Assembly: GCA_963760795.1 (NCBI GenBank)
Contig: CAVXEP010000012.1
Span: forward strand, 352,001 to 416,000
Source: an uncultured delta proteobacterium
GTDB lineage: Bacteria; Desulfobacterota; Binatia; UBA9968
DNA length: 64,000 nucleotides
Direction of reading: 5' to 3'
A program made the position numbers and the translations under genes. Within the stretch, counting starts at the first letter, position 1, and the number at the start of each line of letters is the position of its first letter. The notes under the pieces were generated by a model, which worked only from the letters and a program-made list of their open reading frames with translations, searched no databases and was not told the DNA's origin. Positions 1 through 64,000 of the stretch are shown piece by piece.

Positions 1-737
1 AAGCCGCTGGTGCTGGCCTTGCCGGTGGACGACATGACGAACAAACTTACGATAGCCTGCTTGGGGTCTTTGGTCGGCAGTACGATCACGCCGGTGCCCA
101 ACGTCGAGTAGGGTACCGTTGGATCCGTTAGCGGATTAAAGTTCAACGCCATATTCATGAACTGCGTGTCGCCTTTGCCATGGGCAAATTCATTCATGTC
201 GCCGGCGGTAGCACTGACGGTGGCGTACTTGCCGATCGTCAAGCCGACGTAATGCGACAGAAACTGGGTAAAGTTCACTGCCGGCAGGTTGAAGTTATCG
301 CCGGCGGGCGTTGGATAGAGCTGGTTGCTATTGACGAACATGAGCGCGCCGGTTCTGCCGTTGAGCGATTTTCGCAGCGTATCGGCGGGAATAAAATTGC
401 CTTCGGCTTCCACGTTCAAAAAACCGCCCGGCCACAGACCGAGTTTCTGAGTGTCCACATTGAGAATGATGTCGCCGCGCCCGCCGCTGTACTGCCAGCC
501 GGTTTGTTTGCCGCCATGAACGATCCCCAGGGCGGCTTGGGTGACGTTCATGTCTAGGGTGACGCCCTTGGCCGCCAGATCGTTGCGCAATCCGCCCCAG
601 TCGCCGCTGAGCGTGGAGCGCGTCCAGATATCGCCCGAGTAGGGAGTTGCCGGCGGCGCTTCCGCCGCTCCAAGCTGCCGATTGACAAAACTACCGAGCA
701 GCAACAGCGCTGCCGCAATCATTACAAGTCTTTTCAA
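1..737 (-). CDS. Carbohydrate-selective porin, OprB family (runs off the window edge)
   Basis: Manual translation from TTG at 737: MKRLVMIAAALLLLG..YSGDIWTRSTLSGDWGGLRNDLAAKGVTLD..DTQKLGLWPGG. Signal peptide plus typical OprB N-terminus; AAAGGA RBS. Not in the ORF track because it is open at the edge. Confidence 0.85.
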   Translation of the reverse strand, partial: MKRLVMIAAALLLLGSFVNRQLGAAEAPPATPYSGDIWTRSTLSGDWGGLRNDLAAKGVTLDMNVTQAALGIVHGGKQTGWQYSGGRGDIILNVDTQKLGLWPGGFLNVEAEGNFIPADTLRKSLNGRTGALMFVNSNQLYPTPAGDNFNLPAVNFTQFLSHYVGLTIGKYATVSATAGDMNEFAHGKGDTQFMNMALNFNPLTDPTVPYSTLGTGVIVLPTKDPKQAIVSLFVMSSTGKASTSG

Positions 738-799
738 TGCGTTTGGTCCTTTGCAGATGTTGCCACCACAATTCGGGTCGCTTCGGAAACAGAAACTGA

Positions 800-1168
800 A
801 TCTGCCCAAAACCCCAAATCAAACTGCTCGGCTTCGACGGTGAGAAAGTGGGATTGATGTCGCCCTATCCCGCGGCGCTCTCGACGCCTGGAAATAACGA
901 CGGCTGATTGATGATCGGCATGATCACCCGCGTGATCAGGTTTCAGTCGTCAGCGATCTTGATCGGGATCACCGGCTGAACGTTGAGGAGGTAAATCATC
1001 TTGTCTCTGGAGCCAGCGCCGAAGTTGAAATTGCTCTGCAGCGGCACGCTGATCAAATCCGCTACCGGATTTTGCGTTTTCTTGGCCAGCTCCGATCGCC
1101 TGCGCTTGTGAGAACAATGAAGCGGCCACCGCCACGATGGCGGCTAGAAATTGGATTTTTTTCATCAT
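800..1168 (-). pseudogene. Degraded outer-membrane beta-barrel gene ('NPVADLISVP' family)
   Basis: Signal peptide in ORF 950..1168. After a frameshift it reads KTQNPVADLISVPLQSNFNFG..LNVQPVIPIKIADD*NLITRVIMPIINQP..AAG*GDINPTF, with two in-frame stops and a truncation. Confidence 0.75.
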
Positions 1169-1369
1169 ACATCAAGCAGCCAGCTCCGTTTGCTCCCGTC
1201 AAATTTCCCGTCACTCAACACTTGTTTACAGGAGGCAACAGAGGGAGTTTTCCCAAAAGAACTTTCCCCCTGTTAACTCAGTTACCTTCTGTTGAAAATC
1301 CCTCTCTATTATCTCTGTTGACTCCGGTTGAAATGAATTTCCCGCCGCTCGCCGCTTTTCGTCCATGAC

Positions 1370-2107
1370 TCAATGAACCATGCGCGCCTTGCGCACCTGC
1401 TCCGGTCGTATCCATCCCTGCTTGGCAAAAAACTCCGACAGATAGCGCGCTACTAGATCGCCGCTTCCTGCGGCCATGCGGGCGACCTCCGATTTATATG
1501 TTTTAACGCCTGCCACCGTAGCGTTGGCAGCCACCATCCCAGCGGTGACCCCTCCCGCCGCGGCCGCACCGACAACCATAGTGGTCGCCGCGCCCGGCAA
1601 ATTGCCGCTGTAGGATTGGGTGGTGAAATCGAGCAATTTACGCGCTTCTTGCCCCTGGTAGACTTGAACCTGGCTATCGACCGTGGACGCTCCATTGCCG
1701 AAGCCGACAACCAAACGATGCAGCGGATTGCCCTCATTGACGGTCAGGAATTGACCGTCGATCACCAGGTCGCTGCCCGTGGCCTTGGTCTCGCGGCCGA
1801 CTCGCTCGACGACGAATCCCAGCGGCCTTAAGCCGTCGACAACTTCCTCCGCCAAAGCGTCTTTCACCTCCTTGGCGAGCAATCGTTCCCGCTCGGACGC
1901 ATCTTTTATGTTTGGCTGTTGGCGCATGATGCCCTGGTACTCTTTGACTTCGCTCTCACTCACGGCGAAGTCCAGGACAAGTATGCGGCTGGGCCGCGGC
2001 AAATTGGTATCAGGAACCAGGGCAGCGCGGCGAATGCCCGTCTGGCCGCAAGCGGCAACCCAACAGCAGAGCAGTGCGCCGGCAAACACGCGAATCCGGT
2101 TCGGCAT
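1370..2107 (-). CDS. DUF4410-like lipoprotein
   Basis: Lipobox VAAC; 'LVIDGQFLTVNEGNPLHRLVVGFGNGAS' motif; GAGGA RBS. Confidence 0.75.
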   Translation of the reverse strand: MPNRIRVFAGALLCCWVAACGQTGIRRAALVPDTNLPRPSRILVLDFAVSESEVKEYQGIMRQQPNIKDASERERLLAKEVKDALAEEVVDGLRPLGFVVERVGRETKATGSDLVIDGQFLTVNEGNPLHRLVVGFGNGASTVDSQVQVYQGQEARKLLDFTTQSYSGNLPGAATTMVVGAAAAGGVTAGMVAANATVAGVKTYKSEVARMAAGSGDLVARYLSEFFAKQGWIRPEQVRKARMVH

Positions 2108-2219
2108 CAGGTAATTCCTCCGCTTTCGGAAACTTGGCTTTTTGACGAAGAATTATGGCAGCACATGCAACAACCCGGCAAAGTCCGGGCGACCAGTCAT
2201 CGCCGCGGCCGCACTGGCG

Positions 2220-2600
2220 CTAACGCGTCTGGGCACTCGGAGCTGTGGCGGTCGTACCCACGCCAACCGATTCCCGGTAAACCATAATCTCCACCCGGCG
2301 GTTTTTCGCCCGCCCGGCGTCGCTATTGTTATCGGCCACCGGCACGCGCTCGCCGTAACCGACCGCCATCACGCGGGTCGGTTCGATATTTCTTTCCGCG
2401 ACCAGATAGGCCGCGATGTTTTCCGCGCGCCGCTTGGACAGCTCGTAGTTGTAGCTTGCCGAGCCTTGGGTATCGGTATGGCCGGCGACGACAAACACCA
2501 GGTTGCCGCCGTCATCGGACTGCCCCTTCACGTCGCTCAGAAAGCTGTCGATATCTTTCTTCGCCTGGCCGCTGAACTGAATCGAATTGGACGCGAAATG
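2220..2600 (-). pseudogene. OmpA-like peptidoglycan-binding domain, N-terminus missing
   Basis: HFASNS..GHTDTQGSASYNYELSKRRA..GYGE..NRRVEI is present, but there is no start codon or signal peptide upstream in frame. Confidence 0.7.
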
Positions 2601-2680
2601 CGGACGCCGCGCGTTGGGCGACCCGCCGGCACGAAGCCACGGGGTTGCGGAGCATAACCCGCGACACCCGGCACTTTGCC

Positions 2681-3175
2681 TTACTTCATCAGCGGCACGC
2701 CCTGGGCGAGCTCGTACCTCACTATGGCGCGAATCTTGTTTTCGATTTGCAGGTAACGCGCGACTTTGATGGTCGGCAGCGCTTTGCTGAGCTTGGGCGC
2801 GAAAGTGCTTTTGATGTTAACCTCTGCTTGCTCGATCGCGTTGGCCTCATCGATTAGCTTTTTCGCCTTGTCGTCGGTCAGCGACTTTTTGTGCATGTCA
2901 TCGGCGTAGCTCTCAAGCAGTTTGATGAGGCGACGATTGATCTTCTGCAATTCCTTTTGATAGTCGTCGTAGATCGGCCAGAAGTTTTTCGCCTCCGACT
3001 CGGTCAACTCCATATTTTCCGCCACCACCAACTTCTTATCGGCTTTGATCTTATCACGCAGGATTTGCATGTTGTCGGCCGGCTTGTCCTGCGCCGCCAA
3101 ACCAAGCGACGGAAGCCCTACCAGCATGATCGCTACTGCAACACCTATTATTTTCTTCGCTAAGTCTTTTCTCAT
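2681..3175 (-). CDS. Exported helical hypothetical protein (paralog of 3906..4397)
   Basis: Signal peptide; 'ADKKLVVAENMELTESEAKNFWPIY..ARYLQIENK'; AAGGAG RBS. Confidence 0.8.
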   Translation of the reverse strand: MRKDLAKKIIGVAVAIMLVGLPSLGLAAQDKPADNMQILRDKIKADKKLVVAENMELTESEAKNFWPIYDDYQKELQKINRRLIKLLESYADDMHKKSLTDDKAKKLIDEANAIEQAEVNIKSTFAPKLSKALPTIKVARYLQIENKIRAIVRYELAQGVPLMK

Positions 3176-3205
3176 CGTTTATCTCCTTGGGGCATCATCT
3201 AACGC

Positions 3206-3241
3206 TTTGAACTACTCGAACGTTTTGAACGGCTTGAACGA
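3206..3241. repeat. Short degenerate 9-bp tandem repeat (TTGAACnnn x4)
   Basis: Sequence reads ctttgaactactcgaacgttttgaacggcttgaacg. Confidence 0.6.
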
Positions 3242-3267
3242 GTCCTTTACGGCTGTCCCGCCTATGC

Positions 3268-3843
3268 TTATGGGTTGATTTTGGTAATCTTCGTTCCCTG
3301 GATACCCATTCCGCCCATCAGTCCCTTCTGGTCGAAGATGAATGCATACACACCTTTTTGCATTGTTGTCGTCGACATAGTCTTGCCGAAGCCATCGTCC
3401 AACACGACCAGGCTCGGCCCGACCCCCACTTCATACCCTTCGGTTTTGTCGAGATACTGGAGGGAGGCATCGTCCATGAAAAACAGCACGTAGCCAAACG
3501 CCTGGACCCCGGCCTGGAATCCATAGGAGCCCGCCAGCGACCGGTAATAGGCGGTGGTCTTGCCGCCTTTGCGCAAAGCGCCGTCGCCGTATTGCCCCCC
3601 AACAATGAATCCGCCCTTGACAATGCTCGGGAAAACCAGCACCGCCACCGCCTTGTCGCCTAACGCTTTTGCGCCCGGTACTTTTTTATAAAGAGACGCC
3701 AGCGCCGCCCTCGCGTCGCGATCGATTTCGGCCGCGCTCGCGGCCGGCGCCGCGGCCGGACTCAAGAGATGGAAGGTAAACAGCGTCAATGTCAGCCCGA
3801 CGATCATGATTCCTATCTTAGAATTTCGTTTATTTGCTCTCAT
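3268..3843 (-). CDS. YSC84/SYLF lipid-binding domain exported protein
   Basis: 'VFPSIVKGGFIVGGQYGDGAL', 'GSYGFQAG', 'QKGLMGGMGIQGTKITKI'. Confidence 0.85.
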   Translation of the reverse strand: MRANKRNSKIGIMIVGLTLTLFTFHLLSPAAAPAASAAEIDRDARAALASLYKKVPGAKALGDKAVAVLVFPSIVKGGFIVGGQYGDGALRKGGKTTAYYRSLAGSYGFQAGVQAFGYVLFFMDDASLQYLDKTEGYEVGVGPSLVVLDDGFGKTMSTTTMQKGVYAFIFDQKGLMGGMGIQGTKITKINP

Positions 3844-3905
3844 TCTGTGCTCCTGTCATCAATATTGAGGTGTTACCACTGGATACTCGTCCCTCGACAT
3901 TTTTT

Positions 3906-4397
3906 TTACTTAGCCAACGGCACGGTGACCGCAATATCGTACCTGAGCAGCATGCGGTACTCATTCTCGATCTGCAGATAGCGCGCCGCCTTCTTTGCCG
4001 GCAGTGCTTTAGTCACCTTGGGGATAAAGGCGCTGCGCTGCTTAACCTCGTCCTGTTCGAGGGCGATCCACTCGTCGAGCAGCTTCTTGGCTTTCTCGTC
4101 AGTGAGCGACTTGCCGCGATAGTCCGCGGCATAGCTTTTCAAGAGCGCGCCCAGACGCTCGTGGATTGTCTGCAAATCCTTTTGGTAATCTTCGTATACC
4201 GGCCAGAAACTTTTCGCTTCCGACTCGGTCAGTTCCATATACTTCGACACGATCAGCTTCTTGTCCGCCTTAAGTTTCTCGTGGACGATTTCCAGATTGT
4301 TAGCGGGCTTATCCTGGGACCGCGCATTTGTCGGCGCACTCCCGAGCGCGGCCACGAATAAAACCGCCAAGCATTTTGTCCGGGTATTTCTATTCAT
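3906..4397 (-). CDS. Exported helical hypothetical protein (paralog of 2681..3175)
   Basis: Shares ADKKL..MELTESEAK.FWP.Y.DYQK and ARYLQIEN with the other copy. Confidence 0.8.
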   Translation of the reverse strand: MNRNTRTKCLAVLFVAALGSAPTNARSQDKPANNLEIVHEKLKADKKLIVSKYMELTESEAKSFWPVYEDYQKDLQTIHERLGALLKSYAADYRGKSLTDEKAKKLLDEWIALEQDEVKQRSAFIPKVTKALPAKKAARYLQIENEYRMLLRYDIAVTVPLAK

Positions 4398-4425
4398 CTC
4401 GACCTATCCTCCTTCTCGTTGTTTT

Positions 4426-4848
4426 TTACACATTAGAATTCGCCTTGAGGGCGTTGCGTCCCGGCGACGACAGCAAGTACCACAGCATTACCACCGGGAC
4501 GATCGACCAGACCAGCGCTCGCGCCGGCGATTCGCCTTGGATCACGACGCTCACGATAAGGAATAGCGTCACCGCAGCGACTACGATGCCGAGCCATCTC
4601 GCCCAGCTCCGGCCCAGCAATGCTCCGCAGGCGAAGACAACGTAGAGCATCGTGATCGCGGCCACAAGGCCGCCGCGGAAAAATGCCAGGACACCAACCA
4701 GAGGGAGAATCAGTAAACCCTGTCCCATGAGATCGCTGCCAGCATCGAACCAGCGAAGCGCGCGCAGACCGCCTAACGCGCTTTGCACTAGCGCCAACAC
4801 GGCGACGACCGTCAAGCCGATGGTTCGCCTAGGTAATGCAGATTCCAT
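4426..4848 (-). CDS. Four-TM membrane protein
   Basis: Four hydrophobic segments; lies in operon position after DUF2950. Confidence 0.7.
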   Translation of the reverse strand: MESALPRRTIGLTVVAVLALVQSALGGLRALRWFDAGSDLMGQGLLILPLVGVLAFFRGGLVAAITMLYVVFACGALLGRSWARWLGIVVAAVTLFLIVSVVIQGESPARALVWSIVPVVMLWYLLSSPGRNALKANSNV

Positions 4849-4856
4849 TGGCCCCG

Positions 4857-5810
4857 CTACTGCTTCACTTCCACCCAGCTTTTATCCGGGTCGTAGTCTT
4901 TCATCGCCTCGGCGGCTGAGCCGGTGTTAGCACCCAAATCCTTTTGAAAAACCTTGCCTTGGTGATTGACGATGAACGTCATCACGCCGGAATTGCGGTA
5001 TTCGGCGGGATAGGCGACCAGCGCGAAACCGCCAATCATGTTGCCCTTAACTAGATAGCTATAGGCGCCGCCCGGCGCGTTCTTGCCCTGGCCTGTAAGA
5101 ATTCGATAATAATAGCCGTGGTAGGGCGCGGGCTTGTCGGGTTTGTTTTGCCCGTACCCTTGCTTCACGGCGCGCGCGGCAAAGGGTCCGAGGGGACTAC
5201 TCTCTTCGCCGGCTTTAGCTTCCCAATACAAACCATTTTTCTTGCCCGGGTCGCTGCGGAACTTCTGAGCGTATTCTACCAGTCCGTCGCCGTCGCGATC
5301 CTTCTTGGCGTACTCGCGCTGGGCGTCGACATAGGCGAGCGAGACTTGAGCAGCGTCCAGCTCGTTCTGCCCGATGCGGCGATTGAGGACTTCTTCTCTG
5401 CCTTTGGCGGTATCGAACACCCACCCTTCGCTCTTTTTGACCACGGGAATCGGAAACGGCCAATCGTTGTTGCCGATCACGAGAATCATATTCTCGCCTT
5501 CGGCGACCAGCCGGTTTTTCTGATCATAGGCGGCAAGAAATTTCGCCCGCCGCTCTTTGTCGCCGACCGGGTCCCCTGAAGAGAGCAAATCTTTCGCCTG
5601 CGTCCCAAAGATCGCCAGAAGATCCTTGTCATTATTGCTGCGGGCTGCGGCGACCACTGTCTTGACCGCTTCGTCAGCGCTGGCAAAACTCTTTTGCGCC
5701 GCTGCCGCATGACTCTTGATCGCGCAGCCGAGAAGCGCCAGGAATACCATGGCGACCAGTAGAATTGCTTGTCCAGGTGATTTTTCGTTGTGTCTATTTC
5801 GCAGTTTCAT
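4857..5810 (-). CDS. DUF2950 family exported protein
   Basis: 'WPFPIPVVK..FDT..G.EEVLNRRIGQNE', 'PYHGYYYRIL', 'GGFALVAYPAEY.NSGVMTF'. Start re-placed at ATG 5810 after a GGAGG RBS. Confidence 0.9.
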   Translation of the reverse strand: MKLRNRHNEKSPGQAILLVAMVFLALLGCAIKSHAAAAQKSFASADEAVKTVVAAARSNNDKDLLAIFGTQAKDLLSSGDPVGDKERRAKFLAAYDQKNRLVAEGENMILVIGNNDWPFPIPVVKKSEGWVFDTAKGREEVLNRRIGQNELDAAQVSLAYVDAQREYAKKDRDGDGLVEYAQKFRSDPGKKNGLYWEAKAGEESSPLGPFAARAVKQGYGQNKPDKPAPYHGYYYRILTGQGKNAPGGAYSYLVKGNMIGGFALVAYPAEYRNSGVMTFIVNHQGKVFQKDLGANTGSAAEAMKDYDPDKSWVEVKQ

Positions 5811-5853
5811 TAAAGCCTCCATCGGATCGGTTGCGGGATCGAGTTTGCTCTGG

Positions 5854-7077
5854 CTATCTGCGCCGTCCGCCGCCACCCCCGCCACCCCCGCCTCTGGCTC
5901 CGCCGCCACCGCCCCGGCTGGCGCTGCCCCGCTGGCTGGCGCTATGCGCCGAACTGCCACCGCGATCGACGCCTTCAAAGGCACCGCCGCCACTTCCACC
6001 CCCGCCACCGCCGCCGCGATCCGCTGCACCCGCCCGTTCACCACCGCCTGACTGACTCGCTCCCCCCGCCTGCTGTGCTCGCTTGCTGTCTGATTTTGTT
6101 GCTGCTGCGCCTTGCTGTCCGGTGTTTTGTTGCTGCGCTTGCTGCGCCCGTTGTTGCGCTTGCTGCTGTTCATTTGGGGTCAAGGCACTGCCTGTGTGAC
6201 CACGGTAGGCCTGCCGCGCTTGCACCTGTTGAGAGGGCGTCGCTTGGTTATAGCGCTGCTGGACGGTTTGGTTGCTGTAGTTCTGCCGGTTGATGTTGTT
6301 GTTGATGTTGGTGTTCCGACTATTGTTGATATTCACATCGCCGCCGTTGTAGTTGGTATTGCCCCAAGCGTAACCCCAGGCGGCGCCTAAGGCGACTCCG
6401 GATGCAAAGGCGAATGCAGTCGTGGCCACATATCCTGGAGGATAATAGTAATAGGGCGGATAGGCAGGATACGCCCAGGCGCCATACACCACCGTGGGAT
6501 TGTAGGTCGGCACATGGATCACCTGGGGATCGGCAGGCTCGATCTTGATGATCTTTTCTTCGACGATGACGGTCTGCTCTTTGGTCGTCTTGAGATTGCC
6601 GGCCGCTTGCGCCTTGGCGCGCAGACGCTGGATGGTATCCAAGACCGGCTTTTGTTGCGCGATAAAAGCGTCTCCAAGTTTCTGCGTCCAATCCAGTTTA
6701 TCGTTCATCATGGTCAGCACCTGGGGAAAATTGACCAGCGATTTCACGCTCGCATCCCAACTTTGTGATTCGAGCTGTTTGGTCAACGCCTCGCCTTTGA
6801 GACTTGCGTTCTGTTTGGCGAATCGCTCGGCCTGGACCACTTCGAGCGGAAACGTCGAAGCCATCAATATTTGCGCGATCAATGAATCGGGATAAAGCGC
6901 GATCGGCGCTAGTATCTGATCCAATTCTTCCTGCTTGAAAGTCGGCGGCGCCGCCGGTTGTTGCGTCGATGCTGCCGGTGGTGCCGCCGGCTGCTGCGTC
7001 ATGACCGTCGGCGGTGCCGCCAGGAGCACAATCATCGCCCAGGCCAACGGCCGCACAAAGAATTGTTTTGTGAACAT
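5854..7077 (-). CDS. DUF3300 family exported protein with Q/N/G-rich tail
   Basis: 'ELDQILAPIALYPDSLIAQILMAST', 'WDASVKSL..FPQVL..M..LDWTQKLGDAF'. Confidence 0.9.
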   Translation of the reverse strand: MFTKQFFVRPLAWAMIVLLAAPPTVMTQQPAAPPAASTQQPAAPPTFKQEELDQILAPIALYPDSLIAQILMASTFPLEVVQAERFAKQNASLKGEALTKQLESQSWDASVKSLVNFPQVLTMMNDKLDWTQKLGDAFIAQQKPVLDTIQRLRAKAQAAGNLKTTKEQTVIVEEKIIKIEPADPQVIHVPTYNPTVVYGAWAYPAYPPYYYYPPGYVATTAFAFASGVALGAAWGYAWGNTNYNGGDVNINNSRNTNINNNINRQNYSNQTVQQRYNQATPSQQVQARQAYRGHTGSALTPNEQQQAQQRAQQAQQQNTGQQGAAATKSDSKRAQQAGGASQSGGGERAGAADRGGGGGGGSGGGAFEGVDRGGSSAHSASQRGSASRGGGGGARGGGGGGGGGRRR

Positions 7078-7625
7078 GGTCGCTCCTTATTATTCTTTCA
7101 CTTTCGCTACTCAGTTATCGAACGTCAGGAACGGACTCCAGGCGCCAAGACCTATGAAAACTCGCTCCCGGTCACTTGCCTTTTCGCCTGTCACTCGAAC
7201 ACTCGACTCTCAGTGTAGCTTCACCCGTTTGCGTGCCTGCAAATTGCGCTCACTTCAATTTTAAACTGATCCCCAACGGGCCCGCGGCGAGCTGCGTGCC
7301 GGACTCTTGCGACGACAGCGCGATGACCACGCCCTGCCAATGCGCTACTTCGGCGGCATTGCAATAATTGACTTGACGCTTTTATTTAATTCCTCTGGTT
7401 AAAGTTACTTGAGCACAAATTATTTCGATTGTCATGCGAATTCTTAAACGCCGTGCAGAGCCGAGGCTGATGAACGCAGGTTTTTCGTCGCAAATCGTCG
7501 CCGACAACTTCCCCTTCGCTCAAGCAAACCATGATGGCGCTGCAAAACATTTCCTTCGCGTCTATGATAATTTTCGCCCGAGAATTAATTACCCGGGTAC
7601 TCAAAAGAAAATATCATCTGCAAAA

Positions 7626-7641
7626 TTGGACCTTGGTCCCA
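7626..7641. promoter_or_regulatory. Palindromic candidate operator TTGGACCTTGGTCCCA
   Basis: Near-identical to the palindrome at 8155..8170; intergenic, upstream of the DUF3300 operon. Confidence 0.55.
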
Positions 7642-7665
7642 TCATCGGCCGGGCATAGAGAACGA

Positions 7666-8061
7666 CTATGTCTCTTCCGAGCCTGTCTTGAGAGCCGCGC
7701 GCAGTGTTTTGGCGAACAGTTCGTCATCGAACGGCTTGCGCAAAAAGGCCACGGCGCCCAACGCCAGCGCCCGCTCGCGCACGCCGACCTCGTCATGAGC
7801 GGTGATAAAGATGATCGGCAAAACATTTCCAGCTTGCGCGAGCCACGCCTGCACCTCCAAGCCGGTCATCCCCGGCATTTGCACATCGAGGATCGCACAA
7901 TCGGCTCGAAACGACGGAACGGTTTCTATAAGTTTTGTAAACTCTGCGCCCGAATTGAACGTTTCGGCGTTCATATCCAGCGAACGGACCAACCGCTGGA
8001 CGGCGCGACAGACGGATACATCGTCGTCCACGATCGCGATAAGAGGTTTGCGTTTGTCCAT
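7666..8061 (-). CDS. Single-domain response regulator (FixJ-like receiver)
   Basis: IAIVDDD, ILDVQMPGMTG, FITAHD, KPF. Confidence 0.9.
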   Translation of the reverse strand: MDKRKPLIAIVDDDVSVCRAVQRLVRSLDMNAETFNSGAEFTKLIETVPSFRADCAILDVQMPGMTGLEVQAWLAQAGNVLPIIFITAHDEVGVRERALALGAVAFLRKPFDDELFAKTLRAALKTGSEET

Positions 8062-8154
8062 GAACCGTCGCTATCCAAAAACCATCACGAACGGTTTGAC
8101 TTCCGGGATGGGTCTCTGTGCGGCGAATCTATCGGAGCAAAAACAAACTGTATA

Positions 8155-8170
8155 TTGGACCTTAGTCCAA
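8155..8170. promoter_or_regulatory. Palindromic candidate operator TTGGACCTTAGTCCAA
   Basis: Perfect TTGGAC-N4-GTCCAA inverted repeat about 95 bp upstream of the receiver gene. Confidence 0.55.
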
Positions 8171-8380
8171 CAGCAGGCTTGGGCAGGTGTACGACTTGGC
8201 GGTGCTCACGCGTGGCGAGCCGGCGATGGGAAATCAATCGATCGTAGCAACAACCCGGCATTTCGCGATCGGGGTATGGACCCCGCTCGCGACCAAAGGG
8301 GATGTTCAACCCCCTTCGGAAACCCCAGCCATTTTGTTCCGCAGCAAGCTGCGGAGAATATTAGATTAAATCGGCTGAGA

Positions 8381-8989
8381 CTATTTAGGCGGGAGCCCGA
8401 GCTTTTCCGCGAAGCGCACCAGATCCGCAACCGACGCGGCGCCCATCTTGGCCATGACCCTGGCACGGTGCACTTTAACGGTTTTTTCCACGGTGCCGAG
8501 CTCGTGGGCAATTTGCTTATTGAGCGATCCGGTCACCACCAGGGCCATCACTTCTCGCTCGCGTCGAGTCAGACTATCGAAGCACGCTTGCAGCTGTTTT
8601 ATTTCCGCCCAATCCTTGCTCTCGAGTGCCGCGCGCGCCAGCGCTTGATCGATGGCGCCGAGCAGCACTTTACTGTGCACCGGCTTGGGCAGAAAATCGA
8701 CGGCGCCGGCTTTCATGGCCCGGACGCTCATGGGAATATCGCCGTGCCCGGTGATGAAGATGATCGGGATCGGCATATTCGCCGCGCGCATGGCATTCTG
8801 AAGCTCCAGGCCGTTGAGGCCCGGCATGCGCACGTCGAGCACCAGGCAGGCGACGCCGGCGGTTTCCGGCGTGGACTCGATAAACTCATGCGCCGATGCG
8901 AAGGTCTTGATTTCGTAGCCCGCAGCGCGAATGAGCCGCGCCAGCGCTTTGCGCACCGAATTATCGTCATCGACCAAAAAGACCGTCAT
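8381..8989 (-). CDS. FixJ/TodT-family response regulator (REC + LuxR HTH)
   Basis: FLVDDD, LDVRMPG, ITGHGDIPMSVRAMKAGAVDFL, LTRREREV..NKQIA..TVKVHRARVM. ATGA overlap with the kinase stop. Confidence 0.92.
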   Translation of the reverse strand: MTVFLVDDDNSVRKALARLIRAAGYEIKTFASAHEFIESTPETAGVACLVLDVRMPGLNGLELQNAMRAANMPIPIIFITGHGDIPMSVRAMKAGAVDFLPKPVHSKVLLGAIDQALARAALESKDWAEIKQLQACFDSLTRREREVMALVVTGSLNKQIAHELGTVEKTVKVHRARVMAKMGAASVADLVRFAEKLGLPPK

Positions 8990-11900
8990 GCCGGACTCGC
9001 GGGAATATTCGCAGCATCGGAAAATACCGGCAAAACCAGGTGAAATGTTGCGCCGCGATCTGGGTTGTTCTCCGCCCACAAGTGTCCGCCGTGGGCTTCA
9101 ACAATCGACCGGCTAATTGACAGTCCCATTCCCATCCCTTCATTCTTGGTGGTAAAGAATGGCTCAAAGATTCTGCCAAGCTTATCATGCGTCAACCCTA
9201 TGCCGCCGTCGCGCACGGATACCTCCACAAGGCCCGCGTCGTCACAGTGAACGCGCACGGATACGCGCCGCTCGTCGGTTCGACATTCTTTCATTGCGTC
9301 AAAAGCGTTGAGCAGTAGATTGAGCAGGACCTGTTGCAACTGTATCCGGTCACCACGGACGGATGGGACTTCGTCGCCGGGTTGGTAATCCACCTGGACG
9401 TTTCGCAAATCCGCGTCGCTGTGCACTAACGATAGGACATCGCGGATCACCGCCGGCAGATCCAAGCGCGCCAACGCGAGTTGTTCCTTCCTTACAAGCG
9501 CGCGGATTTTGCGAATGATTTCGGCAGCGCGATTGTTATCGTCGACGATGTCTTTGAGAATTTCGCGCACCTCGTCGAGGTTAAAAGCTGGGTTCATGAG
9601 AAATCTTTGCGCGGCCTGGGCGTTACTCAAGATAGCCGTGAGCGGCTGGTTCAACTCGTGCGCCAAAGAAGCTGTCAATTCACCCATCAGAGAAACGCGC
9701 GTGACGTGCGCCAAGTCCTCGCGCTGTCGCTGCAGTTCGGTTTCCATCAGCTTGCGCCTGGTAATGTCCGTCGACGCGCCCAAGACCTGATCCGCGACGC
9801 CATTTTTCCCGCCTATGGGCCGTTTTACGGTCTGCAACCAGCGAACCTTTCCCCGGGAATCAGTGATGCGCTCTTCCGGAATGAAGCGCTCTTGCAAGGT
9901 GTCGAGCACCTCCAGATCCATCCGATGGAAGAATTCGATCTCATCGGCCTGGGAATTGAAATCCGCGTGGGTTTTCCCGATCAAGGCCTCCACCGTCGTG
10001 CCGTAGGATTCGGCGACCGCTTGATTGACCAGCGTGAACCGTCCTTCGCGGTCTTTGGCAAAGATAAAGTTCGGAACAATGTCGATGACTTGGCGCAGAA
10101 AAGCACGCTCCTTCTCCAACGCCTCCTCGGATTGCCTACGCGCGCTGATATCGACGATCACCGTGAGCACGAAAAGACCGTCCTGGGTATGAATCGGATT
10201 CAAGCCGATCTCCACGAGAAATTCACCGCCGTCTTTACGCCTGGCAAATAAGTCCCGCCCCGCGCCCATGGCTCTCGTCTGCAGCGCCGCAACGAATGCA
10301 GCCCGATGAGGCGGGTGGCCGGCACTAAACCCCTCGGGCACAAGCATCTCCACCGATTGCCCTATCAGTTCATCGCGAGAGTAGCCAAACAGCTTTTCCG
10401 TCTGCTGATTGACGAGCACGATCCGACCGTGCTCGTTGACCATGACGTTGGCGTTCGGCGATGCCTCGACGGCCAGTCGGAATCTTTCCTCGCCGCGTTT
10501 GATCTCGCTGATATCGATGGCCGTGCCGATGTAGCCGAGAAAGGTGTCATCGGCTTCGAAACGCGGCACGCCATGATCGCGCACCCAGCAGTACTCTTCG
10601 TCATTTCTCCGCAAGCGGTATTCCATCGTAAACTCTTGCCGCGCGTTGAAAGCGTTAACGTAAGTTTCAAGACAGCGGTCGAAGTCTTCGCGGTGCACGC
10701 CTTTCGCCCAGCCGTTGCCGAGTTCCTCCACTAAGGTACGGCCGGTAAAGTCGAGCCAGCCTCGATTGAAAAAAGTGCGAAGCTTGTCAAGTCCCGACAT
10801 CCAGATCATGACGGGAGCCGTGTTCGCCATCGTGCGGAACCGTTCTTCGCTCTCGCGGATGGCCTGCTCGTGCCGTTTGCGCTCGGTAACGTCAATCATC
10901 AGGCCGCGAAGCTGTAATGGCTCGCCAGCCTTATGGTGACAACTGACGATGTCGTGTACCCAGACGACCTCCCCCGACAGTCTGATCATGCGATACTCGA
11001 AATCGAAGTCTTCAGCGATCTGGCTCATCGTCAAACGGGTGTCGATCGCCCGTTGCCGATCATCCGGGTGGATATGCGAGATCCAAAAATCTTTGCCGTA
11101 CCATTGTTCGAGCGGATAACCGAGCAGCTTGACCGCCTGTGGAGTGACATAGGTAAACGTCCAACTCTCCATATCGGCTTGCCAAAGAACGGCCGCCGTG
11201 GTTTCCACCAAGCGACGAAACTTCTCTTCGCTCTCGCGCAGCTCCTCTTCCATCTTCTTGCGCTCGGTGATGTCCAACACGGCACCCATCCGGCGCCCAC
11301 CACGGCCGGTGGGTAGGTTAACAGTCCCGGCTTTCGCCAATACCCAGCGCTCCCTGCCATCTGCAAGTTGAGCGCGAAACTCGCCTTCAAACAACGCGTT
11401 GGATTCCTGCGCGCGCTGCACATCGGCTATGACGCGGGCTCTGTCATGCGGATGAATACGGCCAACTAAGTCGCCCGCTGGGACGGTGTCATTCGGGCCA
11501 ATTCCTAACTGAGCGCGCAGCACCGAGTTGACCCAGACATCGTCGCCGCCTAGATCGCGCGACCACAAGCCCAACCGGCCCGCGCTGGCTGCCATCTCCA
11601 TCAATTCCTGGTTTTCCCGAAGCTCGTTTTCAGCCCGGCGCCGTCTGATTCGATTCAAGACCAAGCCGGTAATCAAACCGGCCTGCAGCAAGAACAGCGC
11701 TAGCGCTCCGATGATGTACCAGCGATATTGCTCCCACATCGATGGCGGACGGAAACGAATGATGCTGTTGGGCGGCAACCGGCTTTCGTTGATGCCCCAA
11801 CGTTGCAATGCTCGCCAATCGAATATCGGCACGCCTGCCGTGCGCAGTTCCAGTGACAATGACGCCGGCGCGAGCGCCGTCGAGAATCTGCTTTGCCATT

Positions 11901-12802
11901 GCCCCGGCTTGCTGTCCCAACGCCGTGAGGTGCACCATGGACCCACCCACGGCGCCGGTGCCTAACATCGCGTCGGTCATGACATAAACCGGGACATTGG
12001 CCGATTTTGCGATCGACTGCGCGGCCTGCACGGAATTAAACGGCCGGCCAGCCGCGTCACGGAACATTCGGGTGAACAAAATCGCCGTTTGCGGCGGCAA
12101 CGATCTAACGGCATTTGTGATTTCGCTCATCGGACGGTTAGTCCAAAAGTCGAATTCAATGCGACCGGTCAGGGAGCGTGCCGCCTGCCGCGCGCGGCCG
12201 ATGACATGAGTATCCACTTCCGCGGTTCCGCCGATCACAACAATGCGCCGCGTTTCCGGCTGCAAACCAAGCATCAACTCGATGGTGCCTTGCGGATCGG
12301 AGCGCTGCGCTACACCCGTGAGGTGGCCGCCGAGACTGCCGACTGGCACTGCCTCTTCGGTCAAACCGGCAACGACGACGGGAACCCCGGGAAACAGTTG
12401 CTCGAGCAACTTCGCCGTAATGGCCAGGTTACCGACGTAAATTAGAATGATGACATCGGGAGAATTGTCGGCATATTTCCCCCTTAGGTAGTCGCGGAAA
12501 AGCCGGCGAAAACTTTCGTCGGTGAAGCGGACGATATCGAGGTGTTCGGAGTAAAATTCGATCTGGCCTGCGCTAACTTGCCGCAGTGTTTCGAAGGCGG
12601 CTTGCTCGACGACTGAGAAGCCCGGCGCCGAGAACCGGTTTCCCGTAGAAATCATCAACACGCGTCTGGACCGCTCGGTATCGGCGCCGTTGGCGCTAAC
12701 GACCGAAGCGAGGACAACGATGCACAACGCAACGCACCACGCAAAACGTGACAGCGCTTGTTTCAGAACATGACTTCGACGGGTTGGGTTCACGGTCTCC
12801 AT
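8986..12802 (-). CDS. Sensor histidine kinase (periplasmic SBP-like domain, TM, five PAS, HisKA, HATPase), interrupted by a +1 frameshift near 11869
   Basis: ORF 11630..12832 ends its homology at QILDGAR; ORF 8986..11946 continues PASLSLE..PIFDWRALQRWGI. H-box 'SLAHELNQPL'; G-box 'GMGMGLSI'. Confidence 0.85.
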
Positions 12803-12859
12803 GACTTTACGAACACACCCCGCGGGAATCAAGCGCTCAGGCCAATGGCCAAACCGGTT

Positions 12860-13268
12860 TTAGCAGAAGCCAAGGTTGGTTTCTTCCGCCAACCATTCGA
12901 TCGCCCGGCGTGACTCGCAGAAAGCCGCGACGTCAACTCCCAATTGCGACACCGGCAACGTTAGTTGGCGCAATCCATGGTATTGCTCTGGATGCGGCGT
13001 TGTCACCATGGCGAGTTTCAACTTGCCAACGGCAGTCCACGGAAAGCTGCTTAGCTCAGCCTTCAATTCGACAAGATCCTCGAGTCCGAGGTCGCAGGTA
13101 ATCTCCTGGAGATCGAGCAATACCTTGCAATCGCTGAGCGGGCTTAGTGAGTTCGCCAATCACCTGCATGAGCCGCAGGAATGCTTGCCGATCCATAAGT
13201 CCGCGGCCGACGATGTCTAGATAATTTCCATTATTTTGCCGGCAAAAAACATCGACCTGATAATTCAT
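12860..13268 (-). CDS. Small STAS/SpoIIAA-like protein, +1 frameshift near 13140
   Basis: MNYQVDVF..YLDIVGRG..GELTKP joins LSDCKVLLDLQ..KLAMV..AAF.ESRRAIEWL in an adjacent frame. Confidence 0.6.
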
Positions 13269-13359
13269 GCATAGCTTTTTAAATCCTAGAGGGCTGATTG
13301 TCTTGACTTTCCATGACACTCGATTGACAGCTGGGTCTCGATCAGGCAAAGCAAAGATC

Positions 13360-14385
13360 GTGGCTAAACTTCATGCGCCCCGACCGTTAATTTCCAGCAG
13401 CGTAACCACCGGCCTGCTCGATGCCATCGCCGCCGCGGGCGCCGATCCCGATCAGGTTCGCCAATCGATAGCGCTCGACTTCACCGCCTTGTCCGATGCC
13501 GAGGGGTTTATTGCTTGTGTGGATTTTGCTCGTTTACTGGAAGAAGTCGCGCAAGTGACCGGCGACGGATGCTTCGGGCTCCATTTCGGCGCGCGCAGCA
13601 ACCCCAAAAACATCGGTCCGCTCGTTTATGCGGTTCTCAACTCACCGACCATTGCGGCCGCCTGCGAAACCGCGGCGCGTTATCTCCATGTGCACAATCA
13701 AGCTTTAAAATTGTCTTTACATATCGATGATAACCTCGCGCATTTTTCTTACTCTTATTCCCACATCGGTTTGGAACAGCCGCGCCAGTTTAGTGAATTT
13801 ACCATGGCGAACATGCTGAACACTTTTAGAATGATGGCGGGCAGTCAATGGGCGCCGAGGGAAATTCAATTTGCCCACGATGCGCCGGTGTCGAACACGG
13901 AGCATCTTCGAGTTTTCGGGGCTCCGGTTATTTTTCGCTGCGCCAGCAATGCGCTGGTCATGGAACGCGAATTTCTCGATCGAACGGTTCCGTCTGCGGA
14001 TCATCGCTTATACGGAATAATGACCCACTATCTCGGCGAGGTGCTTAACAGAATGCCGACTGAGAACGGCGTCATTGCCGAGATCCGGAAGGCGATCGGC
14101 GAATCACTGAAAAACGGCACGCCAAAACTCGCTCTCGTGGCAAAATTAATTGCGCTGAGCCCGCGCACGTTACAGCGACGACTGGAAAAATACGGCCTCG
14201 ACTTTAAAAAGCTAGTAGACGATACGCGCCATCAGTTCGCGCTGGAATATTTAGGCGACCGTGAAAACACACTGACACAAATTGCTTTCCTGTTGGGCTA
14301 TTCGGAAGTGAGCGCGTTTAACCGGGCGTTTAAACGTTGGACCGGCTTCACACCATCGGACTCCCGCCGTAAGCAAACAAGCTGA
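13360..14385 (+). CDS. AraC family transcriptional regulator (OruR/ArgR-like N-domain)
   Basis: 'FGLHFG..GPLVYAVLNSPT', 'LSPRTLQRRL', 'IAFLLGYSEVSAFNRAFKRWTG'. Start uncertain. Confidence 0.92.
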   Translation: MAKLHAPRPLISSSVTTGLLDAIAAAGADPDQVRQSIALDFTALSDAEGFIACVDFARLLEEVAQVTGDGCFGLHFGARSNPKNIGPLVYAVLNSPTIAAACETAARYLHVHNQALKLSLHIDDNLAHFSYSYSHIGLEQPRQFSEFTMANMLNTFRMMAGSQWAPREIQFAHDAPVSNTEHLRVFGAPVIFRCASNALVMEREFLDRTVPSADHRLYGIMTHYLGEVLNRMPTENGVIAEIRKAIGESLKNGTPKLALVAKLIALSPRTLQRRLEKYGLDFKKLVDDTRHQFALEYLGDRENTLTQIAFLLGYSEVSAFNRAFKRWTGFTPSDSRRKQTS

Positions 14386-15141
14386 ACGGAACCATCCTCA
14401 GTCAAGCAGTAACCGAGCAAACGCAGGTTAGCGAATCCAGCGCGCCTTTCGAGATCAAGGACGCAGCAGCCACTAGAGGTGCTTTAAGTTGCTGCGATTT
14501 GAGCACTTGTTCGTGGCCAAGATTTGGTCCACGCCTTGAACACTTTGGACGACTTGCATGGAGCGCCTATGCAAAGCGCCGCGCAGCGAAATTAACGGGC
14601 GGCGCGAGTTCGACCGTACCTCGATCCCGGATTCCGCCTGATTGAGAAAGCTCCGAAGAAAGTCGAGTTGTCAAAGTCTCACCCTAACGATTTCCCTGAC
14701 GCGGAAGCGCGCTTTGGTCAGGCGGTTTCGAACCCGTATCTTTGGATCGGGTCGCGGTACGTTCCAATATTGAAAATGCTGGGAGCTCCCGCCTGGTGGT
14801 CGATACGTCCTATCCTGAACTCATGGCCGAGCAATGGAATGTTGAGCGACGAACTAATAAGCAGCCGTTTGGACAGTCAGAGCAGGTACTCTCGCCTCGG
14901 TCTCACTACATAAAGTCGTTCTAGAAAGGTTTCAATACTTTTACCGATCTTAACCCTCTGACTACAACAACGTGACGGATATTCAGCAAACCATCATCGC
15001 ATAGACAAAATCGCACACTGAGGACCTGACGAAGCCGGGTAAGACCCTAATAATTCCTTTTGATGCCATAATTTTCGCATTATAATCAATATGTTACTTC
15101 CTCCCAGCGGCGCATTGGCACCCTCAACCAAATACCTCGGG

Positions 15142-15158
15142 GTGGCACAGTTGCTGCT
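15142..15158 (+). promoter_or_regulatory. Sigma-54 -24/-12 promoter GTGGCACAGTTGCTGCT
   Basis: GG-N10-GC with TGGCAC; sits immediately upstream of the GTG at 15172. Confidence 0.55.
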
Positions 15159-15171
15159 TCTTCCCTCCCGG

Positions 15172-15630
15172 GTGAGCACCAGCAAGAAAATTCTTGTAGT
15201 CGAAGACAATGAGGATTGTCGAGAACTACAAGCCTGCGTCATCAGGCGCCTAGGATATCTGGTGATTGAGGCCGACAATGGAGCCGCAGCCATCGCTGAA
15301 GCACTCGCTGGGCACCCCGATCTCATCCTAATGGACCTCAATATGCCGAAAATGAATGGTGAGGAGGCAACCGAACAGCTAAAAAATCAGCCATCTACGA
15401 GAGATATACCAGTTATTATCTGTACGGCTTACGGTCCCGGTCCGAGAGTAGACCGAGCCCGCGATGCCGGCGCCGTAGAGATTTTGCACAAGCCGTTCAA
15501 ATTCTCCGAGCTGGAAATTCTGCTACGAAAGCATGTGCCAGACGACCCGAAGAACGAGGCAGAGGGCGGGCATCCGAGTTCGGCAGCGAACTGCACTGAA
15601 ACGTCGCAATTTCCTTTTCAAGTGCGGTAA
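15172..15630 (+). CDS. Single-domain response regulator (DivK/CheY-like)
   Basis: KILVVEDN, PDLILMDLNMPKMNG, ICTA, KPF. Confidence 0.88.
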   Translation: MSTSKKILVVEDNEDCRELQACVIRRLGYLVIEADNGAAAIAEALAGHPDLILMDLNMPKMNGEEATEQLKNQPSTRDIPVIICTAYGPGPRVDRARDAGAVEILHKPFKFSELEILLRKHVPDDPKNEAEGGHPSSAANCTETSQFPFQVR

Positions 15631-15989
15631 TTGCAGCTGTCAACCAATAACGTCGCTTGATTGGACTCGGCATCGCTGTTTCAGGTCTAGTCACAATTGA
15701 TTTGCCTTCAAGAGATCCGCCCATCCGCGAAGAATTCGCGTCGCAAAGAAAAGTTGCTAGGTCATTCGCAATCACGCTCGCAGGAGATGATCAACTCGCG
15801 GCAAAGTGTAAAGGGACTGTTTTTTATTTACGCCTTTTTGAACAGCGGTATCACTTCCTCACCGGCTTTCAGTACATCCAAATAATCCGCCCAAGCAGGC
15901 TTCAGAATCGAGTAACATAGGTCGAATTAAAAGATTACCGCACAACGCGGAATGAATAAAATTCCCGTGAGTGAGTCTAAGGGGATTGT

Positions 15990-17921
15990 ATGAAGGTAGC
16001 GCTGAAACCAGAGACGTTTGTCGATTTTCCGACTGAAGCCGTCGAGACATCGATCCCTGAGCGGTTTGAGCAAATGGCCCGACTGTACCCCGATCGAATC
16101 GCGATAAGAACCAGGGATCGTGTGGTAACCTACGAGGCTCTTAACCACTCGGCGAATCGCATCGGTCGGGCAATCCTAGAGCAGATCGGCCCGGGCAGCG
16201 AACCCATAGCACTGTTATTTGGCAACGGCATCGACTTAATTGCCGCACTGCTTGGCGTCCTAAAAGCAGGAAAATTTTTTGTCGCGATTGATCCATCTTT
16301 TCCATCACCTCGCATAAATTTCATTGTCAATGACACTGAAACCCGACTCCTAGTCACTAACAGTGAAAACTCCGAGTTGTCGAAACGGTTCGGCGCTCCC
16401 GATGTTGCCCGGATGAACATCGATGAACTCAAGAATCGACACGGAGATAATAACCTCGGAGCGGTAATCCGCCCCGATGATATCGCAACGATTGTCTACA
16501 CCTCGGGATCAACCGGAGAGCCAAAAGGCGTCACCAAGCCTCATGGTTATTGTTGGGAGCGGGCCAAATTTAACATCAAATTCCTTTCTGTGGGTGCCAC
16601 TGATCGGCTGAGCCTGTTGCATTCTATCAGTTTTGGCAGCGGCGAAATAAATCTATATGCCTCGTTGTTAAGTGGCGCATCGCTTCAGCCCTTCGACGTT
16701 AAATCCGAAGGTGTCTATCGGTTGGCACAATGGCTTAGAGCCGAGAGCATTACGATTATTCATTGTTCTCCGAGTGTGCTGCGCGAACTTGTTGAATTTA
16801 TTCCCGAGTGCAATACGATGCCGAGTTTGCGACTGATTCACTTATCCGGGTCGCCGATAACTCGCTCCGATCTTGACCTATATAACAGACATTTTTCTCG
16901 ACTCACTTCTCTGGCATTCCATATGGGTGCGACCGAAGCTGGATGCATCGCTTGCGCGGTCGTAAACCATGATTTTTCTTTTCCGCCAAAAGGCACTCCA
17001 GCTGGTTTCCCCCCCGACAACAAAAAAGTTTTTTTGCTGGACGAGGACGGCCGCGAAGTCAGTCCCGGTGGTGTCGGTGAGATTGCTGTAAAGAGCAAAC
17101 ATCTCGCACAAGCTTACTGGAAAAATCCGGAACTAACCCGGGCAAAGTTTTTACCCGATCCGAATGGTGGCCAAGAGCGCACGTATCTGACCGGCGATTT
17201 GGGTCAGATTTTACCTGATGGACTTCTTGTCCATTTGGGTCGTAAGGATTTGATGGTCAAAATTCGTGGGTATCGTGTGGAGGTAGCAGAGATCGAGAGG
17301 AGATTGACACAGCACCCCGCAGTTAAGGATGCCGGGGTTACCGCATGGGAGCGCGACAACGGCGATAAGTACTTGGCAGCTTATATCGTCTCGCGTGGTC
17401 CGAATCACGCAACGATCGATCAGCTTCGGATGTTTCTCAGAGATATGCTACCAGGCTACATGGTCCCATCGACGTTTATGTTTTTGGACTCGCTACCGGT
17501 CACCAACGGCAAGCTCGATCGCAAGGCGTTACCTGAACCGAATGACAAGCGACCGGAGCTGAGTACAGCCTATGCTTTGCCGACAGATGAGATTGAAAAA
17601 ACTCTGGTGTCGATTTGGGAGAAAGTCCTTGATGTGCGTCCCGTAGGCATCCACGACAACTTCTTCGACCTCGGCGGTCACTCCCTTACCGCGACACAGG
17701 TGATCTCCCAAGTCATCAAGCAATTCCAATTAGAGCTGCCGCTTCAATCTTTATTTCAGTCGCCCACGGTCGCTAAGATGGCGGCGGTCATCACGCAGAA
17801 CCAAGCCAAGCGAGCAAGCGACGCAGAGCTACCGCAGATGCTGCGCGAGGTGGAGGCGATGACGGAGGAAGAAGCGCAGCGGCGCCTGGACGAAATTAGT
17901 TCGCCAATTGCCAAGCAGTAG
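15990..17921 (+). CDS. Stand-alone NRPS-like adenylation-PCP didomain protein
   Basis: YTSGSTGEPKG, YLTGDLG, GRKDLMVKIRGYRVE, NGKLDR; carrier motif DNFFDLGGHSL. Confidence 0.9.
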   Translation: MKVALKPETFVDFPTEAVETSIPERFEQMARLYPDRIAIRTRDRVVTYEALNHSANRIGRAILEQIGPGSEPIALLFGNGIDLIAALLGVLKAGKFFVAIDPSFPSPRINFIVNDTETRLLVTNSENSELSKRFGAPDVARMNIDELKNRHGDNNLGAVIRPDDIATIVYTSGSTGEPKGVTKPHGYCWERAKFNIKFLSVGATDRLSLLHSISFGSGEINLYASLLSGASLQPFDVKSEGVYRLAQWLRAESITIIHCSPSVLRELVEFIPECNTMPSLRLIHLSGSPITRSDLDLYNRHFSRLTSLAFHMGATEAGCIACAVVNHDFSFPPKGTPAGFPPDNKKVFLLDEDGREVSPGGVGEIAVKSKHLAQAYWKNPELTRAKFLPDPNGGQERTYLTGDLGQILPDGLLVHLGRKDLMVKIRGYRVEVAEIERRLTQHPAVKDAGVTAWERDNGDKYLAAYIVSRGPNHATIDQLRMFLRDMLPGYMVPSTFMFLDSLPVTNGKLDRKALPEPNDKRPELSTAYALPTDEIEKTLVSIWEKVLDVRPVGIHDNFFDLGGHSLTATQVISQVIKQFQLELPLQSLFQSPTVAKMAAVITQNQAKRASDAELPQMLREVEAMTEEEAQRRLDEISSPIAKQ

Positions 17922-18011
17922 TTTGCTGTTCATAGTCTTTGCTCGTGAACGATCTTCCGAAAGAATCGCAGAGAGAGCGCCACAGAAAATGCTCTAGAAT
18001 CTCGATTCCGA

Positions 18012-18105
18012 TGATGATTCCAACCTTGTTCGTGCAGCAGCCTCGATGCCATGCTGCGAAATCCAAGGCGGTCATATCCTCTCTCGGATAGCCCATGCGG
18101 CGGTA
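18012..18105 (-). mobile_element. Remnant of a P4/IntA-type tyrosine integrase C-terminus
   Basis: Two frames give RRMGYPREDMTA and GFRSMASRLLHEQGWN, matching the family pattern RRMGY....T.HGFR..AST.LNE.GW. Confidence 0.65.
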
Positions 18106-18238
18106 GGTGGTATGACGGCGAGGATATCCGCTGCGTCGGTCTGTTGGATGCGCTTGGCCAGGTAAGGCCCAAAGGCCGACGGTAATTTCCACCGTCAAAC
18201 GTTCGAGGGCGCACCGCGGCAGTGCCGGCGAGCTGCGA

Positions 18239-19087
18239 TCAAGTCTGCTCTCGCTTCTCCCTCATGTGGGTCAAGCAACGAAGAAACAGATACACTTCGG
18301 TCGGGTTCTTGAGAAATCGAGCGGCTACGGTCTTTCGTGGCGTTTCCTCGACTAGAATAGCCATGCCTTTTTCCGCAATGGCTGCAAACGCCGCTTCATC
18401 GGTGCGGTCGTCACCAATATAGATCGGCAATGCGGTTGAAGCATAATGCGCGAGGATTTGCGTTATAGCATCTGCTTTCGTCATGCCTGTCGGTTTCGCT
18501 TCAATGACGTCTTTGCCGGCCAAAAGCTCTAGTTTGACGCCTTGCTGCTGATATTCATGGACCGCACGGACAAACTCCTGGCGCGCCGCCAATGCTGTGT
18601 CGCCGTCGGCCCGCCGGAAGTGCAGGGCCAGAGCAATGCCCTTGTCTTCCACGATGATTCCATCAGCGTCCGCCAGAGCCCGGCGCAACTCTTCGTGCAA
18701 GCAACGTAGTGTGTCGACAATCACCCGGTTCGGCCATGACCGATTGAACGTGCCGTCGGGCGCCGCCCACTCCAAGCCGTGGCATCCGACATAATAAATC
18801 TGCTCTAAACCGATGAGCCGCCTCAGCTTGTCAATGGGACGGCCACTGACGATTCCAACCGAGCATCCGGGCAAAGAATGAAAATCTTGCAGCCAACGTC
18901 TTCGCGGCTCGCTAAACAAGACATCGGCTGGAGTTGGCGCGATTTCGGCCAGGGTGCCGTCAAAGCCAAGAAACACAAATATTTCAGGCGCCTCGATAAC
19001 TATCTGCCAAAAATCTTGATCATGAAAGTTTAATCGTTGGGGAATCCCACCAGGTTGAAGCGATTGATTTATGCTATCGGTCGTCAT
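18239..19087 (-). CDS. otsB: Trehalose-6-phosphate phosphatase-like HAD protein (nucleophile Asp replaced by Gly)
   Basis: FLGFDGTLAEI, IVSGR, GCHGLE, VEDKG..ALHFR, GKDVIEAKP, YIGDDRTDEAAF. Confidence 0.85.
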   Translation of the reverse strand: MTTDSINQSLQPGGIPQRLNFHDQDFWQIVIEAPEIFVFLGFDGTLAEIAPTPADVLFSEPRRRWLQDFHSLPGCSVGIVSGRPIDKLRRLIGLEQIYYVGCHGLEWAAPDGTFNRSWPNRVIVDTLRCLHEELRRALADADGIIVEDKGIALALHFRRADGDTALAARQEFVRAVHEYQQQGVKLELLAGKDVIEAKPTGMTKADAITQILAHYASTALPIYIGDDRTDEAAFAAIAEKGMAILVEETPRKTVAARFLKNPTEVYLFLRCLTHMREKREQT

Positions 19088-19124
19088 GCAGATGCCCTCT
19101 CGACCGCTGATTTTGACCCCCCGT

Positions 19125-19330
19125 CTAGCGTCTGGGTCCCTGGGCCGTGATCACAAACCTGTCGCGGCGATTTTTTTGCCGGCAATCTTCGGACTGCGAT
19201 TGGCAGGCCGGAATCTCCTCGCCGTAGCTTATTGTGGCGATTCGATCCGCCGAAATACCGAGGCTCGTTAAATAGTCTTTGGCCGCTTGCGCTCGCTTGG
19301 CACCGAGAGCCAGAGTAAAGTATTGCCGTG
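19125..19330 (-). pseudogene. 3' fragment of a Pal-like peptidoglycan-associated lipoprotein
   Basis: Manual translation LALGAKRAQAAKDYLTSLGISADRIATISYGEEIPAC..DCRQKNRRDRFV*; the 5' half is absent. Confidence 0.75.
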
Positions 19331-19336
19331 ATGCAA

Positions 19337-19594
19337 TTAGAAAATGCCCTTCAATAAACCACCGACCGCGCGGAAGGGAAGGGATAGAACGTCGCCTACC
19401 ACATCAACCGTGCTGCTCAATGCGCCGCCAGATTCCCCCCGAGTTTCTGTAGTCGTCGTTTCGGTGCGGTTCTCTACGGCCGTTTCTGTAGGATACTGTC
19501 GAGTTTCGCTGGTAACCGTCCTGGTTTGAGTTGAACACCCAACGCCCAGAAACAGAACTAGAAGACTACTCACGAGCAAATTACTTTTTCGCAT
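19337..19594 (-). CDS. Small Thr-rich lipoprotein
   Basis: MRK start, lipobox GVGC, AGGAGG RBS. Confidence 0.75.
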   Translation of the reverse strand: MRKSNLLVSSLLVLFLGVGCSTQTRTVTSETRQYPTETAVENRTETTTTETRGESGGALSSTVDVVGDVLSLPFRAVGGLLKGIF

Positions 19595-19659
19595 GACAAC
19601 CTCCTGCCGGGAGCGAAATTTAAAACTCACAACGCGGCTCCCTGCCTACACTATGAATG

Positions 19660-19676
19660 AGCAAGGCCTGTACCAG
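19660..19676 (-). promoter_or_regulatory. Sigma-54 promoter CTGGTACAGGCCTTGCT
   Basis: GG-N10-GC, 66 bp upstream of the lipoprotein start; tandem motif at about 19746 and 19769. Confidence 0.7.
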
Positions 19677-19917
19677 ACCCAGAAAAAGTAATGCCTTTGA
19701 TCTTGCTGGACTTTATGACAAAATGTTAGTGGCAGGCGAGTCGGTGGAAGGATTTCCCCTGATTACCTGAAAGGGATTCCCCGACAAATAGTGAATCTAC
19801 TTTTCGAAATTCCCGCCCAGGCGATACTTTGCAGTGAAATTGACAAACGCCGATCGCGTCTGCTCACACTAAGATCGGCGATCAGGTATTCCGCGTCGAG
19901 CGAGAACCGGTCAGAAT

Positions 19918-21330
19918 CTAGTCCGCCTTTTTAAACGCTTGGAGATTGATGCCGTGTTTCTTCAGTAGGTCATAGAAATCCGCCCGGTATTTCCCGGCAA
20001 TCTCCGCGGCTTTTGCTGCACTGCCACTGCTGTGCTGGAGCAAGCGGACAAGGTATGCTTTTTCAAAGTCCGCCCGCGCTTCTTTGAGAGATTTGAGCGG
20101 GCCATCCACCGGTAGCAAGTCATATCGGAGAGCGGACTCCTGCGCTCCGATAGCCGTCTGGGCTCTGGTTTCGAATAAAAGCTCTTCGGTGACCACCTCC
20201 CCCTCGGCCATCGTGACGGCGTACTCCAACGTGTTTTCGAGCTCGCGAACATTGCCCGGCCAATCATGCAGCATCAGCTTCTTCATGGCTTGAGGTGTGA
20301 GACTTTTCACATCCTTTTTTGATTGCCGCGCGATTTTCTCCAGCAGATGGCTTACCAGGTGTGGGATATCTTCTTTCCGTTCCCGCAAAGGCGGGAGACG
20401 AACCGGAATAACATGAATCCGGTAGAACAGATCCTCGCGAAATAGCCCCTTTCGTACTTCTTCTTCAAGATCCTTCTTGGTGGCGACAATAACCCTGACA
20501 TCCACTTGAATCGGCTTTTCGCTGCCAATGGGATAAAATTGCCGCTCCTCCAACGCGCGCAGGAGTTTAGGTTGGATCGACATCGGCATATCGCCAATTT
20601 CATCTAATAAAATAGTGCCTTGATGAGCCTGCGCAAAATATCCCTTGGTGCTGCGCACCGCGCCGGTGAACGATCCCTTTTCGTGACCGAACAGCTCGCT
20701 CTCCAGCAATGCTTCAGGGACGGCGGCGCAATTGATCGCCACGAAGGGCTTATTTTTCCTCTCGCTGGCAAGATGAATAGCCTTGGCGATCACCTCCTTG
20801 CCTGTGCCACTTTCGCCTTGAATATGGACCGTAGATTCGGTCTGGGCGATTCGCGAAACCCCCGCCAGCACCTTCTGCATGACGTCGCTCTTGGCTACGA
20901 TATTGGTAAAATCGTATTTTTCCTTGAGCAGTTCCTTAAGCCGCACGTTCTCAGAGACAAGCCGGCGATTTTCCAGCGCTCGGCCGATCTGCAATTGCAG
21001 CTCCGTGGGATCGATGGGCTTGGTGAGATAGCCGTAGGCGCCTCTCTTGATGGCCTCTACGGCGCCTTCGATGCTTCCATAGCCAGTGAGAATAATCACC
21101 GGCAGGGCGGGATTGATCGCATGCAATTCCTCCATAATTGACATGCCGTCTTGGCCGGCAAGCTTCAAGTCAACAATGGAGAGATCAATGCTATCACCGT
21201 TGAGTGCTTCTTTGGCCTCCTCGCCTTTGACGGCCGTTACCACCTCGTATTTGGCTGCTTCGAGCCTGGTGCGAACTAATTCGAGGAGATTGCGGTCGTC
21301 GTCGACGACGAGAATCCTTCCGGTGGACAT
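19918..21330 (-). CDS. Sigma-54-dependent response regulator (NtrC/GlrR-like: REC-AAA+-HTH)
   Basis: [47 protein letters not shown]. Confidence 0.95.
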   Translation of the reverse strand: MSTGRILVVDDDRNLLELVRTRLEAAKYEVVTAVKGEEAKEALNGDSIDLSIVDLKLAGQDGMSIMEELHAINPALPVIILTGYGSIEGAVEAIKRGAYGYLTKPIDPTELQLQIGRALENRRLVSENVRLKELLKEKYDFTNIVAKSDVMQKVLAGVSRIAQTESTVHIQGESGTGKEVIAKAIHLASERKNKPFVAINCAAVPEALLESELFGHEKGSFTGAVRSTKGYFAQAHQGTILLDEIGDMPMSIQPKLLRALEERQFYPIGSEKPIQVDVRVIVATKKDLEEEVRKGLFREDLFYRIHVIPVRLPPLRERKEDIPHLVSHLLEKIARQSKKDVKSLTPQAMKKLMLHDWPGNVRELENTLEYAVTMAEGEVVTEELLFETRAQTAIGAQESALRYDLLPVDGPLKSLKEARADFEKAYLVRLLQHSSGSAAKAAEIAGKYRADFYDLLKKHGINLQAFKKAD

Positions 21331-21615
21331 AACAAACCCTCTGGCAAATCTTCTATCGCTGCAGTCAATGATCTCAATGCCATTTAGTCTCAGCTGATCT
21401 CGTCAAGTTGTCCCGAGCGGCATCTCGCTGTATCGACGGGCCAGCGGTTTCTTACGCATATTCAAGACGTGTCACACCCATGCGATTCCAATCAGGTCAG
21501 TCCCAAGAATGCTGGAGTAGATCGCCTTCTCCTTTTCCGCAGTGGCCTGGAATCGGTCTATTCAACAAACTTCCCGCCAGCGGTGTAGGTTTATGTGACG
21601 TCCCACTTATTTACC

Positions 21616-21632
21616 GGCAAAGGGGATGCCAA
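21616..21632 (-). promoter_or_regulatory. Sigma-54 promoter TTGGCATCCCCTTTGCC
   Basis: Consensus -24/-12 upstream of the activator gene; tandem motif at 21705 and 21725. Confidence 0.72.
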
Positions 21633-21923
21633 CTCGGCAGAATGAATAACCACCCTTAATTTAAAGGAGTGCCGCTATGATTTACCATTCACCGAGTTTC
21701 GATATGAAGGGATTTTCCTCCATCGGAGGAATTTTACTGACAATCGATGCGGCGAAGATGCAAGCGGGGAAATCGCGAAGAGACGGCTCAAGCTGGATAC
21801 TTTCCCGCCTAGCGGCGCGTCCTCGTCCAATAGGGGACCGAAAAGAATGTTAACTTCGAGCACCGCGCAATGCGCCGCACCTAACGTTATTTGAATGAGT
21901 TTCACCAGCGGGAGGGTGTAAGA

Positions 21924-23489
21924 TTAAGACGGTTCTTGTTCAGTTGCTTTTTTTTCCGTGGACTGCTGATTCAACGGCAAATGAATGGTAAAGGTAGTGC
22001 CCTGTCCAGGCTGGCTTTCCACCTCAATCCGCCCGCCGTGAGATTTTACAATCCTCTCGCATATCGGCAGACCCAATCCCATGCCACGCCACTTCCTAGC
22101 GGTGAAAAAAGGCTGAAAGATCTTGGGCAGAGTGTCCGCGTCAATGCCAAACCCGGTATCCGCCACCGCGACGGTCATCTGACCGGACGAATTTTGCTTT
22201 GCTCTCAGGGTTAACTTCCCACCTGCTGGCATGGCATCCATCGCATTGAGCGACAAATTCACCAGCACCTGCTGCAACTGCTGCGGGTCGGCATAGATTC
22301 GCGGCAGTTCCGGCGCGATTTCCTGGACGGCTTGGACGTCTTGCTTGTACAGCCGGGTCGAGATCATTTCCAACGTTTTGCTAATCGTCTCTTGGACATC
22401 GATCAATATGAAATCCGTGCTTTTGGGCCGGCCGAATTCCAAAAGGTCCCGGACCATTTTTTCACAGCGCTTGGTCTCTTCAGAGATGATCTGTATGGGA
22501 CGATAGCTCGGATCGGCGGGGTCCATGTCGGCTAAAAGACCTTGAGCAAAACCAAGGATAATTCCCAGCGGGTTATTGAACTCATGGGCCATCGAAGCCG
22601 ATAGCTCGCCGACCGAGACAAGGCGGCCCGAGGCGATCAGTTGCTCCTCCAGTTCTTGGGCTTGTTTACGCAGCTTCTGCTCGCTTTCCCGCAGCGCTTC
22701 CTCCGTCCGTTTGCGATTCGTGATATCGATAATCGACACGAGGACGAAAGTTACGTCATTGATTTGGATTGGGTTAAGGCCGATCTCGACAGACACTTCT
22801 GATCCGTCCTTGCGCATGCCAAACAGATCACGGCCCGCTCCCATAGGGCGAGACTTCGGAGAGAGAAAAAACCCGGCCCGGAAGTCAGCGTGTTTGCCGC
22901 GAAAGCGCGCCGGCACGAGCGCGTCAATCGACTGCTGGAGCAACTCCTCTCGTGGGTACCCGAAAAGGCTCTCGGCGTGGGCATTGGTTAAGACGATTCG
23001 CCCATCCTTGCCGACCATAATCATCGCGTTTGGAGAAGCCTCAACCGCCAGGCGAAAGCGCGCCTCGCTTTGCTCTAGCGCTTGCTGCTTTATCCGCTCA
23101 TTCATGTGGAATAGGTCCACGAACGCAGCGACCTTGGCTTTCACCACTTCCGGAACCACCGGCTTGAAAAGGTAATCGACCGCCCCGCTGGCCGCCCCTC
23201 GATGCACATCTGAATCCAAGGTATCCACCGCGGAGAGAAAAATGATCGGCAGATGGCGCAATCGCTCGCGTTGTCGTATCAGCGCGGCGATCTCAAATCC
23301 GTCCATCTCCGGCATGCGCACGTCGAGCAGGATCACGGCGAATTCCCGCCGCATGAGTTCGCGCAGCGCGTCCGCGCCCGAGCGCGCCTTTACGACATTG
23401 CGCCCCGGCCCGGCGAGCAGGGCCTCCATGGCGAGCAGGCTCCTGTCGTCGTCGTCAACGACCAGAATGTTCGCCGTGGATTGAATCAT
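21924..23489 (-). CDS. Hybrid REC-PAS histidine kinase
   Basis: ILVVDDD..LLDVRMPEMDG, one PAS domain, AHEFNNPL, GMGLGL. Confidence 0.92.
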   Translation of the reverse strand: MIQSTANILVVDDDDRSLLAMEALLAGPGRNVVKARSGADALRELMRREFAVILLDVRMPEMDGFEIAALIRQRERLRHLPIIFLSAVDTLDSDVHRGAASGAVDYLFKPVVPEVVKAKVAAFVDLFHMNERIKQQALEQSEARFRLAVEASPNAMIMVGKDGRIVLTNAHAESLFGYPREELLQQSIDALVPARFRGKHADFRAGFFLSPKSRPMGAGRDLFGMRKDGSEVSVEIGLNPIQINDVTFVLVSIIDITNRKRTEEALRESEQKLRKQAQELEEQLIASGRLVSVGELSASMAHEFNNPLGIILGFAQGLLADMDPADPSYRPIQIISEETKRCEKMVRDLLEFGRPKSTDFILIDVQETISKTLEMISTRLYKQDVQAVQEIAPELPRIYADPQQLQQVLVNLSLNAMDAMPAGGKLTLRAKQNSSGQMTVAVADTGFGIDADTLPKIFQPFFTARKWRGMGLGLPICERIVKSHGGRIEVESQPGQGTTFTIHLPLNQQSTEKKATEQEPS

Positions 23490-26400
23490 AACGTCCTCCC
23501 CGTCGCGAGCTTTGCTTGCCAAATAACCAGATGCGCAGCAGTCCGATCAGCTCCTCGCCGTTAACCGGTTTGGCGATATAATCGGACGCACCGGCTTCCA
23601 GACACTTCTCTCGGTCGCCTTTCATCGCCTTTGCGGTAAGCGCGAGAATGGGCAGTAGCTTGTGTCTGGGGTTTTGCCGGATGCGGCGCGTGGTTTCGTA
23701 GCCGTCCATTTCCGGCATCATGATGTCCAACAGCACCGCGTCGATCTCCTCGTCTTCATCGAGTAGCGAAATCGCCTCACGACCGGTCTCGGAGTTTGCC
23801 ACCCGCAGCCCGTGCTGCTCGAGCAGACTGGTCAAAGCGAAGATGTTGCGCACGTCGTCGTCGACAACGAGTACCTTCCTGCCATTCAGCGCATCGTCGG
23901 TCCGGTGCAAGCGTTCGAGCATTTGCTGCTTGGCCGGCGGCAGTTCGGCGGCGACGGTGTGGAGGAAAAGCGTGGTCTCGTCGAGCAACCGCTCGGGAGA
24001 TTCGACGCCCTTGAGGACCACGCTCTCAGCCAACCGGATCAGCTTAAGCTCATCCGCCGCGCTCAGTTCCTTGCCGGTAAATACGACGATTGGGAGCTCG
24101 CGCAGCTCGGGCTTTTGCCGGATGCGTTCCAATAACTCGAAACCGGAGACATCCGGCAACCGAAGATCAAGGACAACGCAATCGAACTTCTGTGCGTCTA
24201 GGGCGGCCCACGTCTCGCCACCGCTTGCCGCCGCGACAATCTCAACACCGTTATGACTTAACAGCTCGATGATGCTCTTGCGTTCGATCTCATTGTCTTC
24301 GACTATTAATAATCTTCTCTGCCGCTCTTGTGCATAACGGATCACCCGCTCCAGAGCGTTTTTGAGCTCGTTCGAAGTCGCGGGCTTGATCAAATAAGAA
24401 AACGCACCACGTCCAAGCCCTTGGAGTCGTTCTTCTTCCACGCTGACGACTTGAACCGGTATATGACGAGTAGCGGGATCTTGCTTCAAGTGATTCAATA
24501 CCGTCCACCCCAGCATGTCAGGCAAAAAGATATCAAGCACGATCGCCTGGGGCTTGAACTCGTGGGTAAGGGAGCGGACGTGAGCGCCCCGGGCCGTCAC
24601 GACTCCTTTGAAGCCGCGATCGCGCACCAGCCCCAACAAAACGCCGGCGAAATGGGGGTCATCCTCGACGATTAGAACCACGGGATCGCCCGACTGCACG
24701 GAGTCTCGGTCGTCGGCGACCTCTTCCGCTTTGGTTGCTTGCTGGACGATCAGCGGCGCCGGACTGACCGCTGTGCGTCTCGCGTCGACTGTCGTAAGTC
24801 CGTAGCTTTGCGGTAAGTACAGCGTGAAGGTGCTGCCACGCCCGGGCGCGCTAATGAGGCGTATCTCTCCGCCGAGCAGCATCGCCAATTCGCGGCTGAT
24901 CGCAAGGCCGAGTCCGGTCCCACCGTAACGCCGGCTAGTGCTCGCATCAGCCTGGTGAAAAGCTTCGAAGATGATCTTCTGTTTGTCCTGCGCAATGCCG
25001 ATGCCGGTGTCTGTGACCTCAAAGGCGATCACCTTGTCAGCGTTTGCCAGCGGCTGATGATCGAGACTGAAGCCGCTGGCAGCGACTTTCATAGTAAACC
25101 TGACGCTCCCCTGGGAGGTGAACTTAAATGCGTTGGACAGTAAGTTCTTCAAAACCTGCTGCAAGCGCTTCAGATCCGTGGTTAGCGCGCGTGGCAGTTC
25201 GCCGTCCATATCTATATGAAACGCCAGGTGGCGTGCCTCGGCGACGTGGCGGAAGCTTCGTTCCACGGCTTCGCGCAGCTTGGCGAACGATACTTCTTCC
25301 GGCTCGACCGTGACCGTGCCCGATTCGATCTTGGAGAGATCGAGGATGTCAGTGATCAGGTTCAGAAGTTCGGTGCCGGCGTCGTGAATATTCTTGGAAA
25401 ACTCGACCTGCTTGGGATCCAGGTTGCGAGCGGGATTGTCGGCCAACTGCTGCGCCAGGATCAAGATACTGTTGAGCGGCGTGCGCAGCTCATGGGACAT
25501 ATTGGCGAGAAATTCAGATTTGTATTTGGATGTGAGCGCCAGCTCGGCGGCCTTTTCCTCCAGGGCGCCGCGCGCCTGTTCGATTTCTTGGTTTTTACGC
25601 TCAACCTCGGCGTTTTGCTCAGCCAGTTGTTTGGCCTTGTTGCCAAGTTCCTGATTGGTTTGCTGCAATTCTGTCTGTTGCGACTGTAACTCTCTGGCAA
25701 GTTCCTGCGACTGTTGGAGCAAACCTTCGGTGCGCATGGTCGCCTCGATGGTGTTGAGCACGATGCCGATGCTTTCAGTGAGTTGAGCGAGAAAGGCTTG
25801 GTGCGTCGAGGTAAACTCTTTGACCGAAGCCAGCTCGATAACGGCTTTGGTCTCGCCCTCAAAGAGCACCGGGAACACGATCAAGTTACGCGCCCAGGTG
25901 TCGCCCAGGGCTGAGCCGATCCGGATGTAATCTTCAGGCACATCGTCGAGCAGGATGCGCCGTTTTTCCAGCGCGCATTGGCCGACCAGACCAGCACCCA
26001 CAGCGAGACGGTCCGGCACACTCCGGCTACCAAGCCCGGCATAGCTTGAGAGAACGTGAAGGCAGGAGGCACCATCGTTGGTATTCATCTGATAGATGGC
26101 GCCGTACTGGGCATTCACCAGCGGCGCCATCTCCGAGAGCAGCATCTGTCCAACCGCGGTAAGATCGCGCTGGCCCTGGAGCATGCTAGTGAACCTGGCG
26201 AGGTTGGTCTTGAGCCAATCCTGCTCTCTATTCTCGTCCGTGGTGACACGCAGGTTTTGAATCATCGCATTAATGTTGTCTTTAAGCTCTGCTACCTCGC
26301 CACGCACGTCCACTTGAACCGCACGGGTGAGATCGCCCTTGGTGACCGCGGTGGCAACATCCGCGATGGCGCGCACCTGGGTGGTCAAGTTTGCCGCCAG

Positions 26401-28920
26401 CAGGTTGACGTTGTCGGTCAAATCTTTCCAGATGCCCGCCGCGCCCGGGACGTTGGCTTGCCCGCCCAGACGGCCCTCCACGCCAACTTCTCTGGCCACC
26501 GTGGTTACTTGCTCGGCGAAGATCGCCAGAGTGTTCGTCATGTTGTTGATGGTTTCCGCCAGTGCCGCGACCTCGCCCTTGGCCTCGACCGTGAGCTTTT
26601 CCCGCAGGCTGCCGTTGGCAACCGCGGTGACAACCTTGACGATGCCACGCACCTGCGCGGTTAGATTGGCCGCCATATCGTTGACGTTGTCCGTCAGATC
26701 CTTCCACGTGCCAGCGACGCCGGGGACCTGCGCCTGACCGCCGAGTTTTCCTTCGGTGCCAACCTCGCGCGCCACCCGGGTGACTTCCGCGGCGAAACTT
26801 CTCAGCTGGTCAACCATTGTATTGATGGCATCTTTGAGCTGGAGAATCTCGCCTTTGACGTCCACGGCGATCTTCTTCGATAAGTCGCCATTGGCCACCG
26901 CAATCGTCACCTCGGCGATATTACGCACCTGAGCGGTTAAATTACCCGCCATGAAATTCACGCTGTCGGTCAGATCCTTCCAAGTGCCGGCCACCCCCGG
27001 CACCACCGCTTGGCCGCCGAGCTTGCCATCGGTGCCGACCTCGCGCGCCACCCGAGTGACTTCTGCGGCGAAGCCGTTGAGCTGATCGACCATCGTGTTG
27101 ATGGCTTCCTTGAATTGTGAAATTTCACCGCGCACATCGACGGTGATCTTTTTCGAAAGATCGCCGTTGGCCACGGCGATGGTTACGTCGGCGATGTTTC
27201 TAACTTGCGCCGTTAAATTGCCGGCCATTAAGTTGACGTTGTCGGTCAAATCCTTCCATGTGCCGGCTACCCCCGGCACCACCGCTTGGCCACCGAGCTT
27301 GCCCTCAGTGCCAACCTCGCGCGCCACCCGCGTGACTTCCGCGGCGAAGCCGTTGAGCTGATCGACCATCGTGTTAATGGCTTCCTTGAGCTGGAGAATT
27401 TCGCCTTTGACATCGACGGTGATTTTCTTGGAAAGGTCGCCGTTGGCGACGGCGATCGTGACATCGGCGATGTTTCTCACCTGGCCGGTCAAATTGCCGG
27501 CCATCGCGTTGACGCTGTCGGTTAAATCCTTCCATGTGCCGGCAACGCCGGGGACTTGCGCTTGGCCGCCGAGCTTGCCATCAGTGCCAACCTCGCGCGC
27601 CACCCGGGTGACTTCTGCGGCGAAGCCGTTGAGCTGGTCGACCATCGTGTTGATGGCTTCCTTGAGGAGTAGTATTTCCCCACGCACGTCGACGGTAATC
27701 TTCTTTGATAAATCGCCGTTGGCGACAGCGATCGTGACATCAGCGATGTTTCTCACTTGGCCGGTCAAGTTACCGGCCATGATGTTGACGCTTTCCGTCA
27801 GATCCTTCCACACACCGCTGACATCGCGGACCTGCGCCTGACCGCCAAGCTTTCCTTCGGTACCAACCTCGCGCGCCACCCGGGTGACTTCCGCGGCGAA
27901 ACTTCTCAGCTGGTCAACCATTGTATTGATGGTATCTTTGAGCTGGAGAATCTCGCCTTTGACGTCCACGGCGATCTTCTTCGATAAGTCGCCATTGGCC
28001 ACCGCAATCGTCACCTCCGCGATATTACGCACCTGAGCGGTTAAATTACCCGCCATGAAATTCACGCTGTCGGTCAGATCCTTCCAAGTGCCGGCCACCC
28101 CAGGCACTACCGCTTGGCCGCCGAGCTTGCCGTCGGTCCCGACCTCGCGCGCCACCCGGGTGACTTCTGCGGCGAAACTTCTCAGCTGGTCAACCATTGT
28201 ATTGATGGTATCTTTGAGCTGGAGAATCTCGCCTTTGACGTCCACGGCGATCTTCTTCGATAAGTCGCCATTGGCCACCGCAATCGTCACCTCCGCGATA
28301 TTACGCACCTGAGCGGTTAAATTACCCGCCATGAAATTCACGCTGTCGGTCAGATCCTTCCAAGTGCCGGCCACCCCCGGCACCACCGCTTGGCCGCCGA
28401 GCTTGCCGTCGGTGCCGACCTCGCGCGCCACCCGGGTGACTTCTGCGGCGAAGTTGTCGAGCTGGTCGACCATGGCGTTGACCATCTTGGCGACGTGCAA
28501 AAACTCGCCGCGCAACGGTTGACCCTCGGCCTCCAGAGCCATGGTTTGGTTAAGATCGCCTTTGACCACCGAGCCGATGACGCGCGCCATCTCCGTGGTC
28601 GGTCGGACCAGACTATCGATTAGCTCGTTAATTGCATTGACCTGAATCTTCCACGCGCCTGCGGCCGCGGGAAGGGCCGCCCGTTGGGAAATCTTCCCCT
28701 CTTTGCCGACAACCCGGTTGACGCGCTCGAATTGCTTGGTGCTCTCGGCCATCATATCGATGATGTCATTGACGGTATCGGCGATCTTCCCGTCGATACC
28801 GGTCCACCCATAGGAGAGGCGAGTCGAGAAATCGCCTTTTTTGACCGACATAAGCACGCTGAGTAGCTGTTTGCTATCCAGCTTGTCACCATAGGCCGCA
28901 GGCGATTTCTTGGTTGGCAT
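23455..28920 (-). CDS. Poly-HAMP hybrid histidine kinase (HAMP array, GAF, HisKA, HATPase, three REC); OsaA/Nik1-like architecture
   Basis: Eight conserved 92-aa '[18 protein letters not shown]' repeats, [22 protein letters not shown], three receiver domains. Confidence 0.95.
26300..28500. repeat. Intragenic 276-bp tandem repeats encoding HAMP pairs
   Basis: Units starting near 26765, 27869 and 28145 are nearly identical at DNA level. Confidence 0.9.
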
Positions 28921-29137
28921 TAACTTCCTCCTGCGGGTCTCTCAGCGGTCCCCGATTGTTCGCGCTAATTGACGTCGATTCAGTCGCGCCGTGGCGGTCG
29001 AAAAGATCAACCTGGGCACAAGCCGAAACAACCGTGTGTGATCTGTGTCCTCGGTGCGCCAATAGGACGCGAGTTCAGAGCACGCCAACAAAATTTTCGC
29101 GTTCTTCACCTTTTCTGCGCTTGGTTGGTAAAAAACA

Positions 29138-29154
29138 AGCAGAAATCATTCCAT
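29138..29154 (-). promoter_or_regulatory. Sigma-54 promoter ATGGAATGATTTCTGCT
   Basis: GG-N10-GC upstream of the poly-HAMP kinase; tandem motif at 29226 and 29246. Confidence 0.65.
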
Positions 29155-29504
29155 TTCTGGCTCGTTGGGAAGGTGTGGATTTCAAATGGATTTTGTTTGA
29201 TGACGATGGGCTCAATACTTGAATGATAGGTGTTTTTCCTTCTTTGAAGGTGATTTTCCTACAAAAACAGTTTCAGAGATGCGAGCCTCATTGGCTTTTC
29301 GTTTTTGCAATGAAGAATCCCGCCGCAAGTATTGGAGTATCAAATCGACCGATTAAACAATGCAGCAGGTTACGGGGAATTACCCGACAGAGATTAAAAC
29401 CTCCGCGCACGATTCCCCGTCATGCAGTTCGTTTAGGTCCTTCGCGATGAATAGACATGCCAACCCTGATTTCGCCCGGAGAATCTGTCGAGGCAGCCTC
29501 GAAG

Positions 29505-29855
29505 CTATGACATTGTCTGGCGCGGGAATTCAGTCGTTGAAGAAACCGTGGAGTTAAGTTGCGCCTTTTCCGTTTCTAGTTCGTGGACCCGCTGTTCCAG
29601 ATCGGCTACCCTATGTTTGGTTTTTTTCATCGCGCGATCTTTTCCATAGATGGTCAGCGTCGAAGAAACCGACCTGGCAAAATAGAGAATTCCTGCCATG
29701 AAGAGTCCAACCAACACCGACCCGACGATAACCAGGTACAAGGGGACATCATTCCAGACATATTCATTGAGCCGGATCGTAACCGGGCTAATGTTTTGCA
29801 TTCCAAAGTAAGCGATCGCGATCCCGGAAATCACCGCAACAAGTAATACCAACAT
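29505..29855 (-). CDS. LapA (DUF1049) family membrane protein
   Basis: 'FGMQNISPVTI..VPLYLVI.GS.L.G' plus a C-terminal coiled coil; GAGGAGG RBS. Confidence 0.8.
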   Translation of the reverse strand: MLVLLVAVISGIAIAYFGMQNISPVTIRLNEYVWNDVPLYLVIVGSVLVGLFMAGILYFARSVSSTLTIYGKDRAMKKTKHRVADLEQRVHELETEKAQLNSTVSSTTEFPRQTMS

Positions 29856-29954
29856 ATGTTTATCCTCCTCTGTCTTGCGCCAACCGAACTCTCAGCTTGA
29901 ATCACCAGAGTACTCCATCGATATTCATCCTGCGCTCCGTTCGGCGAGAGTCTT

Positions 29955-30359
29955 TCAGAGTTCGTGAATGGTATTCAGCAGCTCCTGCAGATCTACGGGT
30001 TTGGTTAAGTAAGCAAAGGCGCCTTTGCCGAACGCTTGGCTTCGGGTTTCACTGGTCGGATAGGCTGTCATCATGATGACGGTCATTTCCGGCCGGCGCT
30101 GCTTTATTTCACCCAGAAGCGATAGTCCACTCACCGGACCCATTCTGATATCAAGCAACGCCAAGTCGGGAGAGGTTTTTTCGACAAGCTGCAACGCTTC
30201 GTCGCCGTTCAGGGCCGTTTGCACCTCGTACCCCCTCTTGGACAAAAACCAATCCAAAAGATTCACGAAGTTTTGCTCATCATCAACAACCAACACAGAT
30301 TTGACCATCGTTTTTTCCGTACTTACGGCGGTCCATAAGTTTTCCATAACCCCACCCAT
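29955..30359 (-). CDS. Single-domain response regulator
   Basis: VLVVDDE, LLDIRM, MMTAY, KPV. Start uncertain. Confidence 0.88.
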   Translation of the reverse strand: MGGVMENLWTAVSTEKTMVKSVLVVDDEQNFVNLLDWFLSKRGYEVQTALNGDEALQLVEKTSPDLALLDIRMGPVSGLSLLGEIKQRRPEMTVIMMTAYPTSETRSQAFGKGAFAYLTKPVDLQELLNTIHEL

Positions 30360-30420
30360 CCTAGAAGCGCAAATCGCCTCCTCTTCTCAGCGCTACGCTC
30401 CTTTTACTGAAGCAGACTTA

Positions 30421-30437
30421 AGCAGAAAGCATTCCAA
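30421..30437 (-). promoter_or_regulatory. Sigma-54 promoter TTGGAATGCTTTCTGCT
   Basis: GG-N10-GC; tandem motif at 30510 and 30530; IHF-like AT tract in between. Confidence 0.65.
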
Positions 30438-30901
30438 CCTTCGAGTTTCTTAAACGTTATTGAATTTAAGGGGTTTTCTCACCACTTATCGTTAAAGCGA
30501 ATTTATTAAGAAGTCGTTTCCCCTATTGTGAAAGAATTTTCCAGACAACGTGATGCGTTAAATAAGCTTTCCTGGGCAGGTATTTGATTCTCCCTAAACG
30601 CACGGCGAGGTTTGCTGATGCGTCAGCTGAAACAGATACCGCATGGAACTTCCCTTTCAGTCGAAAGACGCGCAAGAAATCCGCTGCGAATGCGGAATCG
30701 ATCGCAACAGTTGCCAAGCACGGCTTGCAAGAGTCGGTTAGCCGATCATTTCATTGTCGTATCCCTGGATAGCGCTGAAATCGCGAGGACAGCGGAAAAT
30801 CCCGCTCCTGTCGGTATGAAAAACTCTTTCACGATTTCGCCCCACCCACACCGTTAATTACAAAAATGCTTTAAGTTCAGGCTCATCCAGCCATGCGGCT
30901 G

Positions 30902-30918
30902 TTGGCATCTCGCTTGCT
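30902..30918 (+). promoter_or_regulatory. Sigma-54 promoter TTGGCATCTCGCTTGCT
   Basis: Consensus -24/-12, 64 bp upstream of the MlaC-like gene. Confidence 0.75.
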
Positions 30919-30981
30919 CACCTGACCGGGCGAAGATGAACAATCGGTTTAAACTTTGTTATTAGCTGAGGAGACGCACAA

Positions 30982-31596
30982 ATGAAGTCCTATTCCACGC
31001 ACAAACGCTGGCTGTTTTTAGTTGGAGTCATCTATCTGTTCATCGCTCTACCGCTAAGCGCCGGAGTGCCGAGCGATCAGACGCGGGCCACCATCGAAAA
31101 GGTTCTGTCGATTCTCAAAGACCCAGCCGCTAAATCAGAGCGACGCGAACGATTGCGACAAGTCATCTACCCAAGTTTCGACTTTGCCGAAATGGCCAAA
31201 CGTTCTCTCGGAACCCACTGGCAACGGCGCAACCCGGCTGAACAGCAGGAATTCGTCAAGCTCTTCACGGATCTTGTCGAATCATCCTATGTCGACGCGA
31301 TCGAGTCCTATAATGGTGAAAAAGTTGTGGTCTCAAATGAGAAGCAGGACAAAGAATTCGCGGAAGTAAATACCAAGATCGTGACAAAAAAAGGCGAAGA
31401 ATTTGCCATCGATTATAAACTTCACCAGATCAGCGGCAGCTGGAAAATTTACGACGCCGTGATTGAAAATGTCAGCCTGGTCAACAACTACCGTTCCCAA
31501 TTCAACCGCGTTATCGCTAAGTCTTCCTACGAAGATCTCTTGAGTAAAATGAAAGATAAGCAGTTCGAAACACCGGGGAAAAAGGTAAAAACATAA
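30982..31596 (+). CDS. MlaC/Ttg2D family phospholipid-binding periplasmic protein
   Basis: FDFAEMAKRSLG.HW, WKIYDAVIENVSLVNNYRSQF. Confidence 0.9.
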   Translation: MKSYSTHKRWLFLVGVIYLFIALPLSAGVPSDQTRATIEKVLSILKDPAAKSERRERLRQVIYPSFDFAEMAKRSLGTHWQRRNPAEQQEFVKLFTDLVESSYVDAIESYNGEKVVVSNEKQDKEFAEVNTKIVTKKGEEFAIDYKLHQISGSWKIYDAVIENVSLVNNYRSQFNRVIAKSSYEDLLSKMKDKQFETPGKKVKT

Positions 31597-31638
31597 ATCC
31601 GCGCATTGATTCTGTAAACCGAATAAGGAGGTTGTCTT

Positions 31639-32024
31639 ATAAAAAAGTTTGCACCCAAATACTTGGTTGTTGGATCAGTGATCGCTTCCTTGGCCGGATT
31701 AACCGTAAGGGTAACCGGCGCGCAGGAAAGACCGGCACTGCAACAACCCAGAGAGCAAACCGAAATCGGTGACAAAGAACTTAAAGCCTTTGCCAAGAGC
31801 TCCATAAGATTCGCGCTGAGTACGAACCGGCGCTAAACACGGCTCGCGATCCGCAAGAGCAGGGAAAGATCGAGCAGGATGCTCTAGAAAAGTTTGACAA
31901 GGCCGTGCAGAAACAGGGCCTCACGCTGGAAAGCTATTTCCGGATGTATCAAAGCGTCAACGCGAACGAACAGATTCGCGCGAAGGTCCTCAAGTTAATC
32001 GATGAAGAACGAAACAGAGCTTAA
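31639..32024 (+). pseudogene. DUF4168-like exported protein with ATA start and internal frameshift
   Basis: AAGGAGG followed by ATA-KKFAPK..IGDKELKAFAKS, then in another frame HKIRAEYE..AVQKQGLTLESY..KLIDEERNRA*. Confidence 0.65.
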
Positions 32025-32111
32025 CCGTTGTAACCGCCGCAATAACCCGACGTCCGAGATGTACCCACCTTAACGTCCGACCTGGCAACACTAGCCTCGA
32101 GGATAAAGCAG

Positions 32112-32612
32112 ATGCTTAATGAAGGCATTGAATTAGTGGCTCACGCAATCAGTAGACCGTCACGGGAAGTAAATGCCGGCTCGTCGTTTCAGGCCGACAC
32201 GCTTGCTCCGCAGCAATATCAGCAGACCAAGCGCCGAAACGCTTGTCGGGAACCGGAACAGGAGCTTATGTTAGCGGTCCTGAAGGAAGCAATTTACTGT
32301 ATCCAGGGATATGTTTCGGCGCGCGACAAAGTGAGAACGCGCCAGTATCTCGAAGCCAAAAACTGGATCATGGAAGAGGATAGCGATTGGCCATTTGCCT
32401 TTGCCAACATCTGTGAGGTCTTCGGTCTCTCGCCCCAATATATTCGTGCCGGCTTGCTGCGGCGAGAGGAAATGAATTTGGCAAAAGTTTCCAAAGGTAA
32501 GATCTATCAATTCCCAGCTAGCCAAGCGAGACAAAAAGCGAGTCATTCAAAGTCAAAACTCACGCCGCTCCACACTGAGAATTGGGCACCTCCCAAAGGG
32601 AAGGAGCTGTAG
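32112..32612 (+). CDS. Conserved hypothetical protein (PE..LMLAVL..A / EA..W....D.DWPF.F.NICE..GL family)
   Basis: GAGGA RBS; recognisable uncharacterised motif set. Confidence 0.7.
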   Translation: MLNEGIELVAHAISRPSREVNAGSSFQADTLAPQQYQQTKRRNACREPEQELMLAVLKEAIYCIQGYVSARDKVRTRQYLEAKNWIMEEDSDWPFAFANICEVFGLSPQYIRAGLLRREEMNLAKVSKGKIYQFPASQARQKASHSKSKLTPLHTENWAPPKGKEL

Positions 32613-33040
32613 CTTTTTTTGGCTTTGTCATAGCAGCGGTTTGTGCGTCAATTCGCGGAAGGATCCGGCACCCACGTCGTTGACCTTCCGGGCTAACGGC
32701 GAACCATTAAACGCATCGATTTCAACGACAAAAGTATCAGTCGCCGCGAAGGAAAAGGCAGTGTCGAAGTGTTAGCCCGTTAGCACTAATTCTAAAATAT
32801 TTTGCCGCGGGAGCGCGGGGCCGCACGCGCCTCCGCCGCGCAGAGTCAATAGAGAATGCAAATTGGTCTGAATTCGCTCCGCTGAGGAAGATCGCTTCCC
32901 CAGAACCATCAACTCTCTCGCTCCGCCCATCGATGCTCGTTAGAAAAATTTCTCGTGGACGAAGGGGAAACCTCCTTCTAGGAAGAGTTTTTCCACTCGT
33001 CAGTCATGACGAAAACCCTTTAGAATCAACTTCGTACTAG

Positions 33041-33057
33041 CTGGCATGCCCTTTGCG
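33041..33057 (+). promoter_or_regulatory. Sigma-54 promoter CTGGCATGCCCTTTGCG
   Basis: Consensus -24/-12; IHF-like AATCAA just upstream. Confidence 0.72.
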
Positions 33058-33157
33058 CTCATTGCTAATTAGCAATGTTATAGGCCATAGGCGATTAAGG
33101 AGGACTGTAGGGATTTTCCATGGGGGAATTGATTGAGTGAGCGGATAGGAGCGCCAC

Positions 33158-33523
33158 ATGAAAGCGCTGAAAGTCTTACTCGTAGAAGATGACCAAAATT
33201 TATCCTTTATCCTAAAGGAAAGGCTCAAGTCCGAAGGATATGAAACCAGAATAGCCAAGGACGCGGCCGAAGGATATTCCATTTATCTGTGGTTCAGGCC
33301 AGACCTGGTGATTTCGGATATCCAGTTGCCGGGAGAAAACGGCGTGGAACTCCTGAGTCGAATAAGGAAAGTCAGTAATCCCAACATTAGAACGATCTAC
33401 ATGAGCGCGGATCTGGGTTGGTTGGAGGCGGAGATGAAACAGGAGAAGGGCAGACCGGAGGTACACGTGCTCGCGAAACCCTTTTCCACGGGCGAACTGA
33501 TGGAATTGGTTTCTGCGCATTAG
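33158..33523 (+). CDS. Single-domain response regulator
   Basis: VLLVEDD, PDLVISDIQLPG, KPF. Confidence 0.88.
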   Translation: MKALKVLLVEDDQNLSFILKERLKSEGYETRIAKDAAEGYSIYLWFRPDLVISDIQLPGENGVELLSRIRKVSNPNIRTIYMSADLGWLEAEMKQEKGRPEVHVLAKPFSTGELMELVSAH

Positions 33524-33582
33524 CAGGGCCGCCGGAATAGAGATAGCGTAGAGAGCGGTGTTACAAAAAGGAAGGAGTTCAT

Positions 33583-33939
33583 ATGAATCACAACAACACA
33601 GGTATCAAGAATATTGGATTGCTACTTATTGTCATGACTTTAATCGGCGCGGGCTGTGCAGGGGGATCGTTGACGACCAGAGAGAAAGGGGCAGGGATCG
33701 GCGCGGTCGGCGGCGCTGCGACAGGAGGTCTGATTGGCGCAGCCGTCGGCCACCCCGGTGCTGGTGCCGCCATTGGTGGTGCGCTCGGCCTCGGAGCCGG
33801 TGCGCTGGTCGGTGACCAGCTCCAAGGGCAGGAGAACCAAAACTACAGACAACAGGATCAGATCCAACGCAATCAGGACGAGATCGATCGGCAGCGTCGG
33901 GAGACCGAGCGCTTAAGACGCGAGCGCGGAGAGTATTGA
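33583..33939 (+). CDS. Glycine-zipper lipoprotein
   Basis: Lipobox GAGC; GAGIGAVGGAATGGLIG repeats. Confidence 0.85.
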   Translation: MNHNNTGIKNIGLLLIVMTLIGAGCAGGSLTTREKGAGIGAVGGAATGGLIGAAVGHPGAGAAIGGALGLGAGALVGDQLQGQENQNYRQQDQIQRNQDEIDRQRRETERLRRERGEY

Positions 33940-34382
33940 TGACATTGGTTCGAACAAGGGAGAAAAAGATGCTGTGCCGAGTTTTAGTTCTTGCATTTGC
34001 CCTGACGGTTGGAATGACGAGATCGGAGCTGGCCTATGCGGATGTTGTCGCCGTCGGGGAGGTTAACCAGAGGATCGTCACATTAAACAATGTGACGATG
34101 GACAATGGCGTCATCTCAGGCGAGATCGTAAATCATTCGAGCCAGGAAGTTCGCGAGGTGGAGTTGCTCATTCGCCACATGTGGCAGTGGAAGGATGAGT
34201 TCCGGCCGGGAAATAGCGATCCGGGAATGGCGTCGTATCGTACGGTCAAAAATACAATACGGCCTGGTGAATCCGCGCGCTTCACCTTCAACGACATGTC
34301 AACACTAGCTGTTCGCACCGATGGCCAATTTCAAACGATGGTGTCGGTAACCGGATTTACTGAGATCGTCAGAAACCGCTAG
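33936..34382 (+). CDS. Exported hypothetical protein (Ig-like, FxLYD-like)
   Basis: Signal-like N-terminus; 'ISGEIVN', 'IRPGESARFTF'; overlaps the previous stop. Confidence 0.65.
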   Translation: MMTLVRTREKKMLCRVLVLAFALTVGMTRSELAYADVVAVGEVNQRIVTLNNVTMDNGVISGEIVNHSSQEVREVELLIRHMWQWKDEFRPGNSDPGMASYRTVKNTIRPGESARFTFNDMSTLAVRTDGQFQTMVSVTGFTEIVRNR

Positions 34383-35117
34383 GCAGGATACTCGCGATGA
34401 ATCGGCTGACCGGCAATGTTTGGTTAGTTAAGAGCTGTACAAAGCAGGTTGGACATCTTCGCGTGCTTGCCGCCCGTGAGGCTCAGGTTGAAAAGACCAA
34501 GCAGATTACCGAAGCAGATATTACGCCGTCAGTGGCTATGCTGGAGCCCCTGCGCGCGCGCAGCAAAGATAAACTCCACGTAACTCGGCCCTGTCGACAA
34601 AATCGAGGTGCGTTTATGGAATATCTGAAATTCGGACCAACTGACATCGAGTCGACAAAAGATATCCGCCCAGGGTGGAGGCGCGAACTACACGAACTAT
34701 GGGAACGGATGGTCGTGATGGGCCGGGTTGAGCCTCGGCATGTGGATCATGCTTAACGCCGCTCAGCTAATTGCTGAGCAAATCTTCCGACTCGTGGCGC
34801 CCAGCGGATAAGCAGAAATTTCTGGTTTAATTTGGCGGAAACAAGCGGGAAGTAATTACTCGCCACGAAGATCACCAAGGGTAGCGACTCCCGCGTAGAA
34901 ATTCCCAACGGAGAAACACTAGTGGAAAATTGATGTTCTCCATGAACCTTCATCTCAATTACCCGTCTTTTCTTAACCCATGTGGGAATGGAAATCACGG
35001 GATTCGTCGTGCAAAGCCGCGATACTGAGCCTACTTTGGGAGGTCTTATCGTGGCGCTGACCGAAGAGTCTGTTCGGCGCGCCAAGGAAAAACACGAGTC
35101 TTGAAAAAGGAATTTAT

Positions 35118-35741
35118 ATGAAAATGCTAATGATCGTACCAATGATTGCCGTGGCTTTGAGCACAGGTTTCATGGGCTGTGAGCCCAGAAACGATGATGC
35201 AAAGGTTGAGCCGAAAGCCGGGGACAGCAACTCGGATCTGGCGAAAAATATCAAGGTGATTCTTGACACTGACGATCAACTTCGTGCCGCCAATCTTAGC
35301 GTCAATGCCGATTCCAACAAAAAAGAAGCAACGCTGTCTGGAACGGTAGAGTCCGAAGCTTTGCGCAGTAGAGCCGTCGATCTCGCCAAGGGCGCGCAAC
35401 CGGACCTTAAGGTGAACGACATGATCGAGGTAAAATCGCGTGAGGCGACGCGCGAGGATTTTACCGGAGGTATAGCCCGACAGGAGCCGGACAAAGCAAA
35501 GCAAGTAGTCGAGAACGTCGGCAGGACGATTGAGGACACCTGGCTGCAGGGGAAGATCCTAACCAAGTTGGTTGGCAACGCAAAAACGCCAGCGCGTAAC
35601 ATCGGCGTAGAGGTCGTTGAGGGGGTCGTTACATTGCGAGGTACTGTCGAATCATCTGACGTAAAGGCCGAGGCGCAGCGACTGGCACAGGCAACTGAGG
35701 GAGTTAAGCGAGTGGATAACCGCCTGGAGGTAAACACGTAA
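35118..35741 (+). CDS. Dual BON-domain lipoprotein (OsmY-like)
   Basis: Lipobox FMGC; ATLSGTV; GVVTLRGTV..A..TEGVKRVDNRLEV. Confidence 0.88.
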   Translation: MKMLMIVPMIAVALSTGFMGCEPRNDDAKVEPKAGDSNSDLAKNIKVILDTDDQLRAANLSVNADSNKKEATLSGTVESEALRSRAVDLAKGAQPDLKVNDMIEVKSREATREDFTGGIARQEPDKAKQVVENVGRTIEDTWLQGKILTKLVGNAKTPARNIGVEVVEGVVTLRGTVESSDVKAEAQRLAQATEGVKRVDNRLEVNT

Positions 35742-36133
35742 CGACCGTCCGAGGGATGGAACGTACACAGAAGGCGCGATCTTTGTCGTCGCCGGGCATA
35801 CCGATAACATGGGAACCGTGGGTGACCATTGGTAGTTTTTCAGGAGGAGTAACGACAGATTTTCGAAAGGATCGCGCTCTGGAGCCTCGGACGTCGAACC
35901 GCCGCGTTGGTTCCAGAAAACTGCGAAATCGTGCTGCGGACTCTAGCGATCCGGCGCGGGACAAGATTGGCGCCCTCGTTACTGTCTAGGGCGAGATTCC
36001 CTCGCGTGGCATATTACGGGAGGAATCGAATTGTCGAGGCGACTCTATGTCGAAACAGCGGGATTGCGGTCCAATATTGACGGGTCGCAAATCGAAGTAT
36101 TTTATCGTAGTTTGATTCGATGATTGCCACGGC

Positions 36134-36751
36134 TTACCAGAGTTTTGTCGTATCGAGCACATAAGCCTGGCCTGAACCTTGAACGACGGCATCGTGTAAA
36201 TGCTTCGTGCCGCCTGGTCCATCACCCGCTTGGCGATCCCACAGGCAGATAAATCTCACTTTCCCGGTTCCATAGGCGCGCGCTTGATCGAGCATCCATA
36301 GGTTGACCGCGGCAAACGGATCTTCGCCGGGGGGCGTAGGTCCCCGCTCTTGCGGCATTATATGCCAACCCCGGACGCGCTCTTTGACCCAAAAAAACTT
36401 CTCCCGCCAATGTTCGCCGGCGAAATTGACGGACTCTTTGAGGAATTCCTCTTCCACGAATGGCAAGTAGATCTCGACGCGCAATCCGCGTTGCCAACAA
36501 GCTTCGGCAAACAGTAGATCGCCGCCGCAAGCGCCGCTGGAAATCGCCACATCATCGGCGCCTGCGCCTAATTCATCGAGCAGTTTCTCGATCGCGGCAG
36601 TCGCAAGCGGTTCTTTGTCGGGCGGAAAGCGCGCTGGCGAGCGATCGGCGGCATCAATCATATGACCACTGAAAAGAAACACTTGACGGGGTGCGCTAAT
36701 TATCTCTTGGTCAGTGGCAACAGTTGGGATTTGTTCTGCAACCTGGTTCAT
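36134..36751 (-). CDS. Stand-alone SLOG-like nucleotide-binding domain protein
   Basis: FSGHMID..RFPP, SSGACGGDLLFAE, LPF, N.WML, LWD...GDGPGGT. Confidence 0.7.
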   Translation of the reverse strand: MNQVAEQIPTVATDQEIISAPRQVFLFSGHMIDAADRSPARFPPDKEPLATAAIEKLLDELGAGADDVAISSGACGGDLLFAEACWQRGLRVEIYLPFVEEEFLKESVNFAGEHWREKFFWVKERVRGWHIMPQERGPTPPGEDPFAAVNLWMLDQARAYGTGKVRFICLWDRQAGDGPGGTKHLHDAVVQGSGQAYVLDTTKLW

Positions 36752-36806
36752 TTGCTTAACCTTCTCGCAATGACCGGTGTATGGCCAAGGTCCTTCTTTA
36801 TAAGCG

Positions 36807-36845
36807 CCTCAGGGGAGGCGACGAACTTCCCCGCCTCCCCTGAGG
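36807..36845. terminator. 14-bp GC-rich hairpin
   Basis: CCTCAGGGGAGGCG-N11-CGCCTCCCCTGAGG downstream of 36888..37247; no clear U-tract. Confidence 0.55.
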
Positions 36846-36887
36846 ATGACAGCCTATTCAGTGCTTTCCAATCGCTATTTGGACTTG

Positions 36888-37247
36888 CTAAGAGCCGGCA
36901 CCCGCCGTCGCTCCAGACTTGCTGATGGAGTTAGCGACCAAAATCCCGCCCTGATCCCGATACGAAACATTCACCTTGTCCCCGACTTTGATCGACTCAA
37001 GCGCCTTTTTAGTCCCACTCGCCTGAACGTTGAGGCTAAGGTCCTGCTCGGCGGTCTTGACCGCCAGTTTGCCGGTTTTGGCATCGATAGATGTCACTTC
37101 ACCTATCGCACGTTTTTCACTGGCCTTGTTTTCCACGCCCGCATCCGGCTTAGTCGGTTGCGCCGGCATGTTTTGTCCGAAGCTCAAGCCCGTTACCGCC
37201 AGCATTCCAACACCGATCAAACCTGAAGTTATAACTTTTTTGTGCAT
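36888..37247 (-). CDS. Small exported OB-fold-like protein
   Basis: Signal peptide; GEVTSIDAKTG..IKVGDKVNVSY; AAGGAG RBS. Confidence 0.75.
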   Translation of the reverse strand: MHKKVITSGLIGVGMLAVTGLSFGQNMPAQPTKPDAGVENKASEKRAIGEVTSIDAKTGKLAVKTAEQDLSLNVQASGTKKALESIKVGDKVNVSYRDQGGILVANSISKSGATAGAGS

Positions 37248-37274
37248 AATATTTCTCCTTGTCGTTTTGTTATT

Positions 37275-37514
37275 TTATATATGCTGTCCAAAGTCCGCCG
37301 TTCTGCTGGACTTGATCGCGTTCTTCTCGCACCATTCCTCTGTCCAACGCTGCACTTCGTCTTTTTGGTCACCGTAGCGCTTTTGAGCTACGCCGAGGAA
37401 CTTGTCGTAATCACCCTCGGCTTCCAGAAGATCGTTGTCAGTAAAGTGTCCCCACTTCTTCTTCACAGCTCCCTTGAATTGGCGCCAGCTCCCTTTGAAT
37501 TGATCTTTATTCAT
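37275..37514 (-). CDS. CsbD family general stress protein
   Basis: MNKDQFKGSWRQFKGAVKKKWGHFTDNDL..EG..DKFLG..QKRYG. Confidence 0.92.
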   Translation of the reverse strand: MNKDQFKGSWRQFKGAVKKKWGHFTDNDLLEAEGDYDKFLGVAQKRYGDQKDEVQRWTEEWCEKNAIKSSRTADFGQHI

Positions 37515-37672
37515 AGTTCAAAACCTCCTTGTTAATTGGAACGACTTTTCTCCTACTTCCTCCTCGACACCACCAATAATTTGGTTCACCGCAATGTTTG
37601 TAGAGTTCCCTCTCAAACAAGCGGCTGAGCCTTTGCCGGATTTCTAACAATCGATATTTAAGTGAGAGTAAA

Positions 37673-37689
37673 TGCATATGCGATGCCAA
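37673..37689 (-). promoter_or_regulatory. Sigma-54 promoter TTGGCATCGCATATGCA
   Basis: GG-N10-GC upstream of the csbD-like gene. Confidence 0.68.
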
Positions 37690-38017
37690 TCCCGAGCTCA
37701 CGAGAACAAGCGCGACAATTCAACTACTTAATGATTAACGCGAATAGGGCAGATGTTGCATTGGTAAGACATTCGCCTGCAAATGAAGATTTATAGCTAG
37801 CGAATATCGGACAGCGGCGGCAAACAGGAATATTGTTTATTGAAACCATGAATAGGATTGCGATTGGGCAAATTAAACCACTACCCCGGTCTAACTTCAG
37901 AAGAGATTTTTGAGTGAATGTGGGACCCCTACGAGGGCGGATATTTCGCCAGACGCAATGGATGCATCATGAGGCGCTCGGAGAACATAATTTCCCCGAG
38001 TATTGTTTGTCAGCAAC

Positions 38018-38211
38018 CTACACAGGCGGCCGTCGTCCCATGACCATGCCGACAAGGAACAAAACCATAAAGACTACGAACAAGATCCATGCAATCTGCG
38101 TTGCCGCGCCAGCGAGATGGCGACGATATAGTTCAATAGCCGCGGAATCTTCAGGATCAATATTCCCGCGATGAGCGCCACCAAAGGCTGTAGTGCGATG
38201 TGCATTTGCAT
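38018..38211 (-). pseudogene. Deletion chimera of a 5' DUF3096 gene and a 3' DUF1328 gene
   Basis: MQMHIALQPLVALIAGILILKIPRLLNYIVAI joined out of frame to LAGAATQIAWILFVVFMVLFLVGMVMGRRPPV*. Confidence 0.7.
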
Positions 38212-38266
38212 AATTTGTTGCCAAAGACTCTTAGAGTAGTTCGGTTTGGTTAGGTCGATTGGCGCC

Positions 38267-38767
38267 CTACATGTTCGGCACCGGTGTCTCATCCAACAAT
38301 TCAACTTGAACTTTGGCAACTCCGTTGTTTATCAGTCCAATGGCTTCGGCCGCCGCCTGCGATAAGTCGATCAACCGTCCTGCGACATAGGGACCGCGGT
38401 CATTAATCAGAACCTCTATCGATTTCCCATTAGCCAAATGAGTAACTCTCGCCCTGCGCCCTAAAGGTATTGTCTTATGCGCCGCGGTGAACTTCGTTTG
38501 ATCGAAAACCTCGCCGCTGGCGGTTTTTTTTCCGTGGAACCCCGGTCCGTACCATGACGCCGATCCGGTATAAACAGATGCCGGCGCTTCGGAGCTCGGT
38601 GTTCTGCGACTATCTGACTTCATAGGATTAGGTTGGCTTACTAAACTTGAATTGGAAATCTCTGAACCTGAAATTGAGCAACCTTGGGTCATCGACAGAG
38701 CCAACAACACCGTGACAATTCCAAGCAATCCGCCACAACTCGGTATCTGTGGTCTAGTCATTAACAT
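38267..38767 (-). CDS. RlpA-family (DPBB) lytic transglycosylase lipoprotein
   Basis: GSASWYGPGFHGKKTASGE, TAAHKTIPLG, INDRGPY..GRLIDLS. Confidence 0.9.
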   Translation of the reverse strand: MLMTRPQIPSCGGLLGIVTVLLALSMTQGCSISGSEISNSSLVSQPNPMKSDSRRTPSSEAPASVYTGSASWYGPGFHGKKTASGEVFDQTKFTAAHKTIPLGRRARVTHLANGKSIEVLINDRGPYVAGRLIDLSQAAAEAIGLINNGVAKVQVELLDETPVPNM

Positions 38768-39042
38768 GACTTCACCATTCCTCGGAGTCATTTTACCAAC
38801 CTCAAAAAACGCTAAATTAAATAGAGAGACGGTCAACCGCCAATACTGCCTTTTTTACCCATCGATAACTCGGCCTTTTGTACATTTCAGCGTTTTCTTG
38901 GCTTGCCGAATTAAGCGACTTGTTGAACTCTTCGCCTCTCTGGTTAGTTTTTTTGCGTGGCCAAGCTTATCTAACCTCCTCAGCTTTGTTATCCGCGCAA
39001 TATGCGGCGCGCAATCTGTCGCCGCGATGTTTATAACGTTTG

Positions 39043-39059
39043 AGCAACAGGGGTGCCAA
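39043..39059 (-). promoter_or_regulatory. Sigma-54 promoter TTGGCACCCCTGTTGCT
   Basis: Near-perfect TGGCAC-N5-TTGCT. Confidence 0.75.
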
Positions 39060-39451
39060 CGCATCGTAAAATGCACATTGTCCTTTGATAACCGGGTTTT
39101 CGCTTGTTTATATCGACACGGAAATCTCCGCGATCACATAGAGCTTTTCCTGCAATTTGCCGGCAAATTGTCCGAGTTACTCATACCAAACTTTTGTCGG
39201 TGTAACTGTTCAAGAGTTTCTGCGCCGGAAGCGCAAAAACCATTGCCCGGCGAAAAACGTGAGTGACAGTCACTATCGCAAGGAAATCTCGGTTCTCGGT
39301 TATAACCAAAGTCACAACCAAGAGAGGGGTATCGGTCGATGTCAGTGGTTTTCCTTCAGCGGTTAGCAAAAAACTCTGACAAACCAGCTCATCTAAGAAT
39401 GTCGTGGCCGCTAAGTCACCTAAAGAATAGCGATATTGGACACGAAGATAT

Positions 39452-39468
39452 CTGGCATATCTTTTGTA
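39452..39468 (+). promoter_or_regulatory. Sigma-54-like promoter CTGGCATATCTTTTGTA
   Basis: -24 is perfect, -12 has GT for GC; motif copies at 39341 and 39362. Confidence 0.55.
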
Positions 39469-39534
39469 CGTTAATAAACCCAAGACTCATTTCACGGGGG
39501 CGAAAATAAACGCAAAATGAAAAGAGGAGGAGAA

Positions 39535-39885
39535 ATGAAACATGTATTTTGGCTGACACCAATCGTATTGACTTCGGCATTGGTTTTACCGGCCTGCGAC
39601 AAGGGACAAAATGATCGCGCACCAACTTCGGAAAGCACTCCCGGTGTTGCAGCTACGAAACCGTCCGATGCCGACTTAGAAAAGGCAGTTCGGGCGAAGT
39701 TGGAAAGCGATGACGCAATCAAACAGGCAAATTTGTCGGTGAGCGCCGATGTCGGAGCTAATAAGGCCACCCTCTCAGGAATGGTAGTCTCTCAGGATCT
39801 CAGGACCAAGGCGATCACTCTCGCCCAAAGCGCCCAACCCGGTTTGACCATCGAAGACAAGATCGATGTTAAGCCGGCCGGATAA
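39535..39885 (+). CDS. Single BON-domain lipoprotein
   Basis: Lipobox LPAC; similar to the first BON of 35118..35741; GAGGAG RBS. Confidence 0.85.
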   Translation: MKHVFWLTPIVLTSALVLPACDKGQNDRAPTSESTPGVAATKPSDADLEKAVRAKLESDDAIKQANLSVSADVGANKATLSGMVVSQDLRTKAITLAQSAQPGLTIEDKIDVKPAG

Positions 39886-40090
39886 ACTTTTCAGCGCACC
39901 GCGCTTTAGATACTGGCCGTCGCCGCGAACGAAAAGAGCAACGGGAATGCGCTAATGCCGTTGAGCCTGTCCATGAAATATCCTCTGCCGCAACGCAGGC
40001 GGCGCCACTTAGTGGACCGGCTATTCATCTTGCTCTGACGCCGGAACAAAACGGCAGGACGAAAGGAATTGAAGAGGAGATCGCCAGACA

Positions 40091-40338
40091 TGAGCAACGC
40101 AAGAACATGGTTTCCCATACTTGATCATCGGGGCTACACTGGGCGCCCCATGCGGGGAAAGAGACGCGCGCCGAACTTCGCCGCGGCGCGGATGAGGGGT
40201 TGAATATTTTAACCAAAGAAGCAGAGAAAGTCCGCGCCGGCGCCGGCCGTTGGTTCGCCAGAGTAGAAGAACATTTTGGCGGAGATAAAACGCGACGCGG
40301 TGGTGGCCTTCACGAACCGGAAGGTCGACAAGAATGAA
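40091..40338 (+). pseudogene. YtxH-like gene remnant
   Basis: GAGGAG-ATG, then a frameshift into IGLHWAPHAGKETRAELRRGADEG. Confidence 0.5.
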
Positions 40339-40406
40339 CCACGAATCAGCCGCGGCGCAATGCCACGCGGGAATCCGGCTTTCAAGCGTGCGTTTGGACG
40401 GTACCC

Positions 40407-40556
40407 ATGTTACAGGCGATCAACTTTCTTATCTTGATAATTTGGTTTGCAGGCTCCGTTACCGGAAACACAATCGGAGGATTGCTTCACCTACTCCTAC
40501 TGCTGGCGTTGATCGTTCTATACATCCAGTATCTCGAAAAACATAAATCGTCATGA
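40407..40556 (+). CDS. lmo0937/DUF5670-like 49-aa membrane protein
   Basis: MLQAINFLILIIWFAGSVTGNTIGGLLHLLLLLALIVLYIQ; below the ORF-track cutoff. Confidence 0.7.
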   Translation: MLQAINFLILIIWFAGSVTGNTIGGLLHLLLLLALIVLYIQYLEKHKSS

Positions 40557-40569
40557 AATGTGGCAGGGG

Positions 40570-40794
40570 ATGAAAATGAAACCAATTATGCTCGCCGGTA
40601 TCGGCTTGATTCTACTTGGCATTGTCGGTCTTTCCTATAATCAAATCACCTATACCAGCAAAGAAAAGATCCTCGATATCGGTCCGATCCAAGCTACCGC
40701 CGAAAAGGAAAAATCGATTCCACTGCCGCCTTTGTTAGGTGGACTGGTTTTAGTCTTCGGCATCGGCCTAGTCGCGGTGGGTTACAAGAAATAG
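40570..40794 (+). CDS. DUF3185-like small membrane protein
   Basis: GLILLGIVGLSY..KEKILDIGPIQAT..K.IPLPPLLGG. Confidence 0.8.
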   Translation: MKMKPIMLAGIGLILLGIVGLSYNQITYTSKEKILDIGPIQATAEKEKSIPLPPLLGGLVLVFGIGLVAVGYKK

Positions 40795-40842
40795 GCAGGA
40801 CAGGGCCAATCCAAAATCCCATTAAGGTTAAAGGATCAGGTT

Positions 40843-41463
40843 ATGTACAAAGCCAAACAATTCAATCTAAGCGGCTTGAAAGGAATATCCGATCAGACAC
40901 TGGAGATGCATTTCAAGCTTTACGAAGGTTACGTCAAAGAGACCAACCGCCTTCAAGAAAAGATCTCCCAAATCCTCAAGGATGGCAATGTCGATCAAGA
41001 GGAAATGCCCGCCTATTCGGAACTCAAACGGCGCCTGGGTTTTGAATACAACGGTATGGTGCTGCACGAGTACTATTTCGGTAATTTGAAGAAAGGCGGC
41101 TCCGGAGAAGCGGAATCACAATCTTCGTTTGTCAAAGCCGCGACTATCAGTTTCGGTAGCCGTGACATTTGGCAAGCGGACTTTACCAGCATCGGCAAGA
41201 TGCGCGGCGTCGGATGGGCGATTTGTTATCAAGATCCGACCACGGGTGAGTTGTCGAATCATTGGATCTCACTGCACGAGATTGGCAACGTCGCCGGCTA
41301 CAATCCCGTGCTCGTGATGGATGTTTGGGAACACGCTTTTCTTCTCGATTATAAACCAATCGACCGGGCGAAATATATCGAAGCGTTTTTCGAAAATATC
41401 GATTGGACTGCAGTTGGCCAACGACTGCTAAGACCGGCTATTCGAAAATCTCGCGCAGCCTAA
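40843..41463 (+). CDS. Fe/Mn superoxide dismutase family protein
   Basis: Ligands MHF, LHEYYF, DVWEHAF are present. Confidence 0.9.
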   Translation: MYKAKQFNLSGLKGISDQTLEMHFKLYEGYVKETNRLQEKISQILKDGNVDQEEMPAYSELKRRLGFEYNGMVLHEYYFGNLKKGGSGEAESQSSFVKAATISFGSRDIWQADFTSIGKMRGVGWAICYQDPTTGELSNHWISLHEIGNVAGYNPVLVMDVWEHAFLLDYKPIDRAKYIEAFFENIDWTAVGQRLLRPAIRKSRAA

Positions 41464-41679
41464 CCGCCGTTCTTGGAGCCAAGTCGGGAATTCTAGGAGC
41501 AAGTCGTCATCTGCCCTGGCAGCGACGCTCCAATCAGGGATAAGGCGGATCACGCTTGAGTGCTACCGACGGCGGTTTTTAGTCCATACTTGATTGCTCC
41601 GACACGATCGAAACTATTGAAGGTCTCAAGAACTTGTTCAATACCGTGAGCCAGGGGAAAATGGCTAACCCGAAAGGGG

Positions 41680-41985
41680 AACTACTCCCTGGCGCGGTGC
41701 GAGTCGGCGGCTCGACAGTAGTTACCGAGCTTGCGCGTCACCAACACTCGAGCAGCCACTATCTGGCCGCCAGAGATTCACAGCCGGCCACGATGGTAAC
41801 CCGCATGCGAAGTGTCAAATGGTTAGTAACCGACGGTCCTTTCGCGGAGACGCACGAACTGTTGGGAGGCTAATTCCCGGTCGGGAAGAAGTACATCGAC
41901 GCGGCCATCGGTATCGCGGCGCGGATTCCCATAGCGCGCAATAGACTGTCGAAGTTCGTCCGGTCACGACACAAGCATCATTGAC
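41680..41985 (+). pseudogene. YciI/DGPF-domain gene remnant
   Basis: VTDGPFAETHELLGG*F..DAAIGIAARIP then TVEVRPV; contains a stop and frameshifts. Confidence 0.7.
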
Positions 41986-42079
41986 TCTGTGACGAGCTGT
42001 CCCGTGAATCGCTAGCCGCGCCACTTCCAGGCGGCAGTTGCGGTGGGTGCAGCTTGAGCGGTGCTGGAGGAAGCAGCGC

Positions 42080-42184
42080 AACCCTCGTCACGGCGTATTC
42101 TAGAGTATTCGCCAATTCGCGCACATTGCCCGGCCAGTCATGCTGCATTAGTTTCTGCATCGCTTCAGGCGATGCCCGCTTCAC
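42080..42184 (-). pseudogene. Fragment of a sigma-54 activator AAA+ lid
   Basis: [28 protein letters not shown] only. Confidence 0.75.
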
Positions 42185-42342
42185 GGCCGATATACATTTA
42201 GTTTACTGCGAGATTCATCGAACCATCCCCCCAGGCCTTCGACTGGTTTCACACCGAAAGCCTTTTTATAAAATTCAGCTAAATTTTTTAGGTCGGCGCT
42301 GGCGATTGCGATATGTTTAGTTCATTATCCGGCGAATGACAT

Positions 42343-42795
42343 CTATATTTGGTGATCACCCCCACTGCTGGGCAAGATTATACTACAGCGAGCAGTGAGA
42401 ATGACGTGATCGTCCTGGTTCTTCCCTGCCAAATTGCACGCGATCCACGGATCGTTTGGAGTTGATGACTTTTCCGCGACCGTGCCGGAGTAAATGATCA
42501 GATCGCCTTCGAAAGTCGGATAAGACTGGCGCACCGCCAGTTTGCGCAAAACTCCGCGTGAACCGATCCAATCCGTAATGGTGCGAACGAGCAAAGCCTC
42601 GCGATACCCGCCGCTGGCAATAAACGTTTTGAAACCGTTCCGTTCCCGGACGAAATCTCGATCCCAGTGAAGCCGATACCAGTTTTCCTGAAATCCGGCC
42701 CACTCCACCGTGTCGACGATGGTCAAAGGGCCAAAGACGCGCTTCGGAATAGGCTGTCCCACGTCGACGTCTTCGAAGCAATGCTGTTCAATCAT
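42343..42795 (-). CDS. MaoC-like hotdog (de)hydratase subunit
   Basis: FEDVDVGQ.IP, RLHWDRDF, TDWIG, GD.I...G.V.EK. Confidence 0.85.
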   Translation of the reverse strand: MIEQHCFEDVDVGQPIPKRVFGPLTIVDTVEWAGFQENWYRLHWDRDFVRERNGFKTFIASGGYREALLVRTITDWIGSRGVLRKLAVRQSYPTFEGDLIIYSGTVAEKSSTPNDPWIACNLAGKNQDDHVILTARCSIILPSSGGDHQI

Positions 42796-42813
42796 GGCAA
42801 TGGCATGGCCGTT

Positions 42814-43938
42814 TCAAAGAACGCCGCTCTCCATCAGGGCCTGTTGCTCCAAATCTGAATAACCGAGTCGCGACAGGATCTCCGCGGTGTGCTCCCCTAG
42901 CGACGGCGCCTGTTTCAATGGGAGCGCGCGGGTAGTTGAGATCGCGCCTCCGGGAAGTGTGATGGAGCCGAGCGCCGGGTCGTTAAATGTCGTCAAAAAT
43001 CCTCGCTCCAGTAATTGAGGATCCTGCAGCAACTCTGCCGGAGTGACGACCGGGGAGGCGGCTATATTGCGAATTTGGGCCCCGGTGACGAGATGTTCTT
43101 TGAGCAACTGCTTCGACCATGCCTCCAACCGGTTGAGAATGAAGTCCCGCTTTCGATCGCGCCCGATATCCTCGTCCAGGGAGGGATCGTTAGTAAGCGC
43201 GGGATCGCCCACCCACTCCTTAATTTTGCTCCACGCCTGGGGATTGGGAGGAACGCTCACCATCCAGTAGCCGTCCGCGCATTCCAGTGCGCCTGAAACC
43301 GAGGTGATTTGGCCCCTTAAACCTCGGCGGCGCGTTACCACTCCTGAGGAAGTGTAGGCGACCACGGCTTGCTCCATCAACGACTCCAACGTCTGCTGGG
43401 CCGAGACACGAACCACTTCCCCCCGTCCCGTCAACTGCTGAATGTAGATGGCGGCCGCAGCGGCGATGGCTACCTGGACCCCGGTGATCGCGTACGTGAC
43501 ATGGCCGCCTGCCAGGACCGGCCTCTGCGACGGCTGGCCGGTAATCGACATCAGTCCAGACCGCGCGTAGGCGCAGATCTCCGTCAGCTCATCTTCAAGC
43601 AGCGTCAGCACAAGCCGTGAATTTCTCCGCCGGAGAATTTCTTCTTCCACCGGCAACGGAGCGTTCGCAATCAAAGCGTCGGCTGTCTCGATCAATTTAA
43701 GAAAGACCGCACGACCGTCCGGCAATGTTAGGTCCAGCGTCAAGCTCTTTTTCCCCATGTTCAGAAACATGTGATAGGGCCCGTGATCGAGATCTAAATG
43801 ATCACCAACGTGCGGACCGAGTCGCCTGAGCGCATCCCCTGCGCGCGGCTCGACCCTGATCACCTCGTGGCCTGCTTCAGCAAGAAGGCGTGCGCCGTAT
43901 GAGGCGGAATGATTGGTAATATCAACGATGAGGGACAT
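42814..43938 (-). CDS. Class III CoA-transferase, BbsE-like (probably non-catalytic) subunit
   Basis: RLLAEAGHEVIRVEP..GD.LR, LNMGKKSLTLDL, AP.LGEHT; no catalytic Asp. Confidence 0.88.
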   Translation of the reverse strand: MSLIVDITNHSASYGARLLAEAGHEVIRVEPRAGDALRRLGPHVGDHLDLDHGPYHMFLNMGKKSLTLDLTLPDGRAVFLKLIETADALIANAPLPVEEEILRRRNSRLVLTLLEDELTEICAYARSGLMSITGQPSQRPVLAGGHVTYAITGVQVAIAAAAAIYIQQLTGRGEVVRVSAQQTLESLMEQAVVAYTSSGVVTRRRGLRGQITSVSGALECADGYWMVSVPPNPQAWSKIKEWVGDPALTNDPSLDEDIGRDRKRDFILNRLEAWSKQLLKEHLVTGAQIRNIAASPVVTPAELLQDPQLLERGFLTTFNDPALGSITLPGGAISTTRALPLKQAPSLGEHTAEILSRLGYSDLEQQALMESGVL

Positions 43939-44482
43939 TCTGGCTCTCGCTATGAGTATCTTGACCGGAGGGCTTGCGCTTTTGCAGCTTCACACTGATC
44001 TGACGGACCCTGAGGACCAGGTCACCGTCATCTCTTTGAAGCTCCATCTCTCGCGTCACAAAAATCCCCACTCCATTGCGGATCTTGCGCGAGACAATGT
44101 CGACAATCCTGTGGGTAACAGCAAGCTGATCGCCGAGGTAGACCGGTTTGAGCCATTCGAACTCCGCCTGCGCGTTGCGCGATTCGGTATAGCCTTCGGG
44201 AAGGGGTAACGCTTGCCAAAGGCTGTCCGATTGTGTCCCCGTGGAACCTTCATTTCTTCGATACAGCTCGGCAATCATCGCGGGAGGGATGACTCGGCTC
44301 CGATACCCGGCGGAGCGCGCAAAATCGTCATCCAGCCACAGTGAGTTTCTGTCACCCGTCGCATTGATGTACCGGCGCAGGTCCGATGCCGAGATCCTCT
44401 CCGGCAGAGGGATGGGGCCAATGGTCCGGCCACACCAGGCCATAAGCTCGTCGGTCACCACATCGTTCGCTTCATTTTCCAT
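43922..44482 (-). CDS. MaoC_N/FAS1-like hotdog dehydratase subunit
   Basis: DLRRY..ATGDRN.LW.D.DFAR..GY..VIPP, EFEW.KPVY.GD. Confidence 0.85.
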   Translation of the reverse strand: MENEANDVVTDELMAWCGRTIGPIPLPERISASDLRRYINATGDRNSLWLDDDFARSAGYRSRVIPPAMIAELYRRNEGSTGTQSDSLWQALPLPEGYTESRNAQAEFEWLKPVYLGDQLAVTHRIVDIVSRKIRNGVGIFVTREMELQRDDGDLVLRVRQISVKLQKRKPSGQDTHSESQNVPHR

Positions 44483-44491
44483 GGGAAGCAC

Positions 44492-45712
44492 TTACTGGAG
44501 GGCGCCCTGGCTTGCCAATGCGGTGATTTCTTCATCCGAGATCCCGATCCACTGGCGCAGAATGTCGCGATTGTGCTCGCCTAGCAGCGGCGCTGGCTCG
44601 AAGCTCGCCAAAGGATGCTGGCCGAAGGCAAAAGGAACTCCGGCGAAAAGCCTCCCGGCTCCGGAAGGATAATTCATCGCCCGAAACACACTCGGGTTGC
44701 TGGAGGATTCTAAAACTTCATCAATGTGCCGCACGCGCTCTGCCGGAACGCCGGCAGCATGTAACAGTTTTTCCACCTCGCTACTTTGCAATCGGCTCGT
44801 CCATTGCTCCAAACCAGCATCGATTTGGTCGTGAAACTGGCTTCGTCCGAGAAGGGTGCATAGCTTGGGATCCGTTGCCCATGATGGATTGCCCAAAGCT
44901 CCGACCAACGCCTGCCACTGCTGGTCATCTTCAACCTTAATAACGCACCACTTGTCTTCGCCGGCGCAGCGGTAGCAGCCCTGTGGAGCGGCGGCGGTTG
45001 ATCGATTGCCCGTTCGCAATGAACTTTCGTGGTTTAGCGAGGCCGCGCAAAGTAACGACCCAATGCTCGCCACGCTGCACTCAAACTGGCTGAGGTCGAG
45101 GTAGGCGCCCGAACCTGAGTGACTCCGGTCCGTAAGCGCCTGCAGAATTCCAAAGCAGGCGTGTAATCCGCCGACGAAATCATTCCAGGAATTTGAGATG
45201 GCCAGCGGAGGGTCTCCCTCGTTCCCGGTCGCCATCATCAAGCCGGAATAAGCCTGGAGGTTCAAGTTCATACTTCTCCAGTCGCGACGCGGGCCTTTGT
45301 GTCCGTACCCAGACATGCTCACGTAGACGAGTCGCGGATTCTTGACTTTCAGTCGATCATGTCCCAGGCCTAACCTATCCATCACTCCTGCGCTGAAGTT
45401 TTCTACCAGCACGTCCGCCGTTTCGGCGATCCTCTCGGCGAGCGCTTTTCCCAAATCGGTTTTGAGGTTTATCGTAAGCGAGCGTTTGTTGCGATTGATG
45501 TTGTGATAGGCAGGCGGCCTTTCATCGGAGTGATTAACGTTGGGATTAGACCTTGTTCCGCCGGCGAAATCTTTGCGCAGGCCCGTTTCGATTTTGACAA
45601 CGTCCGCGCCGAGGTCCGCCAGAATCCGCGTGCAAAACGGAGCTGCCACAATGTGACCGAAGTCGAGCACCCGAATACCGCTCAATGGCGGATTGTTTGC
45701 AGAACCTTCCAT
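44492..45712 (-). CDS. Class III (CaiB/BaiF) CoA-transferase
   Basis: PLSGIRVLDF, LADLGADVVKIE, NRNKRS, ENFS.GVM.RLGLG, SWND. Confidence 0.92.
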   Translation of the reverse strand: MEGSANNPPLSGIRVLDFGHIVAAPFCTRILADLGADVVKIETGLRKDFAGGTRSNPNVNHSDERPPAYHNINRNKRSLTINLKTDLGKALAERIAETADVLVENFSAGVMDRLGLGHDRLKVKNPRLVYVSMSGYGHKGPRRDWRSMNLNLQAYSGLMMATGNEGDPPLAISNSWNDFVGGLHACFGILQALTDRSHSGSGAYLDLSQFECSVASIGSLLCAASLNHESSLRTGNRSTAAAPQGCYRCAGEDKWCVIKVEDDQQWQALVGALGNPSWATDPKLCTLLGRSQFHDQIDAGLEQWTSRLQSSEVEKLLHAAGVPAERVRHIDEVLESSSNPSVFRAMNYPSGAGRLFAGVPFAFGQHPLASFEPAPLLGEHNRDILRQWIGISDEEITALASQGALQ

Positions 45713-46770
45713 CAATTTCCCATAATTTTTTTCACCCGCTCTATGATGTCAGCGGGCTGGTTCATCACTTCCTGCGCCAGATTCTGTAGTTCCTCGCTGG
45801 AGACAAACTCAACATCCATCTTCACCCGCTGGGCTTCCGCTAAAAGCTCCACATCCTTGAGGGCCGCCGCGTAACCGTCACGCAATAATTTAACTCGATC
45901 CGGAGGAGTTCCCGGCGCCAGAACAATCGGTTGCCCGAAATCGCTACCCGACAGGACCACGCGAACAACACGCCGGCTGGCATCGGATGTTTTGTACCGG
46001 TCCATGATTTCATAAATGGTCGGGGCGTCGGCTGCCCTGGGGTCGCGCTTTTGGCCGGTTTGCAGGATATGAAGATCGAAGCCATTCTTATGCCAGCTAT
46101 TGAAGGGCTCGCGGCCAAAGTGCGCGGGGAAAATCATTCCGCGACAGACCACTTCACCTTTCTCGACAGCCAAATCGATCTCGCTTCCCCCGGCGTACCC
46201 TAGCACTGTCTGGATTTTTACGCCGACGGCCTCCTGCAGGACCTTGGCTAGAATGTAGTCCGAGCTGACTACGCCCGATCCGCCGCATTTAGCGGGCTCC
46301 TTCGCCTTCAAGAGATCATCGACGTTCTTGTAAGGCGCGTCAGCCCTCATGTACAGGATCAAAGGATTTTTGACCGGCGAGCCGATCCAGTGGAATTTTC
46401 GGATATCGTACTGAACTTCTTTTTGCCCCGACAATTGAGCAGAATAAATACCGGCGTGGGGCGCGCCCAGCGTCAGTCCGTCCGGTTTCGCAACGCCGTA
46501 AACATAATTCGCCGCTACTATCGAGCCGGCACCCGGCATGTTCTGAACAACGAACGTGGGATTCCCGGGGACATGCTTCCCCATATAGCGCGCGACCAGG
46601 CGCGGCCAGAGATCATAAAAGCCGCCCGCGCTCAAGCCGACGACGAAGCGCACCGTCTTTCCCTTATAATAAGGCTCCGGTTGAGCATTCGGTGTCGCTG
46701 CCGGAAGAAGGTCCGGTAAAAGCAACCGGAAAAGCAATACTACGGCCGCGATATTGAGCTGTTTTTCCAT
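45712..46770 (-). CDS. Tripartite tricarboxylate transporter (Bug/TctC-like) substrate-binding protein
   Basis: YYKGKTV..VGLSAGGFYD, VQNMPGAGS, KPDGLT. Confidence 0.9.
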   Translation of the reverse strand: MEKQLNIAAVVLLFRLLLPDLLPAATPNAQPEPYYKGKTVRFVVGLSAGGFYDLWPRLVARYMGKHVPGNPTFVVQNMPGAGSIVAANYVYGVAKPDGLTLGAPHAGIYSAQLSGQKEVQYDIRKFHWIGSPVKNPLILYMRADAPYKNVDDLLKAKEPAKCGGSGVVSSDYILAKVLQEAVGVKIQTVLGYAGGSEIDLAVEKGEVVCRGMIFPAHFGREPFNSWHKNGFDLHILQTGQKRDPRAADAPTIYEIMDRYKTSDASRRVVRVVLSGSDFGQPIVLAPGTPPDRVKLLRDGYAAALKDVELLAEAQRVKMDVEFVSSEELQNLAQEVMNQPADIIERVKKIMGN

Positions 46771-46803
46771 AGGTGAGCCTTAATATTAGATTCGCCCTTA
46801 CTC

Positions 46804-47844
46804 CTAACGCCCTTGGTAGAGTCGATCCATAAAGCCGCTTTCGTCCAGTTTTTGGCACAGACTCATGTCGAGAACATCATCTGCTCCTAGCTGCGCGGCC
46901 TTTGGGTTCATCCCGAACTGTGCCATGAGTCTAAGCACCAAAGCTGCTCCCTTGGGGGTAGGACATGGTTTACGGGGCAGCGCTTTCAGGAGACTCACAT
47001 ACGCCTCCTCTACCAATTCGGGCTTGTTCAACTTCAGATACCTGGCGAGCGTTCCTTCCACAGTTTTTCTGTTCGATGGGGTGTGAATGAATGCTACTGC
47101 TTCGATGAGCGCCTTTGTCATATTCTCAACGAGTTGGGGTTGGGATTGCTTCAACTTGCGGGACATAACCAAACCGGTGCTCTGAAATGGTAAATTTTCT
47201 TTGGCGGCGTCGAAAAGAATGGTGAAGCGTTCGTTGGCGACGACCTGAGCAAGCTCGGGTGGAAGACTGGTAGCTTCGACGCTCCCTGCGCGTAGTGCCG
47301 CCATGCGAGCGGGAACACTGCCGATCTGGAGGAGAGTAATATTGTCCCGCTTGGGATTGAGCCCGGCGTGGTCCAGCACCATGTATGTCATCAAAACGGG
47401 GACGCCGGAAGGCGTCCCAATCGCCACTCTTTTGCCCTTGAGTTCTTCGACACTTTTGATCGAGGGTCGAGCGACGAATAAATAGTCCAAGGTGTTCAAG
47501 AACCCCAATACCATCGTCAGGTCTCCGCCAGCGGCAACCGCGTTGGCGACATTGTTGATGGCAAGCAAACCAAAAGGCACCTGGCCGGCTAGCATCGCCT
47601 GCGTCGCGGTCCCCGCTATGATAAAGACCAGATCTGTGTCCAAACCATATTTACTAAAAAAGCCCTGATCCTTGGCGATCCAAATAGGGGTCACGGCGTT
47701 GCTGATCACGCCATAAGCAAGGCGCTGTTTAACCGGTGACTGCGCACCCCAAACCGATGAGCATGGGCTCGCCAAATAGAGGCAACCCACCAAGACGAAA
47801 ATTGCCGAGGACCTTAATGACGCCTTCGAAGCTTTAATTTTCAT
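46804..47844 (-). CDS. SsuA/NMT1-type ABC substrate-binding protein
   Basis: WIAKDQGFFSKYGLD, ELKGKRVAI. Confidence 0.88.
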   Translation of the reverse strand: MKIKASKASLRSSAIFVLVGCLYLASPCSSVWGAQSPVKQRLAYGVISNAVTPIWIAKDQGFFSKYGLDTDLVFIIAGTATQAMLAGQVPFGLLAINNVANAVAAGGDLTMVLGFLNTLDYLFVARPSIKSVEELKGKRVAIGTPSGVPVLMTYMVLDHAGLNPKRDNITLLQIGSVPARMAALRAGSVEATSLPPELAQVVANERFTILFDAAKENLPFQSTGLVMSRKLKQSQPQLVENMTKALIEAVAFIHTPSNRKTVEGTLARYLKLNKPELVEEAYVSLLKALPRKPCPTPKGAALVLRLMAQFGMNPKAAQLGADDVLDMSLCQKLDESGFMDRLYQGR

Positions 47845-47956
47845 TTTCCGCCGGTTTTAAATTTTTGTTGGCAGCCAAAGACTCGCAGTCGCTCGATGCC
47901 GATTAAATTACAACCAATCGGTCCCATGGATATAGCACCGATCGATCCCCAGCAGA

Positions 47957-48370
47957 TCAGGGTTTCCTTAACCTGAATTTATAAAGAGTCGTGTCGTCCG
48001 TCACATCCTCGAAGAATGCTTCTACGGGCATGTCGCAGCGAAGCTCTTCCACGGCGCAACCTTCGACATTGCTGATGAGACGGGGACCCTCGTCCAATTG
48101 CACCAGCGCCACTGCATAGGGGATCTGGGGTTCAAAACCTTTTTGATAGACACGGTGATAAACTCCGAATGAGTGGATCTTGCCCATGCCGCGCGAGGGT
48201 GTCCATTGCCACTCCAGGCTCAAGCATCCCGGGCAGGTCACGCTGGCCGGAAACCAATACCAACCGCAACGAAGACAGTGGGGCAGGAGCAATTGATGTT
48301 TCCTGCATCCGTCCCAAAAGGGCTTGGACTCAACTGCAGGCCTAGGCAACGGTTTTTTGTACTCGCTCAT
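47957..48370 (-). CDS. DUF35 Zn-ribbon/OB-fold protein
   Basis: PFWDG, CxxC..CPGC, PY.VALVQLDEGPR. Confidence 0.92.
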   Translation of the reverse strand: MSEYKKPLPRPAVESKPFWDGCRKHQLLLPHCLRCGWYWFPASVTCPGCLSLEWQWTPSRGMGKIHSFGVYHRVYQKGFEPQIPYAVALVQLDEGPRLISNVEGCAVEELRCDMPVEAFFEDVTDDTTLYKFRLRKP

Positions 48371-49545
48371 GATGCCTCCCTCCCCAGGATGACCGCGGAC
48401 TGGCAGACAGTATTACCGCCGTGCCCTGTCACCAGGGCGATCTTTGCATCCTTTACCTGGCGGTCGGGTCCATGCTCATGACGGATTTGCCGAACGCCTT
48501 CGCAGAGCTGAAGCATGCCTTGCACATGGCCTTCGGACAGTTGACCGCCGGACGTATTGGTAGGTAAAGCGCCGTCGAACTCCAAAGCACCCGAAGCTGC
48601 GAAGGGCCCGCCTTCACCCTTTTTACAAAAGCCGTAGTCTTCGAGCTGCAAAAGCACCATGTGGGTGAAGCAGTCATACATCTGTGCCGTATCGACGTCT
48701 GCGGGGCCGACTCCGGCCATACGATACGCGGTCTCTCCTGCCTCTTTCGCGCCGGTCGTGATCATATTGTCGCCCGCGAACCAGCCCGTTAGCCGATTGC
48801 CGAAACCGAAACCCAGGACATATGCGGGTGGCTTTTTTAAGTCTCGGGCGCGTTCCGCCGAGGTCACGACGACCGCTCCAGCCGCATCGACGTAGACGCT
48901 GCAGTCATACAACCCGAGCGGATCGACAATCAGTTTTGCCTTCATGTACTGCTCGATCGTGAGCGGGTCACGGAGAAACGCGTTGGGGTTTTTTTGCGCG
49001 TGGTTGCGGAAAGCGATCGCGATCGCGCCGAGCTGTTCTTTTTTGGTGCCGAACAGTTGCATGTGACGCCGGGCGGCAATGGCGTAGTGTGCCGGTTGAC
49101 CGAACAGACCGAATTCGGGTCCGAATTCTTTCAGGGCCTGGGCATCACTATTGGCGGCCACCAGCGCCCTAGCCTCGGCGCTGCGATGTGTGCGCGACCA
49201 CGCATCTCTGGAGTATCCAACCACGACGGTATTGCACAAGCCGGCATCAATCGCCATGCAGGCCATTGCCACGCCGAGGACTTGACTCGCTCCACCGTTG
49301 TCCGTGGAGGTACTAAAGGATGTGTTGATCCCCAGGGCCTGGCCGACTTGTTGATGATGCGTATACGCGTCGTCGGGCCCGTGCGAAATGAGACCATCCA
49401 CGTCTGCTCTGGTCAAGCCGGCATCTTCAATCGCATTCTTCGCCGCAATGGCAAAAAGACCGATATCGCCGTGCTCGGGAACCTTCCCCAGCGGGCTCTG
49501 CCCAACCCCCACGATTGCGTACTTACCTTTAAGATTTTGGCTCAT
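48367..49545 (-). CDS. Thiolase-fold protein (SCP2/Ltp2-like)
   Basis: AIVGVG, MYDCFT, NTSGGQLSEGH; translationally coupled to DUF35. Confidence 0.9.
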   Translation of the reverse strand: MSQNLKGKYAIVGVGQSPLGKVPEHGDIGLFAIAAKNAIEDAGLTRADVDGLISHGPDDAYTHHQQVGQALGINTSFSTSTDNGGASQVLGVAMACMAIDAGLCNTVVVGYSRDAWSRTHRSAEARALVAANSDAQALKEFGPEFGLFGQPAHYAIAARRHMQLFGTKKEQLGAIAIAFRNHAQKNPNAFLRDPLTIEQYMKAKLIVDPLGLYDCSVYVDAAGAVVVTSAERARDLKKPPAYVLGFGFGNRLTGWFAGDNMITTGAKEAGETAYRMAGVGPADVDTAQMYDCFTHMVLLQLEDYGFCKKGEGGPFAASGALEFDGALPTNTSGGQLSEGHVQGMLQLCEGVRQIRHEHGPDRQVKDAKIALVTGHGGNTVCQSAVILGREAS

Positions 49546-49639
49546 ATTTTCTCTCCTGAGTGACGGGTCAATCGCACGACTGTTATGAACTATTAATGAG
49601 TGAGATCGTGGCTCAGAAAAACCATTCGCCGGCTGTTAC

Positions 49640-52024
49640 TCACTCAAGCGCACCATCCCGCTTGTATGCGGCAATCGTCGTTGCGCTGTAGCCGACAACG
49701 TCTCGCAGCACCGCCTCCGTATCCCGGCCAAGCTCGGGGAACTCCCACCTGCGGCCCAGCTTCGCATTGGCAAATTGCAGCGGAAAATTCGGCAGCACCA
49801 CATGTCCTAATCTTGGATTCTCCACAGCGACGATGAATCCACGCGCTCTTAGGTGCGGATCATTGGTTAAATCCTCGCCGGTTTGGACGACGCCCGCAGG
49901 AACACCTGCCCTTTGTAACTGATCTCGGATCGCGAAGACATCCTTATCCCTGGTCCATCGCGAAATGATGGAGTCGAGCGCAACGCGGCTTTTGAGTCTG
50001 TCAGCGCTGGTCCTGAAACGCGCATCCTCGTCAATACCATCGCCCAAGACTTTCGCCAAGGCCGACCATTGTTGATCGGTCTCCGCAGCGATAACGCACC
50101 AGTGATCGTCCCCGGCGCAAGCGTAGCAACCATGCGGCGCCGACGCCAGCGAAGCATTGCCGATGGGCTCAGGATCATGACCGCTCGCCACTGCCTCCAT
50201 CAAATTCGCGCCAATCATGAACGCCGTCGCTTCCGACTGTGCCAGGTCGATGAACGCGCCCTTGTTCCGGAGCTCGCGATTGAGCACACCGGAAATAATC
50301 AGGATGGCCGACAGAACGCCGGAAACATAATCAGGCAACACCGTCTGCGAGCCAACCGGCGGGTTGGTATTGCCCGGGTGATTCCATAGGTGCGTGAGCC
50401 CGGTGAACGACGCGATATTCACGCCCAGGGTCGAAAAATGACGCTTCGGGCCGCTCGTGCCGAGGCCTGGCATGCGCAGGTTGACGATATCCGGCTTGGC
50501 AGCGCAGAGCTGATCGTAGCCCAGGCCAACGCGACCGACCACATCAACGCTGAAATTGTCGAGCACGGCATCCACTTTCGCGACCAGGTCGTGCAGAATC
50601 TTCTGACCGTGCGGATGTTTAAGATTGACCGTGAAAGAACGCTTGTTGCGATTGAATTCGAGGAAGCGTGCCGACAGGTTTGGATCTCCGCTGACGCCGA
50701 AAAATCGAAACGGGTCCATACCGCCCTTGCTCGATTCGACTTTGATGACCTCCGCGCCGAGTTCGGCCAGGATCGTAGTACCATACGGCCCGGCGAGCAC
50801 GTGATCGAAGCTGACGATGCGCATGCCGTCCAGCGGACCATCGCCGGCCGTCGCGCTGACATTCTTTTTCGCCGGCGGTATTCTCCTATCACCGCCATCG
50901 CGCCAGCTATCGAGCACCGGCACGCTACCTGGCGCGGCACGGACACCGTCAATGACGAATGGCATTGCCGGCTGTTTTGTCCGGCCGAATCCCACATGAT
51001 CGACCCAAGCCATAAAGCCCCGGGCCTGCACATGGTCATCGCGGACAAACCCTCCGGGTGTGTTCACAGGCACACAGGGAATTCCCTGCGACTGCAGCGA
51101 CTCGGTGATTTCAGCCACGGTATATTTAACTACGAAGGCCTCGACGGCGGGATTGAGCTCCTCCACATGCGAACGGCGATAGACATAACTCAGCCATTCC
51201 GGCGCGTCGAATACCGGAGGATGATCTTTCCACAAATCCAAGAACAATTTCCAATGCTGCCGCGTGATGTAAATATAAACAAAGCCATCGCGGCAAGGAA
51301 AGATTTTTGCCGGAGCCACCGAGGCATGTTGGCTGCCGGCGCGTTTGAGGATCTCCTTGTCGTTGGCCCAGAGACGGATGACATGCTCCTGGGTCGCCAG
51401 GCATTCTTGCATCGACGCGTCGACGTGATCGCCCTGTCCGGTGCGCTCGCGCCGGTAGAGCGCCGCCAGCACTCCCGCCGTGGCGAATAAACTGGCGAAG
51501 TAATACGCCTGGGTTTCCGGCGGCTTGCAGGGCGGCAAGCTGGGATCACCGGAAATATAGAGAAAGCCGCTCTCCGCCAGCGCGACCAGATCGTTGCACG
51601 CGAACTGGCTCTTCGGGCCGGTCTGGCCGAAGCCGGTGATCGAAGCCAGGACAACACCCGGGTTAATCTCAGCGAGGTCTTTGTAGCCGAGCCCTTTGGC
51701 CGCCAAATCGTCCGGTTGAAAACTTTCCAGCACCACGTCCGCCGATTGCACCATATTGCGAAAGGTCGCACGGTCCGCTGCCATCTCCAGGTCAAGAACC
51801 TTACTGGCTTTGCCGGCGTTGAGATGGGCAAAGGTCGTGCTGAGCAGTTGGCCATCCGAAAACCTGACGAAAGGCGCCAACTCCCTGACCGAATCTCCCC
51901 CTGGCGGCTCGATTTTGATTACCTCCATCCCCAAACCGACAAGCACACGGCCGCACAGCTGCCCGCTCAAGCCTGTGAGATCGAGCGCTCGATAGCCCTT
52001 GAGAAATGCTCCGGGCGATTCCAT
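49640..52024 (-). CDS. Fused two-domain class III CoA-transferase
   Basis: Two CaiB repeats (LNAGKASKVLDL; GPLDGMRI..NRNKRS..LPDY). Confidence 0.92.
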   Translation of the reverse strand: MESPGAFLKGYRALDLTGLSGQLCGRVLVGLGMEVIKIEPPGGDSVRELAPFVRFSDGQLLSTTFAHLNAGKASKVLDLEMAADRATFRNMVQSADVVLESFQPDDLAAKGLGYKDLAEINPGVVLASITGFGQTGPKSQFACNDLVALAESGFLYISGDPSLPPCKPPETQAYYFASLFATAGVLAALYRRERTGQGDHVDASMQECLATQEHVIRLWANDKEILKRAGSQHASVAPAKIFPCRDGFVYIYITRQHWKLFLDLWKDHPPVFDAPEWLSYVYRRSHVEELNPAVEAFVVKYTVAEITESLQSQGIPCVPVNTPGGFVRDDHVQARGFMAWVDHVGFGRTKQPAMPFVIDGVRAAPGSVPVLDSWRDGGDRRIPPAKKNVSATAGDGPLDGMRIVSFDHVLAGPYGTTILAELGAEVIKVESSKGGMDPFRFFGVSGDPNLSARFLEFNRNKRSFTVNLKHPHGQKILHDLVAKVDAVLDNFSVDVVGRVGLGYDQLCAAKPDIVNLRMPGLGTSGPKRHFSTLGVNIASFTGLTHLWNHPGNTNPPVGSQTVLPDYVSGVLSAILIISGVLNRELRNKGAFIDLAQSEATAFMIGANLMEAVASGHDPEPIGNASLASAPHGCYACAGDDHWCVIAAETDQQWSALAKVLGDGIDEDARFRTSADRLKSRVALDSIISRWTRDKDVFAIRDQLQRAGVPAGVVQTGEDLTNDPHLRARGFIVAVENPRLGHVVLPNFPLQFANAKLGRRWEFPELGRDTEAVLRDVVGYSATTIAAYKRDGALE

Positions 52025-52167
52025 ATTGCTTTCTGCTCCCGCGTGTAGGCCGCTTAGCTACCGAGGTTTTTAGGATTGTCTAGCTTCTTCCACCAACCGT
52101 TGCACGATCGCTTTCAATCAACTCCATAGAACCGGAACTTAACCCGGCTGCACTGTTTTCCGGCCTG

Positions 52168-52967
52168 CTAGCGCCCCTTCCACGCCGGAGGACGTTTCTC
52201 GGCGAATGCACGGGAGCCTTCCTTTTGGTCCTCCGTTGTCGAAAGGGCCAAAGCCAATTCGCTCTCAAGCCGCAAACCTTGGTCAATGGGGAGTTCCACA
52301 CCTTTCGTGATAGCTTTCTTGATGGCAATCACCGAAAGTGGCGCGCCGAGGCAAATTTTCGCGGCAATTTCTTCTGCGGCGCCGAGCATCCGTTCAACAG
52401 GAACCACCCGGTTCACGAGACAAAGATGATAAGCCTCCGCGGCATCGACAAGCTCACCGGTAAGACACAACTCAAGCGCTTTCGCGGTTCCGATCAGACG
52501 CGGCAACCGTTGAGTCCCCCGGAGCCGCCGAGTCTCCCCCGGCGGACTTCCATCATGCCAAGCTTCGCATCCTCTGCCGCGACGCGTATGTCACAAGCCA
52601 GCGCCACTTCCAGACCGCCGCCAACAGCGTAACCTCGTATGGCCGCGATCGTCGGCTTGTCCATTGCCGAGATGGCTTGATGATGCAAATGGATCCCAGG
52701 CCGGTCGCGTGCATGGAGCTGCGCGAAAAAACTCGGTTCTCCGCCCTGAGGCGGCCGCTCCTTCAGATCGAAGCCGGTGCTAAAAGCCCGCTCGCCCGCG
52801 CCCGTGAAAATACCCACCCGGACTTCAGGATCACGTCTCAGCTGGTCACAGACATCGATAATTTCCCGTCGCATTTGCTGATTGATCGCGTTCATAACCT
52901 CAGGACGATTCAATGTGACGTAACCAACATGATTCTTGATTTCGTAGATAATGGCTTGGTAATTCAC
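52168..52967 (-). CDS. Enoyl-CoA hydratase/isomerase (crotonase), -1 frameshift in a G5 run at 52516-52520
   Basis: AFSTGFDL, GGGLEVALACDIR, GGSGG / TQRLPRLIG..EG.RAFAEKRPP.WKG. Confidence 0.88.
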
Positions 52968-53014
52968 GATAAATGCTCCTTCTTCATCTGCGCCGTTATT
53001 TCAGACAGGCTAAA

Positions 53015-53845
53015 CTACTCTTCGACTGCTATGAAACGGCAAGGCGAAGCTCCGCCCCTTTTGATCAAGAGAGGCAACACGATCATCTTCACACGATTTT
53101 TTGCGATCTGGTCGCAATCAATCAAACACTTGCAACCAGCCATCGCCTTTTTGATTAGCGCGCCGTAGCTGCTCGGCTGTGGGCTGCCGTGCTTATGCGC
53201 GCCAAGATCTATGACTCTTTCTCGAGCTTCGGCCGATGGCCAGGGCTTCGGATGCGGGAGCAACGGGGTCTCACCGCGGAACCAGTTGTTGCCCTGAACG
53301 CTGGGCGGATTCACCAGACCGCAATCGGTCATGAACAACCCACTACCCATCTCGTCCATCTTTTTTGCCAATAGCGCGGCCGCATCGAAGTGAATGCTGG
53401 GAGTTCTTTTGTAGTAGTCGATGCCAAGCTCGTAGGCTCGCGCGCGCGTGCCCCAGCCGGTCCGGAGCAGCACCTCGTCGCCTTTCTTATAGTCGGCTTT
53501 ATTGATAGCCGTCTCCATCTCGTCGGGCGTGATCTCATGCCCTTCCGGAGCGCTAATATCGAGAAGTACGGTATCCCTGAGAATTAGTTTTTCGAGTGGT
53601 ATTTCATCGAGCAACCATGAAAATTTAGGGTCGGGCTGGAGCGGGGTTGCATCAAAGGGGTTGCGCTGGTGCGGGACCATGAACGGACTGCCGGTCTCGC
53701 CGTCGAGCTTCATGCGGGTCATGCGCAGGCCGTGCTTGTCGTAGTACATATATTCGTGCAACCGCACGGGAGAATTCGTAAAAGGCAAAATCTCGCCGTA
53801 TCCCGCGCCTTCCCAGATCGGCATCGTCAAATCGATAAGTTTCAT
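53015..53845 (-). CDS. Cyclase (KynB-like) family protein lacking the HxGTHxD motif
   Basis: LIDLTMPI, GD.VLLRTGW, P, LPL.I..G.ASPCR.IA. Confidence 0.75.
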   Translation of the reverse strand: MKLIDLTMPIWEGAGYGEILPFTNSPVRLHEYMYYDKHGLRMTRMKLDGETGSPFMVPHQRNPFDATPLQPDPKFSWLLDEIPLEKLILRDTVLLDISAPEGHEITPDEMETAINKADYKKGDEVLLRTGWGTRARAYELGIDYYKRTPSIHFDAAALLAKKMDEMGSGLFMTDCGLVNPPSVQGNNWFRGETPLLPHPKPWPSAEARERVIDLGAHKHGSPQPSSYGALIKKAMAGCKCLIDCDQIAKNRVKMIVLPLLIKRGGASPCRFIAVEE

Positions 53846-53849
53846 CGCG

Positions 53850-54605
53850 TCAGTCCTCCAAAGCTACGACTCTGCACGTTGAAGCCACGCCGCGCACAAC
53901 TTTCAACGGTGACACAATTATTTTGATTTTGTCTTTCTTGATCTGGCCACAGTGAACCAACTTCCGCACAGTCATGATGCCCGCGCGGGCGAGTACCATC
54001 TCTGCGGCAAAATCTTTCTTGGCTTTCTCGCCGTCGTAAAGGTGCAAGTACATGCGCGCCTCGGGGGACTCCGCCGCGGGAGTCGGCAGCATGGAACACC
54101 ACTCGGGGATTAGATGTTTGTCCGGCCAGCCGACCAGCGCCGTATCGACCAACAACAAATCGCTCTGGTTCTGATTCATTCGTTTCGCCAAATATTGTGC
54201 TGCTTCCAGAGATAAATGCGGGCTGCCGAGGAGATAGGATTCTCCATAAGGCTTGTCGCCCCACCCTGTCGCGATCAGAATCGCTTCTCCCTTCGCAGGT
54301 TGAGCTGCATCGAAGCCATGTTTGACATCTGCATCGTTTATCTCTTCACCCTCCGACTTGGCTATATTGATCACAGTGGTAGGCCGCAAAACCAATTTAT
54401 CGAGCGCCACTTCATCGAGCCGCGCGGTCTTGCGAAACGCTTCGAACACCGCAGGCAAGGTCAGACACGTGCCCGAGTCGCTACCGATAACCATCCCCTT
54501 TTCTTGATGATTCTTGGGTCCGAGAAAAAACTTTACTGATGTCGGCAAGACATCGTCGGGCATCCATTGATGATTCAATGGCATTGTCAATTCATGGAAT
54601 TTCAT
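53850..54605 (-). CDS. Second divergent cyclase-family protein
   Basis: ELTMPL, GEAILIATGW, SPHLS.EAA.YL, PLK...G.ASTCRVVA. Confidence 0.72.
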   Translation of the reverse strand: MKFHELTMPLNHQWMPDDVLPTSVKFFLGPKNHQEKGMVIGSDSGTCLTLPAVFEAFRKTARLDEVALDKLVLRPTTVINIAKSEGEEINDADVKHGFDAAQPAKGEAILIATGWGDKPYGESYLLGSPHLSLEAAQYLAKRMNQNQSDLLLVDTALVGWPDKHLIPEWCSMLPTPAAESPEARMYLHLYDGEKAKKDFAAEMVLARAGIMTVRKLVHCGQIKKDKIKIIVSPLKVVRGVASTCRVVALED

Positions 54606-54617
54606 AATCCTCCCATG

Positions 54618-54812
54618 CTAGTTTTCGAGATTTTCGATCCTCCCGCTTGCCCCCTCCACGCCGAAACCTTGGCGCGGCAAATGATTTACCCATGCGAGTC
54701 CCGGTGACCAAAGCAGCACCCAACCAAATGCTTTCAACATCGTCGGCACCGCGAGCGATACCAACATCGTTGAGTAGATCGTGGAGCGAAAAGGAATAGC
54801 GGTATTTACCAA
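54618..54812 (-). pseudogene. Internal fragment of an iron/polyamine-type ABC permease
   Basis: T.IPFR..IY..MLV.LAVP.ML.AFGWVLL.SP..G.VN. Confidence 0.55.
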
Positions 54813-54817
54813 GAACT

Positions 54818-55658
54818 TTAGCGTTCTAAAGAGTAATTGATCATGATCCGCTCGGCGCCATAGTATTCTTGCAAGAACTCACCCTGGTTCGCATAGCGCC
54901 GCTTGGGCAAGAGGCGGGCTTGAAACGACACGGGCAATGGATCGATATTGAACGGATAAGGTGAAACCGTGGCACGGCTTTCATCTTTTATGATGAAAGT
55001 CAGAATTGCATCGGCCTTGCCGGGTTGGGTCGGCGTTGGAACATTGCTCATGGTGTTGCTCGGGCCGTTCTTGCGCTGGGTGCTATTGAACGGATAACGA
55101 TTACAAACGAACTGCCCCATCTGATCGTAGACTTCCATCAATTTGAAGTTGGTCCAGATTTGTTCCTCCGACAAGTAGTCGTGATACTCGGGCGAGCTTT
55201 TCAGTTGCTGCATGAGACCGTTGCGATAGCTCTCTTGCTCGCGGAGAAATTCTTGGACTTCCGGATAGACTTTGTAGTCCGGCATGTAAGGCAGCAAGCC
55301 GCGCCCTTGAGTGAGCAAGCCGTCGGAATGCAGCGACACGATGTAGCCGGCATAGGGATCCTGCTCGGCGAGCCGCTCGATGCCGTGGCGGTAAAAGTCG
55401 AGCCAGACTTTGCTGCCGAGATGTTTGATGCTGCCGATATAATCTGGCGGCACTCCTTCGCTATTTAATTGTGGCTTGATCTCCCAGTCCCACCAGCCGG
55501 TATCATGTTCCTGCGCCGCCAGAACCATGGCAGCGTAGGGCGAAGGCCGGGCGAATTTGTCGTTGCCCCAGTGGGCGGCAAACCAGCCGGTGACTTTGGA
55601 GTGATCGACTTGGAGAATCAATAACAAGTCGGTTGTCATCGTAAGGACATACCATCAT
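54818..55658 (-). CDS. DUF3891 family protein (+1 frameshift near 55629 hides the true start)
   Basis: GGAG-MMVCPYDDNR / LLLILQVDHSKVTGWFAAHWGN..EHDTGWWDWE, co-linear with the paralog at 60763. Confidence 0.8.
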
Positions 55659-55695
55659 AGAGCGATCTCCTTTCGCCTGGATCGTATCGTTGAGC

Positions 55696-55760
55696 GTTCA
55701 GGGTTCAAAGGTTCAATGTCAGACTCCGCAGTCTTACCTTGGACTTTTGAACCCTTGAAC
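55696..55760. repeat. Inverted array of 8-bp repeats (GTTCAnnn x3 ... nnTTGAAC x3)
   Basis: gttcagggttcaaaggttcaatg ... ccttggacttttgaacccttgaac. Confidence 0.6.
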
Positions 55761-55768
55761 AAATGGCG

Positions 55769-56734
55769 CTAAGCCATAAGTTTCCCTATTGTCGCAGCGA
55801 AAATATCCTCGAGCTCAGATGTCGACCAACCGGTATTGTTTAGCGCCGCGATGGTTTCTTTTTCCGTGTTCGGCACATGGGGCACATCGGTGCCGAACAC
55901 CAGCGTATGGACACCCCAGGTTGCGCGCGCGCAGTGCAACGCCGGCACATGGGCGCAGGCGGTGTCAAAGTAGCAACGGCGCAGATAATAGCTCGGCGGA
56001 TGGGGACAGCTTGAAAACCGCTGATAGCCGCGGTCGATCCGATCCAGAATCATCGGCAGGCCGCCGCCCAAGTGCGACCAGACGATTTTCACATCGGGGC
56101 ACTCGGCGAGGACCCCGGCCAGGGCGAGCTTGGTCGCCGCCATGGCAGTTTCGTTCGGATAACCGACCGAAAGAAAAGTTCCCGGATCATTCTGGGGCGC
56201 GTCGCAGGGACAAGTCGGGTGGACAAGAACCAGCAATTTTCGCCGGTTCATCTCCTGCCAAAAATGACGCACCGCCGGCGCCTGCAGTTGATGGTCGCCG
56301 ATATTCGTCGCTATGCCGACACCGGCGGCACCGAGACCGAGAGCGCGATCGAGCTCACGTACCATCTCGGAGCGGTCGGTTGTCGGCAAGACGGCAACAA
56401 ATCGAAATCGCGTTTGATGTTGGCGGCAGACGGCGGCCAGCCCATCGTTGATCACGCGCGCCGCGCCCGCTTCACGTGCGCCCGCCCAACCGATATTCAG
56501 TGCGCCGACCGAGAGCACCGCGGTATCGATGCCGGCCTCATCCATAGACGCTAGGCGCTTTTGCAGGTCATCTTGTTCCGTCGGCATGGACATGACATGG
56601 GTGCCGCGGTAGATCAGCGATTGTCCGCGCGGATTGTCGATGAGTTTGAAGTCGGCGCGATCCTTCAGCACTTCGGTGAAGCAGCCGGCGGGGTAAACAT
56701 GGGAATGAACGTCGATGATTTTGCTCGGCGCCAT
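55769..56734 (-). CDS. Amidohydrolase_2 family protein (ACMSD-like decarboxylase/hydratase)
   Basis: IDVHSH, LVHP, SHLGGGLP, YFDT, FGTDVPH. Confidence 0.9.
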   Translation of the reverse strand: MAPSKIIDVHSHVYPAGCFTEVLKDRADFKLIDNPRGQSLIYRGTHVMSMPTEQDDLQKRLASMDEAGIDTAVLSVGALNIGWAGAREAGAARVINDGLAAVCRQHQTRFRFVAVLPTTDRSEMVRELDRALGLGAAGVGIATNIGDHQLQAPAVRHFWQEMNRRKLLVLVHPTCPCDAPQNDPGTFLSVGYPNETAMAATKLALAGVLAECPDVKIVWSHLGGGLPMILDRIDRGYQRFSSCPHPPSYYLRRCYFDTACAHVPALHCARATWGVHTLVFGTDVPHVPNTEKETIAALNNTGWSTSELEDIFAATIGKLMA

Positions 56735-56783
56735 GGATTATCCTTCACTGCTAGATGTTTTTTGCAGTGTTTCTTCAAAGCGA

Positions 56784-59108
56784 TTACGTTGCCGCACCAA
56801 CGCCTACCCCTCTGCCAGCTTTCCGTATCAGTTCCAGTATGTAATCCGGCCGCAAGGGCAACTTCGTTACTTCAACACCCAACGCGTTCGACACCGCGTT
56901 GGCTAGAGCCGCTCCGGCAGCGGTGATGCCGCCTTCGCCGGCGCCTTTGACGCCCAGGGGGTTGTGCGGCGATGGAAAGTCTTCCGTCGAAATGAACTGC
57001 GCCTTGGGCATTTCCATGGCCGTCGGCAGCAAATAATCCATGAAGCTGGTCGACAGCGGTTGGCCGTCTTCGCCGTAGACGAATTCTTCCAAGATCGCTC
57101 CGCCGATGCCTTGGGCCAAGCCGCCGGCCATCTGGCCTTCGATGATCATTGGATTGATTTTGCGACCGACATCTTCGGTGACTAAATAATCGAGAATTTT
57201 GATCTTGCCGGTCTCTTTATCGACTTCGACTGCGGCGACATGGACACCGTAGGGAAATGGGCGTTTGTCGGTGGCAAAAAAGTCTTCTTCCGAAATGCCC
57301 GGTGTGATGCCGCTCTTGAGAGCCGGACCCGGGAGCGCGAGACGCGCGAGATCGGTGAAGGTCAACGACCGCTCGGGCGCTCCGCGCGCGACCACTCGGC
57401 CGTCGCGTAAAATCAAATCCGCCGCGTCGATTTCCAGATTGGCCGAGGCCAGGCGCAGGAGTTTGTCTTTTACTTTGCGCGCAGCGCCAACCGCGGCGCT
57501 GCCGGCCATCACCGTAGATCGGCTGGCATTGCTGCCGTTGCCGTAGGGAACTTTGGCCGTGTCGCCATGAACCACGCTTACGTCGTCGATGGAACATTCC
57601 AGCTCATCGGCGACGATCTGGCTCAGCGCGGTTGCAATGCCCTGGCCCACCGAGTTGCATCCGGAATACAGCACGACCTTGCCGGCGTTATCGATCTCGA
57701 TGCGGGCGTATTCCCAGGGGCCGATGCCGCTGGTTTCGACGAAGCAGCCGATGCCGACGCCGATGGCGCGGCCTTCCATCTTTGCCGCAGCAATTTTCTT
57801 TTTCCACTCGTCGTAGCCGATTTTTTCCAGCGCTCGATTCATCTGGCTGATAAAATCGCCGGTATCATAGACCATATAATGAAAAGGATGTTTGCCCAGG
57901 TCATAGGGCATTTCTTCATGCCGTATCAAATTGCGCCGGCGCACGTCCGCCGGATCTAGCTGCAAACGATGAGCGATCATGTCGACCAGCCGCTCGCGCA
58001 CGAAATTCGCTTCGTAACGCCCCGGGCTGCGGTAGGTGCCCACCGGAGTTTTGTTGGTGAGCACGCAGAATACGTTGGCGCGGTAGTTCTTGATCCGCAA
58101 CGGACCGCGCAGCATGGCGGAGGCCGAGATTGCCGGCACACCGCCGTGGGTGCGAGTGTAGCCGCCCATGTCGAAGAGAACCTCGGCATCCATCGCCAGG
58201 ATCGTGCCGTCGCTTTTAACGCCGATTTTAACGCGGTGGTTTTGCTGGCGCGATTGATTCATCGCCTTGAGATTTTCCGAGCGATCTTCAATCCAACAGA
58301 TCGGTTTGCGAAAATGCCTCGCCGCGAACGGGATCAAGAAGTCCTCCGGATAAAACTCACCGCGCGCGCCGAAGCCGCCGCCCACTTCAGGCTCGATGAA
58401 GTGGATGCAGCTCTGCGGCAGGCCGATCAGATCCGAGAGTATGCGCCAATTGGTGTGGGTCATCTTGGTCGGTCCCCACATGGTTAGAAACCCGCGGCCT
58501 TCGTCCCACTCGGCGACCAGGCCGCGATTCTCCAGTGGCACGGCGGAGTGGCGCTGCGTCGAAAAGTTTTCTTCGAAGATTAGATCGCATGCCGCGAATG
58601 CGGCGTCGACTTCACCCACGTTGACTTGAAAGTTGGCGGCAATGTTATTCGGTGTCGCGTCGTGAAGTTGCGGCGCGCCGGGTTGCATGCTCGCGCGCGC
58701 GTCGGTGACCGCGCCCAACGGATGGTATTCGACATCGATCAATTCGAGCGCGTCTTCCGCCAGGTATCGGCTCTCCGCCACCACCACGGCGACCGGGTCA
58801 CCGACGTAACGGACTTTTGTCGTTGCTATGGGTGTCTGCTGCGAACGCTCCAGTCCGGGAATAACACCGGTGCGCATCGGGATGGTCTTCACTCCCGGCA
58901 TGTCGGCGGCAGTGAGCACGCCGATGACGCCCGGTAATTTGAGCGCCGCGCCAGCTTCGATCTTCAGCAGGTGCGCGTGGGCGTGGGTGCTGCGCAGAAT
59001 TGCCGCGTGCACCATGCCGGGACGGTGGATGTCGCCTACGTATTTGCCGATACCGCGCAGAAGCCGCAAATCTTCTTTGCGTCTAATTCTCGAACCGATG
59101 TACGCCAT
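56784..59108 (-). CDS. Xanthine oxidase-family Mo-hydroxylase, large subunit
   Basis: RKEDLRLLRG.G.Y, VGGGFG, GQG, ASRS, KGAGEGG; active-site loop TYRSPGR. Confidence 0.93.
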   Translation of the reverse strand: MAYIGSRIRRKEDLRLLRGIGKYVGDIHRPGMVHAAILRSTHAHAHLLKIEAGAALKLPGVIGVLTAADMPGVKTIPMRTGVIPGLERSQQTPIATTKVRYVGDPVAVVVAESRYLAEDALELIDVEYHPLGAVTDARASMQPGAPQLHDATPNNIAANFQVNVGEVDAAFAACDLIFEENFSTQRHSAVPLENRGLVAEWDEGRGFLTMWGPTKMTHTNWRILSDLIGLPQSCIHFIEPEVGGGFGARGEFYPEDFLIPFAARHFRKPICWIEDRSENLKAMNQSRQQNHRVKIGVKSDGTILAMDAEVLFDMGGYTRTHGGVPAISASAMLRGPLRIKNYRANVFCVLTNKTPVGTYRSPGRYEANFVRERLVDMIAHRLQLDPADVRRRNLIRHEEMPYDLGKHPFHYMVYDTGDFISQMNRALEKIGYDEWKKKIAAAKMEGRAIGVGIGCFVETSGIGPWEYARIEIDNAGKVVLYSGCNSVGQGIATALSQIVADELECSIDDVSVVHGDTAKVPYGNGSNASRSTVMAGSAAVGAARKVKDKLLRLASANLEIDAADLILRDGRVVARGAPERSLTFTDLARLALPGPALKSGITPGISEEDFFATDKRPFPYGVHVAAVEVDKETGKIKILDYLVTEDVGRKINPMIIEGQMAGGLAQGIGGAILEEFVYGEDGQPLSTSFMDYLLPTAMEMPKAQFISTEDFPSPHNPLGVKGAGEGGITAAGAALANAVSNALGVEVTKLPLRPDYILELIRKAGRGVGVGAAT

Positions 59109-59206
59109 AAATACTAATTTCGGGTTTGGAGTCGAGAGTTTTGGGTTTTCTGTTGCTAAATCATCCTGCGCCAGGGCTTTTTCCACGGTCACTCTCGGGC
59201 ATCTAT

Positions 59207-59692
59207 TCAGGACTGCGGGCTATTCTTTAACTTGGCTGTCGCCAATATCGCCGTCACGATGTTTTGATATCCGGTGCAACGGCAAAGATTTCCGCTGATC
59301 CATTCGCGCACTTCTTCCTCGCTCGGGTTCGGTATCTCTTTTAACAGTGCTTCGGCGGTAAGTAAGATTCCCGGCGTGCAGAAGCCGCATTGCAAACCAT
59401 GCAGTTCCCAGAATTTTTCTTGTAGGGGATGGAGTTCGTCGGCGTTGGGCGCGAGCCCTTCAATAGTCTTTATTGCCGCCCCATTGGACTGCACCGCGAA
59501 CAGCAAACAAGAGCGCACCGGTTCGCCATTAAACAAGATCGTGCACGCGCCGCACACGCCATGCTCGCAGCCGACATGGGTGCCGGTGAGACCGAGATCG
59601 TCGCGCAAGAAATCCGTCAGGAGTTTGCGCGGCTCCACATCGCCGCGGTATTCGCGGCCATTGATCGTCAAGCGCACTGGCTGGCTGCTCAT
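59207..59692 (-). CDS. Mo-hydroxylase [2Fe-2S] small subunit
   Basis: GCEHGVCGACT, QCGFCTPG, NLCRCTGY. Confidence 0.95.
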   Translation of the reverse strand: MSSQPVRLTINGREYRGDVEPRKLLTDFLRDDLGLTGTHVGCEHGVCGACTILFNGEPVRSCLLFAVQSNGAAIKTIEGLAPNADELHPLQEKFWELHGLQCGFCTPGILLTAEALLKEIPNPSEEEVREWISGNLCRCTGYQNIVTAILATAKLKNSPQS

Positions 59693-60573
59693 CGCGCTGT
59701 TCCTTTCACCAATGTTGCTGATCGTTGGGCCGCTTGGGCGAGGGCTCGCCGCGCCAACGCGGCGCAAGCACTGCGACGGTATTCCGCGCTGGCGTGAATG
59801 TCCGAATCCTGTTCGAGCGTTTCGGTGGCGCGCCGAGCGGCGGTCTGGAAAAGCGCCTCGGACGGTTTCTCGCCGAGCAGCGATGCTTCGACACTTCGGG
59901 CTCGAATCGGCGTTGTTCCTGTGAGTGTTAGCCGACCATGAGCAATTTTCCCGTTGGCGTCCAAAGCGATGACCGATGCGGCACCCGCCAGGGCGAAGTC
60001 GCCATGACGCCGGCTAACCTCTTGATAAGACCAACCGCAATGAACTGGTAGGGCGGGAATTTGAATCTCGGTCAACAGTTCCCCCGGCTCCAGCGCGGTG
60101 GTCATGAAAGAAACAAAAAAATCTTCGGCAGCGATGGTCCGTTGACCGGTCGGGTTACGCAGGATCATTGACGCACCCAGGGTGACCATGACGACCGGCA
60201 ATTCCGCCGAGGGGAAGGCATGAGCCAGGCTGCCGCCGACGGTGCCGCGGTTGCGTATCTGAATATGGCCGATGAAAGCCGTGGCCTCGCGCAAAAGCGG
60301 CCAGTCCTGGGCGACTATATCTGATTTCTCGAGCTGTCGTTGCCGCGTGGTCGCGCCAATATGCAGCGCACGATTGGCTACTGTCAAATAATTGAGACCG
60401 CTAACCCCATTGAGATCGATCACATGCGCCGGCCGGAGCAGGCGAAAATTCATCAGCGGCACCAAGCTCTGGCCGCCCGCCAATGGCCGGGCTTGATCGC
60501 CGAAGCGCGCCATGAGATCGAGCGCTTCGGCGATGGTTGTCGGATTGTGATATTCGAAATTTGCCGGTTTCAT
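59689..60573 (-). CDS. Mo-hydroxylase FAD-binding medium subunit
   Basis: LAGGQSLVP, QIRNRGTVGGSL, RRHGDFAL. Confidence 0.95.
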   Translation of the reverse strand: MKPANFEYHNPTTIAEALDLMARFGDQARPLAGGQSLVPLMNFRLLRPAHVIDLNGVSGLNYLTVANRALHIGATTRQRQLEKSDIVAQDWPLLREATAFIGHIQIRNRGTVGGSLAHAFPSAELPVVMVTLGASMILRNPTGQRTIAAEDFFVSFMTTALEPGELLTEIQIPALPVHCGWSYQEVSRRHGDFALAGAASVIALDANGKIAHGRLTLTGTTPIRARSVEASLLGEKPSEALFQTAARRATETLEQDSDIHASAEYRRSACAALARRALAQAAQRSATLVKGTAR

Positions 60574-60762
60574 TAGTATGTTTTCGATTTCTAATCGGTT
60601 GCGTAAAAACGCCGCATTACTTGCTCGTATCAATCCGCGCTTTCAACTGTCAAGGCAATCGCGCGGGATTTTACGCTACGACGCCCCGGTTTCGCTTGAC
60701 CACCGGGCGGTGGGAACGATTCATTGGTCACAACGGCCCCCGGGCGGCCGTTTCTCCGCCAG

Positions 60763-61608
60763 CTAAGCGGAGGCGAGCGTATGGGTTACCGTGATCCGCG
60801 CGGCGCGGTAGAACTCGCCGAGAAACTCTTCGCCGTCGTTATAGGCTCGGTTCGGCACCAGCCGCGCGGTGAAGGAAACTGGCAGCGGGTCGATGTCGAA
60901 CGGATAGGGCCGCAGGATCGCCTTGTTCGCGGCAACCGTATCGACGTTTATTTTTACCGCCGGCTGGCCATGTTTGGTCGGAATATCGACGTCATTCAAG
61001 CTATCGCTCGGGCCGAGCTTGCGCGCCTTGCTGTTCAACGGATAGCGATTGCAGACGTACTGAGCCAGCTGGTCGAAGACCTCCATATATTCATAGTTGG
61101 TCCAGATCTTCTCGTCGGAACAATGCTGTTTAAACTGCTCGGATTGGCGCAACTCCGCGAGCAGCTTTAAGCGCAGAGCTTCTTGATGATCGACGTAGGC
61201 TTTCACGCGCGGATCACCGGTGCGGTCCGGCGGGTAGGCGTATTTGCCGTAACCCGCGTTCATCAACGCCACGCCGTGCATCGCCATCAACATGGCCGCA
61301 TACGGATCGCGCCGCATTACACTGTCCACCGAGTTTTTGTAAAAATCGAGGCGCAATTGGCCCAAATATTTTAAACTGCCGTCGTGATAATCCAACGGAT
61401 ACCCCTTCTCGTTCAGCGTCGACGGGCACATCTCCCACTCCCACCAGCCGATGTCATGTTCACCCGCAGCTAAGACCACCGAAGAGTAAGGCTTGGGTCG
61501 ATCAAAGTCCTCATTCCCCCAGTGTGCGGCAAAGTAACCTGCTACCCGCGAATGATCGATTTGCAGAGCTAAGATCAAACTGGAGTTATCATAGGGGTAC
61601 GCCATCAT
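60763..61608 (-). CDS. DUF3891 family protein
   Basis: QIDHSRVAG.FAAHWGN, EHDIGWWEWE, DPYA..L.AMH, PYPF. Confidence 0.82.
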   Translation of the reverse strand: MMAYPYDNSSLILALQIDHSRVAGYFAAHWGNEDFDRPKPYSSVVLAAGEHDIGWWEWEMCPSTLNEKGYPLDYHDGSLKYLGQLRLDFYKNSVDSVMRRDPYAAMLMAMHGVALMNAGYGKYAYPPDRTGDPRVKAYVDHQEALRLKLLAELRQSEQFKQHCSDEKIWTNYEYMEVFDQLAQYVCNRYPLNSKARKLGPSDSLNDVDIPTKHGQPAVKINVDTVAANKAILRPYPFDIDPLPVSFTARLVPNRAYNDGEEFLGEFYRAARITVTHTLASA

Positions 61609-61693
61609 AAGAACTGCTCCTCACAAGATTGAGATCTCAAGGTTAAGACAGTATTCCGTAAATACTCCGATACCAACCATTCATTGTGCGCGG

Positions 61694-62650
61694 CTATTTT
61701 GCCCCGAGTTCGCGGGCCACCTCATCGAGCATTTTAAAATTAATCACGCGTGATAACGGCACCGTGCCTTTAATCGCTCCGAGCTGCCGCGATATTTCCA
61801 AGTCTTTTTCCAAAACCTCAGCCGAAGTCCTGCCGTCGGGTGGATAGGCAAGGATTATTTGATCATAGGAGTCCGCCGCCGTCTCCCTGTCGACGTTAAA
61901 CCAATCGACGATGAGTTTGACAACCTCGCTTTTTTTCTCTTTCTGGCGGAGAAAGCCGATGCCTTTCAAAGTCCCCCTTAGCACCCGCTTAAGGGTGTCT
62001 CCGCGCTTCTGAATAAACTCATCCGACGCACCCAGACCACCGAGAGGCATGCGCAAAACATCGCCGTAATAGGCGACTACCTTCAGACCGGCTTTTTTTG
62101 AGACGACCTGCCACGGAACCGGTACGACGGTCGCATCGATTTGCCCGACATGGACCGATTCGATACTGCTCTTATGATCACCGGATACGATCATCGTAAC
62201 GTCCTTATCCGGATCGAGCCGATAATGAGCGAGTAATTCCTTGGTCATCAAGTGAGCCGAGCCTCCGAGCGAATTCAAACCGATGGTCTTTCCTTTCAGT
62301 GCGTTGATCGACGTTACGGCTTCTCTGGCGACCAAGTAATACACCGGGCGATCGGCAATCACAGCCACGCTTTTGATCGGAAGCCCTCTGGCTGCGCCCC
62401 TGATTATAGATCCTTGAACCGTGACAAACTCAACTTGATTATTTACCAACGCAATAATGCTAATATTCGGCGCCATCCTAATCAGCTCAACCCGCAATCC
62501 TTCCTGTGCAAAAAAACCATTTCGAAGCGCGGCGACAATCGGCAGTGTTGTATAGCTCGTCGAGGGATAGCCGATCTTGATCGGTTCCTGCGCCGCTACG
62601 GAATCGACATAGAACAAGAATAATAAAAGGATTGCGCACAGATGTTTCAT
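61694..62650 (-). CDS. SsuA/NMT1-type ABC substrate-binding protein
   Basis: GFFAQEGL.VEL, LKGKTIG, LDPDKDV. Confidence 0.88.
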   Translation of the reverse strand: MKHLCAILLLFLFYVDSVAAQEPIKIGYPSTSYTTLPIVAALRNGFFAQEGLRVELIRMAPNISIIALVNNQVEFVTVQGSIIRGAARGLPIKSVAVIADRPVYYLVAREAVTSINALKGKTIGLNSLGGSAHLMTKELLAHYRLDPDKDVTMIVSGDHKSSIESVHVGQIDATVVPVPWQVVSKKAGLKVVAYYGDVLRMPLGGLGASDEFIQKRGDTLKRVLRGTLKGIGFLRQKEKKSEVVKLIVDWFNVDRETAADSYDQIILAYPPDGRTSAEVLEKDLEISRQLGAIKGTVPLSRVINFKMLDEVARELGAK

Positions 62651-63273
62651 CCGTCACTCGCCTTTCCGCCCGTATAGCGTTGGGTCGGCGGCGAGAAAAT
62701 GTTTTTACCCAGTCTTTCCTCGACGTAGCGCATAAAGCGAAATTTGTTTTCCATTCCAGAGATTGTCTTTGGCGCACCGGCGACTCGCCCGGGTTTTACC
62801 TTGACGACGAAGAAGCGCAAAGCGTCATGACTCAGGGCTGCCTTGAGCTCCGTAACAAAATCTTCGACGCTTGTCTGCACCGTAACCCCTTGGACTCCGG
62901 CTCCCCGCGCGAGTTCCTCGAGCTTGGTTCCCTTGCTGGCCAAGGTAGGCACATTTCCTCCGGCCTCGTAGACGCCGTTATCAAAGACGATGACAAAAAG
63001 GTTTTTCGGTTTTTGGTCCGCCAGCACCGGCAGAATTCCTAGGTTGAGAAGCAGACTGCCGTCGCCGTCTAAAGCGATCACCGTCCGCTCTGGAATCGCC
63101 AACGCGACCCCTAATGCCACCTGACAAACCAATCCAACGCCAGGGGCGTAAATATTCGCTTCTCGATCGGCGGCGGTATACAACTCGTCCTGGATGCCGC
63201 CGCTGTTGCAGACAATAATTTCGTCTTTAAGTTCCCGGACGAGAGCCGCGATATATTCGTGACGTAAATTCAT
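62647..63273 (-). CDS. ThDP-dependent decarboxylase beta subunit (ComE/phosphonopyruvate decarboxylase-like)
   Basis: ALGVALA, DGDGSLLLNLG..DNGVY; start at ATG 63273 overlapping the alpha stop. Confidence 0.88.
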   Translation of the reverse strand: MNLRHEYIAALVRELKDEIIVCNSGGIQDELYTAADREANIYAPGVGLVCQVALGVALAIPERTVIALDGDGSLLLNLGILPVLADQKPKNLFVIVFDNGVYEAGGNVPTLASKGTKLEELARGAGVQGVTVQTSVEDFVTELKAALSHDALRFFVVKVKPGRVAGAPKTISGMENKFRFMRYVEERLGKNIFSPPTQRYTGGKASDG

Positions 63274-63776
63274 ACACCCCCCACGCTGCCGAATCCCAAG
63301 AGTATTGCGGTCGGCAGGAGCGAAGCAGCACTGCTCCGGTCGGCTTTTCTTATAGCTCCGGGGATCTGATCCGCCGAACGCACAACTTCGTAGCTGATAC
63401 CGAGCCCCCGTAACACCGGCTCGGTAACCCGTCCCACGGATGATCCCCACCAATTGCCATCGCCAAAATCTCCCCGGTACGACACAAGCATAAGGGTCGG
63501 GATGCCGAATGTTAGATGGAATCTCGTAAGCGCATAAGTGGAAACGAGCAGGCCGGTATTCTCCATTAGCATGGCGGCTTTTGTCCCTCCCAGCCAAGCC
63601 CCACCACAGATGGCCACTCCGTCGCCTTCGTTAGTGACAGAGACGTGCATCAGATCCGGATCCTGGGCAGCAAGCTGTCCGGTTCCGCCAAGCCAACTGT
63701 CCGGAAGCGATACCACTAGCCGAACTCCGATGCCTTTGAGTGCATCGACGATTTGATTACTGACGTCTGATTTCAT
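63270..63776 (-). CDS. ThDP-dependent decarboxylase alpha subunit (ComD-like)
   Basis: LPDSWL, NEGDGVAICGGAWLGG, MENTG, SYRGDFGD. Confidence 0.88.
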   Translation of the reverse strand: MKSDVSNQIVDALKGIGVRLVVSLPDSWLGGTGQLAAQDPDLMHVSVTNEGDGVAICGGAWLGGTKAAMLMENTGLLVSTYALTRFHLTFGIPTLMLVSYRGDFGDGNWWGSSVGRVTEPVLRGLGISYEVVRSADQIPGAIRKADRSSAASLLPTAILLGFGSVGGV

Positions 63777-63872
63777 TGAACTCCTCTCACAGCGACGGCA
63801 CGCCCGGCGCGCTGACCACTACTAAGATGGCTGCGACGAAACCTATAAGTAAACGTCGGCCACACAGAGATT

Positions 63873-64000
63873 TCACTTGAGCCCCTCTTTTTGCAGGCGA
63901 TCGGAGAACTGGGTGGTGATGAAAGCGTCGAGATTCATGCTTTTGACCTCAGGGTCGGTCTGCGCAAGAAAGTCTCGCACGACTCTTATGCCAGCTACCG
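63873..64000 (-). CDS. 3' end of a probable ABC substrate-binding protein (partial)
   Basis: ..GIRVVRDFLAQTDPEVKSMNLDAFITTQFSDRLQKEGLK*, resembling the C-termini of the other SBPs. Confidence 0.5.
   Translation of the reverse strand, partial: VAGIRVVRDFLAQTDPEVKSMNLDAFITTQFSDRLQKEGLK

Follow-up and report, generated by a model that had tools for sequence, protein, structure and literature searches.

Genes of the CsbD, OsmY, and OtsB type are typically controlled by RpoS, by SigB, or by EcfG-NepR-PhyR. How are such survival genes switched on in abundant uncultured soil bacteria that lack RpoS, SigB, and EcfG? We studied a 64,000-nucleotide stretch of DNA (the window) from an uncultured member of the Binatia that bears on this question. 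A sequence-only reading had proposed that the block from 18239 to 41463 holds a general stress regulon that is driven by sigma-54 and has its own signaling cascade. The E. coli genes yjbJ, osmY, ytjA, and otsB are described as stress induced (PMC5105897).

The genome (89% complete, 6% contamination) encodes no RpoS, SigB/F/G, or NepR above family cutoffs, and RpoS exceeds the cutoff of TIGR02394 in none of the 56 genomes of the family. The PhyR sigma domain matches only below its cutoff, on an ECF sigma factor. There is one copy of rpoN (491 amino acids, above the TIGR02395 cutoff). The genome also has 12 matches to sigma-70 region 2 (the three long ones score 87 to 132 versus 234 on TIGR02980), about nine ECF sigma factors (three of them classified), one HWE kinase on contig C29, and two genes with SpoIIE domains. 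A 509-amino-acid paralog of RpoD, with an RpoS score of 263 versus 378.7, is a possible stress sigma factor; two or more RpoD-like matches are present in 54 of the 56 family genomes.

Sigma-54-type promoters and their targets

The nine -24/-12 sites of the sequence-only reading lie where it placed them and on the strands it gave, with GG-N10-GC spacing and with GT at -12 in one (Table 1). A weight matrix that follows the textbook consensus, and that was composed after the sites had been seen, gave nine matches with scores of 13 or above in the block, versus 0.9 to 1.1 expected (Poisson P = 5e-7 relative to the genome's intergenic rate). These matches are the same nine sites, and all of them are intergenic and correctly oriented. 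Shuffling the block 200 times in two-base pieces gave a mean of 0.88 matches and a maximum of 4, and changing the spacer by -2, -1, +1, or +2 gave 0, 0, 2, and 1 matches. Without the matrix, a literal pattern matched five times in the block (0.58 expected). Across the whole window, a loose pattern showed no excess (22 matches versus 19.8 expected), so the promoter signal is local. Sigma-70-like sites were not in excess (7 versus 10.8 expected), IHF-like sites lie near two of the nine promoters, and there were no matches to Rfam families in 14000 to 46000.

Comparative data also support the view that these promoters are conserved and of the sigma-54 type. In a related genome (G129), seven of the nine are kept at equivalent positions, six of them with the upstream box described below, and collinearity and promoter conservation extend across about 20 kb; the relatives used in our comparisons are not independent of each other.

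Table 1. Genes, predicted sigma-54 promoters, and upstream (UAS) boxes of the block and its edge
Feature	Position	Strand	Remarks
otsB, trehalose-6-phosphate phosphatase	18239..19087	-	PF02358; above TIGR00685 cutoff
Small lipoprotein-like ORF	19337..19594	-	First gene behind 19660; no family match
Sigma-54 promoter	19660..19676	-	Score 16.1; predicted start near 19649
UAS-2 box	19768..19786		91 bp upstream of 19660; leave-one-out 15.7
REC-AAA+-HTH sigma-54 activator, GlrR/QseF clade	19918..21330	-	Asp54, Walker A/B, GSFTGA loop, arginine finger
Sigma-54 promoter of activator gene	21616..21632	-	Score 15.4
Two abutting UAS-2 boxes	21704..21742		71 and 91 bp upstream of 21616; leave-one-out 10.6
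Cytoplasmic REC-PAS-HisKA-HATPase hybrid kinase	21924..23489	-	Asp56, His302
Cytoplasmic poly-HAMP-GAF-HisKA-HATPase-3xREC kinase	23455..28920	-	Group III/AskA-like architecture; overlaps REC-PAS kinase gene
Sigma-54 promoter of kinase operon	29138..29154	-	Score 13.3; counterparts in G129, G130, G125
Two UAS-2 boxes	29225..29263		70 and 90 bp upstream of 29138; leave-one-out 18.2
LapA-domain membrane protein	29505..29855	-	PF06305
Single receiver-domain protein	29955..30347	-	Pfam
Sigma-54 promoter	30421..30437	-	Score 14.1
UAS-2 box	30529..30547		91 bp upstream of 30421; leave-one-out 15.2
UAS-2 box	30813..30831		70 bp upstream of 30902; leave-one-out 15.7
Sigma-54 promoter	30902..30918	+	Score 15.9
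mlaC paralog, periplasmic phospholipid shuttle	30982..31596	+	PF05494
Broken DUF4168 gene	31663..32024	+	
Sigma-54 promoter	33041..33057	+	Score 17.2
Single receiver-domain protein	33158..33523	+	Homologs follow GlrK-GlrR pairs in relatives
Glycine-zipper lipoprotein	33583..33939	+	PF13488
Two-BON (OsmY-like) lipoprotein	35118..35741	+	No sigma-54 site within 300 bp
csbD	37275..37514	-	PF05532
Sigma-54 promoter of csbD unit	37673..37689	-	Score 15.6; predicted start near 37662
UAS-1 and UAS-2 matches before csbD, both weak and overlapping	37753..37781		UAS-1 8.6 at 63 bp; UAS-2 9.6 at 73 bp
Fused remnants, DUF3096 5' half and DUF1328 3' half	38018..38211	-	
rlpA-like lytic transglycosylase lipoprotein	38267..38764	-	
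Sigma-54 promoter	39043..39059	-	Score 15.9; predicted start near 39032; its first gene is deleted in this genome
UAS-2 box	39169..39187		109 bp upstream of 39043; leave-one-out 11.1
UAS-2 box	39340..39358		93 bp upstream of 39452; leave-one-out 15.6
Sigma-54 promoter, GT at -12	39452..39468	+	Score 14.1; predicted start near 39479
Single-BON lipoprotein	39535..39885	+	
Frameshifted YtxH-like remnant	40089..40337	+	
lmo0937/DUF5670 small membrane protein	40407..40556	+	
Small two-helix membrane protein	40558..40794	+	
Fe/Mn superoxide dismutase (SOD) family protein	40843..41463	+	Last gene of probable 39452 unit
Second GlrR-like activator gene, fragment	42086..42184	-	Intact at same place in G129

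Pfam bore out the REC-AAA+ architecture of the activator, which had been called NtrC-like, and the domains of both kinases, as well as the labels of OtsB, CsbD, the two BON proteins, the Fe/Mn SOD, and the glycine-zipper lipoprotein. Several other labels did not hold. DUF3096 (38110 to 38211) and DUF1328 (38018 to 38113) had been listed as genes and are two half-genes fused by a deletion; RNA contigs of related strains diverge from this sequence at 38115. YtxH is a frameshifted remnant (16 bits versus a cutoff of 37.5), and the DUF3185 label of the protein at 40558 to 40794 has no Pfam support. The lmo0937 label scored 27.1 versus the NCBIfam cutoff of 30, but the protein exceeds the cutoff for Pfam DUF5670.

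The direct targets of four promoters (21616, 29138, 30421, and 33041) are signaling genes, while 30902 points at mlaC and 39043 points at a deleted small gene and then rlpA. As reported before, otsB has no promoter of its own that we could find; it lies 589 bp behind the 19660 promoter and has a 99.75% identical copy on contig C22. Homologs of the intervening ORF (62 to 64%) lie behind sigma-54 sites in three relatives. The local targets lean toward envelope and signaling genes as much as toward general stress.

RNA contigs assembled from soil metatranscriptomes come from related strains and give a weak hint: their first bases fall shortly after three of the predicted starts and are compatible with them, although contig ends cannot show starts. 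The units are covered by contigs from five studies, and in four runs the coverage halts before the promoter zones at 37636 to 37887 and 39064 to 39483. For the csbD unit, contigs from four studies end at 37660, 37630, 37624, and 37617. For the 39452 unit, contigs begin at 39499 and 39507, and one contig spans 40024 to 41243. Run X6 also covers intergenic sequence at 30439 to 30692 and upstream of 30902.

A shared upstream box and its likely reader

What is new at this locus is a 19-bp palindrome (UAS-2, similar to TGTAGG-N7-CCTACA) that is enhancer-like and common to eight of the nine promoters. De novo motif discovery in the nine upstream regions gave it a log-likelihood of 46.7, versus 28 to 29 in three shuffled sets. 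With each promoter left out in turn, eight of the nine scored above 96.8% of 2,056 control upstream regions, and five scored above 99.9%. Position is absent from the motif model, and the five best boxes lie 90 to 93 bp upstream of their promoters. The spacings are fixed at about 71 and 91 bp, which places the box centers near -108 and -128 and separates them by two helical turns. A shared palindromic site 80 to 150 bp before the start, as expected for NtrC-type sigma-54 regulons, is present. The promoter at 33041 lacks a convincing UAS-2, and G129 has no counterpart of it.

A matrix that was trained solely on window sequence also finds the box elsewhere. In 29 other genomes, 36 sigma-54 sites lie no farther than 1.5 kb from activator homologs, and 24 of them have a box, versus a mean of 3.4 and a maximum of 7 in 50 shuffles. 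The two bands defined in the window cover 7.8% of positions and hold 21 of the relatives' 35 boxes. At 17 of 29 activator loci a box lies in a band (none does at the other 12), and in many relatives a box precedes the island activator itself. In a class-wide sample, the box was found at none of 23 sigma-54 sites around csbD, and the activator subfamily was found in 6 of 81 genomes, all from its own family.

In a phylogenetic tree, the activator groups with GlrR from Proteus and Xenorhabdus (support 0.999), and the island copies fall among those that adjoin GlrK. Its best NCBIfam match is also GlrR, at 445.8, which is below the equivalog cutoff of 763. The nearest activators are those of G125 and G130 (88 to 89%). 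Its loop reads GSFTGA rather than GAFTGA, a variant it has in common with 7 of 29 relatives and one homolog from Nitrospirae, and its recognition helix, GKYRADFYDLL, is shared by 24 of the 29 relatives. The GlrR site is given as TGTC-N10-GACA (PMC3045617). UAS-2 exceeds by one base the site known for the GlrR/QseF clade, of which the activator is a member, so the box is likely read by the local activator or by one of three paralogs that share its recognition helix. The data support a tie, through the box, between these promoters (including those of the activator and the poly-HAMP kinase) and the GlrR-like activator family.

Proposed relay and competing explanations

We propose that the nine promoters, eight of them with boxes, form one regulon that is switched on by the island's GlrR-clade activator via a kinase relay; we give this a probability of roughly 0.6. 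A two-component activator acting with sigma-54 is a textbook class of mechanism, and from the sequence we infer the following steps. The cytoplasmic poly-HAMP kinase would control the adjacent REC-PAS kinase, which would probably phosphorylate the activator. Once phosphorylated, the activator would bind the box and turn on the promoters, where sigma-54 holoenzyme would start transcription. The boxes before the activator gene, the kinase operon, and one receiver gene would provide positive feedback; for the activator gene, autoregulation is predicted from the two boxes before 21616. The trigger may be envelope or osmotic stress or stationary phase. The locus offers a complete parts list (the promoter, the 19-bp enhancer and its fixed spacings, and candidates for the activator and for both kinases), and all of it could be expressed in E. 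coli.

The three-step order of the relay is predicted from gene adjacency. The poly-HAMP kinase has eight or nine HAMP matches, GAF, HisKA, HATPase, and three REC domains in Pfam, and no membrane helix (maximum hydropathy 1.54). The H-box subfamily of the REC-PAS kinase lies directly upstream of the activator in six relatives from three genera (G130, G152, G094, G119, G122, and G125), and of the 11 relatives with this REC-PAS kinase, 8 have the poly-HAMP gene immediately before it. The three genes of the full triad adjoin one another in just one other genome, G094, which is from another genus and also has a boxed promoter there. The poly-HAMP gene is absent from the activator locus in G125 and G130. 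G129 has both kinases, with the activator not behind them and no box at the equivalent of the 21616 promoter.

Four paralogs in the genome have one recognition helix and are almost identical in receiver helix 1, so both the box reader and its kinase are ambiguous and the island's "own" activator is one candidate among them. One of these paralogs, on contig C35, adjoins a membrane GlrK-like kinase. The box and promoters could be real and yet be read mainly by this ancestral GlrK-GlrR pair, or by other paralogs, in response to an envelope signal, with the island kinases feeding single receivers and being only targets or neighbors. In relatives, the GlrK-adjacent copies are followed by boxed sigma-54 promoters of the same receiver, glycine-zipper, MlaC, and OmpA genes. 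E. coli QseEF is described as controlling envelope regulators (PMC6075780), and the absence of the poly-HAMP gene in G125 and G130 points the same way. Nevertheless, we consider this explanation unlikely, if a serious contender, given that one kinase subfamily lies directly upstream of island-type activators in the six relatives and that boxes so often precede the island activator.

It is less probable still that sigma-54 is this lineage's default for accessory, secreted, and small-protein genes, with the RpoD paralog as the stationary-phase regulator and the island answering one narrow signal. The genome has roughly 95 excess intergenic sigma-54 promoters and 26 activator-like loci, the targets include P-II, glutaminase, Usp, and PaaA-like genes, and several of the island's stress genes are pseudogenes. 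The prevalence of second RpoD-like factors in the family also fits. However, just 2.8% of 6,298 called genes have a site scoring at least 12 within 300 bp, and those of csbD, ferritin-like, Ku, treZ-like, DUF3309, CBS, and SOD proteins are among them. Also, the csbD promoter is kept across the class: a site (score of at least 10, within 300 bp) is upstream of csbD at 20 of 30 loci from eight families, whereas 6 of the 30 have one on the opposite strand and 1 of the 30 has one downstream. A sigma-54-like site also precedes the gene of the RpoD paralog, both in G000 and in two close relatives. Finally, the sites could have arisen by chance or be vestiges, in an island that is decaying and may be misassembled, as the pseudogenes, the deletions, the contamination, and the recurrence of island modules as 95 to 99.75% identical copies on C22, C29, and C30 might suggest. 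This is very improbable and already largely refuted by the match statistics and spacer control, the conservation in G129, and the soil RNA coverage.

Sigma-54 promoters elsewhere in the genome and known systems

The island forms one branch of the wider set of sigma-54 promoters in this genome. At least three islands of this kind are present, this one included: C29 has two other dense stretches (nine matches in 23 kb each) and C3 has one (seven matches). Ferritin, Ku/LigD, treZ-like glucanase, and csbD copies on other contigs have a different 16-bp box (UAS-1, with a 10-base spacer), which is missing at nine of ten window promoters and weak at the tenth. Under the one-regulon reading, the island would be a GlrR-derived, envelope-leaning branch (MlaC, LapA, RlpA, BON, glycine-zipper, OtsB, SOD, and CsbD), and core stress enzymes elsewhere would use the second enhancer, probably with a different activator. 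A bolder reading, less likely than not, is that the Binatia have a fourth kind of general stress response, without a dedicated stress sigma factor. It would use sigma-54 and at least two activators, one of them a GlrR duplicate that was taken from envelope control and placed under a cytoplasmic osmosensor of the poly-HAMP type, through two kinases in relay and with positive feedback.

In the Borrelia Rrp2-RpoN-RpoS cascade, sigma-54 likewise stands above a stress or adaptation program, but RpoN reportedly acts via rpoS, whereas the window's targets carry -24/-12 elements themselves. The RpoS, SigB, and EcfG regulons overlap with the island in CsbD/YjbJ, OsmY-like BON proteins, OtsB, DUF1328/YtjA, small membrane proteins, and SOD; they differ in that the window's promoters are of the -24/-12 type with enhancers, and the genes are divided between two or more classes of enhancer.

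QseE/QseF (GlrK/GlrR) of the Enterobacteriaceae is similar in its activator (REC-AAA+-HTH, in one clade with that of the window, which is 45% identical to GlrR-type proteins from Proteus), in its palindromic TGT...ACA sites that precede sigma-54 promoters by at least about 100 bp, as described in PMC3045617 and PMC6075780, and in its envelope-related output, and a GlrK-like partner is present on C35. In contrast, the window's box is 19 bp (TGT-N13-ACA-like) rather than 18 bp, and the known recognition helix is GRNRTEFYKLL. The window's activator is duplicated into stress islands, and its predicted targets are many proteins, where the known system acts on glmY and rpoE. Its neighbors are cytoplasmic hybrid kinases rather than QseE/QseG; neither the glmY-qseE-qseG-qseF order nor a membrane kinase beside the activator is found at the window. 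The locus places a GlrR/QseF-clade activator with a changed recognition helix and a site one base longer outside the Enterobacteria.

Myxococcus xanthus AskA/AskB and fungal group III kinases share the membrane-less poly-HAMP, GAF, kinase, and multiple-receiver architecture (PMC7643160, PMC13446029). Osmosensing is shown for the fungal proteins, while the bacterial ones are called poorly characterized in a 2026 paper (PMC13446029), and the available portions of both reports link none of them to a sigma-54 activator. The locus would offer bacterial poly-HAMP kinases a transcriptional readout; under the bolder reading above, the relay would give a bacterial group III-like kinase its first transcriptional output. 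A similar relay is NmpU-NmpS-NmpR from M. xanthus, also a soil bacterium, where a kinase, a hybrid REC-kinase, and an NtrC-like activator are described as controlling a multi-operon sigma-54 regulon (PMC11841059). NmpU is a heme oxygen sensor and its regulon serves oxygen use, according to the same source, whereas the window's first kinase is a poly-HAMP-GAF protein with three receivers and its activator is GlrR-like.

Sigma-54 promoters in the island and across the genome

A sequence-only reading had placed nine sigma-54 (-24/-12) promoters in the island, and all nine are present as claimed. Their predicted transcript starts are near 19649, 21605, 29127, 30410, 30929, 33068, 37662, 39032, and 39479. 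Genome-wide scoring used a matrix of 17 columns that was built from the textbook sigma-54 consensus and written after the sites had been seen; it recovers the expected site before a P-II gene. At a score of 13, the island has 9 hits, all of them intergenic (9/9), versus 0.9 to 1.1 expected from the background. The maximum across 200 shuffles of the block was 4 hits, and altering the spacer by 1 or 2 bases left 0 to 2. Genome-wide, the altered spacer reduced the intergenic hits from 155 to 56 to 66, so the genome (6.58 Mb in 35 contigs, 88.9% complete, with 6.2% contamination) holds roughly 95 true-looking sigma-54 promoters. These counts rely on 6,298 genes called with a simple codon model, which missed some small open reading frames and slightly affects what counts as intergenic. 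The genome contains one copy of rpoN and 26 activator-like loci.

Just 4 of 267 tiles of 23.2 kb had seven or more hits. Besides the island, the dense stretches were two on contig C29 with 9 hits and one on C3 with 7. The C29 stretches (87 proteins scanned) encode CsbD, ferritin-like, BON, catalase, Ku/LigD, CBS, PRC, DUF1328, and DUF3096 proteins and glycogen/trehalose enzymes. The cluster on C3, C14, and C30 (see the table) might represent a third branch, of a hypoxia-like kind. A -24/-12 match scoring 13.0, to the left of the island, lies within the receiver gene and is probably due to chance. Neither sigma-70 promoters nor terminators were in excess, no Rfam family was found, and 2 of the 9 island promoters have an IHF consensus.

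Features of the island and related loci (C numbers are contigs of the genome under study)
Location	Strand	Feature	Remarks
Window 15091-17921 and 15142		Receiver-domain gene and adenylation-carrier (NRPS-like) gene	Left of island
Window 18239-41463		Island	Promoters 19660-, 21616-, 29138-, 30421-, 30902+, 33041+, 37673-, 39043-, 39452+
Window 19918-21330	-	Island activator	REC-AAA+-HTH
Window 21924-23489	-	REC-PAS kinase	
Window 23455-28920	-	Poly-HAMP kinase	
Window 32112-32612	+	Conserved protein	No confident family
Window 33969-34382	+	Conserved protein	No confident family
Window 36134-36751	-	205-aa protein	Weak SLOG-family match
Window 36888-37247	-	Conserved protein	No confident family
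Window 40843-41463		SOD-family protein	Last gene of probable BON unit
C3:11000-51000; C14:9022; C30:40680		Sigma-54 cluster	Usp, DoxX, receiver genes; mostly without either enhancer
C22:55519-59178		Near-identical otsB, 19660 promoter, REC-PAS kinase minus first 93 residues	OmpA-domain gene inserted, no activator; just downstream of rpoD
C22:178650-180269 (L003)		RpoD paralogue, 509 aa	Sigma-54-like site 73 bp upstream
C29:165000-216000; 249000-263000; 305000-331000 (L118-L125)		Larger sigma-54 stress clusters with 16-bp enhancer	Include catalase, ferritin-like, Ku/LigD, topoisomerase IB, glycogen/trehalose enzymes
C29:170081		Activator split by frameshift	Perfect 16-bp box upstream of own promoter
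C29:296685-304185		Second poly-HAMP kinase (2109 aa), then REC-HWE kinase	
C35:90068-94945		GlrK-like membrane kinase, GlrR-like activator, OmpA-like lipoprotein	Conserved in most of family

Two enhancers and a GlrR-like activator

Motif discovery in 44 island promoters yielded a 16-bp palindrome (GTCnCA-N4-TGnGAC-like), which belongs to the C29 islands. As the enhancer of the window it was rejected: with a matrix trained on 12 sites outside the window, just 1 of 10 window-side promoters (that of csbD) reached 8 bits, and the background rate is 8%. When the nine window promoters were searched alone, a different palindrome of 19 bp emerged, with a score of 46.7 versus 28 to 29 in three shuffled sets. 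Because two divergent pairs of promoters share upstream DNA, we relied on distinct sites and a leave-one-out test, in which 8 of the 9 promoters (all but 33041) outscored 96.8% of 2,056 control regions. The best sites are 91, 91, 90, 91, 93, 70, 73, and 109 bp upstream, with second sites at 70 to 71 bp. Elsewhere in the genome the 19-bp box is rare (28 sites of at least 8 bits at 209 other promoters); it also stands ahead of three promoters on C29, at a distance of 85 to 92 bp, and a further activator paralogue follows one of these three. Searching the 119 promoters that lack the 16-bp box gave nothing clear, and across all 155 intergenic sigma-54 sites, spaced-dyad counts and motif discovery gave AT-rich signals only.

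The best NCBIfam match of the island activator is GlrR, below the cut-off. Its nearest named homologue, from a Candidatus Binatia genome (69%), nests within a clade of the family's own copies, and the genome under study is accordingly treated as Binatia. In a FastTree phylogeny of 55 aligned, partly truncated sequences, the activator joins enterobacterial GlrR with a support of 0.999, and the island copies sit within the GlrK-adjacent copies. This implies a likely direction of duplication, and no more than likely because the root was an arbitrary paralogue. The GlrK-GlrR-like genes on C35 are a probable ancestral pair. There is no close solved structure: the top PDB hits are generic members of the NtrC family. 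E. coli GlrR recognizes TGTC-N10-GACA in front of a sigma-54 promoter (PMC3045617 and PMC6075780), whereas the island's box is TGT-N13-ACA and its activator, a relative of GlrR, has an altered helix. The simplest pairing would make this protein the predicted reader of the box. However, four paralogues in the genome share the same recognition helix.

The box and the activator also recur together in relatives. The activator subfamily is found in 73 of 90 genomes of the family (E ≤ 1e-150) and in none of 75 genomes from other families of the class (E ≤ 1e-130). Around the 29 best non-self activator loci, 24 of 36 sigma-54 sites have the 19-bp box (the mean across shuffles was 3.4), with a tGtagG-aaatt-CctaCa-like consensus. 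Boxes lie in the 66- to 74-bp or 86- to 94-bp bands in 21 of 35 cases; 17 of the loci have at least one such in-band box, and the other 12 do not. The corresponding binomial value of 4e-15 is overstated, as kin are not independent. For csbD, 20 of 30 loci (one of them in the genome under study) have an upstream sigma-54 site, which is 31 to 94 bp away in 19 cases, versus 6/30 and 1/30 in two controls. None of 23 sigma-54 sites around csbD in a class-wide sample has the 19-bp box. Thus, sigma-54 control of csbD looks class-wide, but the 19-bp enhancer and its activator look family-specific. At three loci from genus g53 (L184-L186), activator homologues have a changed helix, GKCRTDFYELL, and the box is absent from two of the three; these loci are a natural test of the helix-box pairing.

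What remains of a self-contained stress regulon

The sequence-only reading described a candidate sigma-54 regulon for general stress with its own signalling cascade. It was largely right about sigma-54 and a local activator family, for which the 19-bp enhancer is new evidence, but it overstated how self-contained the island is: the sigma-54 programme of this genome is genome-wide and split between at least two enhancers. It also overstated how purely the content is one of general stress: this branch tilts towards genes for the envelope and for signalling. One paper presents sigma-54 as governing the exterior of the cell (PMC3162934).

We also considered whether another sigma factor might control stress genes in this lineage. 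RpoS did not exceed the cut-off in any of 56 family genomes (E. coli was the positive control), and our search of the genome under study gave no match to NepR and nothing over the cut-off for PhyR. C29 does encode a REC-HWE kinase, the type used in the stress response of alphaproteobacteria. Twelve proteins match sigma-70 region 2: RpoD, an RpoH-like protein, the 509-aa RpoD paralogue, and about nine of ECF type, of which three were classified. The RpoD paralogue scores under the RpoD, RpoS, and SigB cut-offs, and it is a possible alternative stress sigma factor. Genomes of the family carry between one and five such paralogues of 500 to 550 aa; in three of them (G109, G111, and G113) a GlrR-like activator lies some 6 kb away from one. 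A conserved cascade from RpoN to this sigma factor was rejected: because just 3 of 20 paralogue loci have a same-strand site 70 to 90 bp upstream (scores of 13.3, 13.3, and 10.7, with two of these paralogues 91 to 93% identical to ours), it is not family-wide.

RNA data give a weak hint that agrees with the predicted sigma-54 promoters. Sixteen runs from ten studies contain part of window positions 29000-38000 (small shares in runs X7-X16), and seven were aligned to the window. These are assembled contigs of related strains, mostly 90 to 99% alike, so their depth and uncovered parts neither rank genes nor prove silence. For the csbD unit (predicted start, 37662), contigs stop at 37660, 37630, 37624, and 37617; for the 39043 unit (predicted start, 39032), cover reaches 39005; and for the BON unit (predicted start, 39479), contigs begin at 39499 and 39507. 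Four runs have zero cover at 37636-37887 and 39064-39483. One of the seven runs covers intergenic DNA near 30421-30902.

The type of mechanism is already known, and we found no precedent for the wiring, site, and lineage in the literature searched. No reports of RpoN control of such stress genes were found, although subscription papers or supplementary target lists could change this. None of the terms CsbD, OsmY, trehalose, general stress, and Binat- appears in the main text of a 2025 cross-phylum sigma-54 survey, and sigma and RpoN are absent from the paper on Binatota genomes.

A proposed kinase relay, and broken genes in the island

Neither island kinase has a membrane helix, and in both the His and the receiver Asp residues are intact. 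The poly-HAMP core is found in 37 of 90 family genomes and the REC-PAS kinase in 12. The poly-HAMP gene is directly upstream of the REC-PAS gene in 8 of 11 relatives with the latter but not in G125 or G130 (all but G116 were examined). In six relatives from three genera, the activator follows a kinase with this same H-box, and the sensor domains vary. G129 is collinear with the window from 21705 to 41462, apart from insertions, and keeps seven promoters, six with the box. Among the loci examined, the full triad is adjacent only here and in G094. Because the gene pairs recur and the triad rarely does, the putative relay is best described, from gene order, as two conserved pairwise links within a shuffling island. 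Its design resembles that of NmpU-NmpS-NmpR from Myxococcus (PMC11841059). The poly-HAMP kinase might respond to osmotic stress, by analogy with fungal group III kinases (PMC13446029 and PMC7643160); this trigger would be the weakest step.

The gene labels otsB, CsbD, two BON, glycine-zipper protein, SOD, activator, and two kinases were confirmed, and we also identified LapA, two single receivers, MlaC, and RlpA. Of the DUF1328, DUF3096, and YtxH genes, the first two are half-genes joined by a deletion and YtxH is broken. The DUF4168 gene is also broken. The DUF3185 label given to one gene lacks Pfam support. Right of the island, a second activator gene is a mere fragment; in G129, the activator sits at that position, after SOD. 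Contigs C22, C29, and C30 contain copies, at 95 to 99.75% identity, of otsB, the activator, the gene at 36134, and a portion of the REC-PAS kinase. These may stem from recent duplication or from strain mixture, although G125 and G089 also carry two equal-scoring activator copies. The copy of the 36134 protein (95%) is on C30, within another small stress-gene cluster. The island of G129, G125, or G126 also retains the proteins at 32112, 33969, and 36888. The SOD-family protein is divergent, far under the NCBIfam SOD cut-offs; a paralogue on C29 is 56% alike and has its own sigma-54-like site.
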